In this document: piece after piece, positions 1-32,429 of the stretch
Layout: each line of letters starts with the position of its first letter
How positions within the stretch are numbered: the first letter of the stretch is position 1
DNA from: a virus
Lineage: Duplodnaviria > Heunggongvirae > Uroviricota > Caudoviricetes
DNA length: 32,429 bases
Reading direction: 5' to 3' (one strand)
Virus record (IMG/VR): IMGVR_UViG_2531839528_000015
The notes under the pieces: model-generated
What the model saw: the letters and a program-made list of their open reading frames with translations, nothing else
Databases searched by the model: none
Told to the model about the DNA's origin: nothing
Translations under genes and position numbers: made by a program

Positions 1-452
1 AACACCAGCAAACAGATAAAAAAGGGCCAGCCAATTGGCCAGCCCTTCTTAACAGGATGTCGCTTAAGCGAAATCTTAGTTAAGACGCTCCCAATAAAAC
101 CACATAAAAAACATATAATTATAATAAAAACAATTAGTTAATTTAATTTTTAATGCAGTGAATTGCAATATTCTGCAACCTCCGCCGCCACTTTGCCGCC
201 ACTTAAAGCTTTATACCACACAGACTTTAGTATACCCGAGTGAAACGCTAACACATGAGGTAGTTGGAAAATTTCCGTATATGTTGTAATATTGATACGC
301 ATTATATGATTTTTACCTGATATAATGTAATTATTAGCTTCAAAATTATTTTTGCACGAATCAGGTATTACCAAGTAGTTGTCAGTTTTTAAAAACCCAA
401 CATCCTAAAATTAGCATTGTTTTTTAACCACAAAACATCCACGGAGAAGAAC

Positions 453-1262
453 GTGTCAAAAAAGGATACAATCCAGATTATCGATATCAGGATGCAGAGA
501 CCAATCATAGCAAGAATAGAAGAAGAAAATTTAAATTTGACATTGCAAATGTCAGATAAAGCCACATTATCTGGTGCGACAGTTAGTTTTTTCACCCCAA
601 ATAACGTTTCTATATTCTTATCCTCAGCAAAAAAAGAGCTCTCAAAATCCAATTCTATATATAAAAGTCTTTTTGGAAAAATACACAAAACCAAACATAA
701 AAACTTTAAAATTTCCGACAAAGACCTGCCGAGACTCTATAATTACTTTGAATCAATTCAGACGGCCATTATTTCTATGTATACTGCAATTGAGTCTTTT
801 GCAAATATATGCATACCACATGATTATGTTTATGAAAAAAACAATGCCAAGGGAATCAAAGAATCCTATAGCAAAGAGCTAATTGAGCGATATATACCAA
901 CAAGTGAAAAAATAGATAAAATCCTACCGTCTATTTTAAATTGTGATTCGCCTAAAGGTTCAAAACTATGGCAAGATTTTAAAAGCCTTGAGTCACTTAG
1001 AAATGACATAATTCACCCCAAGACAACAAAGAAAAACACAGAAACAAAAGAAGACTCATCTTTTTTATGCATTTTACTATCAGATGACTTTATAAAAAAA
1101 GTTTCCTGTGGATTTGATTTGGTATCTTATTTTTGCAAACAAGACACTACTCATAGTCTTTTCCCAATGGGTTTCGGTGAAATTGAACTTAAACCTGTCC
1201 CAATTAAAGCCGGTGACTTTGAAAAAGTTGATGATCATGATGAAATAGAATTACCATCATAA
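453..1262 (+). CDS. Hypothetical AT-rich accessory protein next to the integrase 3' end, with a possible HEPN-like Rx4H motif
   Basis: ORF-track frame 417..1262 opens with TTG. An in-frame GTG at 453 is preceded by GGAG at 443-446, so 453 is the preferred start; the first in-frame ATG is at 492. Translation is Lys/Asn/Ile-rich, unlike the backbone. Motif R-N-D-I-I-H at residues 195-200 (nt 999-1016). Confidence 0.5.
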   Translation: MSKKDTIQIIDIRMQRPIIARIEEENLNLTLQMSDKATLSGATVSFFTPNNVSIFLSSAKKELSKSNSIYKSLFGKIHKTKHKNFKISDKDLPRLYNYFESIQTAIISMYTAIESFANICIPHDYVYEKNNAKGIKESYSKELIERYIPTSEKIDKILPSILNCDSPKGSKLWQDFKSLESLRNDIIHPKTTKKNTETKEDSSFLCILLSDDFIKKVSCGFDLVSYFCKQDTTHSLFPMGFGEIELKPVPIKAGDFEKVDDHDEIELPS

Positions 1263-1310
1263 CAAAAAAACACAAACCATAAAGACGGCCATAGGTGGTC
1301 TTTATGGTTT
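1263..1310 (-). terminator. Intrinsic terminator downstream of int
   Basis: Perfect 13-bp inverted repeat aaaccataaagac (1274-1286) / gtctttatggttt (1298-1310) with an 11-nt loop. On the minus strand the hairpin is followed by a T-run (complement of caaaaaaac at 1263-1271). Confidence 0.6.
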
Positions 1311-1378
1311 ACAATAGACGCAGCCGTTATTAAATTTAAATCCAACAGCGTTAAAATAAACTAACAATATACGCATAA

Positions 1379-2419
1379 TTAATCTTTCCATTTAAAACCA
1401 TTACATAATGTTAAAGGATTAAATGTTACAGCCTCCTCAAGATGATCCGGGGAGAAATGTGCATACTTCATAGTTTCACGAATATTCGCATGACCGAGTA
1501 TACGTTGCAGCACAAGAATATTCCCGCCATTCATCATAAAATGAGCGCCGAAGGTATGACGCAGAACGTGTGTCTTTTGCCCTTCCGTCAGTTCGATATC
1601 CGTTAGTTTGAGCATCTTTTTAAACTCCTGATAGCAAGGCTTAAACATCTTTCCCTGCCTTTCAGATAATTCGTCATACAACCATTTTGGGATCGGAACG
1701 GTTCGATTCTTTTTCCCTTTCGTTTTGGTGAAGGTCAGTTTATGTGGCGAGAGCTGGGGACGTGTCAACCTCTCAGCCTCACCCCATCTAGCACCTGTTG
1801 CAAGACAAATCTTAACAATCATGGTGAGGTCTTCTTTTCCGTATTGCTCGCATGCCTGAAACAATTTCGGAATTTGAGACAAAGTGAGCCAAGACATTTC
1901 TTTCTCGGCTTCCTTGAAAACACGGACTCCATCAAGTGGATTTGGTAAGCTCCACTCCCCTAGCCTTTTGAGCTCATTAAATACAGCCTCAAGATATTGT
2001 TGCTCACGATTGACAGTTATCGGTTTAGCAATCCATTTTGCCGGGTCTTTATGATAGCCATTATCTATCTCCCCCCGAAGTCGGCGGTCACGGTAATGAG
2101 CCCAATCTTTAGCAGTAAGGCGGGATGCAATAGGGTCACCAAGTCCATTACACACGATTTGAAGTTTAGCTAACCGCGACTTACTGGCGACCAGTGCCTG
2201 TCCGTGTAAATTATGCCAAAGCTGGATAATCTCACTTAAGCGTCGGCGGTCTTCTTTCTTGCCGAGCCACGGCTTATCCTCACTCTCACTTTTCGTAAAT
2301 GCTTCGAATGCCTCGGCCTCACCTTTGGTATTGAATTGCCGACGTATACGCCGCCCTTCTCGACCATTTGGATAGAGCTCGCATAACCATTTGCCATTTT
2401 TTTGCTTACTTACAGTCAT
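1379..2419 (-). CDS. int: Tyrosine integrase (P2/186 family)
   Basis: 346-aa ORF with ATG start at 2417-2419. C-terminal tyrosine-recombinase motifs HVLRHTFGAHF and LGHANIRETMKYAHF. Lies at the prophage end, transcribed the same way as the repressor. Confidence 0.9.
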   Translation of the reverse strand: MTVSKQKNGKWLCELYPNGREGRRIRRQFNTKGEAEAFEAFTKSESEDKPWLGKKEDRRRLSEIIQLWHNLHGQALVASKSRLAKLQIVCNGLGDPIASRLTAKDWAHYRDRRLRGEIDNGYHKDPAKWIAKPITVNREQQYLEAVFNELKRLGEWSLPNPLDGVRVFKEAEKEMSWLTLSQIPKLFQACEQYGKEDLTMIVKICLATGARWGEAERLTRPQLSPHKLTFTKTKGKKNRTVPIPKWLYDELSERQGKMFKPCYQEFKKMLKLTDIELTEGQKTHVLRHTFGAHFMMNGGNILVLQRILGHANIRETMKYAHFSPDHLEEAVTFNPLTLCNGFKWKD

Positions 2420-2441
2420 AATGTCACCGAGGCAACTCTAA

Positions 2442-2780
2442 TTATTCCCAAAGTGCTGTTGCAGCATCCATTACAGGATCCAAAGGAATTTTTACGCCTG
2501 CATACTCCGGGCTATCTTTCCAAACAGTATCAATATTGCTCCCCTCAAGCTTTCCAGACTTTACTCCATCAATCGCAAAACCATTTAATGGGTATCGGTC
2601 ATCTGTTGCTTTGTCGTACACAAAGGCATATTTACCGTTGACACAAGACACCGTAGCTTTTTCAAAAGTTAACGGCCAATCCTCACCAAACTTAGCGCCA
2701 TCTAAATCCTGTGTTTTTTCAGCGGCTGAGGCTCCAAAAGAAAGGGTAAGAAGCAGAGCTAAAAAGAGTTTACATTTCAT
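2442..2780 (-). CDS. Small secreted or periplasmic protein (moron), possibly DUF2511/YebY-like
   Basis: The track ORF 2442..2852 overlaps the repressor gene. The internal Met at 2778-2780 begins a typical signal peptide MKCKLFLALLLTLSFGASAA, and a mature domain of about 90 aa follows. The YebY resemblance is from memory only. Confidence 0.55.
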   Translation of the reverse strand: MKCKLFLALLLTLSFGASAAEKTQDLDGAKFGEDWPLTFEKATVSCVNGKYAFVYDKATDDRYPLNGFAIDGVKSGKLEGSNIDTVWKDSPEYAGVKIPLDPVMDAATALWE

Positions 2781-2788
2781 AATGTCCC

Positions 2789-3649
2789 TTACACGTGTTT
2801 TTCCAATGTGAAAACTACAGCCCCGGCAGGAGTAATGTCTGTAATGTTGCATTCAAACTCAGCAGACTTATTTGACAACCTGACTTTTCCACCGGGCAAG
2901 CGAATTACATCAAAAACATCAAGAGCGCCGTCGATATCAATTAACCAGCGACCATTACTTATATTCGAAGCAGAACAGTCGACAAGCCAAGAGGCAGCTA
3001 CACCGTCAACAAAAATCAATTCCCCTGAGTTAGAAGGAATCATTGAGGGGTCAGGATGCCACGTTCCTGCATCCTTAAGCTCACCAGATTCAAGACGAGA
3101 TTTTTTAATAGAAAAACCAGATGTGACATCTTCCCTGTTAGCTCGCATTTGCCCCTTGCCTGTTGCTAACCATTCCAGTGACGTATCGGTATCAAGAGCG
3201 CATGTAACAACAACATCACCAGGGAAAAAATCTCGCCTTACCCATGTGCTAATTGTGCCAGAGGAAATGCCGAGCAAATCACCGAGCTCCTTTTGCATGG
3301 TAAAGCCATACGCATCAAGAATCCTACGCAAAACGGTTTTACCACCATTCGTCATAATCTCGTCATAAAGCTCTTTGCCTTTTAACTTGCAACTGGCTCG
3401 CTCGTGATTTGCATTTGCAAGTTCTCCATTTACAAGCCAATTGATATCAGCTCCCGTGTCAAGACAACACCTAACTATGACATTGCCAGGTATTGCATCA
3501 CGCTGAACCCAGCCGCTAACGCTGTGTTTAGCGATACCTAGCAGGTCAGCCAAATCCTTTTGCATCTTGACCCCATAGGCTGACATTAAGCGTTCCAATA
3601 CGCCGTTCGTTGCACTAACACGCCACTGAACATCAAGCTCAGAACTCAT
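2789..3649 (-). CDS. cI: Phage 186-type CI repressor with tandemly duplicated N-terminal HTH domain
   Basis: 286 aa. Two internally repeated segments align: GVLERLMSAYGVKMQKDLADLLGIAKHSVSGWVQRDAIPGNVIVRCCLDTGADINWLVNGE and TVLRRILDAYGFTMQKELGDLLGISSGTISTWVRRDFFPGDVVVTCALDTDTSLEWLATGK. They are followed by a CI C-terminal-like domain. No S24 peptidase Ser/Lys motifs recognised. Divergent from the apl-like gene. Confidence 0.8.
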   Translation of the reverse strand: MSSELDVQWRVSATNGVLERLMSAYGVKMQKDLADLLGIAKHSVSGWVQRDAIPGNVIVRCCLDTGADINWLVNGELANANHERASCKLKGKELYDEIMTNGGKTVLRRILDAYGFTMQKELGDLLGISSGTISTWVRRDFFPGDVVVTCALDTDTSLEWLATGKGQMRANREDVTSGFSIKKSRLESGELKDAGTWHPDPSMIPSNSGELIFVDGVAASWLVDCSASNISNGRWLIDIDGALDVFDVIRLPGGKVRLSNKSAEFECNITDITPAGAVVFTLEKHV

Positions 3650-3678
3650 AAAAACCCCTACAGATAATTTTATGGGTG

Positions 3679-3707
3679 TTTACAGAAAACTTTTTACGAT
3701 CTATAGT
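3679..3707 (+). promoter_or_regulatory. Candidate lytic promoter (pR-like) in the cI/apl switch region
   Basis: -35 TTTACA (3679-3684), 17-bp spacer, -10 TATAGT (3702-3707). AGGAG at 3756-3760 sits 10 nt before the ATG at 3771. Confidence 0.4.
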
Positions 3708-3770
3708 GGCATTCATCGACCAAGATGCACACCACTGCACTACATTTCAAACAACAGGAGATAATGCGAT

Positions 3771-4142
3771 ATGTCAGATGCAAAATCAATCTCGACGCAC
3801 GACTCGCAAAACTCACAAAATCAAACTGTGCTGCTAGATCCAACACAGTTTGATGCCATCGTTACCGCCATGCTGCCAGCTCTACAGACAATGATTCGCT
3901 CCGCTATGTCAGACACGATGACTGTGAAAGACTTCGCCGCTACTCGCGGTGTTAGCGAGCGTCTGGTCTGGCAATGGCTCGATGAGGGAGTCCTTCTCAA
4001 AGCTCCGACCAAAGACTTTTCCAACAAAGAAGAAGCTGCTAAACGAAGCCGAACCCTCGTAAACGTAAAAGCATGGCGCGATAAGCTGACTCAACAAGCG
4101 ATTGATTGTCGCTACATCGACCAGCGCACCGCTCTTAACTGA
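3771..4142 (+). CDS. Apl/Cox-like excisionase and switch regulator (HTH)
   Basis: First gene divergent from the repressor. Translation contains MTVKDFAATRGVSERLVWQWLDEGVLL, an HTH typical of phage Cox/Apl/AlpA-like proteins. The Ser/Gln-rich N-terminal extension makes the true start uncertain. Confidence 0.6.
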   Translation: MSDAKSISTHDSQNSQNQTVLLDPTQFDAIVTAMLPALQTMIRSAMSDTMTVKDFAATRGVSERLVWQWLDEGVLLKAPTKDFSNKEEAAKRSRTLVNVKAWRDKLTQQAIDCRYIDQRTALN

Positions 4143-4174
4143 ATTTGATTATGCAAGTTAGAGGGAATTTAACC

Positions 4175-4684
4175 ATGTTTGATTTTCAGGTTTCCAAACA
4201 TCCCCACTATGACGAAGCATGCCGCATTTTCGCACAGCGTCACAATATGGCGAAGCTGGCCGAGCGTGCAGGTATGAACGTTCAAACGTTACGTAACAAG
4301 CTCAACCCGGAACAGCCTCACCAGTTCACGCCGTCTGAATTGTGGCTGCTGACTGACCTGACCGAAGACTCAACCCTCATTGATGGTTTTTTAGCGCAGA
4401 TTCACTGCCTACCATGCGTGCCGGTTAATGAGTTGGCTAAAGACAAATTGCAGTCTTATGTCATGCGCGCAATGCGTGAACTCGGCGAACTGGCGAGCGG
4501 CGCGGTATCTGATGAACGTCTGACCATTGCCCGTAAGCACAACATGATTGAAAGCGTTAACTCCGGCATTCGCATGTTGTCATTGTCGGCTCTGGCTCTG
4601 CATGCACGTCTGCAGACTAATCCAGCTATGTCGAGCGTGGTCGATACCATGAGCGGTATTGGCGCATCGTTTGGTCTGATTTGA
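4175..4684 (+). CDS. cII: CII-like lysogeny establishment regulator (186 CII family)
   Basis: Start moved to the ATG at 4175-4177, preceded by GAGGGA at 4161-4166. Product begins MFDFQVSKHPHYDEACRIFAQRHNMAKLAERAGMNVQTLRNKL, resembling 186 CII as I recall it. Position after apl matches. Confidence 0.75.
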   Translation: MFDFQVSKHPHYDEACRIFAQRHNMAKLAERAGMNVQTLRNKLNPEQPHQFTPSELWLLTDLTEDSTLIDGFLAQIHCLPCVPVNELAKDKLQSYVMRAMRELGELASGAVSDERLTIARKHNMIESVNSGIRMLSLSALALHARLQTNPAMSSVVDTMSGIGASFGLI

Positions 4685-4691
4685 GGTGCGT

Positions 4692-4892
4692 ATGCTGAAA
4701 AGTGAACCGTCATTCGCATCTCTGCTCGTTAAGCAAAGCCCCGGCATGCACTACGGCCACGGCTGGATCGCAGGTAAGGACGGCAAGCGCTGGCACCCGA
4801 GCCACTCGCAGGCTGATTTACTGGCTGGCCTCTCTACTCAAAAGCGGGGGGGCTCATGGCTATCGAAGCTGTTTCCGCGACTGTTCCGCTAA
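4692..4892 (+). CDS. Hypothetical small protein
   Basis: ATG at 4692 with GAGGTG three nt upstream. Overlaps the next ORF start, and coding status is uncertain. Confidence 0.3.
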   Translation: MLKSEPSFASLLVKQSPGMHYGHGWIAGKDGKRWHPSHSQADLLAGLSTQKRGGSWLSKLFPRLFR

Positions 4893-5194
4893 AAGCGGGT
4901 GAACGTCTGGCCGGTCTCAATCATGTTGCCGAATTGCGCGCGAGATATTGGGGCGATAGCTGGAAAGAGGTTGAACGTTTTGTCGATGATATGCGCGATA
5001 AACGTGACCCACAATTTGAAGAAAATAATCGGGCGCTGGCCGCTATTTTCTTTCTGGCAAAAATACCGGCGGCTCGTCATGAACTCGAATTAAGTGAGCT
5101 GACTACTGACGAGAAAAAGGCGCTTATTACAGCGATGAATCATTTTCGTGCAGTAGTGAGCTTATTTCCCAAACGGCTAACCATGCCGAATTAA
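4856..5194 (+). CDS. Hypothetical early-region protein
   Basis: 112-aa ORF in the cII-to-A early operon, with a G-rich stretch before the ATG. Confidence 0.5.
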   Translation: MAIEAVSATVPLKAGERLAGLNHVAELRARYWGDSWKEVERFVDDMRDKRDPQFEENNRALAAIFFLAKIPAARHELELSELTTDEKKALITAMNHFRAVVSLFPKRLTMPN

Positions 5195-5261
5195 TCCAAA
5201 CAGAAATTTAATGGCGTAAACCCGCCGGGCATCTTATTGCCCGAAATCAGGAGAGTTAATT

Positions 5262-5489
5262 ATGCGTAATACCGAAATCCGTAGTTTTAACACTGATAGC
5301 GATGCGCTGGCCGTATTGCTGACCGATGCAAAAAAAGAAGAGCGTAAAGACCGCGCGCTCGCTGTTTCCATCCGCCTTGAGGCGCTGGCTATCCATATTA
5401 CCAGAGAGGGAATGAGCGGCACCGAAGCTGCCGAACTGCTGCGCCGTGAAGCAACCCGCTTTGAGAATGAATCACAGGAGCTGCACTAA
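5262..5489 (+). CDS. Hypothetical early-region protein
   Basis: 75-aa ORF with AGGAGA seven nt upstream of the ATG. Its stop overlaps the next start. Confidence 0.5.
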   Translation: MRNTEIRSFNTDSDALAVLLTDAKKEERKDRALAVSIRLEALAIHITREGMSGTEAAELLRREATRFENESQELH

Positions 5490-5710
5490 TGGCCGACGCA
5501 ATGGATTTAGCACAACTGCGCGAGCAGGAAGACCGCGAACGCCACATCAGCAACGCACGCACCCGTATCGCTGCACCTTCCCGTTTTCTTTGCGAGGAAT
5601 GTGACGCACCAATCCCGGAAGCTCGCCGCATTGCGATTCCGGGCGTGGCTTTTTGCGTAACCTGCCAGCAAATCGCAGAGCTAAAAAACAAACACTATCG
5701 GGGGGTATAA
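5489..5710 (+). CDS. TraR/DksA-family C4 zinc-finger protein (P2 orf82-like)
   Basis: CEECDAPIPEARRIAIPGVAFCVTCQ is a CxxC-N17-CxxC finger, in the position just upstream of gene A. Confidence 0.7.
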   Translation: MADAMDLAQLREQEDRERHISNARTRIAAPSRFLCEECDAPIPEARRIAIPGVAFCVTCQQIAELKNKHYRGV

Positions 5711-5711
5711 A

Positions 5712-7934
5712 TTGGCTGTTCAATTCGCTTATCCGTGGAACGTCCCACGGTCGGCAATCTCCAGCCCATACCTTACTTATGAGCAACAGCATCGCCGCGA
5801 CCGTATGTTCGCGGCTTTGCTGCATGCAAAAAAGGTGCTTTCTCTCCAGCCCGACTGCGTGCGGTTAGATGTTTATCGCACTGCTGCGGTGCTGGAACAA
5901 AATCAGGGTAGTCAACGAGCCAATGCATTTTTAATCAGCTTCTGCAAAAAGGCATTGCCGCGTCTTGAACTGGTCGCAAAAAAATACGAATGCGCTGGTA
6001 TCAACAGCAAGGTATCAACCGCTGTTTTTGGAAGTCATTTTGATACTCAGCAAATGCAATATCTGTCGTCACGCATGGTTAATATGGTCGCCCGATATAA
6101 CCGTCTCCCGGACATGTCGCGCGCTGATGTTGACCTGTTGGCCGCTGATATTGCTAATTTCATTCGTGGTGAACTTGCCAACATTAATGACCACGGATTC
6201 GGCGAGCTTAAAACGCTGTACACCTGGTATATTCGTGCTGGCTTTATTTCCCTCCAATTCAACGTTATCCCACCACATTGGGAGCGGGTTGAAAAAAAAT
6301 ATGTCGGTGCGGATGAAATCGCACCGGCTATCGCCAAAATGTTTAACGATGGGTGGTGGCGCGGTCGTTTGCGCCGTGTAGCAGCTACGTGGCGCGAACA
6401 CCTGCAAATTGCAGTCGGCAACGTCAGTAAGAAAAAAAACACTTACGCGAGTAAAAACTGCGTGACTGACTGGCGTGAACAAAAGCGCCGCACTCGTGAA
6501 TTTCTCAAAGGTCTGGATCTCGAAGACGAAGACGGCAACCGTATCAGCCTAATTGAAAAATATGATGGCTCAGTTGCTAACCCTGCGATTCGCCGCTGTG
6601 AGCTCATGACCCGCATTCGTGGGTTTGAAAACATCTGTAATGAGCTCGGTTATGTCGGTGAGTTTTACACTCTAACCGCGCCGTCAAAATATCACGCCAC
6701 GACTAAAGCCGGTTACCGTAACAGCAAATGGAGCGGTGCCAGCCCGGCTGACACGCAAAACTATCTAACCGGTATCTGGGCGCGTATCCGTGCCAAACTA
6801 CATCGGGAAGATGTCCGTATTTTCGGTATTCGTGTCGCCGAGCCCCATCACGACGGCACTCCACACTGGCACATGCTGATGTTCATGCTGCCGGAAGATG
6901 TTGAATATGTTCGCTCCATCGTCCGTAAATACGCATGGAAAGAAGACCGCCACGAACTGAAAAGCGATAAATCCCAAAAAGCACGTTTCCACGCGGAGTC
7001 CATTGACCCGGAGAAAGGCAGCGCAACCGGCTATGTTGCTAAATACATTTCAAAAAATATCGACGGTTATGCTCTCGATGGTGAAACCGATGATGAAAGC
7101 GGTGAGCTGCTGAAAGAGACAGCCCCCGCCGTTTCAGCATGGGCTGCGCGCTGGCACATCCGTCAGTTTCAGTTTATTGGTGGTGCGCCGGTGACGGTTT
7201 ACCGTGAGTTGCGTCGCCTCGCTGATACCGAAACCGCGCACGGTCTGAGCGTTGAGTTTGCCGCCGTCCATGATGCCGCCGACGCTGGTGACTGGGCTGG
7301 TTATGTTAATGCTCAGGGTGGGCCGTTTGTCCGTCGCGATGATTTACAGGTGCGCACACTGTATGAACCGCGTACCGAGCTTAATCAGTACGGTGAGGAA
7401 ACGGTATGTATTAAGGGGGTCTACGATTCCTCCATAGGTGCAGGAAGCCCGATTTTAACCCGGCTCACTCAGTGGAAGATTGTTCCGAAGCGTGCTGTTG
7501 ATTTGGCCGTTGACCTTCAGGACGGCAAAGCCGTCCCTCGGAGTTCTGTCAATAACTGTACGGGAAGCGAAAGCGATCCACCGATACTGGATTTAACAAA
7601 ACCACTGAGTCGGCGTGAAAGACGAGAATTGACCAACCGACTCAGGAAGCAAAAGCCAGCAGCACGGCGAAAATTCATCCACGGAACGGATGAGCAAAAC
7701 GCAGCTATAGCTAAAACTATCGATGAGATACATCTGACAACCGGCATTAATATCAGCCGGGGCGAAGCCCTGCACCTGATGGCCGGTGGTAAAAGTTGTT
7801 TTGATGGTAAATGGCTACGCGGAACGGCCAAAGGAGAAATATTTTCCGCAGCACCATCGCATGAGGCTAAAGCTCGGAAAATCCTTAATCGTGTTGCGGC
7901 GATGGCTGAAGCATCAAAACCAATACATGAGTAA
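5712..7934 (+). CDS. A: Replication initiation endonuclease (P2 gpA-like, rolling circle)
   Basis: 740 aa. HWHMLMF motif and the tyrosine pair in YVAKYISKNIDGY. TTG start at 5712 with GGGGG at 5701-5705, tightly coupled to the upstream stop. Confidence 0.88.
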   Translation: MAVQFAYPWNVPRSAISSPYLTYEQQHRRDRMFAALLHAKKVLSLQPDCVRLDVYRTAAVLEQNQGSQRANAFLISFCKKALPRLELVAKKYECAGINSKVSTAVFGSHFDTQQMQYLSSRMVNMVARYNRLPDMSRADVDLLAADIANFIRGELANINDHGFGELKTLYTWYIRAGFISLQFNVIPPHWERVEKKYVGADEIAPAIAKMFNDGWWRGRLRRVAATWREHLQIAVGNVSKKKNTYASKNCVTDWREQKRRTREFLKGLDLEDEDGNRISLIEKYDGSVANPAIRRCELMTRIRGFENICNELGYVGEFYTLTAPSKYHATTKAGYRNSKWSGASPADTQNYLTGIWARIRAKLHREDVRIFGIRVAEPHHDGTPHWHMLMFMLPEDVEYVRSIVRKYAWKEDRHELKSDKSQKARFHAESIDPEKGSATGYVAKYISKNIDGYALDGETDDESGELLKETAPAVSAWAARWHIRQFQFIGGAPVTVYRELRRLADTETAHGLSVEFAAVHDAADAGDWAGYVNAQGGPFVRRDDLQVRTLYEPRTELNQYGEETVCIKGVYDSSIGAGSPILTRLTQWKIVPKRAVDLAVDLQDGKAVPRSSVNNCTGSESDPPILDLTKPLSRRERRELTNRLRKQKPAARRKFIHGTDEQNAAIAKTIDEIHLTTGINISRGEALHLMAGGKSCFDGKWLRGTAKGEIFSAAPSHEAKARKILNRVAAMAEASKPIHE

Positions 7935-8008
7935 TTCATATCCATATCATGCACATACAGCAATCGCTCTATTCGTTTTTTTTCTTCCCATCTTTTGCCA
8001 ATACGTGC

Positions 8009-8028
8009 TACTGTATAAATATACAGTA
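8009..8028 (+). promoter_or_regulatory. LexA (SOS) box overlapping a promoter
   Basis: tactgtataaatatacagta is a near-perfect CTGT-N8-ACAG palindrome. A -35-like TTGCCA sits at 7995-8000 and a strong GGGAGG Shine-Dalgarno at 8036-8041. Confidence 0.7.
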
Positions 8029-8047
8029 ACCCTGTGGGAGGGATTTC

Positions 8048-8230
8048 ATGGTTGGCGAACATTTCAGCCGAACGCAGCAAAAGTGGGCTTGTGTGCAATT
8101 TATTGCCGAGGTATCTCTGATTGCAAACTGCAAGCCATCAGACTTAAAGCTCGCGCTCACTCTCATTGCAGACCTAGCAAACAGCGAGAATAACGAAACC
8201 GAAGATGATAATTTTTATAAGGCTGATTAG
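8048..8230 (+). CDS. Small SOS-controlled protein, possibly the N-terminal part of a Tum-like antirepressor
   Basis: 60-aa ORF directly behind the LexA box and GGGAGG. It ends at TAG 8228-8230 and is in the same frame as the DinI-like ORF that starts one codon later. Confidence 0.45.
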   Translation: MVGEHFSRTQQKWACVQFIAEVSLIANCKPSDLKLALTLIADLANSENNETEDDNFYKAD

Positions 8231-8233
8231 ATT

Positions 8234-8467
8234 ATGAGAATCAATATCACGTTGGATAAAGAGCAAAAAATTAGTCAGGCAACATTGGATGCACTTGAGG
8301 CTGAACTGTACCGCAATCTTCAACCTATTTACCCAAAGACTGCTATCCGAATTCGCAAGGGCTCCGCTAATGGCGTTGAACTAAGCGGTTTGAAACTGGA
8401 CGAAGATAAAAAACGAGTAATGGAAATCATGCAGCAGGTATGGGAGGACGATAGCTGGCTGCATTAA
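8234..8467 (+). CDS. DinI-family protein
   Basis: MRINITLDKEQKISQATLDALEAELYRNLQPIYP...EDKKRVMEIMQQVWEDDSW follows the E. coli DinI pattern (MRIEVTI...DALAGEL...EDKQRISEILQETWE). Confidence 0.8.
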   Translation: MRINITLDKEQKISQATLDALEAELYRNLQPIYPKTAIRIRKGSANGVELSGLKLDEDKKRVMEIMQQVWEDDSWLH

Positions 8468-8469
8468 CA

Positions 8470-8534
8470 AACGCCGCCGGTGCTGAAACTTGCTTTCAGT
8501 GCTGGCGGGGTTGAACAACTCGCACCGCGAGGCG
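8470..8534 (+). repeat. 65-bp stem-loop repeat, copy 1
   Basis: aacgccgccggtgctgaaacttgctttcagtgctggcggggttgaacaactcgcaccgcgaggcg. Begins 3 nt after the DinI-like stop. A 15-bp stem forms only as + strand RNA because it uses G-U pairs. Confidence 0.7.
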
Positions 8535-8662
8535 CTAGTTCTTCCTCTCAAAGTTTCTCGATGTTTTATTGGTTACACACCAGTGATGAATGGGACGTTA
8601 CCTTAGCGGGTTTTATAGTGGCGCTGTGGCAGCGCTAAATAAAATTCATTGAGGGCGATAAT

Positions 8663-8872
8663 ATGCATCGACTACCGGGCGAAATTCCGCAGCACAAAAC
8701 TAAAAGCATCAAACTGATGGCCATCGTTCATCGTCTGCAGCAGATAATGGTCAATGAGAATTTGACACCCGCCGAGCTGGTCGGGTGTGCCGAAATAGTC
8801 AGGGATAATTACGGCAAGCTGGATAGCATCAGCAAGCCGACACATTACTCACCGCCACCACGTCGACCATAG
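8663..8872 (+). CDS. Hypothetical small protein (cassette between the two repeats)
   Basis: 69-aa ORF with GAGGG seven nt upstream of the ATG. Confidence 0.45.
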   Translation: MHRLPGEIPQHKTKSIKLMAIVHRLQQIMVNENLTPAELVGCAEIVRDNYGKLDSISKPTHYSPPPRRP

Positions 8873-8874
8873 AT

Positions 8875-8939
8875 AACGCCGCCGGAGCTGAAACTCGCTT
8901 TCAGGTCTGGCGGGGTTGAACAACGAGCTACGCGAGGCG
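8875..8939 (+). repeat. 65-bp stem-loop repeat, copy 2
   Basis: aacgccgccggagctgaaactcgctttcaggtctggcggggttgaacaacgagctacgcgaggcg. Differs from copy 1 at about 8 of 65 positions and begins 3 nt after the stop of the 69-aa ORF. Confidence 0.7.
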
Positions 8940-9005
8940 TTAGCCGGTCATAGCGTCGCAAATACTTCAACCGTCTGCTGGTTAAATAATTCGAGGTTTT
9001 TGGAC

Positions 9006-9200
9006 ATGCAAAATCCCCTTTCATCGAAAAATGACCCGTTTGCCGATTGGGCAAAGAATCTGACTTTAATGGCTTTAAATAACGACCTGAGCTCTCGCGA
9101 GGTGGAAAGCTACACCGCAAAAATGGTCGGGCAGGCCGGTAAAGATGAGCTATCAGTCGTTATCAAACACCTGTTAAATCACATCAGAATGCGCAAATAA
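9006..9200 (+). CDS. Hypothetical small protein
   Basis: Track ORF 8916..9200 starts inside repeat 2. The internal ATG at 9006 with GAGG upstream is more plausible (MQNPLSSKNDPFADWAKNL...). Confidence 0.4.
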   Translation: MQNPLSSKNDPFADWAKNLTLMALNNDLSSREVESYTAKMVGQAGKDELSVVIKHLLNHIRMRK

Positions 9201-9216
9201 GAGGAACTATATAAAT

Positions 9217-9318
9217 ATGTTATCTCTCGTTTATGAAAATCCGTGGACGACGATTTTTCTGATGATTGTTGCCAGCATGTGCCTCAACAGTGTTATTGGC
9301 GCATTGCGCGGCCATTAA
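9217..9318 (+). CDS. Putative 33-aa hydrophobic peptide
   Basis: Translates to MLSLVYENPWTTIFLMIVASMCLNSVIGALRGH, with GAGGA upstream. One predicted transmembrane helix. The terminator follows directly. Too short for the ORF track. Confidence 0.3.
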   Translation: MLSLVYENPWTTIFLMIVASMCLNSVIGALRGH

Positions 9319-9338
9319 TCGCGACAAAACCAGACTAA

Positions 9339-9366
9339 AACCGGCACCCTGAATGCCGGTTTTTTT
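9339..9366 (+). terminator. Rho-independent terminator ending the rightward early/SOS transcription before cos
   Basis: aaccggca-ccctgaa-tgccggtt followed by a six-T run. Confidence 0.7.
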
Positions 9367-9526
9367 ATGCCATTTTTCCGCGAATTTCCCGTTTTTTAGT
9401 CGTGCATGCATCAGGTGCATGGTTTTGCATGCGTCAGTCTTGCCCGTTCTGTCCGTGCGCCGCCAGAGCTAGCGCGGATCCAGAGTTGTCATGCAACTGC
9501 ATTAAAACCGCCCCATAAAGCGGGCA

Positions 9527-9545
9527 GGCGTGGCGGGGAAAGCAT
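9527..9545. other. cos site (19-nt cohesive-end sequence, P2/186 type)
   Basis: ggcgtggcggggaaagcat matches the P2/186 cohesive-end sequence as I remember it (P2: GGCGAGGCGGGGAAAGCAC). It lies in a roughly 400-bp noncoding stretch. Confidence 0.6.
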
Positions 9546-9764
9546 TGCGCGCCAGCAGTGATGCGTAATAATAAAAATTATCCTCTGAGCGCGTCGTGAT
9601 GGCGCTGTCGTGGTCGCTGCTGGTTCGTTGGTGGTCGAGTGTGTTCGTGCGCGTGAGACGCATCTGATGCGTGATGGTGGTGTGCATGGAAAAGCCACCA
9701 GGAGCAGCGGCTTTACAGGAGTGGCAGGATTCAAACTGCTAATTATGTTTCTACTATGATTAAA

Positions 9765-10769
9765 CTAATTTACATGTATGTAGAGTTCACCGTCGCCAGA
9801 CCAATCGGGACACTCTAAAACAAGCCCAAACTGCTTGAATATTTCATCAATGATTATTGTTATCTCCCGAAAATCACCAAAACCTGTAATGTGCTGGTCA
9901 TTAAACTTCCCATAAAGATTCTGAAAAGCAATGCCTAATTCTGATAATTGATATCTTATCTTTGAGTTGGATAGTGTAAGGGATAGCTTTGGATCGTATT
10001 CTTTAATATTGATGTTTAGAGAATGGACATAACCCATCGCATAAGCATAAGAGTTGATGATTAGCCTGATACGTTTTTTTACTTCAAGATACATGTCATT
10101 CAGAGAAATATTACCGTACTTATAACCCCAGATGAGTTTTTCAATCTCGTCAGATACTTCATTTACAACAGTGTCAAGATTCTCTAAAAATAAATCGACA
10201 GTTTCTTGAGGGGCAGACCCCGAAGACATGTAATTAGCGAGATATTCAGACCATGCACGCGTGGCTGAGATAAGAAGCGCGCTACCATACTCGTTGACTG
10301 TAAAGTTTTGGGCTAAGCATGTTAGTAAGTTTTTTTCATGTACGTGCACTAATTCATGGTGAATGCGATGGATGACTGCGAGGTATCCTTCTTCTTTCAG
10401 TTTTAAGAAGCTACCATCATTGAAAAGCTCAACAAAAAAATCAATCGATAGCACAAGGGTATATTCTTCATATAGCCCATCATTGCCAATTTTTGTTACT
10501 AACTGCCCGACGGCTGCGCCCTGTTTGCTATTGGTAAATGAACTAGGGGATTTGTGTTGGTAAGAGGATGTTACCTTTTGAAGAGCTTCACTGAAGTTAT
10601 AGGAAACAATCACGCATTTTAATTTGGAGATATCAAGATTGAGATTCTTTGTTAAAGCTCGGATAGCTTCTAGTGTGAAATTACCGATATTATTTGCTTC
10701 TTGCTCAGTAGCGAAACCTTCGAGGGTTATTTTAAAATCAGTTTCCAAAATATTAATCTCCGCGCCCAT
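9765..10769 (-). CDS. Hypothetical AT-rich 334-aa protein with an HExxH motif, between cos and Q (candidate defence or exclusion cargo)
   Basis: ATG at 10767-10769. Asn/Ile/Leu/Glu-rich translation. HRIHHELVHVHE at residues 134-145 (nt 10344-10358). No Walker A motif and no transmembrane segment seen. Confidence 0.7.
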   Translation of the reverse strand: MGAEINILETDFKITLEGFATEQEANNIGNFTLEAIRALTKNLNLDISKLKCVIVSYNFSEALQKVTSSYQHKSPSSFTNSKQGAAVGQLVTKIGNDGLYEEYTLVLSIDFFVELFNDGSFLKLKEEGYLAVIHRIHHELVHVHEKNLLTCLAQNFTVNEYGSALLISATRAWSEYLANYMSSGSAPQETVDLFLENLDTVVNEVSDEIEKLIWGYKYGNISLNDMYLEVKKRIRLIINSYAYAMGYVHSLNINIKEYDPKLSLTLSNSKIRYQLSELGIAFQNLYGKFNDQHITGFGDFREITIIIDEIFKQFGLVLECPDWSGDGELYIHVN

Positions 10770-10787
10770 TGTTTTGATATTCGATGC

Positions 10788-10816
10788 ACTATAGCTTTCG
10801 CAGATTGCATCTTCAA
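10788..10816 (-). promoter_or_regulatory. Candidate sigma70 promoter for the 334-aa gene
   Basis: On the minus strand: -35 TTGAAG (complement of 10811-10816), 17-bp spacer, -10 TATAGT (complement of 10788-10793). It lies in the 78-bp gap below the Q stop. Confidence 0.4.
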
Positions 10817-10846
10817 TAATGAGCGCAGAGATTGTGGCGGCCTAAG

Positions 10847-11893
10847 TTATTCTGGGTTGTCGAGGGTGTACTCTTTGAATCTGATGACCTCCATGCCGAG
10901 CCAGTCATTTACCTCCCTGAACCTGTCCTGTAGCGGCGACAGCTCGTTGCGCACAAATACCTTTGCCACCTTCTCAACATCACCGAGTGAACCGATATTC
11001 TCGGGCTTGCCGCCCATGAGCTGGAACGGTACGCGGTGCGCGTCCATCAGATCGGCGGCACTGGCCTTCTTGATGTTGAAAAAGTCATCCTTTGTGGCGA
11101 CCTCGCTCAGTGGCACGATTTTGATGCCGTCCGGTTTTCCGCCGGGAGCGTAGAAAAACAGGTTCTTAAAGTTGCCGAGCCCTTTTGAGTTGCGCATCGC
11201 CTCGCGCAGCGATTCGACGTCGGTCGCGCTCTGCGCCGGGTCAGTCACATACATGATGTAGCCTGCGTGCGCGCCGTTCTGATAATACTTGCGGCGGAAC
11301 AGCGTCGCGGATTCATTCAGCCAAGCGGAATTAAGCGCGCTGAGATATTCCGGCAGACCGTAAATCTCCTGATTAATGTCGGGCTCCAGCAGGTGAAACA
11401 CGGTATCAGGCGCGAACTCGTGCGGCTGGGTGAAGTTTTCCACAAACCAGAAAATCGAATCGTCGACTCCGCGTCGGGTGTATTTGGCTGGCGAGGCCAG
11501 CAGTTTGATTAACTGGCCGGTGACGCTGTGGCGCTGCTCAAGAAAGGCGTTACCGAACACCAGATAATCGAGCGCAAAGCGGCTGAAATCCTGACGGGAT
11601 AACAACGGGTGCGGAATGTAGGTGCTCGCGAGCACGTTACGCTTAACATAAATTGGCGAGCTGTGATGCACGGCAGAGCGCAGGCTCTTTGCCAGCCCTG
11701 AGAAGCTGACCGGCGGCTCGTACCATTTGCCGTTACTGATGCACTCGACGTAATCCAGAATGTCGCGCTTATCGAGTACCGGCACCGGCTCGCCGAAGGT
11801 GAACGCTGTCGTTTTTGGCGGTGCGCTGGCGGTCAGTTGTTGTGGTTTGCTGGCCTTTTGTGCGTTGGCTTTACGGGATTTTTGTTTACCCAT
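10847..11893 (-). CDS. Q: Portal protein (P2 gpQ-like)
   Basis: 348 aa, the size and position of P2 Q, adjacent to and co-oriented with the large terminase. Confidence 0.9.
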   Translation of the reverse strand: MGKQKSRKANAQKASKPQQLTASAPPKTTAFTFGEPVPVLDKRDILDYVECISNGKWYEPPVSFSGLAKSLRSAVHHSSPIYVKRNVLASTYIPHPLLSRQDFSRFALDYLVFGNAFLEQRHSVTGQLIKLLASPAKYTRRGVDDSIFWFVENFTQPHEFAPDTVFHLLEPDINQEIYGLPEYLSALNSAWLNESATLFRRKYYQNGAHAGYIMYVTDPAQSATDVESLREAMRNSKGLGNFKNLFFYAPGGKPDGIKIVPLSEVATKDDFFNIKKASAADLMDAHRVPFQLMGGKPENIGSLGDVEKVAKVFVRNELSPLQDRFREVNDWLGMEVIRFKEYTLDNPE

Positions 11894-11894
11894 T

Positions 11895-13664
11895 TTAGTT
11901 GAACTCCAGAATAGATTTAGGCTGCATGCCGCTACCGGCAGAAAGCGGTTCGTTTAACAGGGCGTGCATGGTCGCCCATGCGATATCGGCGTGGCTGGCT
12001 TCCTCGGTGCGGCTGGCCTCATAGGTGGCGCAGCGCCCGCTGCTGGTCATGGTTTTGCGGATGGACATAAACGACTGCGTGACGTCGGTTGCTCCGGCGT
12101 CGTACTCCAGACAGCCACGGCGAATGGTGTCTTTCGCCTTGAGTACCATTGCGGTTTTCATTTCAGGTGTGTAACGGATGCCGCGTGCCGCCGGGTAAAA
12201 TGAGCGCACCAGCTGGAACACGCCGAGACCGAGGCCGGTTGCGTCAATGCCGATGTATTCGACGTTGTATTTCTCGGTCAGCTTGCGGATGCCCTCTGCC
12301 TGTGCTGCAAAATCCATGCCCTTCCACTGGTGGCGCTCCAGCATGCGGAACTTGCCACCAGAGACCACCGGCGGCGCGAGCACGACGCACCCGGCACTGT
12401 CGCCGGTGTGTGACGGGTCGTAGCCAATCCAGACAGGACGAGAGCCGAACGGATGGTCGGCGAACGGGGCAAAGTCCTCCCATTCCTCCATCACATCGAC
12501 CATGCAGCGCTGCAGCTCCTCGAACGGGAATACCGACGCTTTATCGTCGACAAACTCGCACATAAACAGGTTCTTAAAGTCCTCATCACTGTTTTCGCGT
12601 TTGAGCTGGTCGAGGTCGAACAGGGTGCAGCCACCCGCAAGGGCGTCCTCAATGGTGACAATCTGCCGCCACTGGCCATCGTCGCAGAGCTGGCCACCGG
12701 CGAGCGCGCTGTGACTGATGTCGATTTCGATGCGGTCGGCAATCCGGCTGCGCCCCTTGTTGAACAGCTCGCCAGACCAGAAGGGGTAAGCGCCGTGCGC
12801 CAGCGTGGAAGGTGTCGAAAAATAGGTCGAGCGCAGGTGCTTTTGCGAGGCCATGCCCGAGGCGACTTTGCGCAGTTTCTGAAAATTCGGGATCCAGAAT
12901 ATTTCATCGACATACAGATCGCCGTTATGGCTCTGCGCGGTGTTGGAATTGGTACCGAGAAAAATCAGTTTTGCGCCGTTGTTACCGATGACAATCGGGT
13001 CGCCAGTCAGGTCAACGTCGACCAGTCGCGCAAACTGGATGATGTATTCGCGGAACACGTAAGCCTGCGTTTTACTGGCTGATAAAAATATCTGGTTATG
13101 GCCGGTTTTGAGTGCGCGCAGCAGTGCCTCGCGGGAGAAATAGAATGTCGCGCCAATCTGGCGGGATTTGAGAATGTCACGAATACGGTGCTCCAGTCCT
13201 GCGCGGTACCACTGCAACTGGTACTCGAAAGACTGGTCGAAAAATAATTCCTCTAGTTTATCGATAGCCTCGTCGCTGAAAAAATTCTTTTTCGGCTTTT
13301 TGCGCTCCCCTTTGTTGCGGTTGGCGACGTTGGGGTTAAGGTCGGCTTCGTTGCCGGTCTGGCTGTAGCGGTTGACTCGCGCCAACCGTTCAATCTGCCG
13401 TCCGAGCAGGTCAATCTCTTTGAAATCACCCCCTGTCTTTTGCGGCTTGGCGATGAGCTGAATCAGCCTGGCCTCAAGGCTGCTTTCAACGCGGGAAATC
13501 GGCGCGATGCCGTCCCAGCCGTCGCGCTGCTTCCAGCTCTGCACGGTCGGGCGCTTGACCTGCAGCATTTCGGCAATCTGTGGCACGGAAAAACCCTGCC
13601 AGTAAAGCAGCGATGCCTGCCGTCGCGGGTCATGCAACAAGGTTGTATCGGTGGAAATGGTCAT
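11895..13664 (-). CDS. P: Terminase large subunit (P2 gpP-like)
   Basis: 589 aa, the size and position of P2 P, divergent from the capsid operon. Confidence 0.9.
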   Translation of the reverse strand: MTISTDTTLLHDPRRQASLLYWQGFSVPQIAEMLQVKRPTVQSWKQRDGWDGIAPISRVESSLEARLIQLIAKPQKTGGDFKEIDLLGRQIERLARVNRYSQTGNEADLNPNVANRNKGERKKPKKNFFSDEAIDKLEELFFDQSFEYQLQWYRAGLEHRIRDILKSRQIGATFYFSREALLRALKTGHNQIFLSASKTQAYVFREYIIQFARLVDVDLTGDPIVIGNNGAKLIFLGTNSNTAQSHNGDLYVDEIFWIPNFQKLRKVASGMASQKHLRSTYFSTPSTLAHGAYPFWSGELFNKGRSRIADRIEIDISHSALAGGQLCDDGQWRQIVTIEDALAGGCTLFDLDQLKRENSDEDFKNLFMCEFVDDKASVFPFEELQRCMVDVMEEWEDFAPFADHPFGSRPVWIGYDPSHTGDSAGCVVLAPPVVSGGKFRMLERHQWKGMDFAAQAEGIRKLTEKYNVEYIGIDATGLGLGVFQLVRSFYPAARGIRYTPEMKTAMVLKAKDTIRRGCLEYDAGATDVTQSFMSIRKTMTSSGRCATYEASRTEEASHADIAWATMHALLNEPLSAGSGMQPKSILEFN

Positions 13665-13829
13665 TGATGCCTCGCCGTAGTGGATTCAGGGCAAGGCTAC
13701 TTAATGGCCGTCAGTGATTCGCTAAGGTGCTGTTGTGTGGACGGTTGTCCAGTCGTCATTGGTGGTCTGGCGTGTCCTGAGTCTGGAAACTGGCGGTGAC
13801 CAGTAACCTCAACCTCAGGACTCCTGACA

Positions 13830-14684
13830 ATGGCAAAAAAAGTCTCAAAATTCTTTCGCATCGGCGTCGAGGGTGACACCTGCGACGGCCGCATTATCAG
13901 CGGCAACGATATTCAGGAAATGGCCGAATCGTTTGACCCTCGCGTCTACGGTTGCCGCATTAACCTTGAGCATATTCGCGGTCTCTTTCCTGATGGCGAC
14001 TTCAAACGCTTAGGCGATGTGGTTGAACTGAAAGCTGAAATAATTGACGACGATTCTGCGCTTAACGGCAAATGGGCGTTGTTCGCCAGAATCACCCCAA
14101 CCGACGACCTGATTGCGATGAATAAAAAATTGCAGAAGGTCTACACCTCAATGGAAATTCAGCCGAATTTTGCCAATACCGGCAAATGCTACCTCGTCGG
14201 CCTTGCTGTCACCGATGACCCGGCGAGCCTCGGCACTGAATACCTCGAATTCTGCCGCAACGCGAAGCACAACCCGCTGCAGCGCTTTAAGACCAACCCT
14301 GAAAACGTCTTTTCCGCTGCCACTCTGGCCGAGCTGGAGTTTGAAGACGTTCCCGACACGGTGCTCAACAGCCTGGCCGATAAGGTGAAAGCCATTTTCA
14401 GCCGTAAGCAGGTCAGCGACGATGCGCGCCTGAATGATGTGCATGAAGCGGTGACCACCGTCAGCGAACATGTGCAAACCAACCTGACAAAACAGGACGA
14501 GCGCCTTTCCGCTATGGAAACCGCGTTTGCCACTTTCAAACAGGAACTGACCGGCAAGGTTGAAGAAACCAGCCAGGCATTTTCCGACCTGAAAACCACC
14601 CTCGATAAAACCGAAAGTTTCAGCCAGCCGCGACGCACGAAAGCCAGCGGCGGTGGTGGCGATGAGCTGCTGACCGACTGCTGA
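13830..14684 (+). CDS. O: Capsid scaffolding protein (P2 gpO-like)
   Basis: 284 aa, begins MAKKVSKFFRIGVEGDTCDGR, first gene of the capsid operon. Confidence 0.9.
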   Translation: MAKKVSKFFRIGVEGDTCDGRIISGNDIQEMAESFDPRVYGCRINLEHIRGLFPDGDFKRLGDVVELKAEIIDDDSALNGKWALFARITPTDDLIAMNKKLQKVYTSMEIQPNFANTGKCYLVGLAVTDDPASLGTEYLEFCRNAKHNPLQRFKTNPENVFSAATLAELEFEDVPDTVLNSLADKVKAIFSRKQVSDDARLNDVHEAVTTVSEHVQTNLTKQDERLSAMETAFATFKQELTGKVEETSQAFSDLKTTLDKTESFSQPRRTKASGGGGDELLTDC

Positions 14685-14760
14685 TAAACCGCAGACCAGA
14701 AACCGGGCGGCATCCCCGCCCGATGCAGTGACTAACCGATAAATTCAAACAGGAAATACT

Positions 14761-15828
14761 ATGCGCCCGGATACCCGTTTTAAGTTCAATGCCTATCTGA
14801 CCCGCGTCGCTGAGCTAAACGGCATCAGCACTGATGACGTCAGTAAAAAATTCACCGTCGAGCCGTCCGTCACGCAAACACTGATGAACAAAGTGCAGGA
14901 GTCATCCGCGTTTCTGCAGACGATTAATATTCTGCCGGTCGCAGAAATGAAGGGTGAGAAAATCGGCGTCGGTGTGACCGGTACTATCGCCAGCACGACC
15001 GACACCTCGGGCGATGATGAGCGTAAGACCGCCGACTTCACCGCGCTTGAGTCCAACAAGTACGAGTGCGACCAAATTAATTTTGACTTCCATCTGAAAT
15101 ATAAAACCCTCGACCTGTGGGCGCGTTTTCAGGACTTCCAGCGCCGCATCCGCGACGCCATTGTCAAACGTCAGGCACTGGATTTCATCATGGCCGGTTT
15201 TAACGGTACCACCCGCGCCGCCACCTCTGACCGCACCAAAAATCCGATGCTGCAGGATGTGGCCGTCGGCTGGCTGCAGAAATACCGCAATGAAGCCCCG
15301 ACGCGCGTGATGAGCAACATCACCGACGCTGACGGTAAGGTCGTTTCAGCAGTGATTCGTGTAGGTCGAAACGGCGACTATGAGAACCTCGACGCGCTGG
15401 TGATGGACGCCACCAACAACCTGATTGACGAGGTTTATCAGGATGACCCGAAACTCGTTGCCATCGTTGGCCGTAAGCTGCTGGCCGACAAATATTTCCC
15501 GCTGGTGAACAAGCCGCAGGAAAACAGCGAGGCGCTTGCGGCAGATATCATCATCAGCCAGAAGCGAATCGGCAACCTGCCTGCTGTGCGTGTGCCGTAC
15601 TTCCCGGCGAATGCCGTGTTAGTGACCACGCTGGAAAACCTATCTATCTATTTCATGGATGAGAGTCACCGCCGCAGCATTGATGAAAACCCGAAAAAAG
15701 ACCGCGTTGAAAACTACGAGTCGATGAATATCGACTATGTGGTCGAGGCGTATGCCGCCGGGTGCCTGCTGGAAAACATCACCCTGGGCGATTTCACCGC
15801 ACCTGCAGCACCGGAAAGCGGAGCCTAA
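14761..15828 (+). CDS. N: Major capsid protein (P2 gpN-like)
   Basis: 355 aa, begins MRPDTRFKFNAYLTRVAELNG with VEPSVTQTLMN. Confidence 0.9.
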   Translation: MRPDTRFKFNAYLTRVAELNGISTDDVSKKFTVEPSVTQTLMNKVQESSAFLQTINILPVAEMKGEKIGVGVTGTIASTTDTSGDDERKTADFTALESNKYECDQINFDFHLKYKTLDLWARFQDFQRRIRDAIVKRQALDFIMAGFNGTTRAATSDRTKNPMLQDVAVGWLQKYRNEAPTRVMSNITDADGKVVSAVIRVGRNGDYENLDALVMDATNNLIDEVYQDDPKLVAIVGRKLLADKYFPLVNKPQENSEALAADIIISQKRIGNLPAVRVPYFPANAVLVTTLENLSIYFMDESHRRSIDENPKKDRVENYESMNIDYVVEAYAAGCLLENITLGDFTAPAAPESGA

Positions 15829-15831
15829 ACC

Positions 15832-16581
15832 ATGACGAGCCCCGCACAGCGTCACATGATGCGGGTCTCGGCCTCTCAAGCCGCGCAGCGGGAGCAAGCC
15901 CCGCTGCGCCATGCAACCGCCTATGAGCAGATGCTGGTTAAGCTGGCCGATGACCGCCGCACGTTAAAAAACATCCGTTCAAACGAACGTAAAGCCGAGA
16001 AAAAGCGCGAGCTGCTGCCGTTCTATGCGCCGTGGGTCGCCGGTGTGCTGGCTGATGGCCGTGGTGCGCAGGATGACATTGTCATGACCGTCATGCTGTG
16101 GCGTCTCGATGCCGGTGATATCGCTGGCGCGCTGGAAATTGCCCCGTACGCGCTGAAATACGGCCTCACCTCTGACCACCGCCGCACAACACCTTACATG
16201 CTGGTTGAGGAAGTGGCGCTTGCTGCGCAGCGCCTGCGCGATGCCGGTGAGTCTGTCGACCTTTCCTGGCTGCAGACCACTATCGACCTGACCGACGGCG
16301 CTGACGTTCCCGATATGGTGCGCGCCCGTCTGCATAAGGTGACAGGCCTGACCCTGCGTGATGCCGGTATGAATGCAGAGGCGCTGGCGCAGTTTCAGCG
16401 CGCGATGCAGCTCGACCGCAATGCCGGTGTGCGCAAGGAGATTGAGCGACTGGAACGGGCATTGAAGCCAAAGCCAGAGGCCGCGCCCCGTAAAACGACT
16501 AAACCGCGCACGCGCAAACCTGCCAACAAACCGGCGGCAAAGCGCGGGCGTCCACCAAAGGCGGTAAAAACCGCCGGTTAA
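15832..16581 (+). CDS. M: Terminase small (endonuclease) subunit (P2 gpM-like)
   Basis: 249 aa with a basic Lys/Arg/Pro-rich C-terminus, positioned after N. Confidence 0.85.
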   Translation: MTSPAQRHMMRVSASQAAQREQAPLRHATAYEQMLVKLADDRRTLKNIRSNERKAEKKRELLPFYAPWVAGVLADGRGAQDDIVMTVMLWRLDAGDIAGALEIAPYALKYGLTSDHRRTTPYMLVEEVALAAQRLRDAGESVDLSWLQTTIDLTDGADVPDMVRARLHKVTGLTLRDAGMNAEALAQFQRAMQLDRNAGVRKEIERLERALKPKPEAAPRKTTKPRTRKPANKPAAKRGRPPKAVKTAG

Positions 16582-16674
16582 CTGAACGCTCCCCGAGCCG
16601 GGCGGCACGCCGGTCAAAGCAGGTTTTAACCCTGACGGCGACCGGCGTCCACCGCCCAACCTAATGAGGTTGTC

Positions 16675-17184
16675 ATGACGACAGTAATACTGAATCAGCC
16701 CGACGAACCGCAGGACGTACCGGGCGTGGTGATTCCCGCACCGGAGACGGGCGACGCAGTGATTAAAAACACGTTCTTTTTCCCTGATGTGGATCCGAAG
16801 CGGGTGCGCGAACTGATGCGCCTTGAGCAGACGGTTTCCGATGCGCGCCTGCGCAACGCCATCAAGACCGGCATGGCGGAAACCAATGCGGAGCTTTACG
16901 ACTACCGGCTGCGCCAGATTGCCGCAGGGTTTAAGACACTGGCCGACGTGCCTGACGCCGAGGAAATCGACGGCGAGAATGTGCGCGTTTTCCACTACCT
17001 CAGCGCCGTGACGGCGATGGCGACCGCCACCCTGTATGAGCGTTATCGCGGGGTTGAGGCCACGGGCAAGGGTGACAAAAAAGCCGACAGCGTCGAAACC
17101 ACCATTGATGACCTGTGGCGGGATATGCGCTGGTCGGTCTCGCGTCTGCAGGACAAGCCGCGCTGCATCGTGGGTCAGCTCTGA
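16675..17184 (+). CDS. L: Head completion protein (P2 gpL-like)
   Basis: 169 aa. Its stop overlaps the X start in ATGA. Confidence 0.85.
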   Translation: MTTVILNQPDEPQDVPGVVIPAPETGDAVIKNTFFFPDVDPKRVRELMRLEQTVSDARLRNAIKTGMAETNAELYDYRLRQIAAGFKTLADVPDAEEIDGENVRVFHYLSAVTAMATATLYERYRGVEATGKGDKKADSVETTIDDLWRDMRWSVSRLQDKPRCIVGQL

Positions 17185-17387
17185 TGAAAGTCTACGCGAT
17201 GCAGGGCGACACCCTCGACGCGCTTTGCGCCCGGTATTACGGGCGCACTGAGGGCGTGGTCGAGACGGTGCTGCAGGCTAATCCCGGTCTGTCTGAGCTG
17301 GGCGTCATTCTGCCGCATGGCACGGCGATTGACCTGCCCGACGTGGCATCGTCACCCGTAACAGAAACTATCAACCTTTGGGAGTAA
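17184..17387 (+). CDS. X: Tail protein X (P2 gpX-like)
   Basis: Start moved to the internal ATG at 17184. Product begins MKVYAMQGDTLDALCARYYGRTEGVVETVLQANPGL. Confidence 0.8.
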   Translation: MKVYAMQGDTLDALCARYYGRTEGVVETVLQANPGLSELGVILPHGTAIDLPDVASSPVTETINLWE

Positions 17388-17390
17388 ACC

Positions 17391-17687
17391 ATGACAGAAG
17401 GGGAAAAAGGCGTCCTGTCACTGTTTGTGATTGGCGTGATGATTGTTGTCGGAAAAGTGCTGGCGGGTGGTGAGCCCATTACCCCGCGCCTGTTTATCGG
17501 CCGCATGCTGCTCGGCGGTTTTGTTTCAATGGTCGCCGGTGTTGTTCTGGTGCAGTTTCCAGATATGTCACTGCCTGCCGTTTGTGGGATTGGATCCATG
17601 CTCGGCATTGCAGGTTATCAGGTGGTGGAAATCGCCATTCAGCGCCGCTTTAAGTCACAACAGGGGGATAGCGATGCCGATCATTAA
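17391..17687 (+). CDS. Y: Holin (P2 gpY-like)
   Basis: 98 aa with hydrophobic helices and a charged C-terminus. GGAG precedes the ATG. Confidence 0.8.
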   Translation: MTEGEKGVLSLFVIGVMIVVGKVLAGGEPITPRLFIGRMLLGGFVSMVAGVVLVQFPDMSLPAVCGIGSMLGIAGYQVVEIAIQRRFKSQQGDSDADH

Positions 17688-18171
17688 TACTCACCAGAAT
17701 ATCGCCGCATTTCTGGACATGCTGGCCTATTCCGAAGGGACGGCGACGCATCCGCTGACGAAAAATCGTGGTTACGACGTCATTGTCACTGGCCTTGATG
17801 GCAAGCCGGAAATTTTCACCGACTACACCGACCACCCTTTCGCACATGGCAGACCAGCGAAAGTGTTTAATCGACGCGGCGAAAAATCCACGGCATCAGG
17901 GCGTTACCAGCAGCTTTATCTCTACTGGCCGCACTATCAGAAACAACTCGCATTGCCTGATTTCAGCCCGTTGTCGCAGGACAAACTTGCGATTCAGTTA
18001 ATCCGCGAACGCGGTGCCATTGAGGATATTAAGGCGGGGCGTATTGAGCGGGCAATTTCACGGTGCCGCAATATCTGGGCGTCGTTACCGGGTGCCGGTT
18101 ACGGCCAACGTGAGCACAGCCTCGACAAACTGGTCACCGTATGGCGCACCGCTGGCGGGGTAATGGAATGA
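17674..18171 (+). CDS. K: Endolysin (P2 gpK-like)
   Basis: Start moved to the ATG at 17674 (MPIINTHQNIAAFLDMLAYSEGTA...). Overlaps the holin stop. Confidence 0.85.
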   Translation: MPIINTHQNIAAFLDMLAYSEGTATHPLTKNRGYDVIVTGLDGKPEIFTDYTDHPFAHGRPAKVFNRRGEKSTASGRYQQLYLYWPHYQKQLALPDFSPLSQDKLAIQLIRERGAIEDIKAGRIERAISRCRNIWASLPGAGYGQREHSLDKLVTVWRTAGGVME

Positions 18172-18581
18172 AAATCCTGATTACACTTCTGGTGCTGACT
18201 GTGCTCGGGATGTTGTGGTTGCGCCATGAGAACGGCAATTTATCCCGCTCCTTTGAGACAGCAAACCGCGTCGCGAGCGAACAAAAGACGACGATTGGCA
18301 TGCTGAAAAATCAGCTCAGTGTTGCCGGTCAGCTTGCCAGACGTAATGAATCTGCGCAGGTGGCACTGCGTGAACAGCTCGCAAAGGCCAGCGAGGAAGC
18401 CAGCCGCCGCGAGCAATCAATAACGAGGTTACTTAATGAAAATGAAGCCTTTCGCCGCTGGTATAACGCTGCTTTACCTGATGTTGTGCGTCGGTTGCAC
18501 ACCCGACCCGCCTGCGCCAGCGCCGGTGATTGTGGTCAGCGGATGCCCGAGGGTGAGCCTTTGCCCGATGCCGGGCAGTGA
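18168..18581 (+). CDS. lysB: Spanin inner-membrane subunit (LysB/Rz-like)
   Basis: Start at ATG 18168 overlapping the K stop. N-terminal transmembrane helix MKILITLLVLTVLGMLWL followed by a charged region. Confidence 0.7.
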   Translation: MKILITLLVLTVLGMLWLRHENGNLSRSFETANRVASEQKTTIGMLKNQLSVAGQLARRNESAQVALREQLAKASEEASRREQSITRLLNENEAFRRWYNAALPDVVRRLHTRPACASAGDCGQRMPEGEPLPDAGQ

Positions 18582-18726
18582 CCCGAAAACCAATGGTGAC
18601 CTGAGCGCGGATATCCGCCGTCTTGAGGGCGCGCTGACTGCCTGCGCGCTGCAGGTCAAAACCGTCAAACACTGTCAGGATGAACTCGATGCAGAAGCAC
18701 AAAAGCCTGCGCAAGGCGCTGATTAA
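18436..18726 (+). CDS. lysC: Spanin outer-membrane lipoprotein subunit (LysC/Rz1-like)
   Basis: Begins inside lysB in another frame. Signal peptide with a lipobox-like LCVGC, then a Pro-rich stretch. Confidence 0.55.
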   Translation: MKMKPFAAGITLLYLMLCVGCTPDPPAPAPVIVVSGCPRVSLCPMPGSDPKTNGDLSADIRRLEGALTACALQVKTVKHCQDELDAEAQKPAQGAD

Positions 18727-19156
18727 CGCTGTACCCCAGCTCAGAAACAACCCCGATATGCTGCGTCTTTTCGCCGACAACGGGCATATCGATTCCCGAC
18801 TGGCGAGCTCGCTGTCGTTTGAAAAGGTGTACGTGCTTAACATGGTGGTGACCGACTTTACCGGCGACCTCGATTTGATATTCGTGCCAGTGCAGGCGTG
18901 GCTGCGTGAACATCAGCCGGACATTATGACCACCGACGACGGGCGGGAAAAAGGATTCACCTGGATTATTGATATCAATAACGACGATTCGCTCGATATC
19001 AGTATCAGCCTGAGGCTCACCGAGCGCACGCTCGTCAAAGAGGTCGACGGCGCGCTGCATGTCAGCTATGCCCCAGAGCCGCCGCTGCCTGAGCCGGTGA
19101 CGCGCCCGGTCGAGCTGTACGTTAATGGCGAACTGGTGAGTAAGTGGGATGAGTGA
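18680..19156 (+). CDS. R: Tail completion protein (P2 gpR-like)
   Basis: 158 aa at the P2 R position. An alternative start is the ATG at 18689. Confidence 0.8.
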   Translation: MNSMQKHKSLRKALINAVPQLRNNPDMLRLFADNGHIDSRLASSLSFEKVYVLNMVVTDFTGDLDLIFVPVQAWLREHQPDIMTTDDGREKGFTWIIDINNDDSLDISISLRLTERTLVKEVDGALHVSYAPEPPLPEPVTRPVELYVNGELVSKWDE

Positions 19157-19604
19157 GTTAACCGCGCTACAGGAACGTCTTGCCGGTCTGATTGCCAGCC
19201 TGTCACCGGCGGCGCGTCGGCAAATGGCGGCTGACATTGCAAAAAAACTGCGCGCCAGTCAGCAACAGCGCATTAAGCGCCAGCAGGCACCTGACGGCAC
19301 CCCGTATGCCGCCAGAAAGCGCCAGCCGGTGCGGAGCAAGAGAGGCCGTATCAGGCGCGAAATGTTCGCCAAACTGCGCAGCACTAACCGCTTTATGAAA
19401 GCCAAAGGCAGCGACAGTGCGGCAGTGGTGGAGTTTACCGACAAGGTACAGCGCATGGCGCGGGTGCATCAGTACGGCCTCAAAGACCGGCCAAACCGCA
19501 ACAGCCGGGATGTGCAGTACGAGGCACGCCCGTTGTTCGGTTTCACCCGGGACGATGAACTGCTTGTTGAGAAGCTAATAATCGGAGCTATTAGAAATGG
19601 TTAA
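19149..19604 (+). CDS. S: Tail completion protein (P2 gpS-like)
   Basis: 151 aa at the P2 S position, overlapping the R stop. Confidence 0.85.
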   Translation: MSELTALQERLAGLIASLSPAARRQMAADIAKKLRASQQQRIKRQQAPDGTPYAARKRQPVRSKRGRIRREMFAKLRSTNRFMKAKGSDSAAVVEFTDKVQRMARVHQYGLKDRPNRNSRDVQYEARPLFGFTRDDELLVEKLIIGAIRNG

Positions 19605-19656
19605 TTAACAAAAGCATGCTAACTCTTGACAATTTGACAACTAGAGTGCACCCTAA

Positions 19657-19682
19657 CGCCAGTCAATAGAGTGCGACTGGCG
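19657..19682. terminator. Stem-loop between convergent S and the pentapeptide-repeat gene
   Basis: Perfect 8-bp inverted repeat cgccagtc / gactggcg with a 10-nt loop. A weaker AAGATT-TT-AATCTT dyad lies at 19687-19700. No clean U-tract. Confidence 0.4.
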
Positions 19683-19721
19683 TCAAGGAAGATTTTAATC
19701 TTTCTTTAGTGGTTCGATTCC

Positions 19722-20597
19722 CTAGCCTCGTAAATATCGTTTAGTAAATTTCGTGTTTGGTCTGGATGATAGGATTTGTCTTTCTATTTCACTATCACAG
19801 TCTATATAGTCTAGTGTATTAGCTTCTATAAGTTTGTTCACGTCAATATTTTTTGCATCGATTATGTTGGCATTTCTAAGGTTTGCATTGGTGTATTCCA
19901 CTTTATCCAAATCACACTCTCTGAGTACGCAACTTTTCATTTCCGCATTGGAAAAATCCCCACCATATAAATAGCAGCCTTCAAAAATAACACCGTTTAA
20001 CTTTGAATCCTGAGCTTTAATATTTTTTATTTTACACTTTATAAATTTTACGTTTTTCATTTTGCTCTTGCTAATATTTAATGCCTGGATTGTACATCCA
20101 GTGAAAGAACAGTCTCTTATGTTAGATTTTTCCATATTTAACCCAGATAGTTCTGAGGTTTTAAAGTGTAAGTATTTAATGGTAAAAAGGTCACCCAACT
20201 CCATTCTGGGTATGTCTATATTGAAGACACCTTTATTGTTGAGCTGTCTTATTATTTTTATTTTTTGTATTTTCAAATCAACATTAACGTGCTTAGCTAA
20301 GTTTCCCAAATCCTCAAGAAGTTCATTAATCGTTTCTTTGTTTTGTCTTCTGTATTCAAAGTAATAAAGGATGACACCTAATACAAAAAAATCCAAAATG
20401 GATGAATTTGCATTTATTAGGAACCCAGACAGGAATGAATCATTGTAATTACCATAGTGTATAGAGGCAAGTGTTACGCCAAATGCATATAAAATAAAAA
20501 TAATAAACACGTGCTTCATTTTGCATAAGGATTGTATTATTGGTTTTATGGCATCAATTTTGTTCATTGCTGCAGCAGCGAAAGATTTAAAAGTCAT
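19722..20597 (-). CDS. Membrane-anchored pentapeptide-repeat protein (AT-rich moron at the P2 orf30 position between S and V)
   Basis: 291 aa. Two hydrophobic helices (VFIIFILYAFGVTLASI and ILDFFVLGVILYYF), then pentapeptide-repeat-like sequence (NISKSKMKNVKFIKCKIKNIKAQDSKLNGVIFEGCYLYGGDFSNAEMKSCVLRECDLDKVEYTNANLRNANII). Opposite strand to both neighbours. Confidence 0.7.
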   Translation of the reverse strand: MTFKSFAAAAMNKIDAIKPIIQSLCKMKHVFIIFILYAFGVTLASIHYGNYNDSFLSGFLINANSSILDFFVLGVILYYFEYRRQNKETINELLEDLGNLAKHVNVDLKIQKIKIIRQLNNKGVFNIDIPRMELGDLFTIKYLHFKTSELSGLNMEKSNIRDCSFTGCTIQALNISKSKMKNVKFIKCKIKNIKAQDSKLNGVIFEGCYLYGGDFSNAEMKSCVLRECDLDKVEYTNANLRNANIIDAKNIDVNKLIEANTLDYIDCDSEIERQILSSRPNTKFTKRYLRG

Positions 20598-20750
20598 TCT
20601 ATTTTTAATGCATTCAGATTAAATGGGATTGATGATTTTTACGTGCCCAATGATGCGTGTCAATCAGATCTTTGAAAGTGTCTTGCTGTGTGAGCCCCTT
20701 TCCAATCCCGAAGTTTTGTCTGCAATGAAAAGAAGCGGCATGCTTACATA

Positions 20751-21386
20751 ATGAATACATCAAATATCATTCAAGAGCTTGCCCGTGCAATACGCAACCT
20801 CATTCGCACAGGGGTGGTGACTGAGGTCGATACCGTGCAGGGGCTGTGCCGTGTACAAAGCGGCGGGATCCAGACTACATGGCTGAACTGGCTGACCACC
20901 CGAGCCGGTCGTTCGCGGACGTGGTGGGCTCCCTCGGTCGGTGAGCAGGTTCTGCTGCTGGCAATCGGTGGCGAGCTTGATACCGCTTTCGTGCTGCCGG
21001 GTATTTTCTCCGACGATAACCCCGCCCCGTCTGCCTCGGCGGATGCGTGGCATGTGGCTTTCCCTGATGGTGCGGTCATTGAGTACGAGCCCGAGGCCGG
21101 CGCGCTGACGGCCAGCGGTATCAAAACTGCCGACGTGACGGCATCGGAGTCCATCACTGCAACCGTACCGCTGGTACTGGTGAAAGCCTCGACCAGTATC
21201 ACCCTCGACACCCCGGAGGTGATTTGCACCAATAAGCTGACGACAGCGACGCTTGAGGTACAAAAAGGCGGCAAGATGAGCGGCAATATCGAACATACCG
21301 GCGGGTCACTGTCGTCTAATGGCAAGGTACTCCACACCCATAAACACCCAGGCGACAGCGGCGGGCAAACGGGGGCACCGTTATGA
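20751..21386 (+). CDS. V: Baseplate spike/assembly protein (P2 gpV-like)
   Basis: 211 aa, the size and position of P2 V. Confidence 0.9.
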   Translation: MNTSNIIQELARAIRNLIRTGVVTEVDTVQGLCRVQSGGIQTTWLNWLTTRAGRSRTWWAPSVGEQVLLLAIGGELDTAFVLPGIFSDDNPAPSASADAWHVAFPDGAVIEYEPEAGALTASGIKTADVTASESITATVPLVLVKASTSITLDTPEVICTNKLTTATLEVQKGGKMSGNIEHTGGSLSSNGKVLHTHKHPGDSGGQTGAPL

Positions 21387-21730
21387 CGGCGCGCTATCAG
21401 GGTATGAACCGAAATACCGGCCTCGGCATCAGCGACACTGAGCACATCAGCCAGAGCATGCGCGACATACTGCTGACGCCGGTCGGCTCGCGGGTGATGC
21501 GCCGTGAATATGGCTCGCTTCTGTCGGCGCTGATTGATATGCCGCAAAACCCGGCGCTCAGGCTGCAAATTATGGTGGCGTGCTATTCGGCTATCCAGAA
21601 GTGGGAGCCGCGCATCAGGCTTACCTCCATCAACTTTGAGACCGGCGACGCTGGCGAAATGTATGTCGATATTACCGGGATGCGTACCGATACCGGTGCG
21701 TCAGTTTCAACCACTGTTTCACTGAGTTAA
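21383..21730 (+). CDS. W: Baseplate protein (P2 gpW-like, GPW/gp25 family)
   Basis: 115 aa, overlapping the V stop. Confidence 0.85.
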   Translation: MTARYQGMNRNTGLGISDTEHISQSMRDILLTPVGSRVMRREYGSLLSALIDMPQNPALRLQIMVACYSAIQKWEPRIRLTSINFETGDAGEMYVDITGMRTDTGASVSTTVSLS

Positions 21731-21736
21731 ATCACT

Positions 21737-22645
21737 ATGGCAACCGTTGACCTGAGTCAGTTACCCGTTCCCGATGTGGTTGAGGAACTGGACTATGAAA
21801 CTATCCTTGCGGAACGCATTGCGACGCTGATTTCGCTCTATCCCGAAGACCAGCAGGAGGCCATTGCCCGGACGCTCACACTTGAGTCAGAGCCGATTGT
21901 TAAGCTGCTGCAGGAAAACGCCTACCGTGAAGTTATCTGGCGTCAGCGGGTGAACGAAGCCGCGCAGGCGGTGACGCTGGCCTACTCCGCCGGTAACGAC
22001 CTCGACGTCGTAGCCGGGAACAATAATACCGAACGCCTGACCATCACCCCGGCGGATGATACCACCATCCCGCCGACACCTGCCGTTATGGAATCTGATA
22101 CCGACCTGCGACTGCGCACGCAACAGGCGTTTGAGGGATTGAGCGTGGCGGGTCCGGTCGGTGCATATGAGTATCACGGCCGCAGCGCCGACGGGCGGGT
22201 CGCTGACGTTTCGGTCGCCAGCCCGTCGCCAGCCTGCGTGACGATTACCGTGCTATCGCGTGAGGGGGACGGCACTGCCAGCCCTGAGCTACTGGCGATT
22301 GTTGATAAAGCGCTGAACGCCGAAGATGTGCGCCCGGTAGCTGACCGGGTGACCGTCCAGTCAGCCGAGATTGTGCCGTACCAGATTGACGCGACGATCT
22401 ACGTTTACCCCGGCCCCGAATCTGAACCCATCAGGCAGGCGTCAGAGCAGAAGTTGCAGAGCTACATCAGCGCGCAGCACCGCCTCGGGCGTGATATCCG
22501 TCTGTCAGCCATTTATGCGGCGCTGCATGTTGAGGGGGTGCAGCGTGTCGAGCTGACATCACCGCAGGCCGACATAGTGCTGAGTAAGTCGCAGGCGTCG
22601 AACTGTACCGAGTACCAGATAACTATCGGGGGCTCGGATGAATGA
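21737..22645 (+). CDS. J: Baseplate assembly protein (P2 gpJ-like)
   Basis: 302 aa, the size and position of P2 J. Confidence 0.9.
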   Translation: MATVDLSQLPVPDVVEELDYETILAERIATLISLYPEDQQEAIARTLTLESEPIVKLLQENAYREVIWRQRVNEAAQAVTLAYSAGNDLDVVAGNNNTERLTITPADDTTIPPTPAVMESDTDLRLRTQQAFEGLSVAGPVGAYEYHGRSADGRVADVSVASPSPACVTITVLSREGDGTASPELLAIVDKALNAEDVRPVADRVTVQSAEIVPYQIDATIYVYPGPESEPIRQASEQKLQSYISAQHRLGRDIRLSAIYAALHVEGVQRVELTSPQADIVLSKSQASNCTEYQITIGGSDE

Positions 22646-23246
22646 CCGGCTATTACCCGTTGGCTCGTCGCCGCTGGAGGTTGCCGCCGCTGCCGCGCTC
22701 TCTGAGATTCAGCGTGTGCCGGTACCGCTGCGCACTCTGTGGAACTGGCGCACCTGCCCGGTAAAACTGCTGCCGTATCTGGCGTGGGCGCTGTCGGTCG
22801 ACAGGTGGGATGAGAAATGGCCGGAGGCGACAAAGCGTAGCGTCTGCGCGTCCTCGTTTTTCGTCCATCAGCACAAAGGCACCATTAGCGCATTGCGTCG
22901 GGTGGTTGAGCCGCTCGGCTTTCTGATTGAAGTGCGCGAGTGGTGGCAGCTCAACGAGGAGCCAGGCACATTCCGCCTCGTTGTCGGCGTGCTCGATAGC
23001 GGCATTACTGACGAAATGTATCAGGAGCTTGAGCGCCTGATTGAAGACGCCAAACCGGCAAGTCGCCACCTGACCGGGCTGGCTATCAGTCTGAGCTCGA
23101 CCGGCGAACTGTATGTCGGCGCGGGATGCTATCACGGCGACGCGCTGACTGTTTACCCCTACACCCCCGAGGAGATTGTCGTCGGCGGTGAATATTACCC
23201 GGCCTCGGCCATCCATTTGATTGATAACCTGAGAGTGAACGCATGA
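22638..23246 (+). CDS. I: Baseplate/tail protein (P2 gpI-like)
   Basis: 202 aa, overlapping the J stop. Confidence 0.85.
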   Translation: MNDRLLPVGSSPLEVAAAAALSEIQRVPVPLRTLWNWRTCPVKLLPYLAWALSVDRWDEKWPEATKRSVCASSFFVHQHKGTISALRRVVEPLGFLIEVREWWQLNEEPGTFRLVVGVLDSGITDEMYQELERLIEDAKPASRHLTGLAISLSSTGELYVGAGCYHGDALTVYPYTPEEIVVGGEYYPASAIHLIDNLRVNA

Positions 23247-24199
23247 CCGCAAAATATTTTGCCATTCTGACCAATCAGGGCGCGGCGCGGCTGGCGAACG
23301 CGGCGGCACTCGGTACCAAACTCAACCTGACGCAGATGGCCGTCGGTGATGCGAATGGTACGTTGCCGACCCCTGACCCGGCGCAGACGAAGCTCATTAA
23401 CCAGAAACGCATCGCGCCGCTGAACCTGCTGACCGTTGACCCGGCCAATACCAGTCAGATTATCGCGGAACAGATTATTCCCGAGAATGAAGGTGGTTTC
23501 TGGATCCGCGAGATTGGTCTCTATGACGATGATGGTATTCTGATTGCCGTGGCGAACTGTCCGGAGACCTACAAGCCACAACTGCAGGAGGGAAGCGGTC
23601 GCACGCAGACCATTCGCATGATTCTGATTGTGTCGAGCACATCGGCAATCACCCTGAAAATCGACCCGGCAGTCGTGCTGGCAACGCGCCAGTATGTCGA
23701 CGACAAGATTATCGAGGTGAAAGGATATGCTGATGACCTGATGAAAAAACATGTTGAGGCCGCCAATCCACACAAGCAGTACCCGTTAATCGCTAATGCT
23801 CTGAAAGAAATGGTTGACGCGGGACTGGCCGGCGACGTTCTTAAAAACCTTGGTTTGGGGGAATTGGCTCTGGCTGGCGCAACAACCGGCGCTATGTTGG
23901 TGAATGGGTATGTAGCAATTCCATTAATTATTTCTGGCGTTCGGAGACCACTTATTATCCAGTGGGGAGTGGGGCAGTTTGGGGGAAGTCTGGGGGATGA
24001 TGCGGGATATTTAAACAATTTCCCTTTCGCTTTTCCGTCGGCGTGCTACGTGATGGTTGCCAGCCACGTGGGGCATACACCTTCGGGTGCCGGAATACTA
24101 TCTGCTTCCGCAATCACAAAAAGCGGCTTTCGTGGTTTTTCCAGCGTAGCGACTGCCGCAAATCCTGTATCGGGCTGTTATGTTGCTATAGGAGGGTGA
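23243..24199 (+). CDS. H: Tail fibre protein (P2 gpH-like): conserved N-terminal part fused to the currently expressed variable C-terminal part
   Basis: 318 aa, begins MTAKYFAILTNQGAARLANAAALGTKLNLTQMAVGDANGTLPTP. A hix-like crossover site lies inside the ORF at 23838-23863. Confidence 0.85.
   Translation: MTAKYFAILTNQGAARLANAAALGTKLNLTQMAVGDANGTLPTPDPAQTKLINQKRIAPLNLLTVDPANTSQIIAEQIIPENEGGFWIREIGLYDDDGILIAVANCPETYKPQLQEGSGRTQTIRMILIVSSTSAITLKIDPAVVLATRQYVDDKIIEVKGYADDLMKKHVEAANPHKQYPLIANALKEMVDAGLAGDVLKNLGLGELALAGATTGAMLVNGYVAIPLIISGVRRPLIIQWGVGQFGGSLGDDAGYLNNFPFAFPSACYVMVASHVGHTPSGAGILSASAITKSGFRGFSSVATAANPVSGCYVAIGG
23838..23863. other. Candidate invertase crossover site 1 (hix/gix/cix-like) inside H
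   Basis: ttcttaaaaaccttggtttgggggaa resembles hixL (TTCTTGAAAACCAAGGTTTTTGATAA, from memory), with a central TT. Confidence 0.6.
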
Positions 24200-24200
24200 T

Positions 24201-24635
24201 GTGTTTTTTAGTCCATCTTTAAATATTTTTGTGAATCCTGCGCTTAAGGATGACTACATCAATGTAAATTCATGGCCAGATGATGCTGTTGAAGTTGATG
24301 AGCAGGTGTATATTGAGTTTTCCGGATTACCGCCGAAAGGAAAAATCCGTATCGCTGGGGAAAATGGTTTTCCTGCATGGTCTGAAATTCCACCACCAAC
24401 GCATGAGGAACAGATTGCCGCAGCCGAATTGAAAAAACAGCAATTGATTAATCAGTCCAACGAATATATGAATACCAAGCAATGGCCTGGTAAAGCGGCT
24501 ATTGGTCGTCTGAAAGGTGAGGAACTGGCGCAATATAATTTGTGGCTGGATTATCTGGACGCACTGGAACTGGTTGATACCTCCAGTGCTCCAGATATTG
24601 AATGGCCTACGCCTCCGGCAGTTCAGGCCAGATGA
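24201..24635 (+). CDS. Tail fibre assembly chaperone (Tfa, P2 gpG-like)
   Basis: GTG start with GGAGGG upstream. C-terminus ...LDYLDALELVDTSSAPDIEWPTPP matches the C-terminus of the convergent Tfa'. Confidence 0.8.
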   Translation: MFFSPSLNIFVNPALKDDYINVNSWPDDAVEVDEQVYIEFSGLPPKGKIRIAGENGFPAWSEIPPPTHEEQIAAAELKKQQLINQSNEYMNTKQWPGKAAIGRLKGEELAQYNLWLDYLDALELVDTSSAPDIEWPTPPAVQAR

Positions 24636-25200
24636 TATCCGGCGCGGTGCTGGTATCTGTTGCCGTCACCGCGTCAATGTAATCCAGCACGGCGTTAAGT
24701 CGGGTTGTTTCTGCCTGAGTCAGTTTCCGTCCGGCCTGTAATTTCAGCTGAATCAGACTGATGGAAGCCATTGCAGCATCAATCAGTGACTGGCGCTGTG
24801 CTTCTGCCGCTTCTACTGCGGCACCGTGTTGTGCCTCAGTATCTGTCACCCATTTCTCACCATCCCATTTATCATATGGCGTTAACGGTGAAATCGTGAC
24901 ATAACCGTCTTTGATGGCACCGATATAATCCACTGTAACAGCTGCGCCATTTTCGATTAAGTAAACAGTCTCATTGCGATGGTCTTCTTCATGGCTCCAT
25001 CCCTTACCTGTAAATACTGCCACTCTTCCCGGAATGTTTTCGCCAGGGTCAATACCAGTGGAACAGGCGGGCATACTTACGCCAGTATTAATATATTCAT
25101 CAGACCAGCCCGTATACTCAGATGTTTCAGCATCATAATAAAAACAACGCATATCGCCCGGCACTGTAGCCAGCCCATTTTCATCAAAAACAGGTTTCAT
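24607..25200 (-). CDS. Alternative tail fibre assembly chaperone (Tfa') in the inverted orientation
   Basis: 197 aa. C-terminus ...LDYIDAVTATDTSTAPDIIWPELP. Converges on and overlaps the Tfa 3' end. Confidence 0.75.
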   Translation of the reverse strand: MKPVFDENGLATVPGDMRCFYYDAETSEYTGWSDEYINTGVSMPACSTGIDPGENIPGRVAVFTGKGWSHEEDHRNETVYLIENGAAVTVDYIGAIKDGYVTISPLTPYDKWDGEKWVTDTEAQHGAAVEAAEAQRQSLIDAAMASISLIQLKLQAGRKLTQAETTRLNAVLDYIDAVTATDTSTAPDIIWPELPEA

Positions 25201-25652
25201 TATTTAGCCCTCACCAGAAAGTTAAATGCAATATTTCGCGGTCTGACAGCAACAAAATTCACACCATCACCCACAGAGTTACTGGTGAAATTAAATCGTG
25301 AAAATCCTGGCTGATTTCCGGCGATGCCATCATGAAAGTTAATTGCGTGTCCCGCACCTCCGCCTATATTCCCGGCAAACTGAGAAAAGTTTGTAGCTTC
25401 CTGCCAGCTTAATAATTCGCGACCACCGTCTGCACCTCGCCCGTCATCCCAGATACGAATGAAATCACCGCGGGCTTCAGGTAATACCAGCGAAGGAAAC
25501 ACTTTCGCCAGCACAGGATAATCAGTGGCAGAGAATTTCGCGCCGTTGAACTTCAAAAACACCATACTGGACCAGCTGTCGATTACAGTATTTGGCATTG
25601 CAGCGGACGGCCAGAAGAACGGAACGCCAATAGCTGGAGCACCTTCTCCCAA
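25200..25652 (-). CDS. Silent alternative tail-fibre C-terminal segment (Hv')
   Basis: 150-aa frame with no ATG (the track start is TTG). It opens LGEGAPAIG directly inside crossover site 2, and an in-frame stop lies just upstream, so it is expressed only after inversion. Confidence 0.7.
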   Translation of the reverse strand: MGEGAPAIGVPFFWPSAAMPNTVIDSWSSMVFLKFNGAKFSATDYPVLAKVFPSLVLPEARGDFIRIWDDGRGADGGRELLSWQEATNFSQFAGNIGGGAGHAINFHDGIAGNQPGFSRFNFTSNSVGDGVNFVAVRPRNIAFNFLVRAK

Positions 25653-25670
25653 ACCAACCTTTTAGAAAAC
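25645..25670. other. Candidate invertase crossover site 2, inverted relative to site 1
   Basis: Reverse complement gttttctaaaaggttggtttgggagaa matches site 1 at about 21 of 27 positions. Central dinucleotide is AA on the + strand. Confidence 0.55.
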
Positions 25671-25723
25671 GCAGATATTCCGTTCAGCTGGCATGATCCC
25701 GACTTTTTACCGGGTTATTTCTC

Positions 25724-25965
25724 ATGTTTATCGGTTATGTACGTGTATCAACAAATGACCAGAACACCGCATTACAGCGAAATGAACTGGAGTGCGCAGG
25801 ATGTGAGCTGATTTTCGAAGATAAAATCAGCGGCAAAACATCAGACTGGCCGGGCTAAAGAGGTTACTCAGAACCTTGTCAGAGGGCGATACGCTTGTGG
25901 TCTGGAAACTGGATCGCCTCGGGTATCTCAACGCTATACAAAAAATTTCCCGCATCCGTTGCTGA
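25724..25965 (+). pseudogene. Serine DNA invertase (Hin/Gin/Cin/Pin family) remnant, frameshifted and C-terminally truncated
   Basis: ATG 25724 gives MFIGYVRVSTNDQNTALQRNELECAGCELIFEDKISGKTSDWPG, then TAA at 25856. A second frame continues GDTLVVWKLDRLG to TGA at 25963-25965. The HTH domain is missing, and only about 80 of the expected 190 residues are present. Confidence 0.75.
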
Positions 25966-25984
25966 TGTCTCAATGTGTCAGACA
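25966..25984 (+). promoter_or_regulatory. Candidate Ogr-type late promoter dyad upstream of FI
   Basis: TGTCT-N9-AGACA dyad (TGT-N13-ACA) about 80 bp upstream of the FI start. The P2 late-promoter consensus as I recall it is TGT-N12-ACA. Confidence 0.3.
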
Positions 25985-26063
25985 TCGCCCAACACTGACA
26001 AATAGCCCCTCAACAGACCAGCCAGGACAATAACACTTGCCCACTAACCACGGAGTTAACCGG

Positions 26064-27242
26064 ATGAGTGATTTTCACCACGGCGTGCAGGTGCTTGAGA
26101 TTAACGACGGCACCCGCGTCATTTCCACTGTTGCAACCGCAATCGTCGGCATGGTCTGTACAGCCAGCGATGCGGATGCGGCAACCTTTCCCCTCAACGA
26201 GCCGGTACTGATTACCAATGTGCAAAGCGCCATTGCGAAAGCCGGTAAAAAAGGCACGCTGGCCGCGTCCCTGCAGGCCATCGCCGACCAGTCAAAACCT
26301 GTCACAGTTGTCGTGCGTGTTGCCGAAGGTACCGGAGAAGACGCCGAAGCGCAGACCATTTCCAATATCATCGGCGGCACGGATGAGAACGGTAAATATA
26401 CCGGCATCAAGGCGCTGTTGACTGCCGAAGCAGTCACCGGCGTTAAGCCGCGCATTCTCGGCGTGCCGGGTCTCGATACCAAAGAGGTCGCAGTCGCACT
26501 TGCTTCGGTCTGTATCAGCCTGCGCGCCTTTGGCTATATCAGCGCATGGGGTTGTAAAACCATTTCCGAGGCGATGGCCTATCGCGAGAATTTCAGCCAG
26601 CGCGAGCTGATGGTCATCTGGCCTGATTTCCTTGCATGGGATACCACCACAAACGCCACCGCACCGGCATACGCAACTGCGCGCGCACTCGGCCTGCGTG
26701 CCTATATCGACCAGACCGTCGGCTGGCACAAAACCCTGTCTAACGTCGGCGTGCAGGGTGTTACCGGCATCAGTGCGTCAGTGTTTTGGGATTTGCAGGC
26801 ATCCGGCACCGATGCTGATCTGCTCAACGAGGCCGGGGTCACGACACTGGTGCGTAAGGATGGCTTCCGCTTTTGGGGTAACCGCACCTGCTCTGATGAC
26901 CCGCTTTTCCTGTTTGAGAACTACACCCGCACCGCGCAGGTGCTGGCCGACACGATGGCCGAGGCGCACATGTGGGCGGTCGATAAGCCCATCACCGCAT
27001 CACTTATCCGTGACATTGTCGACGGCATTAACGCCAAATTCCGCGAGCTGAAATCAAACGGCTACATCGTGGACGGTGAATGCTGGTTCGACGAGGAATC
27101 GAACGATAAGGAAACCCTCAAGGCCGGGAAACTGTATATCGACTACGACTATACACCGGTTCCACCACTGGAAAGCCTGACCCTGCGCCAGCGTATCACC
27201 GATAAATATCTGGTGAATCTGGCCGAATCGGTCAACAGCTAA
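26064..27242 (+). CDS. FI: Tail sheath protein (P2 gpFI-like)
   Basis: Start moved to ATG 26064 with GGAG at 26052-26055. Product begins MSDFHHGVQVLEINDGTRVISTVATAIVGMV. Confidence 0.9.
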   Translation: MSDFHHGVQVLEINDGTRVISTVATAIVGMVCTASDADAATFPLNEPVLITNVQSAIAKAGKKGTLAASLQAIADQSKPVTVVVRVAEGTGEDAEAQTISNIIGGTDENGKYTGIKALLTAEAVTGVKPRILGVPGLDTKEVAVALASVCISLRAFGYISAWGCKTISEAMAYRENFSQRELMVIWPDFLAWDTTTNATAPAYATARALGLRAYIDQTVGWHKTLSNVGVQGVTGISASVFWDLQASGTDADLLNEAGVTTLVRKDGFRFWGNRTCSDDPLFLFENYTRTAQVLADTMAEAHMWAVDKPITASLIRDIVDGINAKFRELKSNGYIVDGECWFDEESNDKETLKAGKLYIDYDYTPVPPLESLTLRQRITDKYLVNLAESVNS

Positions 27243-27257
27243 GGAGCCTGAAACAAC

Positions 27258-27776
27258 ATGGCACTACCCCGCAAACTTAAATATCTGAACATGTTCAATG
27301 ACGGCCTTAGCTACATGGGCGTTGTTGAATCCGTGACGCTGCCGAAGCTGACCCGCAAGCTCGAAAACTATCGCGGCGGCGGCATGAATGGCGCGGCGGC
27401 GATTGACCTTGGTCTCGACGATGATGCGCTCACCGTCGAATGGTCTGTCGGTGGCCTGCCTGATGTGGCGCTGTGGGCGCAGTACGCCGCGCCGGGTGCT
27501 GACGCTGTGCCGTTGCGTTTTGCTGGCTCTTACCAACGTGACGACACTGGCGAAATCGTGGCGGTCGAGGTGGTCATGCGTGGCCGTCATAAAGAAATCG
27601 ACGGCGGCGAGAATAAGCAGGGTGAAAACACCTCGACCAAACTGTCGACCGTATGCACCTATTACCGCCTCACGATTGATGGTAGCGACGTCATCGAAAT
27701 CGATACCGTCAACATGGTTGAGAAGGTGAACGGCGTCGACCGTCTGGAACAGCACCGCCGCGCAATCGGGCTGTAA
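27258..27776 (+). CDS. FII: Tail tube protein (P2 gpFII-like)
   Basis: 172 aa, AAGGAG upstream, begins MALPRKLKYLNMFNDG. Confidence 0.9.
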   Translation: MALPRKLKYLNMFNDGLSYMGVVESVTLPKLTRKLENYRGGGMNGAAAIDLGLDDDALTVEWSVGGLPDVALWAQYAAPGADAVPLRFAGSYQRDDTGEIVAVEVVMRGRHKEIDGGENKQGENTSTKLSTVCTYYRLTIDGSDVIEIDTVNMVEKVNGVDRLEQHRRAIGL

Positions 27777-27839
27777 TTCCCTGACCGGTCAGCACTGCTG
27801 GCCTGTTATTAATCCCCATTCAGAGCAGAGAAAAACATC

Positions 27840-28175
27840 ATGGCAAAAGCACCACGTAAAACCGCTGAATTTGTTGATATGGCTGGCAATGAAACTGACA
27901 CCGTAAACCCGAACGTCGTGACCCTCGACAAGCCGATTAAGCGCGCCGGTCAGACGATTGATAAAGTCACACTGATTGAGCCGAACGCCGGTACCCTGCG
28001 CGGTGTCAGTCTGGCAGCGGTGGCGCAGTCCGAAGTCGATGCGCTGATTAAGGTATTGCCACGCATGACCTACCCCGCGCTTACGGCGCAGGAGCTTACC
28101 GCAATGAACCTGCCCGATATGCTGTCGCTGGCCGCTAAGGTGATTGGTTTTTTGTCACCGGCTTCGGCGGAGTAG
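27840..28175 (+). CDS. E: Tail assembly chaperone E
   Basis: 111 aa ending ...KVIGFLSPASAE. The slippery T-run lies near the 3' end. Confidence 0.85.
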   Translation: MAKAPRKTAEFVDMAGNETDTVNPNVVTLDKPIKRAGQTIDKVTLIEPNAGTLRGVSLAAVAQSEVDALIKVLPRMTYPALTAQELTAMNLPDMLSLAAKVIGFLSPASAE

Positions 28176-28327
28176 ATTTCCCGCCCGACCTGTCGACCGA
28201 TGACCTGATGGCGGATATCGCGGTGATATTCCACTGGCCGCTATCAGAGCTCTATTCCCTGAGCCTGACCGAGCTCATCACATGGCGCGAAAAGGCGCTG
28301 CAGCGTAGCGGACACCACAATGAGTAA
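27840..28327 (+). CDS. Tail assembly chaperone E+E' (programmed -1 frameshift product)
   Basis: Slippery heptamer TTTTTTG at 28148-28154. The -1 frame is open for 58 codons (VTGFGGVDFPPDLSTDDLMADIAVIFHWPLSELYSLSLTELITWREKALQRSGHHNE) and ends at TAA 28325-28327, overlapping the T start. Confidence 0.65.
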
Positions 28328-30764
28328 TAACCTGAGACTTGAGGTTTTGCTGAAAGCGGTCGACCAGGCGACCCGACCGCTTAAATCCATCCAGACCGCG
28401 AGTAAAACCCTGTCGGGCGATATTCGCGACACACAAAAAGGGCTGCGTGACCTGAACGGGCAGGCCGCGAAAATCGACGGCTTTCGCAAAACCAGCGCTC
28501 AACTGGCCGTAACCGGCCAGTCGCTGGAGAAGGCAAAGCGCGAGGCTGAAGCGCTTGCCACGCAATTCAAAAATACTGAGCGCCCGACGCGAGCGCAGGC
28601 ACAGGTGCTCGAATCCGCAAAACGTGCCGCCGAGGGGCTGCAGGTTAAATACAACAGCCTCACCGAGTCGGTTAAACGCCAACAACGCGAGCTGGGTGCC
28701 GCCGGTATCAATACCCGCAATCTGGCAAACGATGAGCGGGGGCTTAAAACACGCATCAGCGAGACGACGGCGCAGCTCAACCGGCAGCGTGAAGCATTGG
28801 CGAAGGTCAGCGCACAGCAGGCGCACCTAAACCGAGTGAAAGAGCGATATAAATCGGGTAAGGAGCTTGCCGGTAACATGGCCGCTGCAGGTGCTGCCGG
28901 GGTCGGTATTGCGACAGCGGGAACGATGGCCGGGGTTAAATTGCTGATACCCGGTTATGACTTTGCGCAAAAAAACTCCGAGCTGCAGGCTGTGCTCGGG
29001 GTCGATAAGCAGTCGCCAGAAATGCAGTCGTTACGCAAACAGGCGCGCCAGCTCGGTGACAATACAGCCGCTTCTGCTGATGATGCAGCCAGTGCGCAGA
29101 TTATTATCGCCAAAGGGGGCGGCGATGCGGCAGCCATTCAGGCGACGACACCGGTCACCCTCAATATGGCGCTTGCCAACCGTCGCACGATGGAAGAAAA
29201 CGCCGCATTACTGATGGGGATGCGCTCTGCGTTTCAGCTTTCCAATGACAAGGTGGCGCACATTGGCGACGTTCTGTCGACGGTGATGAATAAAACTGCT
29301 GCCGATTTCGACGGGCTGAGCGATGCGCTGACCTACGCCGCGCCGGTGGCGAAAAATGCCGGTGTCAGCATTGAAGAAACTGCCGCAATGGTGGGCGCCC
29401 TGCATGACGCCAAAATCACCGGCTCGATGGCCGGCACCGGGAGCCGTGCGGTTTTAAGCCGCCTGCAGGCTCCGACCGGTAAAGCGTGGGATGCGCTTAA
29501 GGAGCTGGGTGTCAAAACTTCCGACAGTAAAGGCAACACGCGCCCGATTTTTACCATCCTCAAGGAAATGCAGGCCAGTTTTGAGCGTAACAATCTCGGC
29601 ACCGGTCAACAAGCCGAATACATGAAAACGATATTCGGTGAGGAAGCCAGTTCGGCGGCGGCGGTGCTCATGACTGCCGCCTCAACCGGCAAACTTGACC
29701 AGCTAACCTCCACCCTGAAAGCCTCAGACGGAAAAACCGCAGAGCTTGTTAAAATTATGCAGGACAACCTCGGCGGTGATTTTAAAGAGTTCCAGTCTGC
29801 TTATGAGGCTGTCGGTACCGACCTTTTTGACCAGCAAGAGGGCTCGCTGCGCAAACTCACCCAAACCGCCACACAATACGTGTTGAAGCTCGACGGCTGG
29901 ATCCAGAAAAACAAAGGGCTGACGACAACTATCGGGATTATTGCCGGTGGTGCGCTGGCGCTGATTGGTATCATCGGCGGCATTGGTCTCGTTGCGTGGC
30001 CGGTTGTCATGGGGATTAATGCCATTATCGCCGCTGCTGGCATGCTGGGTACGGTCTTTACTGTCGTCGGTAGTGCCATTGCGACAGCGCTCGGTGCGAT
30101 TACCTGGCCGATAGTGGCCGTCGGTGCGGCGATTGTGGCGGGGGCGCTACTCATCCGTAAATATTGGGAGCCCATCAGCGCATTTTTCTCGGGAGTGATT
30201 GAGGGCATCATGAGTGCCTTTGCCCCAGTCGGGGAAATGTTCGCTCCACTGGCTCCCATTTTTGATGGTCTCGGCGAGAAACTGCGCGGCGTCTGGCAGT
30301 GGTTTAAAGACCTGATAGCACCGGTTAAGGCCACGCAGGAAACGCTTGATAGCTGCAAAAATGTCGGCGTCATATTTGGTCAGGCACTGGCCTCTGCCTT
30401 GATGGCTCCGCTCAATGTTTTTAACAAGCTGCGCAGCGGTGTCGACTGGCTTCTCGAAAAGCTCGGCATCATCAACAAAGAGTCGGACAGCCTCGACCAG
30501 ACCGCCGCCAAAACCAATGCCGCCACACAGGGTAATTCCTACATCCCGGCAACCAGCACATATGGCGGCTATCAGGCTTATCAGCCAGTTACCGCACCGG
30601 CGGGGCGCTCTTACATTGACCAGAGCAAAAGCGAATACAACATCAATCTGCCGGGAGGTGTTGCGCAGGGGCATCAGCTTGACAGACAACTACGCGACAC
30701 GCTCGAACAGATTGAGCGCGATAAACGCGCCCGCCAGCGTGCCAACATGACCCACGACTATTGA
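28320..30764 (+). CDS. T: Tail tape measure protein (P2 gpT-like)
   Basis: 814 aa with a coiled-coil-like N-terminal half and Gly/Ala-rich hydrophobic segments. Confidence 0.9.
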   Translation: MSNNLRLEVLLKAVDQATRPLKSIQTASKTLSGDIRDTQKGLRDLNGQAAKIDGFRKTSAQLAVTGQSLEKAKREAEALATQFKNTERPTRAQAQVLESAKRAAEGLQVKYNSLTESVKRQQRELGAAGINTRNLANDERGLKTRISETTAQLNRQREALAKVSAQQAHLNRVKERYKSGKELAGNMAAAGAAGVGIATAGTMAGVKLLIPGYDFAQKNSELQAVLGVDKQSPEMQSLRKQARQLGDNTAASADDAASAQIIIAKGGGDAAAIQATTPVTLNMALANRRTMEENAALLMGMRSAFQLSNDKVAHIGDVLSTVMNKTAADFDGLSDALTYAAPVAKNAGVSIEETAAMVGALHDAKITGSMAGTGSRAVLSRLQAPTGKAWDALKELGVKTSDSKGNTRPIFTILKEMQASFERNNLGTGQQAEYMKTIFGEEASSAAAVLMTAASTGKLDQLTSTLKASDGKTAELVKIMQDNLGGDFKEFQSAYEAVGTDLFDQQEGSLRKLTQTATQYVLKLDGWIQKNKGLTTTIGIIAGGALALIGIIGGIGLVAWPVVMGINAIIAAAGMLGTVFTVVGSAIATALGAITWPIVAVGAAIVAGALLIRKYWEPISAFFSGVIEGIMSAFAPVGEMFAPLAPIFDGLGEKLRGVWQWFKDLIAPVKATQETLDSCKNVGVIFGQALASALMAPLNVFNKLRSGVDWLLEKLGIINKESDSLDQTAAKTNAATQGNSYIPATSTYGGYQAYQPVTAPAGRSYIDQSKSEYNINLPGGVAQGHQLDRQLRDTLEQIERDKRARQRANMTHDY

Positions 30765-30777
30765 GGGGGATTAAACG

Positions 30778-31263
30778 ATGATGCTTGCTCTCGGAATGTT
30801 TGTGTTTGAACTTCGCACCCTGCCTTACCAGTCGATGCAGCATTCGAAAGATTATCGCTGGGTATCCAATGACCGGGTGGGTAAACCACCTGCCTATCAG
30901 TTTCTTGGCGAGGGGGAAACTTCGATACAGCTTGCTGGTACGCTATACCCCGCTATCACTGGCGGTTGGATCTCACTAAAGGCTGTAGAGGTGATGGCCA
31001 ATGAAGGCAGAGCGTGGCCGTTGATAGAGGGAACCGGAAATATCCTCGGGATGTATATCGTCGATAAAGTATCGACTACACGCACCGAGTTTTTCAGTGA
31101 TGGTGCGGCCAGAAAGATTGATTTCACGCTTTCGCTAAAACGGGTTGATGAATCGCTGACAGAGATGTTTGGTGACATGAATAAACAGGCCAGTGAGCTT
31201 CTCGGCTCTGCCGGTAATTTGACAGATAAACTGCAGGGTATGCCCGGAGGTTTCACTGAATGA
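30778..31263 (+). CDS. U: Tail protein (P2 gpU-like)
   Basis: 161 aa, between T and D. Confidence 0.85.
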   Translation: MMLALGMFVFELRTLPYQSMQHSKDYRWVSNDRVGKPPAYQFLGEGETSIQLAGTLYPAITGGWISLKAVEVMANEGRAWPLIEGTGNILGMYIVDKVSTTRTEFFSDGAARKIDFTLSLKRVDESLTEMFGDMNKQASELLGSAGNLTDKLQGMPGGFTE

Positions 31264-32429
31264 TAACGGGGATGGCAATTGACGCCGGTGCCAGCCTTGC
31301 ACCGGCTTTTATGCTGACGCTGAACAGTCAGGACATTACCAGCAACTTCAGCGACCGGCTGATTTCTCTTACCATGACGGACAATAGGGGCTTTGAAGCT
31401 GACCAGCTCGACATTGAGCTCGATGACACCGATGGGAAAGTCGAGTTACCCCTGCGCGGGGCAGTGCTGACGTTGTGGCTTGGCTGGCAGGGTTCGGCGC
31501 TGTTGAATAAGGGGGATTTTACGGTCGATGAGATTGAGCACCGGGGGGCTCCTGATACCCTGACCATCCGGGCGCGCAGCGCGGACTTTCGCGGCACGCT
31601 AAATTCCAGGCGTGAAGAGTCATGGCACGACACCACCATCGGCGAACTGGTCAGTACCATCGCAAAGCGCAACAAACTGACGGCCAGCATTGCGGAATCG
31701 CTGAAAAAAATCCCGGTACCGCATATCGACCAGTCGCAGGAATCCGACGCGGTATTTTTGAGTCGACTGGCTGACCGCAACGGGGCAACGGTATCGGTGA
31801 AGGCAGGGAAACTGTTGTTTCTGAAAGCCGGTAGTGCGATGACGGCCAGCGGCAAACCCGTCCCGCAAATGACGCTGACCCGCAGTGATGGTGACCGTCA
31901 TCAGTTTGCCATTGCCGACCGTGGGGCTTATACCGGCGTCACTGCTAAATGGTTGCACACCAAAGACCCGAAGCCACAAAAGCAGAAAGTAACGCTGAAA
32001 CGCAAGCCAAAAGAGAAGCACCTGCGCGCACTGGAACACCCAAAAGCAAAGCCGGTCAGCAAAAAGACAAAGATCAAAAAAGAACAGGAAGCACGTGAGG
32101 GTGAGTACATGGCCGGTGAAGCCGATAACGTGCTGGCGCTGACGACGGTCTATGCCTCAAAGGCACAGGCGATGCGCGCCGCTCAGGCTAAGTGGGATAA
32201 ACTGCAGCGAGGCGTTGCGGAGTTTTCAATCACACTGGCGCTAGGGCGAGCGGATTTATTTCCTGAGACGCCTGTACGCGTGTCAGGCTTTAAGCGCGTC
32301 ATAGACGAGCAGGCATGGTTAATCAGCAAGGTGACCCACAACCTCAATAATAACGGTTTCACGACGGGCTTAGAGCTTGAGGTTAAACTCTCCGATGTGG
32401 AGTACAGCTCAGAAGAAAATGAGGAGTGA
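31260..32429 (+). CDS. D: Tail protein D (P2 gpD-like)
   Basis: 389 aa. ATG overlaps the U stop, and the stop codon is the last triplet of the window. Confidence 0.9.
   Translation: MITGMAIDAGASLAPAFMLTLNSQDITSNFSDRLISLTMTDNRGFEADQLDIELDDTDGKVELPLRGAVLTLWLGWQGSALLNKGDFTVDEIEHRGAPDTLTIRARSADFRGTLNSRREESWHDTTIGELVSTIAKRNKLTASIAESLKKIPVPHIDQSQESDAVFLSRLADRNGATVSVKAGKLLFLKAGSAMTASGKPVPQMTLTRSDGDRHQFAIADRGAYTGVTAKWLHTKDPKPQKQKVTLKRKPKEKHLRALEHPKAKPVSKKTKIKKEQEAREGEYMAGEADNVLALTTVYASKAQAMRAAQAKWDKLQRGVAEFSITLALGRADLFPETPVRVSGFKRVIDEQAWLISKVTHNLNNNGFTTGLELEVKLSDVEYSSEENEE

What the first reader, a model, noticed from the sequence alone, without database searches (positions are those of the whole stretch)
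417..1378. AT-rich accessory gene at the integrase end with a possible HEPN-like Rx4H motif
Immediately beyond the int 3' end, past a strong terminator, lies an AT-rich ORF of about 270 aa on the + strand. It contains R-N-D-I-I-H (R195 to H200), which fits the Rx4-6H signature of HEPN RNases used by several abortive-infection and toxin proteins. The integrase-proximal end of a prophage is a common site for defence and virulence cargo. A single short motif is weak evidence, and the gene could instead belong to the flanking host DNA.
Basis: partly seen in the sequence, partly recalled or inferred. Interest (0 to 1): 0.55.

Follow-up and report, generated by a model that had tools for sequence, protein, structure and literature searches.

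The report
Stand-alone HEPN nuclease-like prophage cargo gene
The AT-rich gene next to the integrase is a real, strongly conserved single-gene cargo inside a 186/P2-like E. coli prophage; it encodes an uncharacterised member of the HEPN (RNA-cutting) superfamily, which makes it a plausible but untested anti-phage defence gene.

Summary
A 269-aa ORF (GTG 453 to stop 1262, + strand, 32% GC against 51% for the window) lies convergent with int and is followed by a strong hairpin. It carries R-N-D-I-I-H at nt 999-1016.

The motif alone is weak, since 33% of shuffles of this protein contain an Rx4-6H. Across 165 diverse relatives, however, R is present in 156/156 sequences covering that column, the next residue is N/D/H/K, and H is present in 153/155.

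The gene is not host DNA. The att core is at 78-90 (3' end of rplS). The gene sits in a ~1.2-kb insert (201-1396) that split the last codons of int, and sister prophages at the same site lack it.

Only the coding sequence recurs elsewhere: a Serratia P4-like satellite hotspot, a lambdoid Q-holin slot, Bacteroidetes conjugative elements and a plasmid. No partner gene is conserved.

Best reading: a stand-alone HEPN RNase-type abortive-infection or exclusion effector. The fold is well supported; the activity and the defence role are inferred.

The parts
78..90 (.). att core (attL copy) AGTTAAGACGCTC, overlapping the last codons of host rplS (stop codon at 76-78 on the minus strand)
   Evidence: Identity to the empty K-12 yfiB-rplS site ends at window 90. 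The same 13 bp are present at attR next to rplS in strain ECE313.
91..200 (.). Phage-side att arm shared with sister prophages that lack the gene. Positions ~172-200 (minus strand) are the orphaned remnant of the ancestral int C-terminus (GGKVAAEVAE here, GDNMAAEVA* in N56).
   Evidence: Window 1-201 aligns to N56 and phage 613R3 at 89% identity.
201..1396 (.). ~1.2-kb AT-rich cargo insertion (31.6% GC), absent from sister prophages at the same site. It split int eight codons before its stop.
   Evidence: In N56 and 613R3 the segment homologous to window 1-201 is separated by only ~11 nt from the segment homologous to window 1412 onward. The int proteins are 95% identical up to G341 and then diverge: FKWKD* in the window, DNMAAEVA* in N56.
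318..326 (+). Candidate extended -10 promoter element TGaTATAAT (no good -35)
   Evidence: Read directly from the sequence. It was not reported by the consensus scan, which requires a -35. This part is an inference only.
443..446 (+). Shine-Dalgarno GGAG, 6 nt upstream of GTG 453
   Evidence: Read from the sequence. Cross-genus DNA homology starts at 430-443.
453..1262 (+). CDS of the 269-aa HEPN-superfamily protein (WP_001394629.1; PHROG 17113; precomputed weak Pfam PF27216 YopA_C)
999..1016 (+). R183-N-D-I-I-H188, the HEPN Rx4H signature (followed by P, then K190)
   Evidence: R 156/156, position 184 N117/D22/H14/K3, H 153/155, K190 150 of the 155 sequences that cover that column, among 165 aligned sequences (the window protein and 164 database relatives).
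1274..1310 (.). Perfect 13-bp hairpin between the convergent cargo gene and int; a likely terminator, possibly acting on both strands
   Evidence: dG -22.4 kcal/mol, z -7.4, 0/200 shuffles as stable. The terminator scan also reports a hit here.
1379..2419 (-). Tyrosine integrase (346 aa) of the 186/PSP3-like prophage. Its last five codons (1382-1396) come from the cargo insert.

Best explanation
The gene encodes a stand-alone, cytoplasmic HEPN-superfamily protein. A helical HEPN core carries the invariant R183-x4-H188 catalytic signature. Around it are family-specific additions: an N-terminal four-stranded beta unit and two beta hairpins, with further near-invariant polar residues (D11, R13, N50, E100, E114, N118, K153, K190).

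It is a self-contained one-gene moron with its own ribosome-binding site and terminator. It was inserted into the last codons of int of a 186/P2-like prophage, in the att-int slot that is a documented minor defence hotspot of P2-like phages.

Most likely mechanism (inferred). The protein is made in the lysogen and kept inactive, with no separate antitoxin; control is probably intramolecular or through oligomeric state. Infection by a heterologous phage, or entry of another mobile element, would allow two Rx4H sites to form the composite metal-independent RNase centre typical of HEPN dimers. That centre would cut tRNA, rRNA or mRNA, stop translation and abort the infection.

Shown here: location inside the prophage, single-gene modularity, purifying selection, HEPN fold and motif conservation.
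Inferred: RNase activity, dimerisation, trigger and anti-phage phenotype.
For: Fold and motif:
- The AF2 model has pLDDT 92.8 and pTM 0.89.
- The motif is conserved across 165 sequences.
- Recurrent sub-threshold HMM hits fall only on HEPN families.

Inside the prophage:
- att core and the empty-site comparison.
- The insertion splits the int 3' end.

Mobile single-gene module:
- DNA homology to the Serratia and Morganella copies covers only 430/443-1262.
- Contexts are: the same att-int slot in a Klebsiella variicola prophage; between delta and int of a Serratia P4-like satellite; beside a RelA_SpoT gene and an int fragment at icd in Morganella; between antiterminator Q and holin in a Providencia lambdoid prophage; CTnDOT-like and other conjugative elements beside HipA/HTH and TIR_2 genes; and an 8-kb Acinetobacter plasmid.

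Prior from the literature (PMC13586616):
- The att-int region holds 3% of P2 defence systems.
- The P4 int to psu-delta-sid interval is the main P4 hotspot.
- 6 of 8 randomly chosen unknown-function P4 hotspot loci protected against phages.

Selection and rarity: dN/dS 0.03-0.08; 19/5426 E. coli genomes carry the gene.
Against: - No curated HEPN model reaches its cut-off, and profile searches find no PDB sequence match.
- No strong match to any defence-system model in PADLOC v2.
- Several family contexts (tra operon ends, plasmids) are generic accessory positions rather than defence islands.
- No trigger, target or phenotype is known.
- How a constitutively encoded nuclease is kept harmless without an antitoxin is unexplained.
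- Residue-level superposition of R183/H188 on the catalytic residues of solved HEPN toxins could not be inspected.
Confidence: 0.5

Rival explanations
1. It is the toxin of an addiction (toxin-antitoxin-like) module that stabilises the mobile element. An unrecognised antitoxin, such as a small RNA, a tiny ORF or the protein's own N-terminal unit, would hold it in check. Loss of the element would free the HEPN RNase and kill or arrest the segregant. Phage defence would then be at most a side effect.
For: - The best structural matches are HEPN toxins of HEPN-MNT toxin-antitoxin systems.
- Relatives sit on a small mobilisable plasmid beside a YafO toxin gene and on conjugative elements beside HipA/HTH.
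- The family is confined to mobile elements.
Against: - No MNT or other partner gene is conserved.
- Between genera only the CDS plus ~10-23 nt upstream is homologous, so a cis-encoded antitoxin gene or sRNA outside the CDS is excluded.
- An integrated prophage has little need for post-segregational killing.
Confidence: 0.2
2. It is a HEPN-fold protein that serves the element in some way other than immunity. Examples are a counter-defence or establishment factor that degrades a host or rival RNA or a nucleotide signal, or a non-catalytic nucleotide/RNA-binding regulator.
For: - In CTnDOT-like elements the homologue lies next to the ArdA anti-restriction and RadC genes.
- HEPN domains can be non-catalytic binding modules, e.g. 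the sacsin HEPN (3o10) among the hits.
Against: - Near-invariance of R, H and several other charged residues over >1000 clusters argues for catalysis.
- Closely related prophages do without the gene, so it is not part of the phage life cycle.
- No anti-defence family was matched.
Confidence: 0.15
3. The gene belongs to flanking host DNA (or is a spurious AT-rich ORF), and the Rx4H is a chance motif.
For: - Rx4-6H arises in 33% of shuffles of this protein.
- The region abuts the host gene yfiB.
Against: - The host/phage junction is at window 90, upstream of the gene.
- The gene is absent from 5407 of 5426 E. coli genomes.
- dN/dS is 0.03-0.08.
- The motif is invariant in the family.
Confidence: 0.01

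Closest known systems
HEPN toxins of HEPN-MNT toxin-antitoxin systems (Shewanella SO_3166, PDB 5yep_B; Aphanizomenon HEPN, 7ae2_A/8xdj_A)
   Different: - Sequence identity is only 4-10%.
- The window protein is twice as long (269 vs ~135 aa), with an extra N-terminal beta unit and hairpins.
- No MNT nucleotidyltransferase antitoxin gene is adjacent in any context.
Single-protein abortive-infection HEPN proteins (AbiV, AbiD/AbiF = Abi_2, AbiJ, AbiU2) and ApeA, as classified by Anantharaman et al. 2013 (cited in PMC9122126)
   Same: One-gene HEPN effectors carried on mobile elements that block phages. This is the same logic proposed here. Isolated family members give weak hits to HEPN_AbiV (1/81) and HEPN_Apea (4/81).
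   Different: - No hit reaches a curated cut-off, and none at all to Abi_2.
- Domain layout differs.
- No phenotype is known for this family.
RT-associated HEPN (PADLOC PDLC03820 'RTasHEPN', DRT/UG-Abi reverse-transcriptase systems; PMC9226505) and Pfam HEPN_RiboL-PSP / HEPN_Cthe2314
   Same: Nearest families by sequence. RTasHEPN is hit by 31/81 members (best E 1.2e-4), RiboL-PSP by 17/81 and Cthe2314 by 14/81. The RTasHEPN alignment with the window protein ends at H188.
   Different: - All hits are sub-threshold.
- No reverse transcriptase or RiboL-PSP partner lies nearby.
[quoted passage not shown] 2022 PMC9122126; PMC13586616)
   Same: An AT-rich, self-contained cargo gene in a variable slot of a P2-family prophage. 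A homologue sits in the P4 int to psu-delta-sid hotspot. The att-int slot is reported to hold 3% of P2 defence systems.
   Different: - It is unrelated in sequence to old, tin and fun.
- The 'Putative HEPN' that Rousset et al. tested from a P2 locus of strain S88 is a different protein.
- This gene has not been tested.
Pfam PF27216 (YopA_C) / PHROG 17113
   Same: - The protein matches PHROG 17113 end to end (E 1e-180).
- Close homologues carry a precomputed, weak PF27216 hit.
- About a quarter of the relatives retrieved (42 of 164) have an extra 140-200-aa N-terminal region, as the name 'C-terminal domain' implies.
   Different: - Both entries are function-unknown.
- PF27216 is not in the local Pfam copy, so membership could not be re-tested.
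- No link to a phage YopA gene could be shown by tblastn.

Membership tests
HEPN superfamily | Conserved Rx4-6H motif with a polar residue (N/D/H) after the R | tested here: met
   RNDIIH at residues 183-188. Across 165 sequences: R 156/156, next residue N117/D22/H14/K3, H 153/155.
HEPN superfamily | All-alpha up-and-down helical bundle superposable on solved HEPN domains | tested here: met
HEPN superfamily | Significant match to a curated HEPN sequence model | tested here: inconclusive
   Zero Pfam/NCBIfam hits for the protein itself. Members give only sub-threshold hits, but these fall consistently on HEPN families.
HEPN superfamily | Metal-independent RNase activity from a composite dimeric active site | not testable with these tools
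HEPN-MNT toxin-antitoxin system | Adjacent minimal nucleotidyltransferase (MNT) antitoxin gene | tested here: not met
   No such ORF lies in 201-1396. Neighbours differ in every context, and none is an NTase paired with the gene. Only the CDS is conserved between genera.
   Abi_2 is not among the hits for the protein, nor among the families listed for the members scanned (top 25 of 51 families).
ApeA-like HEPN (PF18739) | Match above the Pfam gathering score | tested here: not met
   Only 4/81 members hit, best E 6.9e-4. P0210, which UniRef names 'Apea-like HEPN domain-containing', gives no such hit in the local Pfam.
Pfam PF27216 YopA_C | Match to the family model | tested here: inconclusive
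   The precomputed hit is marked weak on homologues P0002, P0005 and P0012. The model is absent from the local Pfam copy.
PHROG 17113 | Full-length profile match | tested here: met
   E 1.1e-180, profile positions 1-256 of 256. The family has no known function.
Known anti-phage defence systems (PADLOC-DB v2.0.0) | Confident match to a system component model | tested here: not met
   Best hit is RTasHEPN at E 1.3e-4, 20 bits. There are no strong hits among 81 members.
P2-like prophage cargo in the att-int slot | Lies between the att core and int, inside attL-attR, and is absent from sister prophages | tested here: met
   Core at 78-90, gene at 453-1262, int at 1379-2419. attR lies beside rplS in strain ECE313. 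N56 and 613R3 lack the insert.
P2-like prophage cargo in the att-int slot | Confers exclusion of, or defence against, other phages | not testable with these tools
   Needs plaque assays.
Hailong-type system (pentapeptide/channel protein plus NTase-HEPN protein, as described in PMC13586616) | HEPN protein carries a nucleotidyltransferase domain and is encoded next to the channel protein | tested here: not met
   The model shows no NTase domain. The window's pentapeptide-repeat gene is 18 kb away and is present in only 4 of the 19 E. coli genomes that carry the HEPN gene.

The most novel reading that the evidence does not exclude
The gene is the founding example of a widespread, uncharacterised family of stand-alone HEPN effectors (more than 1000 clusters at 50% identity). 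The family would be a new one-gene abortive-infection or anti-mobile-element system with a built-in sensor or autoinhibitory beta unit and no antitoxin. It would shuttle as a bare coding sequence between the cargo slots of P2-like phages, P4-like satellites, lambdoid phages, conjugative elements and plasmids.
Probability: 0.35. Interest if true: 0.6.

Novelty: new member of a known kind. Interest (0 to 1): 0.45.

Why it matters
If it is an active RNase that blocks phages, it adds a compact one-gene system, with no antitoxin or partner, to the HEPN defence repertoire. It would also give experimental content to a large function-unknown family (PHROG 17113 / PF27216-like) found on prophages, satellites, ICEs and plasmids from Proteobacteria to Bacteroidetes.

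It is also a clean example of the little-studied att-int cargo slot of P2-like phages. The insertion rebuilt the integrase C-terminus, and the arrangement has persisted between E. coli and Klebsiella (dS about 0.9). This shows that cargo can be carried outboard of int without disabling the phage.

The same coding sequence appears in a P4-like satellite hotspot and a lambdoid Q-holin slot. That illustrates gene-level shuttling of accessory functions between competing mobile elements.

Tried and rejected
- Curated family searches. Pfam and NCBIfam found nothing for the protein itself.
- PDB sequence searches. The single sequence, a 13-sequence profile and an 81-sequence profile all found nothing, even at E<=10.
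- Phage-record searches. tblastn against 50,697 phage records found no match with the protein or with a long-form relative. No isolated phage in that set carries it, and the link to YopA could not be verified.
- Viral structure search. Foldseek against BFVD gave no meaningful hit. The afdb50 library was unavailable.
- First AF2 model. The 13-sequence model was poor at both ends (pLDDT 68) and was replaced by the 81-sequence model.
- Literature. There were no hits for PF27216, WP_001394629, or YopA plus HEPN. The 'Putative HEPN' of Rousset et al. Table S2B is an unrelated protein.
- attR within the window. No terminal direct repeat was found because the window ends ~440 bp short of attR.
- Two-part system with the window's pentapeptide-repeat gene. 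Rejected, because 15 of the 19 E. coli carriers lack that gene.
- Host-DNA origin and spurious-ORF readings. Rejected.
- Consensus promoter scan. It found no -35/-10 pair upstream on the + strand. The extended -10 at 318-326 is my reading only.

Full report
**1. What is in the sequence**

The window starts immediately after the stop codon of host yfiB and runs into a 186/PSP3-like (P2-family, Peduoviridae) prophage. The prophage genes in order are int, a DUF2511 gene, CI, CII, Fil and the replication endonuclease.

The flagged ORF is on the + strand. It opens at TTG 417 and stops at 1262. Four observations place the true start at GTG 453:
- GGAG lies at 443-446.
- PGAP annotates that start (WP_001394629.1, 269 aa).
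- DNA homology to the Serratia and Morganella copies begins only at 430-443.
- Morganella has ATG at the same codon.

The CDS is 31.9% GC, against 45% for int and 51% for the whole window.

A perfect 13-bp hairpin at 1274-1310 separates the ORF from the convergent int. Its dG is -22.4 kcal/mol, z -7.4, and none of 200 shuffles folds as well.

R-N-D-I-I-H is at nt 999-1016. It is R183-H188 from GTG 453.

The gene is truly coding and constrained. dN/dS is 0.03-0.08 among the E. coli, Klebsiella, Serratia and Morganella copies, with dS 0.9-2.7.

**2. Is the motif more than chance?**

On its own, no. Rx4-6H appears in 33% of shuffles of this protein, and the stricter R[NDH]xxxH in 1.8%.

The family settles it.
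- A word-indexed search found 15 close relatives.
- An exhaustive profile search found 1070 cluster representatives at E<=1e-3, of which 149 at E<=1e-30.
- In an alignment of 165 sequences, R183 is present in 156/156 sequences that cover the column. Position 184 is N (117), D (22), H (14) or K (3). H188 is present in 153/155. This R-[NDH]-x3-H pattern is the canonical HEPN signature.
- Other near-invariant residues are E114 (164/165), N118 (165/165), K153 (163), W173 (151), E100 (150) and K190 (150) in that alignment.
- D11, R13 and P49-N50 in the N-terminal part are at least 90% conserved in the 81-sequence alignment A4.

**3. Fold**

With 13 sequences the AlphaFold model was good only in the core (pLDDT 68). 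With 81 diverse sequences it reached pLDDT 92.8 and pTM 0.89.

The model has these elements:
- four short strands (residues 18-47);
- a long helix (51-74);
- a helical bundle (89-120, 141-162, 171-187, 203-228), interrupted by two beta hairpins (127-139, 191-200).

- 7ae2_A and 8xdj_A, HEPN toxins;
- 1ylm, 1jog, 2hsb, 3o10 (sacsin HEPN), 4nqf and 1wwp.

Sequence profiles agree.
- No curated model reaches its threshold.
- Among 81 members scanned, the only recurrent Pfam families are HEPN_RiboL-PSP (17), HEPN_Cthe2314 (14), DUF3644 (12), HEPN_Apea (4) and HEPN_Swt1 (3).
- In PADLOC the recurrent families are RTasHEPN (31), CARF_HEPN (9+4), Csx1 and Cas13a.

I conclude that the protein is a divergent HEPN-superfamily member (confidence about 0.85). 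It is not a member of any named HEPN family that I could test.

**4. Host or prophage?**

Identity to the empty K-12 yfiB-rplS site ends at window 90.

The 13-bp core AGTTAAGACGCTC (78-90) overlaps the last codons of rplS. It recurs at attR next to rplS in strain ECE313, where the phage supplies a substitute stop codon and terminator. The window itself ends about 440 bp short of attR.

Sister prophages at the same site (E. coli N56, phage vB_EcoM-613R3) share window 1-201 at 89% identity, then run within about 11 nt into the part of int that aligns with window 1412 onward.

The integrases are 95% identical up to G341 and then diverge. N56 ends DNMAAEVA*; the window's int ends FKWKD*. The ancestral tail survives as an orphan on the minus strand at about 172-200 (GGKVAAEVAE).

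A 1.2-kb AT-rich segment (201-1396) was therefore inserted eight codons before the int stop. It lies outboard of int but inboard of the att arm.

The gene is thus inside the prophage.

Only 19 of 5426 complete E. coli genomes carry the gene, always at this locus and at 99.8% identity or more.

The same arrangement exists at 77% DNA identity in a Klebsiella variicola prophage at the same site. The phage has therefore carried the cargo through substantial divergence.

**5. What travels with it?**

Nothing. Homology to the Serratia and Morganella copies is confined to 430/443-1262.

| Host / element | Position of the homologue |
|---|---|
| Serratia marcescens, P4-like satellite | between delta and int |
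| Morganella, islet at icd | beside a RelA_SpoT-domain gene and an int fragment |
| Providencia, lambdoid prophage | between antiterminator Q and holin (the stx-type moron slot) |
| Simplicispira, island | with int, HNH and IS110 |
| Bacteroidetes, CTnDOT-like elements | after traQ, near ArdA and RadC |
| Conjugative elements | beside HipA/HTH, TraG and TIR_2 genes |
| ParA/IS110 element | accessory position |
| Integrase-adjacent island | with an Imm63 gene |
| Acinetobacter pittii, 8-kb OXA-72 plasmid | accessory position |

About a quarter of the relatives retrieved (42 of 164) carry an extra 140-200-aa N-terminal region with no recognisable domain.

No MNT, antitoxin or other partner is conserved.

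**6. Literature**

A 2026 survey of thousands of P2-like and P4-like elements (PMC13586616) reports three relevant points:
- The att-int interval holds 3% of P2 defence systems.
- The int to psu-delta-sid interval is the main P4 hotspot.
- 6 of 8 randomly picked unknown-function P4 hotspot loci protected against phages.

Rousset et al. 2022 established the hotspot concept. Their tested 'Putative HEPN' from a P2 locus is a different protein.

I found no paper mentioning this protein, PF27216, or YopA together with HEPN.

**7. Mechanism**

Shown:
- a one-gene, self-contained cargo with its own ribosome-binding site and hairpin terminator;
- a cytoplasmic protein (no hydrophobic segment evident by eye in the N-terminal sequence);
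- a HEPN fold with an invariant Rx4H;
- strong purifying selection;
- exclusive association with variable slots of mobile elements, two of which are documented defence hotspots.

Inferred, from established knowledge of HEPN enzymes (HEPN-MNT toxins, RnlA/LsoA, Csm6/Cas13, PrrC/RloC):
- Two Rx4H sites pair in a dimer to form a metal-independent RNase.
- The protein is kept inactive in the lysogen, possibly by its family-specific beta unit.
- It is unleashed by infection to cut RNA and abort the infection.

I rate RNase catalysis at about 0.6 and an anti-phage or anti-element role at about 0.5.

Rivals:
- An addiction toxin with a hidden antitoxin (0.2). The lack of any conserved flank weakens this.
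- A non-immune or counter-defence role (0.15).
- Host DNA or a chance ORF (refuted).

**8. Novelty and verdict**

The kind is known: HEPN effectors as mobile-element cargo. This family is uncharacterised. It is catalogued only as PHROG 17113 (unknown function) and, in precomputed tables, as a weak PF27216 'YopA_C' hit.

I file it as a new member of a known kind. It is a good, cheap experimental candidate rather than a surprise. Interest 0.45.

Noticed in passing
window 19722-20597 (- strand): An AT-rich (30-39% GC) 291-aa gene with an N-terminal hydrophobic region and pentapeptide repeats (Pfam Pentapeptide_4, E 3.9e-19). It sits between tail genes, in the P2 Z/fun-type cargo slot. It is present in only 4 of 5426 E. 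coli genomes, all of which also carry the HEPN gene. It has no PADLOC hit. Its domain content recalls the pentapeptide/channel component of Hailong described in PMC13586616, but no NTase partner is adjacent.
   Followed up: partly
window 9765-10769 (- strand): An AT-rich 334-aa ORF directly beside the portal gene (10847-11893), in the canonical GpA-GpQ (old/tin) defence hotspot of P2-like phages. It has no Pfam or PADLOC hit. It contains an HELVH string (HExxH-like, possible metallopeptidase motif).
   Followed up: partly
window 150-205 (- strand) and 1382-1396 (- strand): The cargo insertion rebuilt the integrase C-terminus. The ancestral last codons survive as an orphan remnant (GGKVAAEVAE, its stop mutated) next to the att arm. 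Int now ends with five cargo-derived residues, FKWKD. Whether this Int is still fully active is unknown.
   Followed up: yes
window 76-90, and locus L030 1960-2000: The prophage integrates into the 3' end of rplS (ribosomal protein L19). At attR the phage supplies a replacement stop codon (TGA in place of TAA) and its own terminator hairpin for the rpsP-rimM-trmD-rplS operon.
   Followed up: partly
L010/L011 7468-8605 (Morganella morganii): Next to the Morganella homologue lies a two-gene pair: a 118-aa ORF plus a 259-aa RelA_SpoT-domain protein. This looks like a toxSAS-type toxin-antitoxin or defence module. The islet lies beside icd in L011 and beside lambdoid tail genes in L010, and carries an integrase fragment.
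   Followed up: no
window 8470-8538 and 8875-8943: A 69-nt direct repeat (87% identity), spaced 405 nt apart, downstream of the replication endonuclease gene. It was not examined.
   Followed up: no

Follow-up and report, generated by a model that had tools for sequence, protein, structure and literature searches.

The stretch of DNA analysed here, a window of 32,429 nucleotides of a tailed-phage genome, raises the question of what three solitary AT-rich genes are doing among otherwise GC-rich phage genes. An initial annotation had read the genes at 453..1262, 9765..10769 and 19722..20597 (genes 1, 2 and 3 below) as independently acquired, accessory morons placed at operon boundaries. The three open reading frames are real: the RefSeq annotation of a 100%-identical genome gives the same three. 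When GC was computed in sliding windows over the whole 32 kb, 500-bp values fell below 0.40 only across segments 202..1411, 9701..10846 and 19605..20750, which have a GC of 0.316, 0.381 and 0.336, respectively, against 0.535 for the remainder of the window; each of these segments holds one intact gene. GC and GC3 are 0.319 and 0.267 for gene 1, 0.376 and 0.364 for gene 2, and 0.316 and 0.315 for gene 3, compared with 0.42 to 0.62 for 37 backbone genes. Codon adaptation of the three is lowest or near-lowest (z of about -1.5 to -2.4 relative to the backbone with three reference sets), a range overlapped by int, cI and U, and their FYMINK fraction is 0.34 to 0.43 versus 0.22 to 0.28 in the backbone. 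The claimed difference from the backbone is therefore borne out quantitatively.

The window holds a prophage of the 186/PSP3 type, from the P2 family (Peduoviridae), with yfiB on one side of its integration site and rplS on the other in Escherichia coli. Positions 1-90 are identical to E. coli K-12 attB, which then runs on into rplS. The phage sequence begins at 91; gene 1 is therefore not part of the host flank, and all three AT-rich genes are located within the prophage. The attL crossover core, AGTTAAGACGCTC (78..90), covers the final codons of host rplS together with its stop codon, and attR carries the identical 13-mer (L002, 34870-34882). The attP arm that forms the left prophage end (91..201) contains GCCGCCA repeats resembling those of attR, which may serve as Int arm sites, and the corresponding segment of vB_EcoM-613R3 (downstream of yfiB, att and the 3' end of int) aligns with window positions 1-201 at 86.7%.

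Each segment sits at a module boundary, as had been claimed. Segment 1 (202..1411, 1,210 bp) lies between the att arm and int (1379..2419, minus strand); the closest relative is empty there, with 11 bp in its place. Segment 2 (9701..10846, 1,146 bp) lies between cos and the portal gene Q (10847..11893, minus strand). The 186-type cos sequence at 9527..9545 (plus strand) is an exact match, with a chance expectation of 0.02, and aligns with positions 1-19 of 186, which are annotated as cos there; window positions 9527-9700 match 186 positions 1-175, and the match resumes from 10847 at 186 position 196, so segment 2 replaces about 20 bp of 186 and stretches the cos-to-portal distance from 176 bp to about 1,300 bp. 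It is inserted between the portal stop codon and a homolog of the 186 terminator tW (9694..9708, minus strand); tW is directly 3' of the portal gene in 186, whereas its homolog here lies downstream of gene 2. Segment 3 (19605..20750, 1,146 bp) fills the classical P2 orf30 position between the tail-completion gene S (19149..19604, plus strand) and the baseplate gene V (20751..21386, plus strand), where the O-to-S operon meets the V-to-G late operon that V opens. Its counterpart in 186 is an empty site of 69 bp; S and V are adjacent in 186, PSP3, SEN1, Midge, EtG and Yersinia phages, where they span 1,154 bp versus 2,238 bp here, and both sites, S/V and cos-Q, are empty in 186 and in some 30 phages related to it.

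Occupancy varies just as much among prophages. Among 5,426 E. coli genomes surveyed, 19 carry gene 1, 26 carry gene 2 and 4 carry gene 3 (4 of the 70 that have this S/V backbone); gene 1 occurs without gene 2 in 14 and gene 2 without gene 1 in 21, the two occur together in 5, and all three in 4. The genes are dispensable and none is conserved universally, their accessory status is supported, and the three slots change independently of each other. At S/V, relatives hold at least five alternative cargoes, all with a GC of 0.30 to 0.39, one of which matches PD-T4-7; at cos/Q, relatives hold SIR2, retron Ec48 and DUF3850 genes, and a HIT pair is among the alternative AT-rich cargo at S/V or cos-Q of related E. 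coli prophages.

Independent acquisition thus stands, with a refinement as to its mode: exchange proceeds by cassette replacement, with recombination taking place within the 3' ends of S and int, the adjoining core genes, and not by clean insertion. All variants of S agree up to DVQYEARPLLG and then diverge according to cargo type, blastn homology of S to relatives stops at 19540-19545, and the exchanged cassette includes the last 18 to 20 codons of S (from about 19541). Likewise, segment 1 stands in for the 11 bp of the closest relative plus about the last 10 codons of int, which changes the C-terminal tail of the integrase and keeps its catalytic-Tyr motif, MKYAHF. Recombination in the conserved flanks fills the slots, empties them and fills them again, and each cassette therefore brings its own S or int 3' tail. 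The moron comparison is based on the morons of lambdoid phages (the Juhala/Hendrix concept), with which the three genes share a place amid core genes, a deviant composition and absence from close relatives; the differences are that autonomous promoter-terminator units are putative here, that gene 2 uses the late-operon terminator, and that core-gene 3' ends are swapped instead of DNA being cleanly added.

The low GC is kept in high-GC hosts (33% in a Serratia locus at 59% GC, 41% in a Simplicispira locus at 64% GC, and 33% in a Klebsiella prophage at 57% GC), and it belongs to a circulating pool of cargo genes, not to the host. Low GC, poor codon adaptation and patchy distribution would also be expected if the segments were foreign DNA in decay and without function (AT-rich junk or pseudogenes) that persists because its sites are neutral, and weak or absent Shine-Dalgarno sequences had been claimed for all three genes. 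The latter is true of gene 3, for which none was found at any candidate start, and not of gene 1, which has GGAG upstream of its GTG start (duplex -6.6 kcal/mol). Gene 2 lacks one at its annotated ATG and has GGAG (-6.6) at an in-frame TTG at codon 8 (position 10748); this TTG is the start used by most diverged homologs and is probably the true one, giving 327 instead of 334 aa. Against decay, the open reading frames are intact, full length and conserved across genera with invariant predicted catalytic residues, the dN/dS values of genes 1 and 2 are 0.03 and 0.24, respectively, and gene 2 has a confident structural model (pLDDT 90) and a family of 353 clusters of uniform length. These selection and conservation data largely refute decay, which we consider very improbable.

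The initial annotation also placed all three genes on the strand opposite to their neighbors, and for gene 1 (plus strand, convergent with int) and gene 3 (minus strand, antisense to S and V) this is correct. Gene 2 is on the minus strand, co-directional with Q and P, and for it the claim is rejected.

Gene 1 encodes a 269-aa protein predicted to be HEPN RNase-like; its Rx4H motif is invariant, and its additional N-terminal part, a possible sensor, is poorly modelled (pLDDT < 50). The gene is followed by a terminator-like hairpin and T-tract (1287..1310, plus strand) in the interval where gene 1 and int converge, found by consensus scan only, and such matches are no commoner than in shuffled sequence. 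The family is tiny (15 clusters), single-sequence and profile searches found no sequence similarity to solved structures, and the best PADLOC match (RTasHEPN, 1e-4) is not convincing. PMC13434031 reviews HepS, from the Gifsy-1 prophage, and RAZR, anti-phage RNases in which one protein combines a sensor with HEPN; gene 1 resembles them as a prophage-encoded single HEPN gene with Rx4H, an extra N-terminal region and no partner gene, and differs in its small family, its lack of sequence similarity to solved structures and the putative status of its RNase role. By analogy, its product would stay silent until activated by a protein of an infecting phage and would then cut tRNA or mRNA and abort the infection. 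The best structural matches, however, are HEPN toxins of toxin-antitoxin pairs, as would suit an addiction-module toxin that stabilizes the prophage. Such a role belongs to a broader alternative, on which all three genes are lysogenic-conversion or fitness cargo with no part in phage defense, gene 2 encoding a protease whose targets are envelope or regulatory proteins of the host; we regard it as unlikely, yet worth weighing. No antitoxin or MNT gene lies beside gene 1, the only open reading frame of its 1.2-kb segment, and a Serratia homolog (84% aa identity) is also solitary; that homolog lies in a P4-like satellite, at the int-to-psu/delta defense hotspot, which ties the cargo to defense.

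Gene 3 (291 aa) also bears on that alternative. Hydropathy and repeat register indicate two transmembrane helices at the N terminus, at residues 23-49 and 58-78, along with some 24 pentapeptide repeats, which score 68.9 bits with Pfam PF13599, whose cutoff is 38. Those repeats match Qnr, MfpA and the type III effectors PipB/PipB2 about as well as HalA, so gene 3 might encode a membrane-tethered Qnr/MfpA-like gyrase protector against toxins or quinolones; the two transmembrane helices and scores of 28 to 38 bits against Qnr/MfpA cutoffs of 240 to 500 argue otherwise. The Hailong effector HalA, partner of the NTase HalB, is a pentapeptide-repeat ion channel gated by DNA. It is the best NCBIfam match of gene 3 and likewise combines repeats with transmembrane helices, but gene 3 reaches 42 bits where the cutoff is 250, only its repeats align to PDB 9nyi (E = 0.004), the repeats are N-terminal in HalA whereas the helices are N-terminal in gene 3, and a HalB-like gene is absent beside gene 3 because the S/V slot holds one gene. 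No PADLOC model matched gene 3. A putative promoter, TTGACA-17-AAAAAT (20635..20663, minus strand; 10/12 match), lies 38 bp upstream, in a region where the count of such matches is not above that in shuffles. The 2-TM pentapeptide-repeat type recurs at S/V, a Klebsiella homolog (53% identical) occupying the same slot in the same orientation. If defensive, the product of gene 3 would sit in the inner membrane and expose a pentapeptide beta-helix, a DNA-mimic fold, to the cytoplasm, with which it would stop DNA entering the cell, or proteins that bind DNA, at the membrane, or else gate membrane damage.

Gene 2 encodes a putative zinc metallopeptidase with a gluzincin fold resembling that of the M1, M30, M9 and M4 gluzincins; searches against Pfam and PADLOC gave no match, and its family is unnamed. 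Lit, from prophage e14, is a zinc metalloprotease that cleaves EF-Tu once the T4 Gol peptide is present. Gene 2 is likewise a prophage single gene for an HExxH zinc-peptidase-like protein of about 300 aa, but it has no detectable homology to Lit and its fold resembles the gluzincins named above; a Lit-like role would have it cut a host or phage protein upon infection. At least this gene could instead serve the lytic cycle, as a late protease co-transcribed with terminase and portal (a counter-defense factor, an anti-P4-satellite factor or a host-takeover protease), a reading we hold to be rather improbable. Gene 2 lies in sense orientation in the P-Q late operon, 77 bp past the portal stop and before the conserved tW. 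Between E. coli and Salmonella prophages its nucleotide identity is 92.0%, beside 91.0% and 92.8% for P and Q, and the P-Q-gene 2 order is very common in Salmonella, at about 2,000 assembly blocks; gene 2 is an old resident that diverged together with P and Q. On the other hand, 186, PSP3 and all virion-derived records searched lack it, so it is not needed for growth; its dN/dS is about five times that of P and Q, and distant homologs lie outside prophages, in Shewanella beside NERD and in Kosakonia beside a YafO toxin. A promoter-like element, TTGAAG-17-TATAGT (10788..10816, minus strand), also precedes it in the 77-bp spacer; it is conserved in the Salmonella homolog locus, like the surrounding DNA, and such consensus matches are no commoner than in shuffled sequence. 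Transcription might come both from this promoter and from late P-Q read-through. The sense orientation fits a lytic-cycle function and defense equally.

The three slots are the gpA-gpQ (TO) hotspot, the orf30 site and the att-int hotspot of the P2 family, and this slot pattern has already been published; only the cargo proteins are unstudied, and we found no literature citing their accessions. Rousset et al. (2022, PMC9122126) describe the gpA-gpQ hotspot as encoding old/tin and many defense systems; a 2026 NAR study (PMC13586616) names minor P2 defense hotspots, with 3% of systems at int-att, 8% at int-primase and 16% in the region 3' of GpL/tail genes; and PMC3091744 lists the TO region, Z region and orf30 as known horizontal-transfer loci (citing Nilsson et al.). 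This prophage agrees with these hotspots in its three positions and in its AT-rich, variable and mostly single- or few-gene cargo, with relatives empty or otherwise filled and known defense systems in relatives' slots. It differs in that its cargo genes are not homologs of old, tin or orf30 and that gene 2 is on the portal side of cos, inside the late operon and before tW, a fine position not mentioned in the passages available of the three papers.

That genes 1, 2 and 3 are cargo of the att-int, cos-proximal gpA/gpQ (TO, old-tin) and S/V (P2 orf30) slots is plain from these comparisons. Guilt by location is imperfect because non-defense cargo is also found in hotspots (PMC13586616 and preprint 10.1101/2024.10.15.618418), and no convincing PADLOC model match was obtained for any of the three, but recognized defense systems among the neighboring cargo of the same slots count against pure conversion cargo. 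We therefore favor, with a probability of roughly 0.6, the reading that these variable-slot genes are each a one-protein anti-phage system that would benefit the lysogen.

The genes at 453-1262 (plus strand; gene 1), 9765-10769 (minus strand; gene 2), and 19722-20597 (minus strand; gene 3) are dispensable cargo that is exchanged independently at known hotspots. Accessory status holds at all three sites, where the flanks are collinear with those of close relatives from which the cargo is missing. The initial annotation had described these genes as AT-rich single-gene insertions on the strand opposite to their neighbors, with weak or absent Shine-Dalgarno sequences; its observation is real, with corrections on strand and Shine-Dalgarno signals, and its accessory interpretation is correct, yet it repeats what was already established for P2-like phages. 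The three ORFs are real and have identical RefSeq annotations, and their GC contents of 0.319, 0.376, and 0.316 (genes 1, 2, and 3; GC3 of 0.267, 0.364, and 0.315) deviate from the 0.42 to 0.62 found in 37 backbone genes. In a sliding 500-bp GC profile of the 32 kb, values below 0.40 occurred solely over the three cargo segments (202-1411, 9701-10846, and 19605-20750), and the remainder of the window had a mean of 0.535. On a CAI-type index computed against three reference sets, the three genes had the lowest or near-lowest values (z of -1.5 to -2.4), but int, cI, and U overlap this range; codon adaptation therefore sets the cargo apart from the late genes but does not distinguish it from the lysogeny module. 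The opposite-strand description fails for gene 2, which shares its strand with Q and P. Gene 3 indeed has no Shine-Dalgarno sequence at any candidate start, whereas GGAG is present upstream of the start of gene 1 and, in gene 2, ahead of an in-frame TTG at codon 8, the position at which most diverged homologs start; the annotated ATG of gene 2 was not accepted as proof of a missing Shine-Dalgarno sequence, as it is probably a start-call artifact. Promoter-like and terminator-like matches accompany each of the three genes, but they are no more numerous than in shuffled sequence.

The three slots match published P2-family positions, namely, gpA-gpQ near cos, the S/V position of orf30, and att-int, as given in PMC13586616, PMC9122126, and PMC3091744; since the three hotspots were published previously, the shared pattern was already known. 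PMC9122126 presents gpA-gpQ as the classical old/tin ("TO") hotspot, a documented anti-phage reservoir, and PMC3091744, from 2010, already counted the orf30 position (S/V) and the TO and Z regions among the horizontal-transfer loci, with reference to earlier work. A 2026 survey (PMC13586616), which covered thousands of P2-like prophages, lists minor defense hotspots, with int-att holding 3% of systems and the region downstream of GpL/within the tail genes holding 16%. What had not been described before is the identity of the three cargoes, and a literature search by RefSeq accession returned no paper on the cargo proteins. PADLOC recognized no anti-phage system in them: its sole match was RTasHEPN at 1e-4 for gene 1, with nothing for gene 2 or gene 3. 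With a probability of roughly 0.6, we infer that genes 1 to 3 would act as single-protein anti-phage or exclusion functions. That they instead serve lysogenic conversion unrelated to defense is unlikely.

The ORF listing, composition, and BLAST matches identify the window as a 186/PSP3-type P2-family phage (Peduoviridae) in the E. coli chromosome, and in strain E1535 a 100%-identical prophage is sited between yfiB and rplS. The attL/attR core, AGTTAAGACGCTC, lies at 78-90. The unoccupied K-12 attB is identical to window 1-90 and then continues into rplS, so phage DNA starts at 91; at the other side, the window stops within gene D, and the right prophage end is therefore not included. Integration at a tRNA was rejected, as no tRNA is present and the site is the rplS 3' end. 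We had suspected that gene 1 was host flank outside the prophage, since most phage records match only from ~1413; this was rejected on the K-12 attB match to 1-90, the att core at 78-90, and the homology of 91-201 to the att-int segment of a relative.

Several other features of the prophage were observed along the way. In L002, a locus that includes attR beyond the window, the phage has at attR (34780-34882) a diverged version of both the yfiB/rplS intergenic terminator hairpin and the 3' end of rplS; once integration has occurred, phage-supplied sequence completes rplS and terminates it. GCCGCCA repeats beside both att arms are possible Int arm sites. Ahead of the tum/dinI-like genes (8048-8467), window 7940-8028 shows homology to the p95 promoter and LexA box of 186, and because of this homology the prophage is probably SOS inducible via an antirepressor, like 186 and unlike P2. 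In the tail-fiber/assembly region (23863-25643), homology with the closest relative, vB_EcoM-613R3, is interrupted and the tail-fiber-assembly genes are oppositely oriented; the identical RefSeq genome has a frameshifted recombinase (invertase) pseudogene at approximately 25724-25923, and we read the region as a decayed invertible host range switch at the Z/fun-side hotspot.

Gene 1 is flanked by the attL core (78-90) and int (1379), at a site that spans 1,210 bp (202-1411) here and 11 bp in vB_EcoM-613R3; the replacement altered only the last ~10 codons of int and retained the catalytic-Tyr motif. Of 5,426 complete E. coli genomes, 19 have this arrangement, and gene 1 was not found in the phage collection by DNA or by protein. 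Its Rx4-6H-type motif, R183-N184-D-I-I-H188, is invariant in 13 sequences with identity down to 29%, and the structural model predicts an all-alpha up-down helical bundle that matches solved HEPN domains. No curated HEPN family in the Pfam or NCBIfam libraries matched gene 1, precomputed tables assign its homologs to PF27216 (YopA_C) with a weak flag, and sequence and profile searches against the PDB gave nothing significant. HepS and RAZR are functional analogues; homology to gene 1 was looked for and none was found. A Serratia homolog (84% identical) resides in the P4 defense hotspot of a P4-like satellite, located between int and the Ogr/Delta operon; gene 1 moves between element types, being found in P4-satellite and P2-phage hotspots alike. 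Mobile flanks common to the P2 and P4 copies were considered and rejected, the DNA homology being confined to the ORF and ribosome binding site. On the other side of int, between int and cI, lies a DUF2511 protein gene (2442-2780, minus strand; Pfam 4.5e-16) with a GC content of 0.419 and GC3 of 0.319, a fourth lower-GC accessory gene that the initial annotation had not listed. Because int and cI abut directly in 186, this gene is extra, codirectional cargo within the lysogenic cI-int operon, and its position corresponds to the "int-primase" minor hotspot of PMC13586616.

At the second site, cos lies at 9527-9545, gene 2 at 9765-10769, and Q starts at 10847. Window 9527-9700 corresponds to 186 positions 1-175, and the alignment resumes at window 10847 with the portal gene (186 position 196 onward), so that gene 2 belongs to an insertion of 1,146 bp that separates the portal stop codon from the 186 terminator tW, where 186 has ~20 bp. 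The terminator survives at 9694-9708, and the late operon's tW serves gene 2. This placement within the late operon favors a role in the lytic cycle, chiefly for gene 2; we nevertheless consider such a role quite unlikely for the cargo, and retain single-protein anti-phage or exclusion functions as the preferred reading. The gpA-cos-gpQ locus of relatives carries SIR2, retron Ec48, DUF3850, or other genes. Gene 2 is present in 26 genomes of the E. coli set, and within the phage collection in vB_EcoM-613R3 only. The P-Q-gene 2 order is very common in Salmonella; between E. coli and Salmonella prophages, gene 2 is 92.0% identical, Q 91.0%, and P 92.8%, and the gene 2 spacer and start region are conserved. 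By these sequence comparisons, gene 2 is evidently an old resident of its slot.

H138, E139, H142, and E175 of gene 2 make up four of just six invariant columns in 44 sequences of 17 to 50% identity. They form an HExxH motif with a downstream Glu, and spacing and fold suggest E175 as the third zinc ligand; the structural model has a predicted thermolysin-like catalytic fold. Neither gene 2 nor its 44 relatives had a match in Pfam or NCBIfam, a consistent match in PADLOC, or a place in a named peptidase family, Lit/U49 included. Nothing significant was found in the PDB, the best profile hit being a zinc metallohydrolase at E = 0.037, and a BFVD fold search gave no match at E ≤ 0.001. The family comprises 353 clusters at 50% identity and has no Pfam, NCBIfam, or PADLOC model. 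Lit is a functional analogue of gene 2; homology between the two was looked for and none was found.

Two further features near cos concern the same region. A 69-nt direct repeat (87% identical) at 8470-8538 and 8875-8943 encloses a small ORF (8663-8872), and both copies match one 186 segment downstream of orf97, a gene that this prophage lacks; the repeat resembles a scar left by a further cassette exchange, this one on the gpA side of cos. The RefSeq 61-amino-acid "hypothetical protein" at 9502-9687 (minus strand) overlaps cos (9527-9545) and the tW region and is probably a spurious gene call.

Gene 3 occupies the slot between the end of S (19604) and the start of V (20751). S and V are adjacent in 186, PSP3, SEN1, Midge, EtG, and Yersinia phages, with a 69-bp spacer in 186 and ~30 other phages, and gene 3 was present in 4 of the 70 E. 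coli genomes having this S/V backbone. The slot has at least six states among related prophages, the alternatives being a 53%-identical pentapeptide gene, a HIT-family pair, a PD-T4-7-like gene, a two-gene unit, and a 347-amino-acid gene; these cargoes have a GC content of 0.30 to 0.39 between flanks of 0.56 to 0.60 and are antisense to S and V in most cases, though not all. The protein has two predicted N-terminal transmembrane helices (residues 23-78) followed by ~24 pentapeptide repeats (register ~136-260), matching PF13599 at 68.9 bits (cutoff 38) and PF00805 at 47.9 bits (cutoff 20.2), and the repeats are of the tandem type predicted to form a right-handed beta-helix. Its best NCBIfam match is HalA (NF051894), at 42 bits against a cutoff of 250, and only the repeats align (HalA residues 82-154 of 371; profile positions 18-128 of 338). 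Domain order differs as well, the transmembrane helices of gene 3 preceding the repeats (the position of the HalA transmembrane region is inferred), and the adjacent HalB nucleotidyltransferase gene of Hailong is absent, a single gene lying between S and V both here and at the Klebsiella homolog locus. We rejected an assignment to Hailong HalA on score, domain order, and the lack of a partner gene; membrane effectors such as HalA are functional analogues, and homology was looked for and not found. An assignment to Qnr was rejected on score (28 to 38 bits against Qnr/MfpA cutoffs of 240 to 500), and gene 3 has two transmembrane helices whereas those proteins are soluble and ~200 amino acids long. 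A relationship to P2 orf30 or other phage proteins was likewise rejected, as tblastn matched just the prophage-derived vB_EcoM-613R3 and unrelated mycobacteriophage repeat proteins. The 53%-identical homolog in Klebsiella P2-like prophages has the same slot and orientation, and since the flanking S and V proteins are 82 to 85% identical, the gene 3 family diverges much faster than its flanks. The S/V-slot pentapeptide proteins encoded at 19722-20597, at 20758-21594 of vB_EcoM-613R3, and at 6001-6873 of L007, a locus from a relative, are only ~52% identical to one another, which suggests ancient alleles or rapid diversification.

Gene 1 occurred without gene 2 in 14 genomes and gene 2 without gene 1 in 21, genes 1 and 2 occurred without gene 3 in a single genome, and all three occurred together in 4; from these counts, the slots change independently. 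The left S/V boundary lies inside S, where ...DVQYEARPLLG is common to all variants and is followed by 18 to 20 cargo-specific final codons, and the swapped tails of S and int fit cassette replacement via recombination in conserved flanks. Low GC content moves with the cargo genes, at 33% against 59% for the Serratia locus, 41% against 64% for the Simplicispira locus, and 33% against 57% for the Klebsiella prophage. Relatives hold unannotated cargo too, in vB_EcoM-613R3 (9410-10351) and the loci L011 to L014: a 313-amino-acid gene on the gpA side of cos, a pair encoding a HIT-family and a transmembrane protein, a 140/170-amino-acid pair, and a 347-amino-acid transmembrane protein. None of these matched PADLOC and the HIT domain alone matched Pfam; they are further candidates.

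The remaining alternative, that the cargo is junk DNA, is very improbable, as the ORFs are intact, catalytic residues are invariant, and dN/dS is below 1. We tentatively propose, as a possibility short of an even chance, that gene 2 represents an unnamed, widespread, stand-alone gluzincin-fold family whose P2-family members form part of the late terminase-portal operon, ahead of its terminator; it could provide Lit-analogous protease immunity or, more unusually, a late-expressed protease directed against host defenses or the P4 satellite, and the HEPN and 2TM-pentapeptide genes might likewise be new single-gene defense families.

The analysis thus finds again the principle that P2-family phages keep a few fixed slots in which AT-rich accessory, often anti-phage, genes are swapped. 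Its value is as a pointer to three intact, selected, uncharacterized single-gene cargoes in three slots of one prophage, all of them cheap to test as candidate new immunity genes, with the gluzincin family being common in Salmonella prophages. Given that gene 2 lies inside the late operon, one may also ask if certain "hotspot" cargo serves the lytic cycle of the phage and not the lysogen.

Follow-up and report, generated by a model that had tools for sequence, protein, structure and literature searches.

A small gene between the repressor and the integrase

The window analysed here is the whole of a 32,429-nucleotide stretch of viral DNA. On its minus strand, an ORF at 2442..2780, running from an ATG at 2780 to a TAA stop at 2442-2444, encodes 112 aa and is flanked by the genes for a CI immunity repressor and a tyrosine integrase, which are the first and the last gene, respectively, of the leftward (lysogenic) operon. 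CI contains two tandem Phage_CI_repr HTH domains and a Phage_CI_C domain and is 97.9% identical to PSP3 CI; the integrase shares about 90-95% amino-acid identity with those of the PSP3 group. The locus comprises the following features:

1379..2419, minus strand: tyrosine integrase, 346 aa, ATG at 2419 (Pfam Int_N and Phage_integrase)
2420..2441, minus strand: 22-nt spacer between the ORF stop and the int ATG, holding the int ribosome-binding site GGTGA
2442..2780, minus strand: DUF2511/YebY-family gene, homologue of PSP3 gp28, 112 aa (coordinates include the TAA stop)
2448..2450, minus strand: codon 111, TGG (Trp), equivalent to YebY Cys113; the C111W change removes the disulfide partner of Cys46
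2643..2645, minus strand: codon of Cys46, first half of the family disulfide, equivalent to YebY Cys48 by alignment
2721..2780, minus strand: Sec signal peptide, codons 1-20 (MKCKLFLALLLTLSFGASAA), by feature analysis
2781..2791, minus strand: cI/ORF junction, with the cI TAA at 2789-2791, a Shine-Dalgarno-like AAGGGA at 2785-2790 and an 8-nt spacer to the ATG at 2780
2789..3649, minus strand: PSP3-type CI immunity repressor, 286 aa (Pfam PF07022 in two stretches, and PF16452)
3679..3707, plus strand: candidate lytic promoter pR, TTTACA-17-TATAGT, 10/12 matches
3761..3789, minus strand: candidate lysogenic promoter pL, TTGATT-17-CATTAT, a weak consensus match (8/12) from a looser scan

The start codon at 2780 is used by all homologues and stands 4 nt after AAGGGA. 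A 136-aa version from the mechanical ORF list, beginning at an in-frame ATG at 2852, was rejected because this upstream ATG falls within cI; homologues that lack a 2852-type ATG begin at the equivalent of position 2780. An ORF of 91 aa on the opposite strand (2536..2811) is spurious. A sequence-only reading of the window had placed a protein of about 112 aa between int and the repressor, directly downstream of cI and on the same strand, and this arrangement is what we find: the ORF follows the cI stop by 8 nt, and the spacers are conserved in divergent relatives. Given the conserved 8-nt and 22-nt spacers and the position directly after cI on the same strand, co-transcription with cI and int is the natural reading. 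No terminator-like site was found on the minus strand between cI and int. At the standard threshold of the promoter scan no pL was detected on the minus strand, and the candidate listed above comes from the looser scan; it faces the candidate pR, which lies upstream of the gene in the apl/cox position (3771..4142). In phage 186, pR and pL are arranged face-to-face, and the annotation of phage K139 places them in the same way.

The export signal, which the sequence-only reading had also called, is borne out by its n-, h- and c-region features, which we scored directly instead of using SignalP. The n-region (MKCK) carries a charge of +2, the h-region (LFLALLLTLSF) has a mean Kyte-Doolittle value of 2.6, and the c-region (GASA/AE) obeys the -3/-1 rule. 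Feature analysis of the ORF product revealed neither a lipobox nor a further hydrophobic segment. A lipoprotein was rejected, since the lipobox is absent and the sole N-terminal cysteine (residue 3) sits in the n-region. Cleavage by signal peptidase I is predicted after Ala19 or Ala20 and would leave a mature protein of ~92 aa with a net charge of -7. The signal peptide aligns with that of E. coli YebY, and all phage clades keep one, with varying sequence. YebY itself has been shown to be periplasmic by fractionation, and signal peptides are present in most members of the family (PMC8689200). DUF2511 is mentioned in two published proteomics papers; the peptide in one is clearly of the host YebY type, and that in the other is not assignable. 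We consider it likely that the ORF product is made in the lysogen, exported by Sec and present in the periplasm as a soluble, acidic protein of ~92 aa.

Family membership and a variable cargo slot

The suggested resemblance to YebY and DUF2511 proved right in three kinds of search. The Pfam profile DUF2511 (PF10709) matches with 59.5 bits (E 4.5e-16) where the gathering score is 21, in an alignment that spans positions 5-86 of the 87 in the profile, phmmer against PDB sequences retrieves the crystal structure of YebY (7N0J) at E 3e-6, and the best PDB match to an AF2 model of moderate quality (mean pLDDT 66; residues 67-83 poorly predicted) is again YebY 7N0J (E 1.6e-5, TM 0.62-0.71), followed by MlbQ (2MVO and 6QFP). 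The model, at this quality, shows the alpha/beta fold of YebY and MlbQ, a four-stranded sheet with flanking helices. PHROG 2950 matches over 112/112 positions (E 1.3e-51), and the RefSeq entry WP_001394631.1, annotated as 'DUF2511 domain-containing protein', is exactly the same protein. No NCBIfam model matches it, nor does any family among the PADLOC-DB 2.0 defence models at E <= 0.01. The core residues of the 165-sequence family alignment are W35 (165 sequences), Y63 (162), N66 (160) and P91 (153); the window protein has all four, the equivalents of Trp37 and of the corresponding Tyr, Asn and Pro of YebY, together with the export signal typical of the DUF2511/YebY-MlbQ family, as judged by its features. 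A chance ORF or misannotation, for which small size alone would speak, is refuted by these strong family matches, by conservation and a fixed position, and by purifying selection (within-clade dN/dS 0.09-0.23). The ORF is almost certainly the gp28-type gene of a PSP3/186-type, P2-like (Peduoviridae, Eganvirus-like) E. coli prophage integrated beside yfiB, and it belongs to the DUF2511/YebY/MlbQ fold family. Judging from its sequence, the window protein is clearly a family member by descent, despite its atypical allele.

The nearest described relative is gp28 of PSP3 (orf28, NP_958085.1), which is the same gene: it encodes 112 aa and likewise lies between int and cI, with the same spacers; identity is 92% for the full-length protein and 95.7% for its mature part. 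Orthologues occur in SEN1, Midge, SW9/SI22, vB_EcoM-613R3 and RCIP0057 (PHROG 2950), and the window allele differs from these PSP3-type proteins at position 111 (Trp for Cys) and at position 3 (Cys for Arg or His). E. coli YebY, encoded by the third gene of the yobA-yebZ-yebY copper-uptake operon, has a homologous DUF2511 fold, a similar length, a Sec signal peptide and a periplasmic location; the equivalents of Trp35, Tyr63, Asn66 and Pro91 are conserved in it, and it shares a V-x-S-G-K loop with the window protein. The two are, however, only ~30% identical, the mature YebY has a charge of -1 rather than -7, and the window allele lacks a disulfide of the Cys48-Cys113 type. A YebY orthologue would be expected next to copD/yebZ and copC/yobA, whereas the gene in the window lies in a prophage lysogeny operon with cI and int as neighbours. 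Nor is YebY among its closest relatives: with 56.9 bits, it comes about 55th when scored against the phage-clade profile, and many non-enterobacterial members score higher. Recent capture of the host yebY gene was rejected on the basis of this low rank.

Two further proteins serve as points of comparison. MlbQ (2MVO, 6QFP), involved in NAI-107 self-resistance in Microbispora, belongs to the same fold family and is a small extracytoplasmic protein that protects its producer by binding the harmful molecule outside the membrane (PMC8689200). Unlike the phage protein, it is a lipoprotein with a long unstructured linker, encoded in an ABC-transporter immunity operon of a Gram-positive organism. Glo of K139, a P2-family phage of Vibrio cholerae, is a Sec-exported, soluble periplasmic protein of 137 aa with cysteines near both ends of its mature part, encoded between cI and int in a cI-orf2-glo-int block annotated as the PL lysogenic operon. 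According to its GenBank note and PMC3952083, Glo is a soluble periplasmic protein involved in phage exclusion. The window protein is likewise small, predicted to be soluble and periplasmic, and encoded by a P2-family phage within its cI-int lysogenic operon, which makes Glo the closest analogue by position and architecture; this is analogy and not family membership. BLASTP between Glo and the ORF protein gave no alignment at E <= 100, and the two are assigned to different groups (PHROG 7270 and PHROG 2950, respectively).

Among 78 informative relatives, found through cI, the gene occupies the same position in 59, other cargo is present in 15, and 4 have nothing there. The ORF is therefore not absent or disrupted in most related prophages, which the sequence-only reading had named as grounds against it. 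An intact ORF of 112-113 aa at the same spacing is found in 57 independently sampled prophages; of the remaining two copies, one is interrupted by a contig end and the other (L074) lacks a normal start. The spacer between cI and the ORF measures 8-9 nt in 56 of the 59 loci carrying the gene, a count that takes in loci where the script chose an upstream in-frame ATG, and the spacer between the ORF and int measures 22-24 nt in 50 related loci. The same spacing is held across clades in which CI is merely 55-65% identical. The order int, gp28, cI recurs in PSP3, SEN1, Midge, SW9, 613R3 and RCIP0057, and the gene is present in 66 of 5426 complete E. coli genomes; in the matches listed, from 30 of these 66 genomes, the integrase and the DUF2511 gene are found together, along with CI in those matches that extend to it. 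With regard to other phage groups, such as actinophages, a tblastn search of 50,697 phage records with two distant DUF2511 members retrieved the same ten PSP3-type records and no others. Roughly three quarters of the sampled PSP3/186-type prophages thus keep a small exported protein right behind the repressor.

The genes that substitute for it encode another secreted protein of 130-137 aa, membrane-anchored WYL proteins or a BRCT-domain protein, and nine of the 59 loci have extra genes after the gp28-type gene, for example bPH-SHOCT or an FRG candidate defence gene; the FRG protein matches the PADLOC candidate system PDC-S15 at E 7.8e-55. No homology was found between Glo and the alternative secreted cargo of 134 aa. 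The cI-int interval of PSP3-type phages is a variable cargo slot of the lysogenic operon, positioned like glo in K139, and its occupants (PDC-S15-like FRG, bPH-SHOCT, WYL, BRCT and secreted proteins) mark it as an accessory or defence slot. Rousset et al., 2022 (PMC9122126) describe K139-like phages with a defence hotspot in the cI-int interval. For P2-like prophages, PMC13586616 describes minor hotspots in the integrase-att and integrase-primase intervals; the main described P2 hotspot lies between gpA and gpQ, unlike the slot considered here. The relevant passages of PMC9122126 and PMC13586616 do not name DUF2511 as a defence gene, and the term 'DUF2511' is absent from the latter.

The gene, its family and its context are already known: a 2021 paper had drawn attention to YebY homologues flanked by a recombinase and a phage CI repressor, and our finding confirms an annotated gene in that context. 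What is added here is the C111W allele and the frameshift lineage linked to it, and no new kind of element.

The Trp111 allele and a frameshifted lineage

Cysteine occupies position 46 in 164 of the 165 family sequences and position 111 in 157 of them, as well as in all 46 other distinct phage alleles. The window protein retains Cys46 and has Trp at residue 111, so that the cysteine pair of the DUF2511 family, described as strictly conserved, is incomplete; among the phage alleles sampled, Trp111 is restricted to the window allele and its 98% twin. The TGG allele is carried by 19 of 5426 complete E. coli genomes, seven of which also have a 10-nt frameshifting deletion that takes out the invariant R-Y-P-L-N motif. 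RefSeq labels the deletion-bearing gene a frameshifted pseudogene, and the int and cI proteins on either side do not differ from those of strain S3, which has the intact allele. The 58 other copies sampled, among them L074 without its normal start codon, showed no frameshift.

These observations suggest that the window copy is probably unstable or inactive through C111W and that its lineage is decaying further. On balance we also lean towards a more specific account, in which C111W blocks the disulfide, the protein is degraded and the gene drifts towards a pseudogene with cI and int intact. The near-invariance of Cys111 argues for it, as does the fate of YebY, whose expression is abolished when Cys48 or Cys113 is changed to Ala or Ser (PMC8689200); the deletion, found in TGG genomes with unchanged flanking proteins, points the same way, as does the lack of frameshifts in the 58 other copies sampled. 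Yet in 12 of the 19 genomes and in two metagenomic viral contigs the W111 allele is otherwise intact, and the bulky Trp might partly stand in for the disulfide via hydrophobic packing. In addition, the substitution and the deletion represent one event each and the genomes are partly clonal (CH423, CH425, CH458), which gives these counts small statistical weight. Loss of the window copy is compatible with either of the two functional hypotheses for intact alleles, lysogen protection and copper modulation.

Possible roles of the intact protein

The gene is kept in most PSP3/186-type prophages and in 66 of 5426 E. coli genomes, and therefore probably does something for the lysogen. We tentatively favour an accessory protein that may protect the lysogen by binding in the periplasm, by analogy with K139 Glo (periplasmic exclusion) and MlbQ (immunity by binding the lantibiotic NAI-107), which could serve as models for such protection. 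The gp28-type gene, as the middle one of a leftward cI-gp28-int operon, is probably read from the lysogenic promoter; its product is probably exported by Sec and then cut by signal peptidase I after Ala19 or Ala20, and in normal alleles a disulfide between Cys46 and Cys111 probably staples the protein. The target might be a component of the entry apparatus of a superinfecting phage or an envelope-directed toxin or peptide. The company that the gene keeps in its slot is consistent with such a function. The analogy to Glo rests on position and architecture, because there is no sequence similarity between the two proteins, and the purifying selection and strong conservation of the core are easier to reconcile with a conserved ligand than with an arms race, which speaks against protection. 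So does the fact that experimental data on a Gram-negative member of the family concern only copper import (PMC11923076).

In an alternative reading, the protein would act like host YebY: by docking on the inner-membrane copper importer YebZ (CopD), or by competing with YobA (CopC), it would reduce the uptake of copper by the lysogen. We regard this as unlikely, and favour lysogen protection over it. The window protein is a true homologue of YebY, at ~30% identity and with the same size, signal peptide and fold, and both the phage clade and enterobacterial YebY contain a V-x-S-G-K loop where most of the family have a gap; copper accumulation that depends on YebZ is lowered by YebY (PMC11923076), rare natural YebZ-YebY fusions exist (PMC8689200), and yebY mutants are streptomycin-tolerant (bioRxiv 10.64898/2026.08.18.745456). 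On the other hand, the phage clade is far from host YebY, which comes about 55th against its profile, neither His nor Met is conserved in the phage alleles, and the slot is otherwise occupied by genes for defence-like or envelope proteins and not by metal-homeostasis genes. Moreover, about half of the DUF2511 genes lie outside AZY contexts, and YebY itself binds copper weakly and solely when reduced (PMC8689200). Direct binding of copper by the phage protein was rejected: the mature part has no His and a single Met, and outside the Cys pair the phage alleles conserve neither residue. Modulation of copper import would alter copper toxicity, NDH-2 metallation, mar-dependent antibiotic resistance or aminoglycoside tolerance, and in one variant the protein could take over the host YebZ copper importer and thereby change mar-dependent antibiotic resistance in lysogens. 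A role in the phage's own cycle, in lysis timing, peptidoglycan passage or virion release, appears very improbable. A conserved phage gene with an envelope location would suit it, and nothing more does; the gene sits in the leftward repressor-integrase operon and not in the early lytic or late operons, it is replaced or absent in 19 of the 78 relatives that keep cI and int, and phage 186 is absent from the phage records matched by DUF2511 queries.

Identity, expression, lysogen protection and a damaged copy in the window together make up our best overall explanation, which we hold with somewhat less than even confidence. A broader extension, that phage DUF2511 proteins could form a widespread, unrecognised class of soluble periplasmic protective proteins of 186/PSP3-type prophages, sequestering their targets like MlbQ, strikes us as doubtful. 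If true, it would mean that the DUF2511 fold has, for the first time, a clear biological role in Gram-negative bacteria. Should the protein block superinfection or alter copper-linked resistance, this would matter for the host range of phages used in therapy and for the phenotype of clinical E. coli lysogens. The phage copy, coming from a simple operon, also offers an easy handle on the role of the YebY/DUF2511 family. The natural Cys-to-Trp and frameshift alleles are ready controls for such work, and, if the extension to a protective class is true, their lineage would provide a ready-made loss-of-function control.

A probably Sec-exported DUF2511 protein downstream of cI

The sequence-only reading had placed a secreted protein of about 112 aa directly downstream of the repressor gene cI and on the same strand. 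The gene identified here agrees with this placement: it comprises 112 codons plus a TAA stop, and lies 8 nt from the cI stop codon and 22 nt from the ATG of int.

2789..3649, minus strand: cI, repressor gene (stop codon at 2789-2791)
2442..2780, minus strand: DUF2511 ORF
1379..2419, minus strand: int, tyrosine integrase gene (ATG at 2419)
3789 to 3761, minus strand: candidate pL (weak match)
3679-3707, plus strand: candidate pR (good match), facing candidate pL

A 136-aa version starting at an in-frame ATG at 2852, as given by a mechanical ORF list, was rejected. Given that this ATG sits inside cI and that homologues begin at the equivalent of 2780, the ORF begins with the ATG at 2780, 4 nt after AAGGGA. 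No terminator-like hairpin was found on the minus strand between cI, the ORF and int. In phage 186, the leftward operon is read from pL. The annotation of phage K139 likewise puts cI and int in a leftward PL operon and, by analogy with both phages, the DUF2511 ORF would be transcribed together with cI and int from pL.

The proposed Sec signal peptide was judged by scored sequence features rather than by SignalP prediction, and the three-part N-terminus is present: an n-region (MKCK), an h-region (LFLALLLTLSF, mean hydropathy 2.6) and a c-region (GASA|AE) that agrees with the -3/-1 rule. The protein contains neither a lipobox nor a hydrophobic segment after the signal peptide, and its mature part of ~92 aa has a net charge of -7. 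YebY of E. coli is experimentally periplasmic (PMC8689200), and by likeness to YebY the phage protein is probably exported by Sec and soluble in the periplasm.

The resemblance to YebY/DUF2511 suggested by the sequence-only reading proved right. Pfam DUF2511 (PF10709) is matched with 59.5 bits (cut-off 21), the sequence of the YebY crystal structure 7N0J with E 3e-6, and PHROG 2950, labelled 'unknown function', over all 112 positions (E 1.3e-51). An AlphaFold model built with 16 sequences as input is of moderate quality (mean pLDDT 66), and the only significant PDB matches of this predicted fold are YebY (TM 0.62-0.71) and then MlbQ. By descent, the protein is a member of the DUF2511 family and an orthologue of PSP3 gp28 (orf28), with 92% identity over the full length and 95.7% in the mature part. 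The surrounding genes, i.e. those for a PSP3-type CI repressor, integrase, 186-type CII, Fil, DUF5347, DUF2732, a TraR/DksA-like protein and the gpA replication endonuclease, identify the prophage as a 186/PSP3-type P2-like element. The same place is occupied in SEN1, Midge (annotated 'putative periplasmic protein'), SW9/SI22, vB_EcoM-613R3 and Klebsiella phage RCIP0057. Several E. coli chromosomes, e.g. that of strain S3, contain a prophage identical over the ORF region; in S3 this prophage adjoins dgcN-yfiB. The locus occurs in 66 of 5426 complete E. coli genomes; among the 30 matches listed, the matched stretch covers the integrase and DUF2511 genes, plus CI if it extends that far.

The finding itself is already known, given that RefSeq annotates the protein (WP_001394631.1, 'DUF2511 domain-containing protein') and that Hadley et al. 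(J Biol Chem 2021/2022, PMC8689200) noted, in several Enterobacteriaceae, YebY homologues between a XerD-type recombinase and a phage CI repressor HTH-domain protein. What is added here is the confirmed observation and family, counts of slot contents and a probably damaged allele.

A cargo slot between cI and int

To avoid circularity, 80 IMG/VR loci were gathered with CI, not the ORF, as query, and the sequence from the cI stop to the int start was inspected in each; 78 were informative.

Table. Content of the cI-int interval in the informative loci
DUF2511 gene alone: 49 loci
DUF2511 gene with further cargo after or before it: 9 loci
DUF2511 gene, cut by contig end: 1 locus
Other cargo without DUF2511 gene: 15 loci
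Empty interval (26-76 nt): 4 loci

The spacers are near-invariant (8-9 nt after cI, 22-24 nt before int), even where CI is just 55-65% identical to the window CI. The DUF2511 proteins fall into several clades with 31-100% identity to the window protein, and these clades are reassorted with respect to the flanking genes: in one locus (L019), CI is 87% and Int 93% identical, whereas the DUF2511 protein reaches only 48%. Within the clade, dN/dS values against the window of 0.09-0.23 indicate purifying selection. Counts, spacers and selection together show that the gene is neither missing nor broken in most relatives; its absence or disruption there would have spoken against the original proposal.

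The cI-int interval is a cargo slot. This reading is supported by two studies, which describe a cI-int defence hotspot in K139-like P2-related Vibrio phages (Rousset et al., 2022; PMC9122126) and, in a 2026 census, minor P2 hotspots at integrase-att and integrase-primase (PMC13586616). In some loci, the DUF2511 gene is replaced by another secreted protein (130-137 aa, two cysteines, PHROG 3807, no Pfam match), by 187-201-aa proteins that combine membrane helices at the N-terminus with a WYL domain, or by a BRCT-domain protein together with a 279-aa protein. Its companions include a bPH_3/SHOCT protein and an FRG-domain protein matching the PADLOC candidate defence system PDC-S15 (E 7.8e-55). 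The Sec-exported PHROG 3807 family follows cI in L027, L036, L046, L048 and L053, and may be a functional alternative to the DUF2511 protein; in L036 it precedes the DUF2511 gene instead of replacing it. The WYL proteins, downstream of cI in L041-L047, L064, L076-L079 and L084, carry two or three N-terminal membrane helices and WYL at the C-terminus, and in this repressor-adjacent position look like candidate abortive-infection or exclusion factors.

Possible functions and the probably damaged window allele

In K139, the leftward PL 'lysogenic operon' is annotated as cI-orf2(BRCT)-glo-int, with Glo as a periplasmic protein for phage exclusion. Glo has 137 aa, a signal peptide and a cysteine near each end of the mature protein. 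PMC3952083, with reference to Nesper et al. (1999), counts Glo as an unusual, soluble exclusion protein of the periplasm. Glo and the DUF2511 protein share operon position and architecture but no sequence similarity, making Glo an analogue rather than a homologue.

We tentatively favour, as a possible reading, a protective role in which the DUF2511 protein would bind a component of a superinfecting phage or an envelope-directed toxin in the periplasm, providing exclusion or immunity. All other identifiable slot occupants are defence-like or envelope proteins, and Glo, the only protein characterised from this position of the operon, is an exclusion factor of the periplasm. In addition, MlbQ, the sole family member with a defined protective function, binds a lantibiotic outside the membrane (PMC8689200); the mode of action may resemble that of Glo or MlbQ by analogy. 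As the main alternative, the protein could act like YebY, damping copper import by YebZ (CopD), for which the only experimental data on a Gram-negative family member exist (PMC11923076), and a loop common to YebY and the phage clade adds some support. We consider this somewhat less likely: host YebY ranks only ~55th against the phage-clade profile, and no His or Met is conserved among the phage alleles. Judged by operon context and nearest relatives, the protein is not a YebY orthologue. The same distance from YebY and lack of conserved His/Met favour the protective role. The broader reading, in which phage DUF2511 proteins in general protect from within the periplasm or commandeer the copper importer of the host, is doubtful.

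The Cys48-Cys113 disulfide of YebY has been called strictly conserved, and changing either cysteine to Ala or Ser abolished expression (PMC8689200). The window protein retains Cys46 but ends in ...ATALWE, its codon at 2448-2450 being TGG rather than the Cys codon of relatives (C111W), and thus lacks the disulfide pair of the family. Cysteine is present there in 46/46 other distinct phage alleles from our loci and in 157 of the 165 sequences of an alignment to which a full HMM search contributed 148 family representatives; Trp occurs only in the window and its 98% twin P0001. Given that the TGG allele is found in 19 complete E. coli genomes and two viral contigs, it is real and not a sequencing error. 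Seven of these 19 genomes carry an additional 10-nt deletion, GATACCCATT, which eliminates the invariant R-Y-P-L-N motif and causes a frameshift; in RefSeq, this copy is marked as a frameshifted pseudogene, while its int/cI neighbours encode the same proteins as in strain S3, which has the intact allele. No frameshift was seen among 58 other sampled copies. The deletion lineage points to relaxed constraint after C111W, and we lean towards the window copy being impaired, an assessment drawn from two events only, with several of the genomes being clonal.

In L074, a more distant relative whose copy is among these 58, the DUF2511 gene (about 3814-4134) seems to lack a normal start (TTG TAA for ATG AAA), and the longest ATG-initiated ORF has 98 aa and no signal peptide; possibly, the gene was inactivated here a second time, independently.

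Other features of the prophage

An AT-rich (32% GC) ORF of 281 aa (417..1262, plus strand; RefSeq counterpart WP_001394629.1, 269 aa of 281) separates host yfiB from the 3' end of int. Related prophages at the same yfiB site (SF-468, ARL09/232) lack this ORF, and in them int directly follows yfiB. The ORF matches PHROG 17113 (E 1e-180, unknown function) but no Pfam family. PADLOC yields a weak hit to RTasHEPN (E 1.3e-4), and the protein sequence includes a HEPN-type R-x4-H motif, LRNDIIHP. The ORF is possibly a HEPN-like defence gene located in the integrase-att hotspot that PMC13586616 describes for P2-like prophages.

DNA similarity to PSP3-type phages ends at about 1412, inside int, excluding its 3' end (1379..1412) and the region leftwards. 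Int has 346 aa, compared to 349 aa in relatives, and aligns to these only as far as residues 341-343; its C-terminus is remodelled by an attL crossover or by insertion of the AT-rich ORF. Synonymous divergence of int from other alleles is saturated (dS > 1.2), whereas against some of the phages carrying them, adjacent cI shows a dS of only ~0.04. The prophage is mosaic, with a breakpoint close to where the DUF2511 gene and int adjoin.

CI (286 aa) contains two tandem Phage_CI_repr HTH copies of visibly similar sequence (~residues 13-75 and 106-169), with Phage_CI_C after them. With these copies, PSP3-type CI is far longer than the 192-aa CI of 186. The latter has a single N-terminal HTH domain (PMC3448106), and for PSP3 CI, Nilsson et al. 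(2011) remarked only on a 'longer C-terminal domain'. According to these authors, the PSP3 protein at the apl/cox position is a singleton and bears no relation to other Cox/Apl proteins; the window gene at this position (3771..4142, plus strand, 123 aa) has no Pfam match.

Three ORFs occupy the classical P2 defence hotspot, which extends here from gpA (5712..7934) to the portal gene (10847..11893):

8234..8467, plus strand: DinI-family gene
8916..9200, plus strand: PHROG 2454 ORF
9765..10769, minus strand: 334-aa ORF, AT-rich (37-43% GC), PHROG 11743, unknown function

For the last of these, neither Pfam nor PADLOC gave a match; it is a candidate for an uncharacterised defence gene.

Follow-up and report, generated by a model that had tools for sequence, protein, structure and literature searches.

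The cI locus and its surroundings

The stretch of DNA analysed here (32,429 nucleotides, hereafter the window) carries the immunity region of a PSP3-like prophage in a P2-like genome. Its cI gene, given in the list of open reading frames as 286 codons plus a stop, is the first gene of a leftward lysogenic operon ending in int and faces a rightward lytic operon with cII, and the gene order around cI matches that of PSP3 and 186 (Table 1). The product is 97.9% identical to the CI of Salmonella phage PSP3 (NP_958086) across all 286 residues and 99.7% identical to the CI of phage vB_EcoM-613R3; further close homologs occur in phages SEN1, Midge, SW9, SI22 and RCIP0057. Since it is about 98% identical to PSP3 CI, the window CI is an already annotated protein. 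PSP3 has the same CI, the order int - DUF2511 gene - cI / orf30 - cII - fil ... A - tumA - tumB, and a pR region nearly identical to that of the window; overall the two show no essential difference. The predicted pR of the window is placed relative to the cI start as the annotated pR of 186 is.

Table 1. Features in and around cI, in window coordinates.
Feature	Position	Strand	Basis and remarks
int	1379-2419	(-)	ORF, Pfam
DUF2511 gene	2442-2780	(-)	ORF, Pfam
cI	2789..3649	(-)	immunity repressor of PSP3-like (186-type, Eganvirus) prophage; ORF, Pfam, PSP3 identity
CI C-terminal oligomerisation domain	2792..3112	(-)	residues 180-286; PF16452, 2fkd match, AlphaFold2 model
N2, second CI-type HTH	3155..3343	(-)	residues ~103-165; position of 186 CI N-terminal domain
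N2 recognition helix	3230-3268	(-)	residues 128-140
N1-N2 linker	3344..3421	(-)	residues 77-102; AlphaFold2 and conservation columns
FL-like putative operator	3407..3422	(-)	ACTTGCAAATGCAAAT, one mismatch to ACTTGCAAATGCAAGT; inside cI
N1, first CI-type HTH	3422..3607	(-)	residues ~15-76; Pfam and self-alignment
N1 recognition helix	3494-3532	(-)	residues 40-52
Immunity-type-specific segment, candidate N1 operators	3658..3706	(+)	repeats and type-specific divergence
Candidate N1 operator	3659-3671	(+)	TACAGATAATTTT; repeat
Predicted lytic promoter pR	3679..3707	(+)	TTTACA - 17 bp - TATAGT; consensus scan, 10/12 matches
Candidate N1 operator	3681-3693	(+)	TACAGAAAACTTT; repeat, start-to-start 22 bp from TACAGATAATTTT
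Candidate N1 operator, inverted	3699-3706	(+)	ATCTATAG; inverted repeat copy
orf30	3771..4142	(+)	first lytic-operon gene, Apl/Cox position; ORF
Possible weak extra N2-type site	3775..3790	(+)	AGATGCAAAATCAATC, orf30 start; 12/16 matches to FR-type variant
FR-like putative operator	4143..4158	(-)	ACTTGCATAATCAAAT; orf30/cII spacer
cII-like activator of lysogeny establishment	4175..4684	(+)	PF06892 Phage_CP76, E 3.7e-46; PSP3 annotation
gpA-like gene	5712-7934	(+)	ORF, Pfam
SOS induction module	8011..8467	(+)	LexA-box pattern, ORFs, Pfam, PSP3 annotation
LexA box	8011-8026	(+)	CTGTATAAATATACAG; LexA-box pattern, upstream of tumA homolog
tumA-like antirepressor gene	8048-8230	(+)	98% identical to PSP3 TumA
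tumB, DinI-like	8234-8467	(+)	DinI Pfam match, E 7e-24

The gene in the Apl position, orf30, matched no Pfam family and is unrelated to 186 Apl. Its counterpart is named gp30/orf30 in the PSP3 record, while the Midge record names the homolog "transcriptional repressor Cox" on HHpred evidence; Nilsson et al. 2011 (PMC3448106) call the PSP3 protein a singleton. A cargo open reading frame at 9765-10769 gave no PADLOC or Pfam match.

The gene content points to inactivation of CI by a LexA-controlled antirepressor of the Tum type rather than by RecA-stimulated self-cleavage. The induction module is of the LexA/Tum type present in 186, which also has cI at the same genomic position, and the PSP3 record annotates both tumA and tumB. 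According to a personal communication cited in PMC3121763, it is the upstream PSP3 gene that has the antirepressor activity. TumA is 98-100% identical in 10 of 10 phage records carrying this CI family, regardless of their N1 type (described below), and was found only in phages with the PSP3-type CI family.

Two HTH domains on one 186-type CI

A sequence-only reading of this DNA had described the cI product as a repressor with a tandemly duplicated helix-turn-helix (HTH) domain ahead of a CI-like C-terminal domain, some 90 residues longer than the 192-residue 186 CI, and this description held throughout. PF07022 (Phage_CI_repr HTH) is matched in two stretches of the protein (whole-protein E 1.3e-52) and PF16452 (Phage_CI_C) at residues 180-277 (E 1e-20); an NCBIfam scan of CI gave no specific match. 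When the first 93 residues were compared with the rest by BLASTP, residues 14-93 aligned with residues ~100-183 at 45% identity (E 2e-23), a self-similarity far above chance. The 186 cI coding sequence is 579 bp (192 residues), so that the window CI is 94 residues longer. The HTH family and the C-terminal fold are common to both proteins: the C-terminal domain matches 2fkd_A with an E of 2.4e-9 (phmmer), and the AlphaFold2 model of this domain superposes on it with a TM score of 0.88 and an rmsd of 1.6 Å.

The second repeat is more than the normal linker ahead of the C-terminal domain, because Pfam recognises an HTH in both stretches and the 186 CI structure (2fjr) aligns from residue 105 onwards. 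That alignment covers residues 105-280 only, that is, the second HTH and the C-terminal domain, with residues 105-169 corresponding to the N-terminal domain of 186 CI. The second head (N2) plus the C-terminal domain is a complete 186-like CI, and since 2fjr aligns nowhere else, N2 occupies the ancestral position, the added domain being the first head (N1).

In the AlphaFold2 monomer model, two five-helix domains are followed by a beta-rich C-terminal domain, and the linkers between them (residues 78-87 and 171-177) are of low confidence. As modelled, both heads are intact five-helix HTH domains of the CI type, and N2 keeps all Pfam HTH features. Residues 78-87 are predicted to be disordered (pLDDT <50), and residues 89-104 form a nearly invariant helix running into N2, the model placing a helix at 92-114. 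The two recognition helices have diverged from one another (IAKHSVSGWVQR in N1, ISSGTISTWVRR in N2; cores AKHSVSGW and SSGTISTW). Met99 lines up with the first Met of single-HTH homologs and was considered as an internal start giving a short CI isoform; the idea was rejected, the residue being Leu or Val in many homologs.

No description of the duplicated HTH in PSP3-type CI, or of a split of operator duties between two CI heads, was found in the literature searchable outside subscription journals. Database records of the PSP3 family label the protein only as "CI" or "transcriptional repressor" and do not mention the duplicated domain. The only paper found to comment on the length of PSP3 CI, Nilsson et al. 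2011 (PMC3448106), attributes to it "a longer C-terminal domain" in comparison with 186 CI.

One variable and one invariant head

The two heads have evolved very differently. Among 60 homologs, mean pairwise identity is 63% for N1, falling to 55% in the recognition helix, where discrete helix types are found; for N2 the corresponding values are 89% and 91%. More than 10 N1 recognition-helix types occur in a wider homolog set, and the N2 helix remains constant as IS[ST]GT[IV]STW[VI]R across distant tandem CIs. Conservation is not confined to the N2 recognition helix but spans the whole length of N2 and the preceding helix (residues 89-104). Both heads are nonetheless under strong purifying selection. 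Within an immunity type, pN/pS of N1 is 0.019 (window against locus L024, pS 0.77), rising to 0.23-0.47 between types; in N2, comparisons between types give a saturated pS of 0.60-0.86 and a pN of 0.02-0.065.

Duplicated domains often decay, and the 13-17 residues ahead of N1 are very variable, which is all that can be said for regarding the duplication as a neutral or decaying relic in which one HTH is non-functional and CI works as an ordinary 186-type repressor. Low pN/pS at saturated pS in both domains contradicts such a reading. The tandem-HTH architecture has moreover been kept in hundreds of proteins across Enterobacteriaceae, and at least three lineages acquired a tandem CI head independently of one another; we regard a relic as extremely improbable.

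A second single-HTH protein resembling N2 (P0135) has no close relative in the viral contig collection, and the scan with it yielded further tandem CIs that display the same pattern of a variable and a constant head.

The pR segment changes with N1

The DNA that covaries with N1 lies directly in front of cI. The ~50 bp between the cI start and the -10 element of pR differ completely between N1 helix types: identity from the cI ATG to the -10 drops from 0.87 within a type to 0.60 between types. The leader downstream of this segment is conserved in all N1 types (identity 0.88-0.93). The repeats or palindromes at pR are particular to each type and are mostly spaced by 21-22 bp, or by 18 bp in the SW9 type; Midge-type phages carry direct 15-bp repeats with a spacing of 21 bp. 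In the window, the direct repeat TACAGAtAAtTTT occurs twice in the pR region, 22 bp apart, the copies overlapping or lying just upstream of the predicted -35, and an inverted copy covers the -10. No further copies of the pR repeats beyond chance were found in the window. A search of 3650-3710 for palindromes of the 186 kind returned only direct repeats and AT-rich quasi-palindromes. Because its repeats are direct, AT-rich and without a clean palindrome, the N1 operator of the window's type (type A) stays a candidate.

Two other sequence elements of this region were considered and set aside. GATGCAAAA appeared as a possible dispersed operator word, with 5 copies clustered in 3291-3785, but its 17 occurrences in the window do not exceed chance (14.5 expected), and a Met-Gln-Lys conserved in both HTH domains accounts for two of the copies. 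The leader element TGCAC-N5-TGCAC (3726-3740), a conserved sequence considered as an N2 site, was a poor fit to the N2 half-site.

Direct repeats invite the possibility that the repressor acts as a single-chain pseudo-dimer, N1 and N2 of one chain sitting on adjacent half-sites so that one polypeptide does the work of a dimer of 186 N-terminal domains and the operators are composite and non-palindromic. The repeats of the window and of the Midge type are indeed direct rather than inverted, and the N1-N2 linker is modelled as long and partly disordered. Yet N2 is invariant while the whole pR segment changes with the N1 type, and that segment shows no half-site shared by every type. Several N1 types moreover have self-sufficient palindromes at pR, such as CCAAAATTAATTTTTG and GCAAAATTAAATTTCGC. 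We consider a pseudo-dimer distinctly unlikely, and the operator of the N2 head, described below, also speaks against it.

A palindrome that follows the N2 helix

A putative operator for N2 can be read from relatives that lack N1. Thirty-one loci (L086-L116) encode single-HTH CIs of the P0133 type, with the recognition helix of N2, an N-terminal domain 79-84% identical to it and a C-terminal domain of the same family. They lie on viral contigs mostly of ~13-17 kb with a gpA-like replicase, and in the one examined, L086, the early region is much simpler and without an Apl-like or cII gene. In all 31 loci the lytic promoter reads TTGAC[AG] - ACT[TC]GCAAATGCAAG[TC]T - TA[GA]ATT, or a close spacer variant, so that the palindrome ACTTGCAAATGCAAGT fills the spacer between -35 and -10.

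The same operator motif recurs in genomes with tandem CIs, at other positions. The PSP3 genome contains exactly three sites with at most 2 mismatches to the 16-mer (0.02 in shuffled sequences), in the interval between gene D and ogr/pag, inside cI, and in the orf30/cII interval; no such site is present at PSP3 pR in this whole-genome scan. At the sequence level these three sites match the layout of the annotated CI sites pB, FL and FR of 186. In 186 as in PSP3, a second class of palindromic site is found inside cI, before cII (FR being annotated at the apl/cII junction) and upstream of the late activator gene. On comparison of the annotated sites, 186 pB, FL and FR have ATTCAC-N5-GTGAAT in common and are distinct from the pR sites of that phage; this motif and ACTTGCAAATGCAAGT are unrelated sequences. 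In the single-HTH relatives the palindrome thus occupies the pR spacer rather than distal sites, whereas in PSP3 it is distal and absent from pR.

In the window, the FL-like site is the sole site with at most 3 mismatches to ACTTGCAAATGCAAGT (0.16 in shuffles); it overlaps codons 76-81, where N1 ends and the linker begins, and is the top peak of third-codon-position (synonymous) conservation in cI. It persists in other immunity types and in distant tandem CIs. Midge-like phages keep the site in inverted orientation, where the encoded peptide is different (SLHLQD instead of ELANAN), which argues that the DNA, not the protein, is conserved here. The FR-like site, ACTTGCATAATCAAAT, has 4 mismatches to the consensus and 1 to the variant ACTTGCATAATCAAGT; the PSP3 copy, ACTTGCAAAATCAAGT, has 2, and both ACTTGCAAAATCAAGT and ACTTGCATAATCAAGT serve as pR spacers in single-HTH relatives. 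A site is present at this position in most tandem-CI loci, although a position shared among homologous loci is partly inherited and does not count as independent evidence. The pB copy falls just beyond the end of the window; in PSP3 the pB DNA lies at 21270-21300 of NC_005340. A possible weak extra site at the start of orf30 has equivalently placed palindrome matches with 4 mismatches in loci L067, L070 and L085.

That the operator of single-HTH relatives is a complete palindrome alone, and that in PSP3 it occurs only at pB, FL and FR, is hard to reconcile with N1 and N2 sharing each operator as adjacent half-sites. These observations bear equally on the idea that N1 is the sole DNA-binding head and N2 a structural or docking module, for TumA or for assembly of the wheel, the ACTTGCAAATGCAAGT sites then being bound by another factor or by N1-independent means. 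An invariant TumA found only with this CI family needs a conserved target, and N2 with helix 89-104 is conserved over its whole length, as a docking surface might be. But the N2 recognition helix is identical in the single-HTH relatives, whose only HTH must bind DNA and whose palindrome lies next to cI, within the promoter spacer. The PSP3 sites, furthermore, lie where CI binds in 186 (pB, FL and FR), and N2 retains every Pfam HTH feature. On this evidence a purely structural N2 seems unlikely. A docking role is also compatible with N2 doing both jobs.

A proposed division of labour between the heads

Taken together, the 186-like spacing of the repeats at pR, the diverged recognition helices, the variability of N1 beside the invariance of N2, and the distal position of the putative N2 operator, away from the N1-type repeats, make it most likely that N1 and N2 read different operators at different places. 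The sequence-only reading had suggested that a covalently linked pair of heads would change operator spacing and cooperativity, a suggestion that the comparative evidence does not favour in the PSP3 lineage. The pR repeats, ~21-22 bp apart, have the spacing of roughly two helical turns seen at 186 pR, and a pair of similar heads on adjacent half-sites is at odds with diverged helices and with an N1 that varies with the pR DNA beside an invariant N2. Matching heads with adjacent half-sites in every operator, as a single-chain pseudo-dimer would have, were not found. The picture of linked similar heads may apply instead to the CI of the Klebsiella phage 4LV2017 type, a separately duplicated lineage whose two recognition helices are nearly alike.

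From these patterns of co-variation and co-conservation we propose as probable that CI acts on pR through N1, an immunity head open to exchange, and on the conserved distal and late-control operators through N2, which is fixed. The DNA-binding domain would have been duplicated in tandem long ago, leaving a single 186-type oligomerisation domain with two distinct reading heads. The N1 heads of a CI dimer would bind as pairs to the type-specific repeats that overlie pR, silencing the lytic operon, and N2 would bind the 16-bp palindrome at the FL-like site, the FR-like site and pB, where it would control the late activator and, by analogy with 186, tune pR and pL by long-range looping. Induction would proceed through the LexA-controlled TumA antirepressor. 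As TumA is 98-100% identical across N1 types, its docking site on CI must be conserved as well; this site may be N2, which could be a second cause of the extreme conservation of that head, although docking on N2 may leave the release of pR held by N1 without explanation.

In 186, a wheel of seven CI dimers (PDB 2fjr, 2fkd) acts on operators at pR, FL, FR and pB, and its single HTH reads two sequence classes, as the title of Shearwin 2002 has it. How one HTH can read two unrelated operator classes has been a puzzle in what is among the most thoroughly studied models of cooperative gene control over long distances. PSP3-type CI, with two HTH domains bearing different recognition helices, would split these two jobs between two domains. 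A relative that seemingly gives the two operator classes to two domains offers a clean genetic handle on this problem, as each head can be mutated or swapped singly.

The N1 coding region and the adjacent pR operators would together form a cassette of ~290 bp, free to diversify or to be exchanged, and heteroimmune variants could thus arise by swapping a very small piece of DNA, without change to the late-gene and looping circuitry or to the target of the antirepressor. It is quite plausible that the two-headed CI divides the two specificities of 186 in just this manner, a fast-evolving N1 and pR cassette setting immunity and a frozen N2 keeping the pB/FL/FR network and perhaps the docking of TumA, and that this represents a general route: at least three independent duplications of the CI head suggest a way for 186-type phages to gain new immunities without rewiring of late-gene control and looping. 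For synthetic biology, more than 10 natural pairs of head and operator would be available on one shared scaffold.

The eukaryotic POU domain and engineered single-chain 434 repressors also combine two HTH-type modules in a single polypeptide, with a flexible linker between them; there the modules can have separate specificities and bind adjacent half-sites of one composite site. PSP3-type CI differs from both in that its heads apparently use separate operators at separate genomic positions, and in that it would also oligomerise through the 186-type C-terminal domain recognised in its sequence. A 14-mer wheel of the 186 kind built from tandem CI would carry 28 heads, which raises the structural question of how DNA is routed on a wheel with doubled heads.

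Architecture of the repressor

The window holds a prophage that resembles PSP3 and belongs to the 186 group (genus Eganvirus). Its CI repressor is 97.9% identical to that of PSP3 and 99.7% to that of phage vB_EcoM-613R3, and the gene order is that of PSP3 (int, a DUF2511 gene and cI, then rightward orf30, cII and on to the replication gene A), so that the protein is already in databases as "CI". The sequence-only reading had described the same ORF product as two homologous HTH segments ahead of a CI C-terminal domain, some 90 aa longer than 186 CI, and this HTH duplication is now as good as certain. The Pfam scan which that reading proposed matched PF07022 (phage CI repressor HTH) in two separate stretches (E 1.3e-52) and PF16452 (CI C-terminal domain) at residues 180-277 (E 1e-20). 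When the N-terminal 93 residues were compared with the remainder by BLASTP, residues 14-93 aligned with residues ~100-183 at 45% identity (E 2e-23). Since alignment to the structure of 186 CI (2fjr), whose gene product has 192 aa, was confined to residues 105-280, the second HTH domain (N2, residues ~103-165) and the C-terminal domain together form a complete 186-type CI, and the first (N1, residues ~15-76) with its linker accounts for the extra ~94 residues.

An AlphaFold2 model built from 60 homologs (mean pLDDT 78.5, pTM 0.41) gives each HTH domain five helices and the C-terminal domain a largely beta structure. The segments connecting them, residues 78-87 and 171-177, are modelled with low confidence; given this pTM, the placement of the domains relative to each other is not predicted. 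The modelled C-terminal domain superposes on that of 186 CI with a TM-score of 0.88 and an rmsd of 1.6 A. Met99 of CI corresponds in alignment to the initiating Met of single-HTH homologs such as P0135 (MLSTGGRPVLQRV...), and a short isoform of N2 plus the C-terminal domain starting there is conceivable from the sequence. Such a start is not a general feature, since many homologs have Leu or Val at residue 99.

Our literature searches found no description of the duplicated head. A statement in Nilsson et al. (2011; PMC3448106) gives PsP3 CI "a longer C-terminal domain" than 186 CI, which, judging by the domain scan, is a misreading. This is not a new kind of system: the repressor is known and annotated, and any domain scan will reveal its tandem architecture. 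What appears to be undescribed is how differently the two heads evolve, together with the two operator sets that match this asymmetry. PSP3-type CI is a new form of the 186-type switch and is open to clear experiments.

Spread and origins of the duplication

Among 5.8 billion proteins searched, 731 matched, the best 120 of which are nearly all 267-290 aa and come from Escherichia, Salmonella, Klebsiella, Enterobacter, Citrobacter, Cronobacter, Pantoea and others. An exhaustive HMMER search returned 432 clusters (representatives at 50% identity); of the 150 top-scoring representatives, 106 carry a single CI-type HTH and 27 carry a pair (some of these are fragments), one contains three, and in one long protein five stretches match partially. 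The last two, P0237 (323 aa, three full domains) and P0214 (525 aa), imply that heads have multiplied beyond two in some lineages. Single-HTH relatives always aligned to query residues ~100-283.

When the 62-aa domains were placed in a neighbour-joining tree, a crude one given the short domain and distance method, N1 and N2 of the PSP3 clade fell into two separate groups, which indicates one old duplication in this clade. The domains of P0137, from Klebsiella phage 4LV2017, and of the P0184/P0196/P0199 group are either mutually closest or scattered among different single-HTH proteins, and their positions indicate independent duplications. P0137 is a 313-aa tandem-HTH CI with heads 64% identical.

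Opposite evolution of the two heads

In the alignment of 60 homologs, mean pairwise identity is 63% for N1 (55% in its recognition helix, which falls into discrete types), 89% for N2 (91% in its helix) and 65% for the C-terminal domain. The N1 helix types include AKHSVSGW (window and PSP3), YANNISSW, PSNSVSTW (Midge) and HANNVSSW (SW9); across the at least 10 N1 helix types of a wider set of tandem CIs at greater distance, the N2 helix keeps the form IS[ST]GT[IV]STW[VI]R. By codon analysis, N2 has pS of 0.60-0.86 and pN of 0.02-0.065 between immunity types (classes by N1 helix), while the pN/pS of N1 is 0.23-0.47 between types and 0.019 within a type at pS 0.77. The constancy of N2 and variation of N1 thus reflect selection and not recent exchange. 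The same pN/pS values exclude the idea that one copy is a decaying duplicate; on this codon evidence, both heads appear to be functional and to evolve in opposite ways.

Two sets of candidate operators

Across 83 loci, the ~50 bp from the cI start codon to the -10 of the predicted lytic promoter pR differ with N1 type and are conserved inside a type (global identity 0.87 within types, 0.60 between). Rightward of the -10, the leader sequence is conserved across all types (0.93 within, 0.88 between). Half-sites for the window's own N1 type are not definable from the repeats in the type-specific segment (see table). Other N1 types have two 16-17-bp palindromes 21 bp apart (CCAAAATTAATTTTTG and GCAAAATTAAATTTCGC), 15-bp repeats around a TCGA core 21 bp apart, the element AACAAGAATTTTGTT, or a 22-bp palindrome covering the -35. 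This two-turn spacing recalls the three pR operators of 186.

The leader itself is almost identical across immunity types despite saturated synonymous sites in cI. Its TGCAC-N5-TGCAC element, with arms constant and centre variable among distant loci, may serve as a site of the Apl/Cox type, belong to pL or bind CI weakly. The first lytic gene, orf30, stands in the Apl/Cox position; its product matched no Pfam family and is termed a singleton for PSP3 in a passage of Nilsson et al. (2011), and the homolog in the Midge record is named Cox on HHpred grounds. A strong inverted repeat lies inside orf30.

A second set of candidate sites was assigned to N2 through single-HTH CI proteins whose N-terminal domain is 79-84% identical to it. 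All 31 retrieved loci coding such proteins share the recognition helix LSSGTISTWVRR, and all 31 have a promoter TTGAC[AG] - 17 bp - TA[GA]ATT beside cI. Its spacer, the classic operator position of an immunity repressor, is the palindrome ACT[TC]GCAAATGCAAG[TC]T or a variant (ACTTGCAAAATCAAGTT, ACTTGCATAATCAAGTT, ACTTGCAAATACAAGTT). In one such locus (L086) the promoter is followed by a small ORF, a DksA-like zinc-finger protein and a gpA-like replicase. These loci are viral contigs mostly of ~13-17 kb, several up to ~50 kb, and often end directly after cI; possible explanations are compact elements or satellites related to P2, or prophages whose boundaries were called short.

Independently of these loci, the strongest third-codon-position conservation peak in cI was found at CTTGCAAATGCAAA (codons 76-81), and this palindrome is kept in most immunity types. 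Midge-like phages carry it reversed over a different peptide (TTTGCATTTGCAAG coding SLHLQD versus CTTGCAAATGCAAAT coding ELANAN), so it is the DNA sequence and not the peptide that is conserved. A scan of the complete PSP3 genome with ACTTGCAAATGCAAGT gave exactly three sites at two mismatches or fewer (0.02 in shuffles) and none at pR. The 186 record has CI sites at three equivalent places (pB, FL and FR), all ATTCAC-N5-GTGAAT and distinct from its pR sites. In the window gene D ends at 32429, and the pB position lies just past the end.

These results bear on what the second head does. That N2 serves only for structure or docking is unlikely, as this fits poorly with the palindromic promoter spacers of relatives sharing its helix and with the three PSP3 sites. 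While the duplication seen in the sequence-only reading stands, its proposal that the linked heads act as a single-chain pseudo-dimer is not favoured for the PSP3 lineage: N2 is unchanged when pR changes, and its palindrome is complete in itself and absent from pR. The pseudo-dimer may apply to the independently duplicated 4LV2017 type, where the recognition helices are nearly alike (STMANRY and STLANRY, close to SSLSNRY of 186) and the pR region has 186-like ATTC...GTGAA elements. In that phage (L004), ATTCTTTATGTGAA and ATTCTCCGTTTTGTGAA lie ~21 bp apart just upstream of cI (~2840-2920).

For the PSP3 lineage we consider a division of labour between the heads, the simplest reading of these data, somewhat probable. 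N1 would be the immunity head, variable and co-varying with the adjacent pR DNA; N2 would read the invariant palindromes at FL, FR and pB, its recognition helix being common to relatives that have the palindrome as promoter operator. According to the title of Shearwin et al. (2002; cited in PMC1904263), 186 CI binds two distinct recognition sequences through its single HTH, whereas in the tandem CI these tasks are proposed to be split. The N1 coding sequence is contiguous with the pR operator segment, and the two form a small cassette whose diversification or exchange would alter immunity without affecting the control of late genes, the looping sites or the remainder of CI. In the 186 wheel, 14 heads already occupy every inward-facing major groove of the wrapped DNA; a tandem-CI wheel would have 28.

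Positions of features in the window and of palindrome sites in the PSP3 genome
Feature	Position	Strand	Remark
281-aa ORF	417-1262	+	directly left of int
DUF2511 (YebY-like) gene	2442-2780	-	between cI and int
cI	2789-3649	-	286 aa
Met99 codon of cI	3353-3355
FL-like site	3407-3422		conservation peak; one mismatch to consensus
Candidate N1 repeat	3659-3671		TACAGATAATTTT
Predicted pR	3679-3707		TTTACA-17-TATAGT
Candidate N1 repeat	3681-3693		TACAGAAAACTTT; 22 bp from TACAGATAATTTT
Inverted element	3699-3706		ATCTATAG; within type-specific segment
Leader	3710-3770		pR -10 to orf30 start
TGCAC-N5-TGCAC	3726-3740		in leader
orf30	3771-4142	+
Inverted repeat in orf30	3820-3854		ATCAAACTGTGCTG - 7 nt - CAACACAGTTTGAT; 14-nt arms 93% complementary
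FR-like site	4143-4158		ACTTGCATAATCAAAT; four mismatches to consensus, one to a pR-spacer variant of single-HTH relatives
LexA box	8011-8026		CTGTATAAATATACAG; downstream of A
tumA homolog	8048-8230		60 aa; after LexA box
DinI-like tumB homolog	8234-8467		after tumA
334-aa ORF	9765-10769	-	between tum region and portal gene
PSP3 palindrome site	21279-21294 (PSP3)		between gene D and ogr/pag late activator gene
PSP3 palindrome site	23836-23851 (PSP3)		inside cI
PSP3 palindrome site	24572-24587 (PSP3)		between orf30 and cII

The SOS module and accessory genes

The tum locus is split into homologs of PSP3 tumA and tumB behind a LexA box. TumA matched no Pfam family; a personal communication mentioned in PMC3121763 attributes antirepressor activity to the upstream PSP3 gene. 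All ten phage records that have this CI family carry a TumA that is 98-100% identical regardless of N1 type, and no other phage record gave a match. Its target on CI must therefore be a conserved one, with N2, the nearly invariant helix at residues 89-104 ahead of N2, and the C-terminal domain as candidates, and this gives a second possible reason for the conservation of N2. The constancy of TumA sits awkwardly with the proposed division of labour, as an antirepressor ignoring N1 would have to free pR.

The 281-aa ORF has weak PADLOC matches to HEPN-type models (RTasHEPN, E 1.3e-4), no Pfam family, and is probably outside the prophage. The 334-aa ORF, without a match in Pfam or PADLOC, stands where PSP3 has other small genes, orf37 and orf38, and may be a defence or other accessory gene; it lies near the phage genome end beside cos, and sites of this kind hold variable cargo in P2-like phages (PMC9122126). 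The DUF2511 gene, in the lysogenic operon, has a signal-peptide-like N-terminus, is present at the same place in PSP3, Midge and SW9, and would be expected to be expressed from the prophage.

What the first reader, a model, noticed from the sequence alone, without database searches (positions are those of the whole stretch)
7990..8467. LexA-box-controlled antirepressor-like module split by an in-frame amber codon
A near-perfect LexA box (tactgtataaatatacagta) overlaps a promoter just downstream of gene A. It is followed by a strong Shine-Dalgarno sequence, a 60-aa ORF, TAG at 8228-8230, one codon, and then a DinI-family ORF in the same reading frame. As I recall, phage 186 is SOS-induced by the LexA-controlled antirepressor Tum, whose C-terminal half is DinI-like. 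This locus therefore looks like a Tum-type gene interrupted by a stop codon, or a naturally bipartite version. The repressor here lacks recognisable RecA-autocleavage motifs, so induction would depend on this module.
Basis: partly seen in the sequence, partly recalled or inferred. Interest (0 to 1): 0.6.

Follow-up and report, generated by a model that had tools for sequence, protein, structure and literature searches.

The report
Known two-gene Tum prophage-induction module
This is the already described LexA-controlled tumA/tumB operon of a PSP3-like (P2/186-family) prophage in E. coli: a small antirepressor gene followed by a separate DinI-like gene, which is a natural two-gene arrangement and not a broken gene.

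Summary
There is a 19/20 LexA box at 8009-8028, a GGGAGGG Shine-Dalgarno, a 60-aa ORF (8048-8230) ending in TAG, one codon, and then an in-frame 77-aa DinI-family ORF (8234-8467).

The locus is 95-96% identical to Salmonella phage PSP3. GenBank AY135486 already annotates the two ORFs there as tumA and tumB. Lemire et al. 2011, citing Bunny et al. 2002, state that PSP3 and Fels-2 have tum split by a stop codon, and that the upstream PSP3 gene carries the antirepressor activity.

The 60-aa protein is homologous to the N-terminal half of 186 Tum. Both match phrog_1993, and hhalign gives E 4e-5, although pairwise BLAST finds nothing.

None of 111 related loci has the two ORFs fused. About half lack the DinI gene altogether. 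Stop codon and frame vary between lineages. TAG retention in the DinI-linked clade is no more than neutral drift predicts. The pseudogene and programmed-readthrough readings are therefore unsupported.

The repressor is a 186/PSP3-type CI without an S24 autocleavage domain, and in the phage collection it co-occurs exactly with TumA.

Verdict: real and correctly read, but already known. Low interest.

The parts
2789..3649 (-). CI immunity repressor (286 aa), the presumed target of TumA
   Evidence: It has two Pfam PF07022 HTH domains plus the PF16452 C-terminal domain and no S24 peptidase. It is 98% identical to the annotated cI of PSP3, and the same phages that carry this CI type carry TumA.
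5805..7934 (+). Gene A (replication endonuclease), the upstream neighbour that fixes the synteny with 186 and PSP3
   Evidence: ORF list. RefSeq annotates it as 'replication endonuclease' in a 100% identical E. coli locus. The PSP3 and 186 annotations agree.
7985..8014 (+). p95-type SOS promoter: -35 TTCCCA at 7985-7990, 18-nt spacer, -10 TACTGT at 8009-8014
   Evidence: It aligns column for column with the annotated p95 promoter of phage 186 and with PSP3. The generic promoter scan did not call it, so the assignment rests on homology.
8009..8028 (+). LexA (SOS) box TACTGTATAAATATACAGTA overlapping the -10
   Evidence: 19/20 match to the consensus, unique in the window, chance expectation 0.01. 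The CTGT-N8-ACAG core is kept upstream of tumA in 29/29 genome loci and 78/79 viral loci.
8036..8042 (+). Shine-Dalgarno GGGAGGG for tumA
   Evidence: Read directly from the sequence, 5 nt before the ATG.
8048..8230 (+). tumA: 60-aa antirepressor candidate, stop TAG at 8228-8230
   Evidence: 98% identical to the annotated TumA of PSP3. It matches phrog_1993 at E 1e-31, the same family as the 186 Tum N-terminal half. The family is a conserved ~60-aa free-standing ORF across Enterobacteriaceae. The AlphaFold2 model is a helical hairpin with pLDDT 68.
8234..8467 (+). tumB: 77-aa DinI-family protein
   Evidence: Pfam DinI at E 7e-24. 47% identical to 186 Tum residues 71-145. It matches E. coli DinI (PDB 1GHH) at E 2.6e-9. 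PSP3 annotates it as tumB. Its Shine-Dalgarno is weak (AAGG, 11 nt upstream), and the stop-3 nt-start spacing suggests translational coupling; this last point is inference.
8470..8512 (+). Strong stem-loop just after tumB, at the position of 186 terminator t95a; it has no U-tract
   Evidence: RNA fold of -31.8 kcal/mol, z -4.6. The terminator scan did not call it. The 186 annotation places the partial terminator t95a at this position. Function is inferred from position only.

Best explanation
The locus is the SOS operon of a PSP3-like (Eganvirus, P2/186 family) prophage of E. coli. The proposed mechanism is as follows.

1. In a lysogen, host LexA binds the box that overlaps the -10 of the p95-type promoter and keeps the operon off.
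2. DNA damage activates RecA, LexA cleaves itself, and the operon is transcribed.
3. The first cistron, tumA, makes a 60-aa helical protein homologous to the N-terminal half of 186 Tum. It binds the non-cleavable CI repressor and stops it binding its operators, so the lytic promoter fires and the prophage is induced.
4. The second cistron, tumB, is a separate DinI homologue. It is probably translated by coupling to tumA. It most likely modulates RecA filament activity and SOS timing, and is not needed to inactivate CI.

The two-gene layout is the normal, inherited state of this lineage. The single 146-aa Tum of phage 186 is the same two modules joined into one polypeptide.

Shown here: the anatomy, the homologies, conservation of the LexA box, the absence of fused forms, and the co-occurrence of TumA with this CI type. 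Inferred from 186 biochemistry and from a reported personal communication on PSP3: LexA binding, TumA-CI binding and the role of TumB.
For: - **Identity with PSP3.** The locus is 95-96% identical to PSP3 over the whole 546 bp, and the ORFs are annotated there as tumA ('similar to 5' end 186 tum; UV induction of prophage') and tumB ('similar to dinI and 3' end of 186 tum').
- **Literature.** Lemire et al. [quoted passage not shown] Lavigne et al. [quoted passage not shown]
- **Homology to 186 Tum.** TumA and 186 Tum residues 1-61 both match phrog_1993. hhalign gives E 1e-4 and 4e-5. TumB matches the 186 Tum C-terminal half at E 5e-28.
- **Regulation.** The promoter and LexA box align with the annotated 186 p95, and the box is unique in the window.
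- **Census.** Of 111 TumA loci, none is fused. All loci with upstream sequence but one keep the LexA core. Of the 109 loci beyond the window and PSP3, 53 have no DinI gene within 1.2-1.5 kb.
- **Selection.** Twenty of 60 TumA residues are invariant across genera while synonymous sites turn over.
- **Repressor.** CI has no S24 domain. The seven distinct phages that carry TumA are exactly the seven with the top CI matches.
- **186 internal start.** 186 itself makes a DinI-only product from an internal GTG at the position where tumB starts.
Against: - No experiment on this prophage, or on TumA itself, is available in the searchable literature. The antirepressor activity of PSP3 TumA is known only as a personal communication cited second-hand.
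- Pairwise BLASTP finds no similarity between TumA and 186 Tum, so homology of the N-terminal part rests on profiles.
- The generic promoter scan does not call a promoter here.
- The TumA structural model has only moderate confidence (pLDDT 68).
Confidence: 0.88

Rival explanations
1. The locus is a 186-type single tum gene recently inactivated by a nonsense (amber) mutation. On this reading it is a pseudogene and the prophage is non-inducible.
For: The two ORFs are in the same frame and only one codon apart. Together they cover both halves of 186 Tum. The close relatives of 186 almost all carry the fused 146-aa form (79/80 loci).
Against: - None of 111 TumA-type loci is fused, across many genera.
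- All protein-database relatives listed, the best 120 of 208, end at the same C-terminus. The longer entries that were inspected are N-terminally over-extended gene calls.
- TumA is under purifying selection and often stands alone, still behind a LexA box.
- tumB has its own ATG.
- PSP3, which has this arrangement, is a viable phage that the literature groups with the UV-inducible tum-carrying phages.
Confidence: 0.02
2. The in-frame TAG is a programmed leaky stop. Low-level amber readthrough would make a 139-aa TumA-TumB fusion equivalent to 186 Tum, with a function distinct from the two separate proteins.
For: All 50 sixty-codon loci with the stop-3 nt-ATG junction and a DinI-type start, 23 of them distinct sequences, keep TAG and the same frame. 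TAG is the rarest stop codon in enterobacteria (own knowledge). The codon after TAG varies (ATT, TTT, GTT, ATC) while TAG does not.
Against: - Within that clade, synonymous purine sites changed only 0.73 times on average, so zero changes at the stop is what neutrality predicts.
- Outside the clade the stop switches freely between TAG, TAA and TGA (9 changes).
- In more distant lineages tumB is out of frame, with gaps of 2, 13, 17 and 94 nt, or follows TAA.
- Half of the loci have no tumB at all.
- The PSP3 antirepressor activity is reported to map to the upstream gene alone.
Confidence: 0.04
3. The DinI-like TumB, not TumA, is the effector of induction, acting for example through RecA. TumA would then be an accessory or leader peptide.
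For: DinI proteins bind RecA filaments (own knowledge; the structure match to DinI is). PGAP and PHROGs give TumA no function.
Against: - CI has no RecA-dependent cleavage domain.
- In 186 the DinI-only products are annotated only as modulators of SOS induction, and inhibition of CI DNA binding is assigned to full-length Tum.
- Many prophages keep LexA-controlled tumA without any DinI gene.
- TumA type tracks CI type, whereas DinI alleles are swapped behind an identical TumA.
Confidence: 0.05

Closest known systems
tumA/tumB of Salmonella phage PSP3 (GenBank AY135486; Eganvirus PsP3)
   Same: The position after gene A, the LexA box, the Shine-Dalgarno, the TAG-ATT-ATG junction and the frame are all the same. 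TumA is 98% and TumB 99% identical, and CI is 98% identical.
   Different: There are only point differences. The host is E. coli rather than Salmonella, and other parts of the prophage are mosaic: about 89% identity over about 75% of the compared stretch.
Tum of coliphage 186 (146-aa LexA-controlled antirepressor, p95 SOS operon)
   Same: The genomic position, promoter and LexA box are the same. The N-terminal module is homologous (phrog_1993, hhalign) and the C-terminal module is DinI-like. 186 also makes a DinI-only product from an internal start at the point where tumB begins. Both have a non-cleavable CI.
   Different: 186 has one polypeptide with an extra linker of about 8 residues, whereas here there are two cistrons. 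The N-terminal modules share only about 32-34% identity over the 32-34 aligned columns. The CI here has two HTH domains (286 aa), whereas 186 CI aligns as a single-HTH protein at about 32% identity.
Split tum of Salmonella prophage Fels-2
   Same: [quoted passage not shown] 2002).
   Different: It was not examined directly here. Fels-2-like N-terminal proteins of 63-64 aa found in viral contigs belong to the 186-type sequence branch, end in TAA or TGA, and had no DinI gene within 1.2 kb.
dinI-gfoA/gftA LexA-controlled antirepressor operons of the Gifsy prophages
   Same: They are LexA-repressed operons that pair a small antirepressor with a DinI homologue, acting on repressors that are not cleaved.
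   Different: The gene order is reversed, with dinI first. No sequence relationship between those antirepressors and TumA was tested or detected here. The phage type is lambdoid.
E. coli DinI (PDB 1GHH)
   Same: TumB aligns over its full length at E 2.6e-9 and is a Pfam PF06183 member.
   Different: TumB is phage-borne and co-transcribed with an antirepressor. Its effect on RecA is untested.

Membership tests
PSP3-type tumA/tumB SOS operon of 186-like (Eganvirus) prophages | Located immediately downstream of replication gene A, near the right end of the phage genome | tested here: met
   Gene A ends at 7934. The portal gene lies about 2.4 kb downstream. The order is the same as in PSP3 and 186.
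PSP3-type tumA/tumB SOS operon of 186-like (Eganvirus) prophages | LexA box overlapping the promoter -10 | tested here: met
   19/20 consensus box at 8009-8028, unique in the window. It aligns with the annotated p95 and LexA site of 186.
PSP3-type tumA/tumB SOS operon of 186-like (Eganvirus) prophages | Separate ~60-aa TumA ORF followed by a separate DinI-family ORF | tested here: met
   RefSeq annotates two CDSs in identical E. coli loci.
PSP3-type tumA/tumB SOS operon of 186-like (Eganvirus) prophages | Cognate 186/PSP3-type CI repressor without a RecA-stimulated autocleavage domain | tested here: met
   PF07022 (two copies) plus PF16452, no S24 domain. 98% identical to PSP3 CI.
PSP3-type tumA/tumB SOS operon of 186-like (Eganvirus) prophages | TumA inactivates CI and causes SOS-dependent induction | not testable with these tools
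   Only second-hand reports are available. This needs genetics or biochemistry.
186 Tum (single-polypeptide antirepressor) | One ORF of about 146 aa that carries both modules | tested here: not met
   A TAG at 8228-8230 separates the modules, and none of 111 TumA-type loci is fused. By contrast, 79 of the 80 closest 186-type loci are fused.
186 Tum (single-polypeptide antirepressor) | N-terminal module homologous to Tum residues 1-61 | tested here: met
   phrog_1993 is hit by both proteins, at E 1e-31 and 1e-22. hhalign gives E 4e-5. Pairwise BLASTP is negative.
DinI family (Pfam PF06183) | Full-length match above the Pfam gathering threshold | tested here: met
   84.3 bits against a cutoff of 24.2, E 7e-24. 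DinI structure 1GHH is matched at E 2.6e-9.
LexA (SOS) regulon | CTGT-N8-ACAG operator in a promoter | tested here: met
   The core is conserved in 29/29 genome loci and 78/79 viral loci.
LexA (SOS) regulon | LexA binding and de-repression after DNA damage | not testable with these tools
   Inferred from 186 p95.

The most novel reading that the evidence does not exclude
The conserved in-frame TAG-NNN-ATG junction of the PSP3 clade may allow a small amount of amber readthrough. One locus would then yield three products: TumA, TumB and a 139-aa 186-like fusion. The fusion could tether the antirepressor to RecA filaments or tune the timing of induction.
Probability: 0.04. Interest if true: 0.4.

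Novelty: already known. Interest (0 to 1): 0.1.

Why it matters
It matters little as a discovery. The arrangement has been in GenBank (PSP3 tumA/tumB) and in the literature since 2002-2011.

The practical value is for annotation. RefSeq PGAP and PHROGs still call TumA 'hypothetical' or 'unknown function'. About 1.5% of complete E. coli genomes (81 of 5426) and many other Enterobacteriaceae therefore carry an unlabelled SOS-inducible antirepressor.

The census adds a modest evolutionary point. The antirepressor module is autonomous, the DinI partner is optional and is swapped by recombination, and the fused 186 Tum is one lineage's variant.

Tried and rejected
- **Pairwise BLASTP and tblastn of TumA against 186 Tum.** No alignment was found. 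Profile methods were needed.
- **Generic promoter and terminator scan.** It found no promoter and did not call the post-tumB hairpin. The promoter assignment therefore rests on alignment with 186 p95.
- **Reading Bunny et al. 2002 (PMC151935).** The paper is not held. Literature searches for tumA/tumB returned only noise apart from Lemire 2011 and two papers with passing mentions.
- **Selection on the TAG codon.** None was detectable.
- **Fold search with the TumA model.** Not run. A 60-aa helical hairpin at pLDDT 68 would give meaningless matches.
- **PADLOC on TumA and its neighbours.** Nothing relevant was found.
- **Unexplained discrepancy.** The protein-database search with the 186 N-terminal half listed mostly short proteins of 63-91 aa and no 146-aa entries among the top 120. 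Yet 79 of the 80 closest IMG/VR loci are fused 146-aa genes. I did not resolve whether this comes from how that database clusters or indexes its entries.
- **Fels-2 itself.** It was not recovered from the phage collection with the 186 N-terminal query, so its arrangement is cited and not verified.

Full report
**Observation**

- Gene A, a P2 A-type replication endonuclease, ends at 7934.
- The 20-mer TACTGTATAAATATACAGTA lies at 8009-8028. It differs from the palindromic LexA consensus at one position.
- It is the only match with three or fewer mismatches in the 32-kb window. Shuffled sequence gives an expectation of 0.01.
- A GGGAGGG Shine-Dalgarno at 8036-8042 precedes the ATG at 8048.
- The first ORF encodes 60 aa and ends in TAG at 8228-8230.
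- One codon (ATT) follows. The ATG at 8234 then opens a 77-aa ORF in the same frame, ending at 8467.
- The second ORF is a clear DinI-family protein: Pfam PF06183 at 84 bits, E 7e-24, and E 2.6e-9 to the solved E. coli DinI structure 1GHH.

**What the window is**

The window is a PSP3-like prophage (genus Eganvirus, P2/186 family) in Escherichia coli.

- The 546-bp locus is 100% identical to the chromosomes of E. coli strains JKHS016 and E1739. It occurs in 81 of 5426 complete E. coli genomes, always on the chromosome.
- Over about 25 kb the window is 97% identical to phage vB_EcoM-613R3. It is about 89% identical to Salmonella phage PSP3 over about 75% of that length.
- The order is integrase, CI, an ORF in the position of 186 apl, CII, gene A, this locus, cargo genes, portal. 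This is the 186/PSP3 order.

**It is already annotated and described**

- In PSP3 (GenBank AY135486) the two ORFs are annotated as tumA ('similar to 5' end 186 tum; UV induction of prophage') and tumB ('similar to dinI and 3' end of 186 tum'). The TAG-ATT-ATG junction is identical.
- Lemire et al. 2011 (PLoS Genet, PMC3121763) write that 186 Tum looks like an antirepressor fused to DinI. [quoted passage not shown] This is attributed to G. E. Christie, a personal communication cited in Bunny, Liu and Roth 2002.
- Lavigne et al. [quoted passage not shown]
- I could not read Bunny et al. 2002.

**Relationship to 186 Tum**

- The 186 record annotates the p95 promoter, a LexA site overlapping its -10, and tum (146 aa). 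The tum entry has nested in-frame products, including a GTG-initiated DinI-only protein.
- TumB aligns with 186 Tum residues 71-145 at 47% identity, E 5e-28. It begins at exactly the residue where that internal 186 product begins.
- The promoter region aligns closely with 186 p95. This puts the -35 at 7985-7990 (TTCCCA) and the -10 at 8009-8014 (TACTGT), inside the LexA box. A generic sigma-70 scan does not call this promoter by itself.
Pairwise BLASTP and tblastn find nothing between TumA and 186 Tum. Profiles do find the relationship.
- A 24-sequence TumA alignment matches 186 Tum residues 14-45 without gaps: 34% identity, hhalign E 1.2e-4.
- Profile against profile gives E 4e-5.
- Independently, both TumA (E 1e-31) and 186 Tum residues 1-61 (E 1e-22) fall in the same third-party family, phrog_1993.
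- The shared core is a helix with the motif A-L-x-L-I-A-[DE]-[LI]-A and a conserved cysteine about 8 residues upstream.
- AlphaFold2 models TumA as a two-helix hairpin (helices 8-25 and 30-50) at moderate confidence, pLDDT 68.

**Split gene or two genes: a census**

- In one representative genome per species (GTDB), 29 loci from about 15 genera encode a TumA relative. All are free-standing ORFs of about 60 aa. All have a CTGT-N8-ACAG core about 35-40 nt upstream, or 69 nt in Pantoea.
- In those 29 loci the stop codons are TAG, TAA or TGA. Only 9 of the 29 have a DinI gene downstream.
- Where DinI is present outside the PSP3 clade, the spacing and frame differ: gaps of 2, 13 and 17 nt, out of frame. 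One locus has TAA plus a 3-nt gap and a frameshifted dinI.
- In IMG/VR, 46 of 80 TumA loci have the TAG-3 nt-ATG-dinI arrangement. Thirty-three have TumA only, one has a 94-nt gap, and none is fused.
- Several TumA-only loci retain a stump of the tumB start. This points to repeated loss of tumB.
- All protein-database relatives listed (the best 120 of 208 hits) end at the same C-terminus. The 74-93-aa entries I inspected are gene calls extended upstream through the LexA box.
- By contrast, 79 of the 80 closest relatives of the 186 N-terminal module are fused 146-aa genes. A further set of 21 loci of that branch are N-only proteins, 20 of them 63-64 aa.
- The PSP3-type locus is therefore a stable two-cistron operon and not a recent nonsense mutant. 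The 186 fusion belongs to a sister branch.

**Is the amber codon special?**

- All 50 sixty-codon loci with the 3-nt junction and a DinI-type start (23 distinct sequences) keep TAG.
- On a neighbour-joining tree of that group, synonymous purine third positions in tumA changed only 0.73 times on average. No change at the stop is therefore the neutral expectation.
- In the remaining loci the stop codon changed 9 times.
- Together with the variable frames, this gives no support for programmed readthrough. It is not strictly excluded.

**Target and specificity**

- The repressor (2789-3649, minus strand) has two tandem Phage_CI_repr HTH domains, the Phage_CI_C domain and no S24 peptidase domain.
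- In the phage collection, seven distinct phages carry a TumA homologue: 613R3, PSP3, SEN1, RCIP0057, Midge, SI22 and SW9. These are exactly the seven with the best matches to this CI (74-100% identity).
- The one weak TumA hit, vB_YenM_31.17, is the next CI hit. Phages with the 186-type N-terminal module have CI proteins only about 30-36% identical.
- This co-variation fits an antirepressor whose N-terminal module is matched to its repressor.
- DinI alleles, in contrast, are exchanged. The identical TumA protein (WP_000232651.1) is followed by two different DinI proteins in different E. coli genomes.

**Mechanism, with what is shown and what is inferred**

Shown:
- the operator, promoter and cistron anatomy;
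- the homologies;
- conservation of the LexA box;
- the autonomy of tumA;
- the TumA-CI co-occurrence.

Inferred from 186 biochemistry (cited) and the PSP3 personal communication:
- LexA represses the operon.
- SOS induction releases it.
- TumA binds CI and blocks its binding to operators.
- TumB modulates RecA and the SOS response.

Also inferred:
- tumB translation is probably coupled to tumA, given the 3-nt gap and a weak Shine-Dalgarno placed 11 nt upstream.
- A strong hairpin at 8470-8512 (-31.8 kcal/mol, z -4.6, no U-tract) sits where 186 has the partial terminator t95a. Its role is unknown.

**Verdict**

The module is an already known feature of PSP3-like prophages, so novelty is 'already known' and interest is low. 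The main residual value is that current automated annotation still labels TumA as hypothetical.

Noticed in passing
window 2789-3649 (-): The CI repressor is 286 aa and carries two tandem copies of the Phage_CI_repr HTH domain before the CI C-terminal domain. 186 CI matches each copy separately. The same architecture is found in PSP3 CI (98% identical).
   Followed up: partly
window 9765-10769 (-): A 334-aa ORF of low G+C (about 0.37) lies between the SOS operon and the portal gene, at the usual cargo position of P2-like phages. It has no Pfam or PADLOC hit and matches only phrog_11743 (unknown function). It contains an HExxH-like motif (HELVH). It could be an uncharacterised accessory or defence gene.
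   Followed up: partly
window 417-1262 (+): A 281-aa ORF sits in a very AT-rich stretch (G+C 0.31-0.34) just outside the integrase end of the prophage. It has no Pfam hit and only a weak HEPN-type PADLOC hit (RTasHEPN, E 1.3e-4).
   Followed up: no
window 2442-2852 (-): A DUF2511 protein with a signal-peptide-like N-terminus is encoded between the integrase and cI. It may be a lysogenic-conversion gene.
   Followed up: no
window ~8274 onward; L268 1200-1430; L004 1687-1911: tumB is mosaic. The identical TumA protein (WP_000232651.1) is followed in different E. coli genomes by two DinI alleles that are only about 47% identical. The similarity breaks about 40 nt into tumB, after the conserved MRINITLDKEQK start. 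Forty-four of the 81 E. coli hits do not cover most of the query, and the partial matches listed end there.
   Followed up: partly
L235, L226, L232, L234 (just after the tumA stop): Several TumA-only loci keep a stump of the stop-NNN-ATG junction, or of the tumB start (for example TAG ATT ATG AGA ATT AAT ATC), and then diverge. This suggests repeated deletion of the DinI gene.
   Followed up: no
window 8663-8872 and 9006-9200 (+): Two small conserved ORFs of unknown function (phrog_11386 and phrog_2454; PSP3 orf37/orf38 region) follow the hairpin. They may be co-transcribed from the SOS promoter, as orf97 is in 186.
   Followed up: no
P0001, P0002, P0010 and similar database proteins: Many public gene calls for TumA are extended upstream through the LexA box and Shine-Dalgarno (for example '...LLYKYTV...'). 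This is an annotation artefact.
   Followed up: yes

Follow-up and report, generated by a model that had tools for sequence, protein, structure and literature searches.

The early operon and its repeated element

The window analysed here, the whole stretch of viral DNA of 32,429 nt, is a 186/PSP3-like Peduoviridae prophage whose host is probably E. coli. Two direct repeats, copies of what is called element E below, lie within its LexA-controlled tumA-dinI-gp37 operon, between replication gene A and cos. The local order is gene A, a LexA-box-like palindrome, a tumA-like gene, a dinI/tumB-like gene, the first copy of the element (E1), a gp37-like gene, the second copy (E2), a 64-aa ORF, a 33-aa ORF, a terminator and cos. 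The individual features, including the two hairpins (H1 and H2) of each copy, are as follows.

5712-7934, + strand: replication endonuclease gene A, with an ori-like nick-region motif at 7533-7552
8011-8026, + strand: LexA-box-like palindrome CTGTATAAATATACAG upstream of tumA (from the sequence and the 186 annotation)
8048-8230, + strand: TumA-like small gene, first cistron of the SOS operon
8234-8467, + strand: DinI-like gene (TumB of PSP3; Pfam DinI, 7e-24), with its TAA stop 2 nt before E1
8470-8538, + strand: E1 (from the sequence, repeat finder, fold and covariance model, 96.1 bits)
8470-8512: H1 of E1, core stem 8474-8488 with 8494-8508, loop 8489-8493
8513: single G of E1
8514-8536: H2 of E1, the Watson-Crick CTCGC allele; the tail ends in CTAG
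8663-8872, + strand: 69-aa gp37-like gene (phrog_11386, function unknown), with its TAG stop 2 nt before E2
8875-8943, + strand: E2 (from the sequence, repeat finder, fold and covariance model, 96.1 bits)
8875-8917: H1 of E2, with one G·G mismatch
8918: single G of E2
8919-8941: H2 of E2, the CGAGC tandem G·A allele; the tail ends in TTAG
9006-9200, + strand: 64-aa ORF (phrog_2454) 3' of E2, which opens the variable segment of this phage
Between the 64-aa ORF and the terminator: 33-aa ORF
9337-9368, + strand: GC-rich hairpin plus T-run, a classical terminator equivalent to t95b of 186 (by homology to the t95b-bearing 186 segment)
9528-9546, + strand: cos cohesive-end sequence GGCGTGGCGGGGAAAGCAT, 585 bp to the right of E2 (by comparison with P2 cosR)
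Between cos and the portal gene, - strand: AT-rich 334-aa ORF

The palindrome at 8011-8026, likened to a LexA box on the consensus CTGT-N8-ACAG, is the positional counterpart of the p95/LexA site in phage 186. The true end of the operon is the terminator at 9337-9368, and both E1 and E2 are located well upstream of it, inside an operon of the SOS type.

A repeat finder returned a single direct-repeat family (8470-8538 and 8875-8943), comprised of two copies of 69 nt that are 87% identical and 405 nt apart. A degenerate pattern of the 44-nt core matched twice in the 32 kb, at these two copies, and never in 100 shuffles, and a covariance model search of the window found no third copy. An earlier note on this DNA had described the pair as 65-bp repeats agreeing at about 57 positions. 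Eight differences were counted over those 65 nt (57/65); the conserved unit is 4 nt longer, reaching up to the G of G(C/T)TAG, and takes in a second small hairpin. Both copies begin just past a stop codon, as had been observed (TAA at 8465-8467 and TAG at 8870-8872), with 2 nt preceding the AACGCC that opens the element.

Distribution and gene neighbourhood of element E

Element E was found in 452 of 5426 complete E. coli genomes, at a median of one and a maximum of two places per genome, and all sampled places were located between gpA and the portal gene of P2-like prophages. One of the carriers, strain Res13-Sevr-PER07-33, has both copies, the first of them 100% identical over 81 nt. REP/ERIC-type repeats are present in tens to hundreds of copies across the intergenic regions of their hosts. 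E has the REP-like trait of being an extragenic palindrome after stop codons within an operon; it is nevertheless an element family and no REP/ERIC repeat, that possibility, which the earlier note had named as the one that would undo its reading, being ruled out by copy number (one or two per genome) and context (P2-like prophages only).

A BLAST search with 81 nt placed E in 66 phage records from Escherichia, Salmonella, Yersinia, Klebsiella and Erwinia, including phages 186, Wphi and PSP3, in most of which it is unannotated. When one genome per species was scanned, E was confined to the Enterobacterales, four apparent chance matches aside, and most gpA-bearing relatives from Klebsiella, Vibrio and Burkholderia are devoid of it. 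Across phage genera E displays 82-85% nucleotide identity, versus approximately 38% amino acid identity for gpA. In phage 186 it is positioned between the orf97 stop and terminator t95b, which follows 24 nt downstream; in Wphi and the P2-type prophages of E. coli it follows a gp37-like ORF downstream of A-orf91; and PSP3 possesses two copies, arranged as in the window. The reference P2 genome, in which tin and old adjoin orf91, lacks E, which is therefore dispensable for P2 growth.

No Rfam family matched the window at gathering thresholds, and a known RNA family is for this reason rejected for E. At E values of up to 10, the copies were overlapped only by mir-998 (8872-8920, minus strand, 19.5 bits versus a gathering threshold of 52), a weak and apparently chance match to copy 2, while the other four weak matches fell outside both copies. 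Sequence strings from E returned no relevant paper in a literature text search, the five matches to one 12-mer being unrelated and non-phage; older papers on the locus may describe the border.

In all, 193 copies of E were gathered from approximately 175 loci. In 165 of the 193 the stop codon starts 5 nt before the AAC of E. The upstream genes belong to three unrelated families: dinI/tumB-like genes (ending in ...DDSWLH and TAA, with the stop 2 nt from E), gp37-like genes (ending in ...PPPRRP and TAG, also 2 nt from E) and orf97-like genes (ending in ...SILDN, with the TAA 8-11 nt upstream and further in-frame stops at the canonical position). E always has the orientation of the operon. The gap to the next start codon ranges from 60 to 120 nt, so that slack exists on the downstream side only, which suggests coupling of E to the end of the upstream cistron.

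The units of gene plus E occur singly as well as stacked, as dinI-E-gp37-E in 17 loci and as gp37-E-orf97-E in 6; a further arrangement is orf97-(hairpin-deleted E)-gp37-E. The gp37 unit is common to the window phage and to P2-type phages. The idea that the repeats bound small-ORF cassettes did not hold as a general cassette system, this unit being one of only three recurrent combinations of gene and element. That the spacer before gp37 belongs to a mobile cassette was rejected, since phages with a single gp37-E copy do not have this spacer; in 40 of 70 of them homology starts at the gp37 ATG.

A coding role, or read-through of the stop codon into E, was also considered and rejected. The frame after the stop remains open across E, but a run of 24 codons free of stops would arise by chance in roughly one case in three; the stops vary (TAA, TAG, TGA), and 186-type copies carry two to three of them in frame. 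In addition, the hypervariable triplet of the element falls on codon positions 3-1-2, and the 52-aa ORF at 8480-8638 is lost in copy 2.

Fold and base-pair conservation

Folded as + strand RNA, copies 1 and 2 reach -39.4 and -39.8 kcal/mol (z -4.8 and -4.1), compared with -33.2 and -30.4 kcal/mol (z -2.6 and -1.9) for the - strand, and DNA energy parameters rank the strands in the same way. The stem of about 15 bp that the earlier note had assigned to + strand RNA corresponds to the core of H1, which indeed has 15 pairs, three of them G·U in copy 1. H1 as a whole comprises 18 pairs, this core being prolonged by an AAC/GUU extension beyond a G·G mismatch. The two copies do differ by a compensatory change, U·G in copy 1 being replaced by A-U in copy 2, where the adjoining pair is a G·G mismatch. 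Neither copy is followed by a U-tract on the + strand, as had likewise been remarked; H1 is followed by GGGGUUGAACAAC, a terminator scan did not pick out E, and E was rejected as an intrinsic terminator on that strand.

In an alignment of 69 non-redundant copies from this collection of 193, H1 is 95.2% paired, although conservation of the pattern-constrained columns is inflated because most loci were retrieved by patterns that lie within the element (the two viral scans placed no constraint on the tail or on H2, and between them left each H1 arm free once). Six pairs show double (compensatory) changes, and the covariation score, which was reached in none of 500 shuffles, is far above that of slid registers. 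H1 contains 157 G·U versus 15 A·C cells, and pairing on the - strand drops to 83.7%. The three central positions are G·U in most copies and A-U, G-C or C-G in the variants. Copies located after a variant dinI gene, which score approximately 33 bits and are about 35% diverged, have kept a stem of 14-19 pairs through many compensatory changes. The base pairs of H1 are kept by compensatory and wobble changes on the transcribed strand, as in structured cis-acting RNA.

With no prior input, RNAalifold returned H1, one unpaired G and then H2. The latter is composed of AAC/GUU, an internal loop, a C-G pair, two variable positions, a G-C pair, a C-G pair and a triloop, so that AAC/GUU closes both stems. 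The variable positions hold tandem G·A/A·G in 56 sequences and U-A/C-G in 7, a GA-to-UC allele swap opposite a fixed A-G, and the triloop is hypervariable (29 different sequences among the 69). H2 is 96.4% pairable, with covariation that does not exceed shuffles, and as modelled it is a plausible hairpin.

Two further pairings were rejected. A pseudoknot between the H1 loop (CUYGY) and a downstream GCGAG is 95.7% pairable, its covariation does not exceed that of shuffles and it fails in variants with a CUUAC loop; a closing helix AACGCC/GGCGUU is pairable, shows no covariation and is left uncompensated in variants with a G13-to-C change. Three readings of E as a DNA site were also discarded. 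A Chi-like GCTGGCGG in the 3' arm of H1 of copy 1 is TCTGGCGG in copy 2, and the octamer occurs five times in the window; the resemblance to a gpA pseudo-ori extends over just 5-7 nt on the opposite strand; and a MITE with terminal inverted repeats is contradicted by the lack of a target-site duplication.

Borders of E and its candidate functions

Compared in pairs, copies of E lose their homology at 0 to -3 on the left side, and on the right side at +68 to +70, the G of GTTAG. When the downstream contexts were paired with one another (630 pairs), homology stopped on the right at +67 to +70 in 495 and ran past +71 in only 36. The flanks form 13 upstream and 36 downstream context clusters that are found in many combinations, and at least 30 unrelated cargo contexts downstream of E abut it at exactly the same nucleotide; in contrast to this sharp right edge, homology on the cos side resumes at many different points. 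On either side, the TCGC allele of H2 is accompanied by several different contexts, a four-gamete pattern that implies crossovers within E. As a conserved short block between non-homologous, reassorted flanks, E is a module boundary, or linker, in the sense used for phages. The earlier note had supposed that the repeats might be recombination scars marking the modular acquisition of small cassettes; the element recurs in other phages beside reassorted flanks, with sharp homology edges, which supports a boundary role, while "scar" is the wrong term because the motif is under structural constraint.

According to the passages of Rousset et al. used here (PMC9122126), the gene A-cos region of P2-like prophages is a cos-proximal hotspot and a major reservoir of anti-phage defence systems, the way in which its cargo is exchanged is an open question, and an exchange route through the cos ends plus a second homologous event was proposed; a conserved structured element at the left border is not mentioned in these passages. 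E lies at the same locus, forms the left edge of the variable region in many phages, and is a concrete candidate for the second homologous site of this route. In P2-like phages, the cos-proximal locus is reportedly the "TO region" of Nilsson et al. 2004 and Odegrip et al. 2006.

The explanation that we favour, and that holds about half of our belief, is that E is a cis-acting RNA 3'-end element (a stabiliser, a processing site or a translation-termination attenuator) which also serves as an anchor for homologous recombination. To judge from the operon structure, the element of approximately 70 nt would be transcribed within the rightward early/SOS operon of P2/186-like Enterobacterales phages, and its sense strand would fold into two adjacent hairpins, H1 with its three conserved G·U pairs and H2 with a short irregular stem. 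On the mRNA, E may act as a 3' barrier or processing site that delimits the upstream cistron, adds to its stability and insulates it from the cargo beyond, whichever that is; given the short distance from the stop codon (2-11 nt), attenuation of translation termination in the upstream gene is a further possibility. At the DNA level E would be the recombination anchor at the left border of the cos-proximal variable region, with cos as the other anchor, since it is the only conserved non-coding block at that position, a role to which its sharp borders and reassortment also point.

What speaks for a cis-acting RNA is that pairing is strand-biased and kept by compensatory changes, and that E always has the sense orientation and sits close to stop codons. 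The RNA processing or stability element suggested in the earlier note is supported as a strand-specific structure by the pairing of H1 and its excess of G·U over A·C, from which we infer an activity at the RNA level; together with the boundary role, this suggestion pointed the right way and is partly supported. On the opposite side, neither H2, nor the loop-tail pairing, nor the closing helix covaries above shuffles, and a separate 3' stabiliser looks redundant in 186 because t95b follows so closely. Strand bias alone cannot separate RNA from single-stranded DNA, since the sense strand is the displaced strand if gpA nicks the + strand. Furthermore, the combination of a sharp right junction with fuzzy cos-side junctions is not obviously explained by homologous recombination and selection.

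Known intercistronic hairpins offer partial parallels. The REP/BIME hairpins of E. coli, for example that of malE-malF, are mRNA 3' stabilisers, and a REP less than about 15 nt from a stop codon is said, in work of Liang, Rudd and Deutscher from 2015, to down-regulate translation of the upstream gene. Like these, E is a stable, strand-specific extragenic hairpin without a U-tract, located within an operon 2-11 nt after a stop; unlike them it is not dispersed, is unrelated in sequence, is bipartite (H1 plus H2) over approximately 70 nt, and marks a recombination border. The RNase III hairpins of phage T7 are similarly intercistronic and repeated in one phage genome, and a hairpin left by cleavage at the 3' end stabilises the upstream message; H1, however, is a near-regular 18-pair stem with a 5-nt loop and lacks the internal loop typical of T7 sites.

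That E is purely a DNA linker, without a function of its own and kept since homologous recombination inside it shuffles modules, is rather unlikely. A comparable explanation has reportedly been offered for brief conserved sequences at the module junctions of lambdoid phages, in the modular theory of Susskind and Botstein and in the comparisons of HK97/HK022 and HK620, and E resembles these in being a short conserved block at a gene boundary with unrelated, reassorted flanks. The sharp borders and the growth of reference P2 without E would both be accounted for. E differs from lambdoid linkers in being structured, covarying and strand-biased, and in occupying one specific Peduoviridae locus rather than many junctions; the compensatory changes in the H1 stem, the tenfold excess of G·U over A·C, the hypervariable loop between fixed stems and the survival of the fold in copies about 35% diverged all argue against a sequence without a function.

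The precision of the right junction could alternatively reflect a hairpin or single-stranded DNA capture site, comparable to attC or to IS200/IS91-like systems, at which cargo would be joined to the 3' G of GTTAG without IntI by the phage Int, the host XerCD or the HUH nuclease gpA. This is unlikely, in spite of some 30 independent cargo junctions at the same nucleotide, scattered cos-side junctions, and units of gene plus E stacked in different orders. As with attC and VCR sites, E directly follows the stops of promoterless small ORFs, has AAC...GTT-type ends and a precise downstream junction; its ends AAC...GTTGAAC / GTTAG resemble the attC core GTTRRRY, and at its termini, TAACAAACGCC...GGCGTTA, it agrees with the ends of the VCR attC sites from V. 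cholerae. A test for attC cores found the R'-like GTTGAAC and GTTAG, but the left ends (CAAAC, AGAAC or ATAAC) misfit RYYYAAC and are complementary to the right end only over AAC/GTT, and the bases past TTAG show no RRY preference. E is comprised of two separate hairpins, without an unpaired central spacer, whereas attC forms one bulged hairpin with extrahelical bases; its top strand is better paired than its bottom strand, whereas attC folds on the bottom strand. Compared with attC arrays, there are at most two copies per locus, and only gp37 and orf97 units are bounded by E on both sides, cargo being bounded on the left only. We know of no integron integrase in P2/186-like phages. If true, a site-specific capture site would represent a new gene-acquisition mechanism in phages, a functional analogue of the integron attC without IntI, and would explain how about 30 cargo blocks came to sit at the same nucleotide with scattered cos-side junctions.

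It is quite unlikely that E acts on the other strand, as a terminator or insulator that protects replication and early genes from antisense by leftward transcripts such as the P2 old-tin mRNA. Cargo is often leftward and, read on the - strand, the hairpin is followed by U-rich tails of the GUUUGUUAAU, GUUCUCUA or GUUUGUCAUGUUU type. On that strand two to three A·C mismatches interrupt the stem, and conservation of its pairing is distinctly weaker; the terminator scan did not pick out E, and H2 and the tail would be left without a role.

It is very improbable that E is a primosome or primase signal (single-strand initiation) from which lagging-strand synthesis would start on the strand that gpA would displace in rolling-circle replication. 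On the strand that bears the ori nick motif, E lies 0.9-1.3 kb to the 3' side of that motif; single-stranded DNA, too, accommodates stable G·T and tandem G·A pairs; and gene B of P2, for which we know of no loading site, is annotated as required for lagging-strand synthesis. However, reference P2 replicates without E, most of the gpA-bearing Klebsiella, Vibrio and Burkholderia relatives lack it, some phages carry two copies, and the tight link to stop codons would be unexplained. A put-like processive antiterminator RNA is hardly credible: only the architecture, two hairpins one nucleotide apart, recalls HK022 put, while in 186 E is directly upstream of t95b, the annotated terminator of the p95 transcript, and no Rfam family matches.

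Within the SOS/antirepressor operon that controls prophage induction, E is a candidate for a new cis-regulatory RNA motif with no counterpart in Rfam; were it only a stabiliser hairpin, it would be a modest addition. Irrespective of its role, a discrete structured left-edge element of approximately 70 nt with single-nucleotide joints to dozens of cargo blocks provides a concrete anchor for cargo mining and a testable candidate for a recombination joint. In the 186-like prophage BTP5 of S. Typhimurium D23580 the tum transcript is the most abundant one, and post-transcriptional control was suspected by the authors (PMC7067206), data that are compatible with an RNA-level role of E, though non-specific.

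Operon, origin and cos region around the two copies

The surroundings of E1 and E2, the two copies of the two-hairpin element E, are marked by three features of the window:
8011-8026: perfect LexA-box-like palindrome CTGTATAAATATACAG, just 5' of the tumA-like gene
7533-7552: sequence resembling a replication origin, GTCCCTCGGAGTTCTGTCAA
9765-10769, - strand: AT-rich 334-aa ORF (GC ~0.37), between cos and the portal gene

The palindrome occupies the same place as the p95/LexA site in phage 186, a position from which E1 and E2 are both predicted to lie inside one SOS-inducible operon. The second sequence is identical at 17 of 20 positions to the nick region of the P2 ori (GCGCCTCGGAGTCCTGTCAA), a match that places the likely origin within gene A, 0.9-1.3 kb 5' of E1 and E2 and on the same strand. 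The 334-aa ORF, which is found on the far side of cos, matches phrog_11743, has no match in Pfam or PADLOC, and looks like an acquired moron or a candidate defence gene.

Spacer, altered copies and distribution of E

Between E1 and the gp37-like gene, and in the compared loci (L-numbers), the following were found:
window 8544-8662: 119-nt spacer, E1 to gp37
L044 ~646-726 and L133 ~6095: remnant copy of E, 3' of an orf97-like gene
L131 ~10443-10524, L042 ~8548-8629, L024 and L125: strongly diverged copies of E (~33 bits)

The spacer is present in two-copy arrangements only, preceded by three different E-bearing genes, and was not found 5' of gp37 in single-copy phages. The remnants have lost the apical two thirds of the first hairpin (H1), with a junction between …AACGCCGCCGGTG and TTGAAAAACGAC…, despite which the second hairpin (H2) and the tail are retained; an intact gp37-E unit is located 3' of the remnant. 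The diverged copies are preceded by a variant dinI gene ending …EDDSWR (stop), and display a long stem that is preserved via many compensatory changes, together with preserved GGGGTTGA and CGAGGC.

Reference P2 (NC_001895 26500-33593) contains neither a copy of E nor a gp37-like gene, and its orf91 is directly adjoined by the leftward tin-old cargo. Among the E. coli complete genomes, four of the 490 places holding E are plasmid-borne and not chromosomal, and may reflect either phage-plasmids or the insertion of prophages into plasmids.

Likeness of E to cos and attC sequences

Two parts of E were compared with cos:
8501-8510 (E1) and 8906-8915 (E2)
8526-8533 (E1) and 8931-8938 (E2)

E has two octamers in common with cohesive-end sequences. 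One, TGGCGGGG, recurs in the window cos (9528-9546), the other, GCGAGGCG, in that of P2 (GGCGAGGCGGGGAAAGCAC); the weight of these matches is uncertain because the E and cos regions are both rich in GGCG motifs.

The termini of E1 (8465-8480 and 8527-8538) read TAACAAACGCC … GGCGCTAG, most copies of E having GGCGTTAG. They match both ends of the Vibrio cholerae VCR type of attC, the integron recombination site (TAACAAACGCC … GGCGGGCGTTA; VCR ends from oligonucleotides in PMC2095811 and PMC6125998), a likeness that could be due to chance or convergence.

Follow-up and report, generated by a model that had tools for sequence, protein, structure and literature searches.

As annotated, the SOS operon of phage 186 consists of the LexA-repressed promoter p95, tum, the partial terminator t95a, orf97 and the terminator t95b. 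BTP5 of Salmonella D23580 carries tum and orf97, like 186. In P2-like phages, the cos-proximal region between gpA and gpQ is an established hotspot for accessory and anti-phage genes (PMC9122126).

LexA represses transcription of the E. coli type I toxins of the TisB/IstR-1 and DinQ/AgrB systems, which are small hydrophobic peptides of 27-29 aa with a single helix. Each is encoded in a stand-alone unit with a LexA box of its own, a structured 5' UTR in which the ribosome-binding site is concealed, and an RNA antitoxin. SidA of Caulobacter crescentus is a 29-aa LexA-controlled, single-helix division inhibitor that binds a membrane protein and does not damage the membrane. The small membrane proteins of enterobacteria and phages, such as AcrZ, MgtS, HK97 gp15 and T4 Imm, are short single-pass peptides that bind a larger membrane protein, and the membrane proteins among the phage "morons" are accessory, patchily distributed and often block superinfection.

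The DNA analysed in this study (the window, 32,429 nucleotides) is a 186-like prophage (186/P2-like, Peduoviridae). On its plus strand, at positions 9217-9318, it carries a short open reading frame, orf33, which opens with ATG and runs for 33 codons to a TAA; the product is MLSLVYENPWTTIFLMIVASMCLNSVIGALRGH. A sequence-only reading of the same DNA had proposed a 33-aa ORF, a GAGGA site (9201-9205) and an intrinsic terminator (9337-9366), and all three are present. Judging from its relatives, orf33 is very probably genuine, a gene of 186/P2-like prophages of enteric bacteria whose product is a membrane-spanning peptide of 33 residues.

The SOS operon, its terminator and cos

Around orf33, the stretch 8900-9420 matches prophages of E. 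coli TW10598, JKHS016 and further strains at 100% identity; of 5426 complete E. coli genomes that were searched, 65 contain a match to it. The Salmonella phages SW9, SI22 and FSL SP-004 and the Escherichia phage Midge share 90-92% identity with this stretch of the window, and the Klebsiella phage ST147-VIM1phi7.1 shares 76%. The replication gene A extends to 7934 and portal gene Q (minus strand) occupies 10847-11893, which places orf33 inside the gpA-gpQ hotspot, beside cos. No known or candidate defence protein in PADLOC matched the peptide. Phages 186 and P2 themselves carry neither orf33 nor orf64, its usual upstream neighbour, and their homology to the window resumes only at a hairpin element or at the terminator. 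orf33 is therefore an accessory gene.

Upstream of orf33, positions 7985-8030 (plus strand) align nearly base for base with p95 and its LexA site as annotated in 186. The LexA box located there by a pattern search, CTGTATAAATATACAG (8011-8026), is perfect and precedes orf33 by 1.2 kb. The sequence-only reading was thus right to place orf33 downstream of a LexA-controlled module. All of the following ORFs lie on the plus strand. The first ORF after this p95-type promoter (8048-8230, 60 aa, phrog_1993) stands where 186 has tum; it was assigned as tum-like by its position, which corresponds to the N-terminal part of 186 tum, and the record of its homologue in phage SEN1 notes "UV induction of bacteriophage". 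It is followed by a 77-aa DinI-family ORF (8234-8467; Pfam PF06183, E = 7e-24; PHROG 189), which is annotated as DinI in relatives. The tum and dinI sequences thus form two ORFs in the window and one in 186.

Just 3' of the dinI stop codon lies the first copy (8470-8535, plus strand) of a repeat of about 70 nt that forms a 15-bp, strand-specific RNA hairpin. The second copy (8875-8940, plus strand) is the same element that is found 3' of orf97 in phage 186. Between the two copies is the orf69 cassette (8663-8872, phrog_11386), which is present or absent between near-identical prophages, and after the second copy comes orf64 (9006-9200, 64 aa, phrog_2454, function unknown), which 12 of the 61 loci examined either lack or carry in decayed form. 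By analogy with the transcript of 186, the operon in the window would run from the tum-like ORF through dinI, orf69 and orf64 to orf33 as its last cistron. orf33 thereby occupies the slot of 186 orf97, although the latter encodes a 243-aa protein with no similarity to orf33.

A pattern scan found no terminator-like site on the plus strand between the promoter region and orf33. The two hairpins in this interval are strong and have no U-runs, and they might stop most SOS transcripts. In many relatives, dinI and orf64 are separated by a 143-aa gene in the opposite orientation, so that read-through from p95 is not the sole possible source of the orf33 message. Within the upstream DNA available, the tum/dinI module was seen in 37 of the 61 loci examined (about 60%) and not in the other 24.

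The terminator (9337-9366) begins 18 nt 3' of the orf33 stop codon. Its stem is formed by AAAACCGGCA (9337-9346) and TGCCGGTTTT (9354-9363), separated by a 7-nt loop, with a run of seven T residues at 9360-9366. Since its A-tract pairs with the T-run, the pattern scan reports it for the minus strand alone; in relatives it was scored on the plus strand, and we therefore regard it as bidirectional. The stem ACCGGCA/TGCCGGT and a run of six to eight T residues are kept in essentially all loci. Together with the following 60 nt or so, the terminator aligns with t95b of 186 and the DNA downstream of it, and in both cases the cohesive end follows after about 160 nt. In view of this homology, the terminator belongs to the whole SOS operon and not to orf33 alone. 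The earlier description of the peptide gene as having "its own terminator" was therefore correct as to a genuine intrinsic terminator, but not as to its ownership. No plus-strand gene follows the terminator, and a role for orf33 as a leader peptide or attenuator was rejected for this reason.

In the alignment, the linear 186 record stops on the right at window base 9526, and the next 19 bases on the plus strand, GGCGTGGCGGGGAAAGCAT (9527-9545), are what we take to be the P2/186 cos cohesive end. The t95b homologue thus lies to the left of cos, as does orf33, whose ATG is 310 bp from cos in the window and 306 to 310 nt from it in nearly all loci. Taken as a whole, the window resembles the 186 SOS operon in having: a near-identical p95 promoter and LexA site; a homologous t95b; the same distance from there to cos; and one or more accessory genes in between.

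Comparative evidence for coding

Loci carrying orf33 were found by scans with degenerate patterns, and also by exact cluster look-up, tblastn on phages and phmmer. The 91 loci comprise 8 annotated phage or E. coli records, 2 species-representative genomes, 50 IMG/VR records, 30 metagenomes and the window itself, and they come from E. coli, Salmonella, Klebsiella, Citrobacter, viromes and metagenomes. Some of the counts given here rest on the first 61 loci gathered and others on all 91. The full set contains 49 unique DNA versions and 35 distinct peptides, with identities down to 70%.

The ATG is invariant, and the frame is intact over 32 to 33 codons in 84 of the 91 loci. Frame disruption in relatives, which the sequence-only reading had named as evidence that would count against the gene, was found in only 3 of 91 loci, and two of these frameshifts are the loss of 1 nt in a T5 homopolymer. 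The stop codon is lost in four further loci, all of one lineage, which also carry Q15, T17 and L31, as if the gene were decaying there. When the positions of the differences were randomised, keeping the same base, 15.6 +/- 2.8 of the 40 unique sequences were broken (start lost, stop gained or stop lost), compared with the two observed, and none of 2000 simulations gave a number as low. Gaps were likewise rare within the ORF (2 of 102 columns) but frequent in the spacers flanking it, with 8 of 16 columns upstream and 5 of 20 beyond the stop codon.

Substitutions also follow the reading frame. At codon positions 1, 2 and 3, the numbers of variable columns are 17, 13 and 27 in all 91 loci and 16, 11 and 26 in the first 61 (chi-square p = 0.0008), and the changes inferred on a neighbour-joining tree are distributed 60/32/90. 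On this tree, the orf33 frame has 86 synonymous and 78 non-synonymous changes, compared with 44 and 117, and 21 and 141, in the shifted frames. The pairwise pN/pS is 0.34 for the first 61 loci, the lowest among the six frames, and 0.37 for all 91 (bootstrap 95% confidence interval 0.18-0.66). The number of inferred changes per site is 1.84 in orf33, as against 3.40 in orf64, 5.39 in the spacer after the stop codon and 3.1 in the DNA beyond the terminator. The loci are related and recombining, and the tree-based counts and the randomisation rest on non-independent samples, so that the p-values are indicative rather than exact. The coding signals (frame, periodicity, pN/pS, indels and rate) all agree in direction.

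The earlier reading had advised that conservation be checked for the peptide rather than for the DNA alone, and the first 12 codons are informative in this respect. Their pN is 0.038 and their pS 0.197, indicating that the acidic, highly conserved N-terminal tail which they encode, MLSLVYENPWTT, is conserved at the protein level and not merely as DNA.

One may ask whether the conserved element is a stretch of DNA or RNA in which the frame is incidental, such as a 3' UTR, a small RNA derived from the 3' end and ending at t95b, or an extended cos region. The block of 310 bp from the ATG to cos is indeed conserved and almost free of indels, with its length nearly constant, and the synonymous divergence of the first 12 codons is somewhat below that of the helix (0.197 and 0.293). 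Weak, non-significant matches to terminator-containing RNAs were also seen in Rfam, among them Thr_leader (22.8 of 55 bits); these matches are driven by the terminator, and no family reached its threshold. However, the periodicity (position 3 > 1 > 2), a pN/pS below 1 and the avoidance of stops and indels are unexpected for a DNA or RNA element. Moreover, P2 and 186 package their DNA without the orf33 segment, their homology to the window starting only at the terminator. In the alignment, predicted hairpins internal to the ORF are broken by V5I and by codon variants at T11/T12 that have no compensating changes. We consider a non-coding element very improbable.

The opposite strand also contains an open frame (9220-9420, minus strand), which encodes 66 aa in the window and 89 to 90 aa elsewhere. 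It has been annotated by PGAP (for example, WP_073507529.1) and in phage Midge (CPTMidge_047). However, stops or frame-shifting indels disrupt it in E. coli PKF8, in phages SI22 and SEN1 and in the Klebsiella phage, and its pN/pS is 0.59, compared with 0.34 for the sense frame (61 loci). Its translation would have to cross the terminator hairpin and the A/T runs, and the promoter scan gave no promoter-like site for it. With the frame broken in relatives and pN/pS at 0.59, we rejected it as spurious; that this ORF rather than orf33 is the real gene is hardly credible.

The behaviour of orf33 at the edges of homology also bears on its status as a unit. In one locus (L036), homology to the window starts exactly at the orf33 ATG; this locus and another (L037) have differing upstream sequences, each with its own GAGGA at the right distance. 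In SEN1 and two further loci (L032 and L033), orf64 has been cleanly deleted and orf33 retained. In eight others (L014, L035, L041-43, L050, L052 and L053), orf64 has decayed behind a divergent 334-aa gene and orf33 is intact. These same eight loci have a TATAAT hexamer 29 nt before the ATG, where the window has CAGAAT, which suggests that orf33 may have its own promoter there.

The peptide and its start signals

The Shine-Dalgarno sequence GAGGA (9201-9205, plus strand) lies 11 nt before the ATG and directly 3' of the orf64 TAA. Most loci have AAGGA or GAGGA at this position, including the two with unrelated upstream DNA (L036 and L037); in some lineages it is weakened to ATGGA or AATGA. The initiation region is AT-rich, and its folding is no stronger than that of shuffled sequences in nearly all variants, as expected of an accessible start. 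A hairpin sequestering the ribosome-binding site, together with an internal hairpin at 9227-9250, was considered and rejected, the pairings being neither conserved nor accompanied by compensatory changes.

The best 19-residue hydropathy window of the peptide spans residues 12-30 (mean Kyte-Doolittle value 2.09) and fits one predicted transmembrane helix. The frame, periodicity and pN/pS, together with this hydropathy, bear out the earlier proposal of a peptide-coding gene with one predicted hydrophobic helix. The helix, TTIFLMIVASMCLNSVIGAL (about 19 residues), contains one glycine. Within it, S20, C22, N24 and S25 are invariant and G28 is mostly kept; invariant residues are found all round its C-terminal half (SxCLNSxI) and throughout the tail. 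The N-terminus contains E7 and no lysine or arginine, and the C-terminal end is short and basic (R31). The positive-inside rule would put the N-terminus in the periplasm and the C-terminus in the cytoplasm. The net charge is 0, and the peptide is not strongly amphipathic, its helical hydrophobic moment being 0.55 compared with 1.30 for TisB.

A lipoprotein or Rz1-type o-spanin was also considered and rejected, as both the lipobox and a basic n-region are missing: C22 is invariant, and the residue at position -1 is M, C, V, A or Y, so that the pattern [LVI][ASTVI][GAS]C does not occur.

The earlier reading had called orf33 unannotated. This holds for RefSeq/PGAP records of E. coli and for most phage records, but not for all public entries. 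The gene is annotated as a "hypothetical protein" in Klebsiella phage ST147-VIM1phi7.1 (QBQ71544.1) and as an N-terminally extended 55-aa CDS in phage SEN1, and E. coli, Salmonella and Klebsiella have many entries for it in GenBank and UniProt. These cover a thousand or more contigs, with about 1000 contigs for each of three variants. None of these entries carries a functional name. Searches of Pfam, NCBIfam, PHROGs and PADLOC gave nothing except a sub-threshold match to DUF883_C, and phmmer against 1.84 billion representative proteins returned only close relatives and one repetitive, eukaryote-like false match. The literature searched on the peptide sequence, the 186 SOS operon and the P2 hotspots does not mention orf33. 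orf33 represents an uncharacterised family of small membrane peptides of phages, with a narrow range of hosts.

The match to DUF883_C (Pfam PF19029) scored 11.7 bits against a cut-off of 27 (E = 0.1-0.2), covered residues 4-13 only and was obtained with 11 of 27 variants. It reflects a likeness to the tail anchors of the DUF883 proteins YqjD, ElaB and YgaM, which have V-x-E-N-P-W-T directly before the helix and an arginine near the C-terminus, as orf33 does. Translation of E. coli yqjD gives a C-terminus of ...YVRENPWTGVGIGAAIGVVLGVLLSRR; VYENPWT in orf33 corresponds to VRENPWT there, with 6 of 9 residues identical. In contrast to YqjD, with its glycine zipper GVGIGAAIGVVLGVL, the orf33 helix has a single glycine and no zipper, and orf33 lacks the cytoplasmic DUF883 domain. 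As the zipper is missing, orf33 is not a member of DUF883_C, and we treat the shared V-x-ENPWT as a lead, not a result.

Possible roles of orf33

The sequence-only reading had pointed to SOS-linked membrane toxins such as TisB and DinQ. According to this idea, orf33 would be a membrane toxin or depolarising peptide made upon DNA damage. It would be a functional analogue of TisB/DinQ, or it would assemble into a small holin-like (viroporin-like) oligomer with S20, N24 and G28 lining it; collapse of the proton-motive force would then arrest or kill the induced cell. In favour of this, the peptide is small and hydrophobic and its gene lies downstream of a perfect LexA box, the invariant polar residues in its helix (S20, C22, N24 and S25, with G28 mostly kept) could line an oligomeric pore, and the two hairpins ahead of what would be the last cistron could hold basal expression low. 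However, the features that accompany the known toxins do not appear. Neither Pfam, NCBIfam, PHROGs, PADLOC nor the 1.84 billion representative proteins gave any similarity to a toxin family, and a comparison with the type I toxins TisB, DinQ, Hok, Ldr, Ibs, Sho and Zor found no sequence similarity, no promoter for an antisense RNA and no 5' UTR sequestering the ribosome-binding site. A sigma-70 consensus scan, which weak promoters could escape, gave no promoter-like site on either strand between 7800 and 9900, and the bidirectional terminator would block antisense transcription from the right. The one hairpin between the Shine-Dalgarno sequence and CUCUC (-4.5 kcal/mol) is found in the window type only and shows no compensatory changes.

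Thus, whereas TisB and DinQ come from stand-alone units, orf33 is probably the last cistron of an operon, with an open initiation region, no antisense promoter detected and no homology to either. The peptide is also less amphipathic than these toxins (hydrophobic moment 0.55 versus 1.30 for TisB, with a net charge of 0). Furthermore, 24 of the 61 loci show no tum/dinI in the upstream DNA available. The consensus -10 hexamer in eight loci, which suggests SOS-independent expression, would be hard to tolerate for an unguarded toxin. The likeness to SOS toxins thus found no support: no homology, no antisense promoter and no sequestration of the ribosome-binding site were found, and tum/dinI was seen in the upstream DNA available in only 37 of 61 loci. 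We regard a depolarising toxin as unlikely.

A different SOS-related role would be that of a small membrane inhibitor of cell division, a functional analogue of SidA or of the prophage Kil/DicB type, which would bind a membrane protein of the divisome while the prophage is being induced. In this window, orf33 has the same size, single helix and LexA-controlled context as SidA, and conservation round the helix and in the juxtamembrane tail would fit a specific protein partner. However, it shows no sequence similarity to the known inhibitors, is not consistently linked to LexA (tum/dinI in 37 of 61 loci), and would fill a role that SulA already fills in E. coli. SidA itself is unrelated in sequence, belongs to a different phylum and is chromosomal, whereas orf33 is phage-borne. 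A division inhibitor is, in our opinion, distinctly improbable.

On balance, we somewhat favour the view that orf33 is an accessory, single-pass inner-membrane peptide, encoded by the last cistron of a p95-type operon and acting through specific helix-helix binding. In outline: orf33 would be a translated accessory gene of 186/P2-like (Peduoviridae) prophages, encoding a 33-residue single-pass inner-membrane peptide; DNA damage would remove LexA and allow transcription from p95 through the two internal hairpins, so that the peptide is made; the message would end at the t95b homologue, about 160 nt before cos; and the peptide may act by packing its helix specifically against a membrane protein of the host or the phage. 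Because invariant residues are found all round the C-terminal half of the helix and in the tail, packing against a specific partner seems likelier to us than the action of a detergent-like or pore-forming toxin. AcrZ, MgtS, HK97 gp15 and T4 Imm would be the counterparts for such a mode of action, although none is homologous to orf33.

As to what such binding might achieve, the role may be lysogenic conversion, superinfection exclusion or modulation of the host, as is typical of the cargo of the gpA-gpQ hotspot. This suggestion comes from the conservation pattern together with the location between gpA and gpQ, the patchy distribution and the variable regulation.

More speculatively, orf33 might be the founder of a class of LexA-linked membrane effectors of prophages that operate without an RNA antitoxin. 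Two versions of this joint idea can be put forward: the peptide might depolarise the membrane or block division, being freed only when SOS transcripts read through; or its ENPW-containing segment might mimic the anchor of the DUF883 tails, displacing or recruiting the ribosome-tethering proteins YqjD, ElaB and YgaM during induction. We hold the idea, with both of its versions, to be unlikely.

Genes for peptides as short as orf33 are routinely missed in annotation. RefSeq omits this one, and in some genomes the spurious antisense ORF is annotated in its place, although orf33 is carried in a prophage region known for anti-phage and host-modulating cargo. If orf33 proves to have no phenotype, the gain would be a corrected annotation and a worked example of how a small ORF can be validated by comparison only. 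If it does have one, whether in exclusion, membrane function or the control of induction, it would be a compact addition to the small membrane proteins of phages.

A repeated hairpin and the orf69 cassette

A repeat of approximately 70 nucleotides is present twice on the plus strand of the window, directly 3' of the dinI stop codon (positions 8470-8535) and directly 3' of the orf69 stop codon (positions 8875-8940), and another copy follows orf97 in phage 186 (positions 1745-1815 of that locus, L061). The core of this repeat, GCCGCCGG(T/A)GCTGAAAC...TTTCAG..CTGGCGG, is predicted by folding to form a 15-bp hairpin, including G-U pairs, only in plus-strand RNA. The two window hairpins have energies of -36 and -31 kcal/mol (z = -5.0 and -3.5), while the minus-strand fold has a z of about -1.5. 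The repeat lacks a U-run and is distinct from t95a, the annotated partial terminator between tum and orf97 of phage 186. Of the 55 phage records that gave a match in the phage search, the majority did so through the hairpin element alone.

The locus from E. coli TW10598 (L004) is 100% identical to window positions 8900-9420, carries a single hairpin copy and lacks orf69. The distance from tum to orf33, the gene for the 33-aa membrane peptide, is 405 bp shorter in this strain than in the window, and within the window the copies of the repeat are spaced exactly 405 bp apart. Because the shortening equals the repeat spacing, the orf69 cassette seems, from this sequence comparison, to have been gained or lost through recombination between these direct repeats. 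The hairpin repeat may be a cassette boundary, or a site of RNA processing or stabilisation.

The surroundings of orf33 and its variants

The usual partner of orf33 is orf64 (phrog_2454; positions 9006-9200, plus strand), the stop codon of which adjoins the orf33 ribosome-binding site without a gap. It evolves about twice as fast as orf33 and can be dispensed with at some loci. The start of orf64 and that of a divergent 143-aa gene, a "putative transcriptional regulator" in the Midge annotation, share 2 nt in many relatives. At eight loci (L014, L035, L041-L043, L050, L052 and L053), a decayed orf64 lies behind a divergent 334-aa gene (MSKENxP...). All eight have CAGAAT changed to TATAAT about 29-34 nt before the orf33 ATG, with TTGTTA located 19 nt further 5'; this pair is a candidate promoter that may free orf33 from the SOS operon there.

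One lineage (L055, L056, L090 and L092) has lost the orf33 stop codon (TAA to GAA), and the frame reads on through the terminator to a total length of at least 50 codons. The peptide of this lineage bears Q15, T17 and L31, substitutions that suggest either decay or altered function of orf33. In L057, which belongs to the same lineage, orf33 is instead one codon short (32 aa).

Antisense to orf33, an ORF of 66-90 aa spanning the terminator is annotated by RefSeq/PGAP and in the phage Midge record (window positions 9220-9420; L001, 1772-2041; L002, 2182-2454). This annotation is probably erroneous, because the ORF is disrupted in several relatives and frame comparison among relatives found no coding signature in its frame.

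Other genes of the hotspot

On the far side of the hotspot, between cos and the portal gene, the minus strand carries a 334-aa ORF (positions 9765-10769) that had no significant match in Pfam or PADLOC; the annotation of TW10598 splits the ORF into two CDSs, and that of PKF8 gives a single one. In Klebsiella phage ST147-VIM1phi7.1 (L003), a gene annotated in the record as an RNA-directed DNA polymerase (retron-type reverse transcriptase; positions 39-989) occupies the same hotspot, 5' of orf64 and orf33, and its presence agrees with the defence-cargo character of the hotspot.

Follow-up and report, generated by a model that had tools for sequence, protein, structure and literature searches.

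The stretch of DNA considered here, which comprises 32,429 nucleotides and is referred to below as the window, carries a P2-family prophage in which a spacer separates a group of small genes, including an SOS module, from a 334-aa gene that adjoins the portal gene. The question raised by this locus is whether the spacer holds the packaging site (cos) of the prophage, since locating cos fixes the virion map, that is, which accessory genes are situated at which end of the packaged DNA.

The answer begins from a 19-mer, GGCGTGGCGGGGAAAGCAT, located at 9527-9545 on the plus strand, which occurs once in the 32.4-kb window and has no further match there even when three mismatches are allowed. Exactly the same 19 bases form positions 1-19 of the phage 186 record U32222, where they are annotated as 'cos; cohesive end' with the top strand cut at the 5' end and the bottom strand cut at the 3' end, and positions 1-19 of the PSP3 record AY135486, whose annotation reads 'identical to 186 cos'. 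The cohesive ends of P2 and P4, GGCGAGGCGGGGAAAGCAC, agree with the 19-mer at 17 of 19 positions, from which the window departs by an A to T substitution at position 5 and a C to T substitution at position 19, and the P2-family cos pattern GGCG(A/T)GGCGGGGAAAGCA(C/T) is satisfied in its 186/PSP3 variant. A preliminary description of this DNA had stated that the 19-mer matches the P2/186 cohesive end, which is exact as regards 186 (19/19) and approximate as regards P2 (17/19).

The resemblance extends well beyond the 19-mer. Positions 9300-9800 were compared by megablast with 50,697 phage records, of which 33 Peduoviridae records matched, and the alignments of 186, PSP3, SEN1 and EtG all begin at record position 1, corresponding exactly to window position 9527. 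Alignment with the cos regions of P2 and 186 brought both the 19-mer and its flanks into register, again as the 186/PSP3 variant. It might be objected that the 19-mer could be a chance resemblance within an ordinary intergenic spacer; however, the exact match at 19 of 19 positions stands against an expectation of 0.02 matches in dinucleotide-preserving shuffles even with three mismatches allowed, more than 300 bp of flanking sequence is homologous to 186/PSP3, and the synteny is kept in 94 of 94 portal-bearing contigs among the matches listed, which leaves this explanation scarcely credible. Chance resemblance was refuted by the exact match, the flanking homology and the identity with the ends of the phage records.

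With a probability of about 0.92, judged from these sequence comparisons, 9527-9545 is the cos of a 186-like, P2-family (Peduoviridae) prophage of ~32.8 kb in Escherichia coli. As far as sequence and position can define orthology, the site is the orthologue of the experimentally defined cos of 186, and its identity with the latter, together with the conserved core described below, makes it very probable that it would be cut by the prophage's own terminase to yield 19-nt 5' cohesive ends. The top strand is predicted to be nicked 5' of 9527 and the bottom strand after 9545, which would leave 5' overhangs.

Anatomy and conservation of the cos region

The joined right and left ends of 186, PSP3, P2 and P4 were aligned with the window, and homology to 186/PSP3 was found to span ~9387 to ~9720, with ~140 bp to the left of the cut and ~175 bp, including the terminator tW, to its right. 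Within this span, the conserved core at 9491-9552 (plus strand) harbors two TGCA(T/A) elements (9491-9502), a short CCGCCCC...GCGGG hairpin, the 19-mer and a TGCGCGC motif. The core is near-invariant both across 111 unique cos regions and across 83 diverse representatives, which are less than 90% identical to each other and include satellites, and this near-invariance extends to portal-less, satellite-like contigs; the window has the consensus base at every highly conserved column of both sets. According to PMC5694545 and PMC9594776, which cite Ziermann and Calendar (1990), P2 and P4 share a 55-bp cos core, to which the window core at 9491-9552 corresponds.

When the 83 representatives are aligned with gaps, strong conservation outside the core is confined to one block, GGTGCATGGTTTTGCATGCG, located at 9414-9432 (plus strand), which carries two further TGCAT elements ~100-112 bp to the left of the cut and is conserved in 186, PSP3, P2 and P4. 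This distal block is regarded as a candidate terminase recognition element. On the opposite side, the G/T-rich right flank (9553-9690, plus strand) is ~85% identical to 186/PSP3, is conserved only among phages of the 186/PSP3 type, and is absent from P4. Among the matches listed, sixteen loci with cargo between cos and the portal gene Q were compared, namely fourteen contigs with an expanded gap and two that carry the cargo gene and end before the portal gene; in nine of the sixteen, as in P4, the right-side homology is lost within ~25-40 bases of the first base of the 19-mer. The part of the right flank that lies outside the core is, on this evidence, probably dispensable for recognition.

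The region is delimited by two terminators. A strong bidirectional intrinsic terminator at 9337-9363, composed of a 12-bp stem and a T-run, closes the right-end operon; it folds with -14.2 kcal/mol (z -3.5) on one strand and -15.9 kcal/mol (z -3.2) on the other, and is the positional equivalent of the annotated t95b of 186. At 9691-9717 on the minus strand lies a tW/tQ-like terminator of the leftward late operon, which was aligned with 186 tW and was also recovered by a terminator scan. Its hairpin (-11.5 to -11.8 kcal/mol, z -1.1) is weaker than the 186 counterpart (-15.1 kcal/mol, z -4.6). An Rfam scan of 9200-9900 gave no match above threshold, and the sub-threshold matches were driven by the terminator. 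The GC content at 9400-9700 is 0.55-0.57, compared with 0.32-0.45 in the flanking cargo and 0.55-0.63 in the phage backbone, so that the region, which had been called GC-rich, deserves that term relative to the neighboring cargo but is about equal to the backbone.

The same region had been described as otherwise noncoding. The sole annotated ORF over cos is the 61-aa PGAP 'hypothetical protein' WP_000557532.1 (9502-9687, minus strand), and a similar CDS is present in vB_EcoM-613R3, from which it could be argued that the conservation is explained by protein coding. That explanation is very unlikely, in view of the conservation itself, which peaks over the cos core without a codon pattern, and of the curated 186, PSP3 and P2 records, which annotate no gene there. 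Moreover, the start codon is missing in most relatives, and in-frame stops are found in PSP3, P2 and several other relatives including IMG/VR contigs; on these two grounds the ORF was rejected as a real gene and the region is held to be noncoding, in agreement with the earlier description. WP_000557532.1 is probably a mis-annotation, and RefSeq, which now calls the cos region a 61-aa hypothetical protein, would benefit from its correction.

The prophage and the two ends of its DNA

Four complete E. coli genomes, for instance that of JKHS016, match the window with 100% identity over the tested region 8000-11900 (3.9 kb). In E. coli the prophage is integrated between rplS and yfiB, and a 13-bp direct repeat, found at window positions 78-90 and at the 3' end of rplS, bounds an element of ~32.8 kb, although a repeat of this length is short. 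The size lies between those of 186 (30.6 kb) and P2 (33.6 kb). The RefSeq gene order in JKHS016 is the one canonical for P2/186 and runs int, CI, cII, fil, B, A, a small ORF, DinI, further small ORFs, the position of cos, a hypothetical gene and the portal gene, followed by the terminase ATPase, scaffold, capsid, terminase endonuclease subunit, L, lysis genes, tail genes and D. Between the att repeat at 78-90 (attL) and the integrase gene, a hypothetical 269-aa gene is located at ~453-1262 on the plus strand; the attL-int interval has been described as a minor cargo position in P2-like prophages (PMC13586616). Around cos itself, the order in the window is A, tum, cos, (cargo), Q and P, with Q transcribed towards cos.

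The left-of-cos content, consisting of A, the LexA box, tumA, DinI/tumB and small ORFs, matches the right end of the 186/PSP3 map. The LexA box TACTGTATAAATATACAGTA at 8009-8028 (plus strand) is perfect and is the only CTGT-N8-ACAG match in the window; it is situated upstream of the tumA-like gene, where it starts the right-end SOS operon, and is equivalent to p95/LexA of 186, whose record annotates a LexA site before tum. The tumA-like gene (8048-8230, plus strand) is 98% identical to PSP3 TumA, and the DinI/tumB gene (8234-8467, plus strand) matches Pfam DinI with E=7e-24. The window thus has tum in two parts, tumA and tumB, which is also its state in PSP3, whereas 186 has a fused gene, and BLASTP of the tumA-like protein against the fused 186 Tum gave no alignment. 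The preliminary description had treated the SOS module and the small cassettes together as right-end cargo, of which the right-end position stands; the SOS module, however, is the conserved prophage-induction switch of 186/PSP3-type phages and is not free cargo.

Downstream of this switch, all on the plus strand, are a 69-aa ORF (8663-8872) that is 93% identical to PSP3 gp37, a right-end cassette ORF (8916-9200) whose length of 64-94 aa varies with the choice of start codon, and a 33-aa hydrophobic ORF, MLSLVYENPWTTIFLMIVASMCLNSVIGALRGH (9217-9318), which has a good Shine-Dalgarno sequence and directly precedes the bidirectional terminator. The last of these is unannotated, shows no family match, and could be a small membrane peptide, while the PHROG matches of the right-end small ORFs are of unknown function. 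The 69-aa ORF is bracketed by a 69-nt direct repeat (8470-8538 and 8875-8943, plus strand) whose copies are 87% identical. Each copy starts just past a stop codon, that of DinI/tumB or that of the 69-aa ORF, and holds a GC-rich hairpin. The repeat may be a terminator or a cassette-boundary element that promotes the exchange of right-end cassettes.

To the right of cos, the tW-like terminator, the 334-aa ORF, the portal gene and the large terminase gene follow one another on the minus strand. The portal gene, which is the homologue of P2 Q and 186 W (10847-11893, minus strand; Pfam Phage_portal; PGAP 'phage portal protein'), is open and encodes a product 94% identical to 186 W. It is followed by the large terminase gene of the gpP type (11895-13664, minus strand), which matches Pfam Terminase_5, Terminase_6N and Terminase_6C and comprises an N-terminal HTH, an ATPase and an RNaseH-like nuclease domain, whereas the small terminase gene of the gpM type (15832-16581, plus strand; Pfam Phage_term_smal, E=1e-40; PGAP 'terminase endonuclease subunit') is encoded on the other strand. 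Both terminase subunits are therefore present in cis at full length, and the packaging and head genes Q, P, O, N, M and L are all annotated as intact. Further along the late genes, a pentapeptide-repeat gene (~19722-20597, minus strand), inserted in the reverse direction, separates the tail-completion (R/S-type) genes from baseplate gene V and constitutes another cargo slot inside the late genes. In the tail-fibre inversion region at ~25200-25925 a tail-protein gene is truncated and a recombinase (invertase) gene is a frameshifted pseudogene, owing to which the invertible tail-fibre segment is probably locked and full viability of the phage is not guaranteed.

Since P4-like satellites have the same core, it may be asked whether cos belongs to an adjacent satellite and not to the prophage. 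Among the matches listed, 26 of 120 contigs are indeed without a detectable portal gene, of which at least five end near cos. In the window, however, cos has as its direct neighbors gene A of the P2 family with the tum module to the left, and the portal and terminase genes to the right, the prophage order is canonical with no P4 genes (psu, sid, delta, alpha) in the annotation, and the 186-type variant of the 19-mer fits the 186-type portal, all of which makes a satellite origin exceedingly improbable.

The main residual alternative accepts the site as a true cos by descent but holds that the prophage is defective and packages nothing, so that the site would be a fossil. The pseudogenes in the tail-fibre and invertase region and the weakened late-operon terminator speak in its favor. 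It is nevertheless considered unlikely: the packaging and head genes from Q to L are annotated as intact, the cos core has the consensus at all highly conserved positions, a length of ~32.8 kb suits a capsid of P2 size, and invertase remnants are not essential for the growth of P2-like phages.

If the cos of the prophage is functional, as preferred here, its use can be pictured by analogy with 186 and P2. SOS induction would operate through the LexA box, after which tumA/tumB would act against CI, and the prophage would excise and replicate from gene A. The gpM-type small and gpP-type large terminase subunits would then recognize a region of ~140 bp, made up of the block at 9414-9432 and the core at 9491-9552, and nick the two strands 19 bp apart. 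The left virion end would accordingly begin with the 5' overhang, followed by the terminator, the 334-aa gene, the portal gene and the terminase gene, while the right virion end would carry A, tumA, DinI and the small ORFs. A cut at cos would therefore place the 334-aa gene first at the left end, and tum/DinI with the small ORFs last at the right end.

The 334-aa cargo gene and the cos-Q interval

The 334-aa gene (9765-10769, minus strand) is AT-rich and lies between the portal stop codon and the tW-like terminator. Homology to 186 ends at ~9722, just past the terminator, and is followed by the 334-aa ORF, a 77-bp spacer and the portal stop at 10847, so that the cos-to-portal gap amounts to 1301 bp, of which ~1.1 kb (the 334-aa gene and its spacers) is inserted. 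The gene is an insertion that falls precisely between the stop codon of the portal gene and the terminator of the late operon. The proposal that it is left-end cargo between cos and Q is borne out by the gene order to the right of cos and by the 186 W-like portal.

Two modes of expression can be considered for this gene. As the cargo gene is co-oriented with Q and P, lies upstream of the terminator, and is separated from the portal gene by a spacer in which the terminator scan revealed no terminator-like site, it should be transcribed by read-through from the late P-Q operon up to the tW-like hairpin. In addition, the 77-bp portal-cargo spacer contains a sigma-70 promoter-like site, TTGAAG-17-TATAGT (10788-10816, minus strand), which is a consensus match in a region where such sites are no more numerous than expected by chance; it is possible that this site serves as the cargo's own promoter for lysogenic expression.

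The frequency of such insertions was estimated by scanning IMG/VR for the 19-mer with the P2 and 186 variants allowed, which returned at least 120 contigs. Among the matches listed, all 94 portal-bearing contigs have their portal gene to the right of cos, encoded on the minus strand, and the cos-portal gap is 157-179 bp (median 169) in 80 of these. The remaining fourteen of the 94 portal-bearing contigs listed have gaps of 380-3205 bp, one of which shows the same 1301-bp arrangement, and insertions are commoner with a 186-type cos (9/30) than with a P2-type cos (5/62) among the matches listed. Variable gene content is therefore found at a fixed position between conserved core genes, and occupancy of the cos-Q slot is a recurrent minority state.

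The cargo gene itself was detected in 26 of 5426 complete E. coli genomes, in which it always adjoins the portal gene. The cos-cargo-portal arrangement is shared by these 26 genomes, by vB_EcoM-613R3 and, among the IMG/VR matches listed, by contig L127, while two further IMG/VR contigs (L045 and L074) contain cos and the cargo gene and end before the portal gene. A tblastn search of the cargo protein against 50,697 phage records recovered only vB_EcoM-613R3, whose record covers 45 kb and is marked 'partial genome', for which reason it is by itself no proof of packaging. Carriers of the same Q-side cargo differ in their A-side cassettes; the two sides of cos therefore appear to exchange their content independently, which is what the placement of cos between them brings to light. 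Homologues in Shewanella and Kosakonia reside in variable regions other than P2-like cos-Q contexts, so the cargo gene is not intrinsically tied to this slot.

As for the protein, a motif of the HExxH type (H138-E139-L-V-H142) is kept without change in 27 homologues, whose identity reaches down to 41%; it lies in helix 126-148 of the structure model, within the sequence HHELVHVHE. E145 and E175, the latter in the motif WSEY, are likewise invariant in the 27 homologues and are candidate third zinc ligands. A zincin-like (gluzincin-like) fold is predicted, and fold similarity to solved zincins was found for the 334-aa protein; Foldseek against the PDB yielded no significant match, and a sequence profile search of the PDB produced only noise. 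No Pfam or NCBIfam family was assigned, and the PADLOC defence models gave no match at E up to 0.1. The protein belongs to phrog_11743, of unknown function, and its 78 database relatives, which come from Enterobacterales, Shewanella and Psychromonas, are all termed 'hypothetical'; a literature search for its accession numbers and PHROG id retrieved nothing.

A more far-reaching reading, which is put forward tentatively and which we regard as rather doubtful, would combine these observations. The Q side of cos would form a slot separate from the A side, where old and tin reside, with Q-side insertions landing either between the portal stop and the late terminator or directly after cos +26, and the 334-aa protein would be a zincin-type effector of a kind not yet described, such as a protease serving anti-phage defence or lysogenic conversion; its gene would be expressed in the lysogen from a promoter of its own and, during lytic growth, through late read-through. 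Whatever its role, an uncharacterised HExxH protein in a known defence hotspot is a candidate for testing.

Comparison with known P2-family systems

The closest counterparts of this locus are 186 and PSP3, which resemble the window in the 19-mer, the homologous flanks, the tum/SOS module at the right end, and the portal and terminase genes at the left end. They differ from it in the gap beside the portal gene. In 186 and PSP3 the portal stop is located 8-10 bp beyond the terminator and ~177 bp from cos, in contrast with 1301 bp in the window; the P2 portal stop likewise lies 8-10 bp beyond its terminator, and in all three phages the distance to cos is ~170-180 bp. P2 and P4 share with the window the core from about -36 to +26 of the top-strand cut, the distal TGCAT block and the orientation relative to Q, whereas the window right flank beyond +26 is unrelated to P4 and weakly related to P2.

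P2-like phages have a recognized defence hotspot between gpA and gpQ, described as 'adjacent to the cos site' (Rousset et al. 2022, PMC9122126; NAR 2026, PMC13586616). Both the right-end cassettes and the 334-aa gene of the window fall within this hotspot, beside cos. Both papers regard A-Q as a single interval. In P2 the classic cargo (old, tin) occupies the A side, while the window has cargo on both sides of cos, and its Q-side gene matches no known defence model.

The cosL-Q interval has also been proposed as a hotspot of foreign genes, as set out in PMC5694545, which cites Dodd and Egan (1996) and Nakayama (1999), and ORF1-4 of phiRSY1 lie between cosL and the Q homologue. The classic precedent is phiCTX, in whose record ctx occupies 362-1222, between cosL (1-21) and Q (1417-2469). 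There, ctx and Q are on different strands, and ctx is equipped with a promoter and terminators of its own, whereas the window cargo runs in the same direction as Q and precedes the operon terminator; phiCTX and phiRSY1 further differ from the window in their hosts and their cargo.

Given the published A-Q hotspot, the cosL-Q proposal and the ctx gene of phiCTX, this kind of packaging site and this insertion slot are both already known and well described, and the existing knowledge of P2/186 packaging is unchanged. Compared with these systems, the window is only mildly novel, in its uncharacterised HExxH cargo protein and in the evidence for the Q side of cos as a slot of its own.
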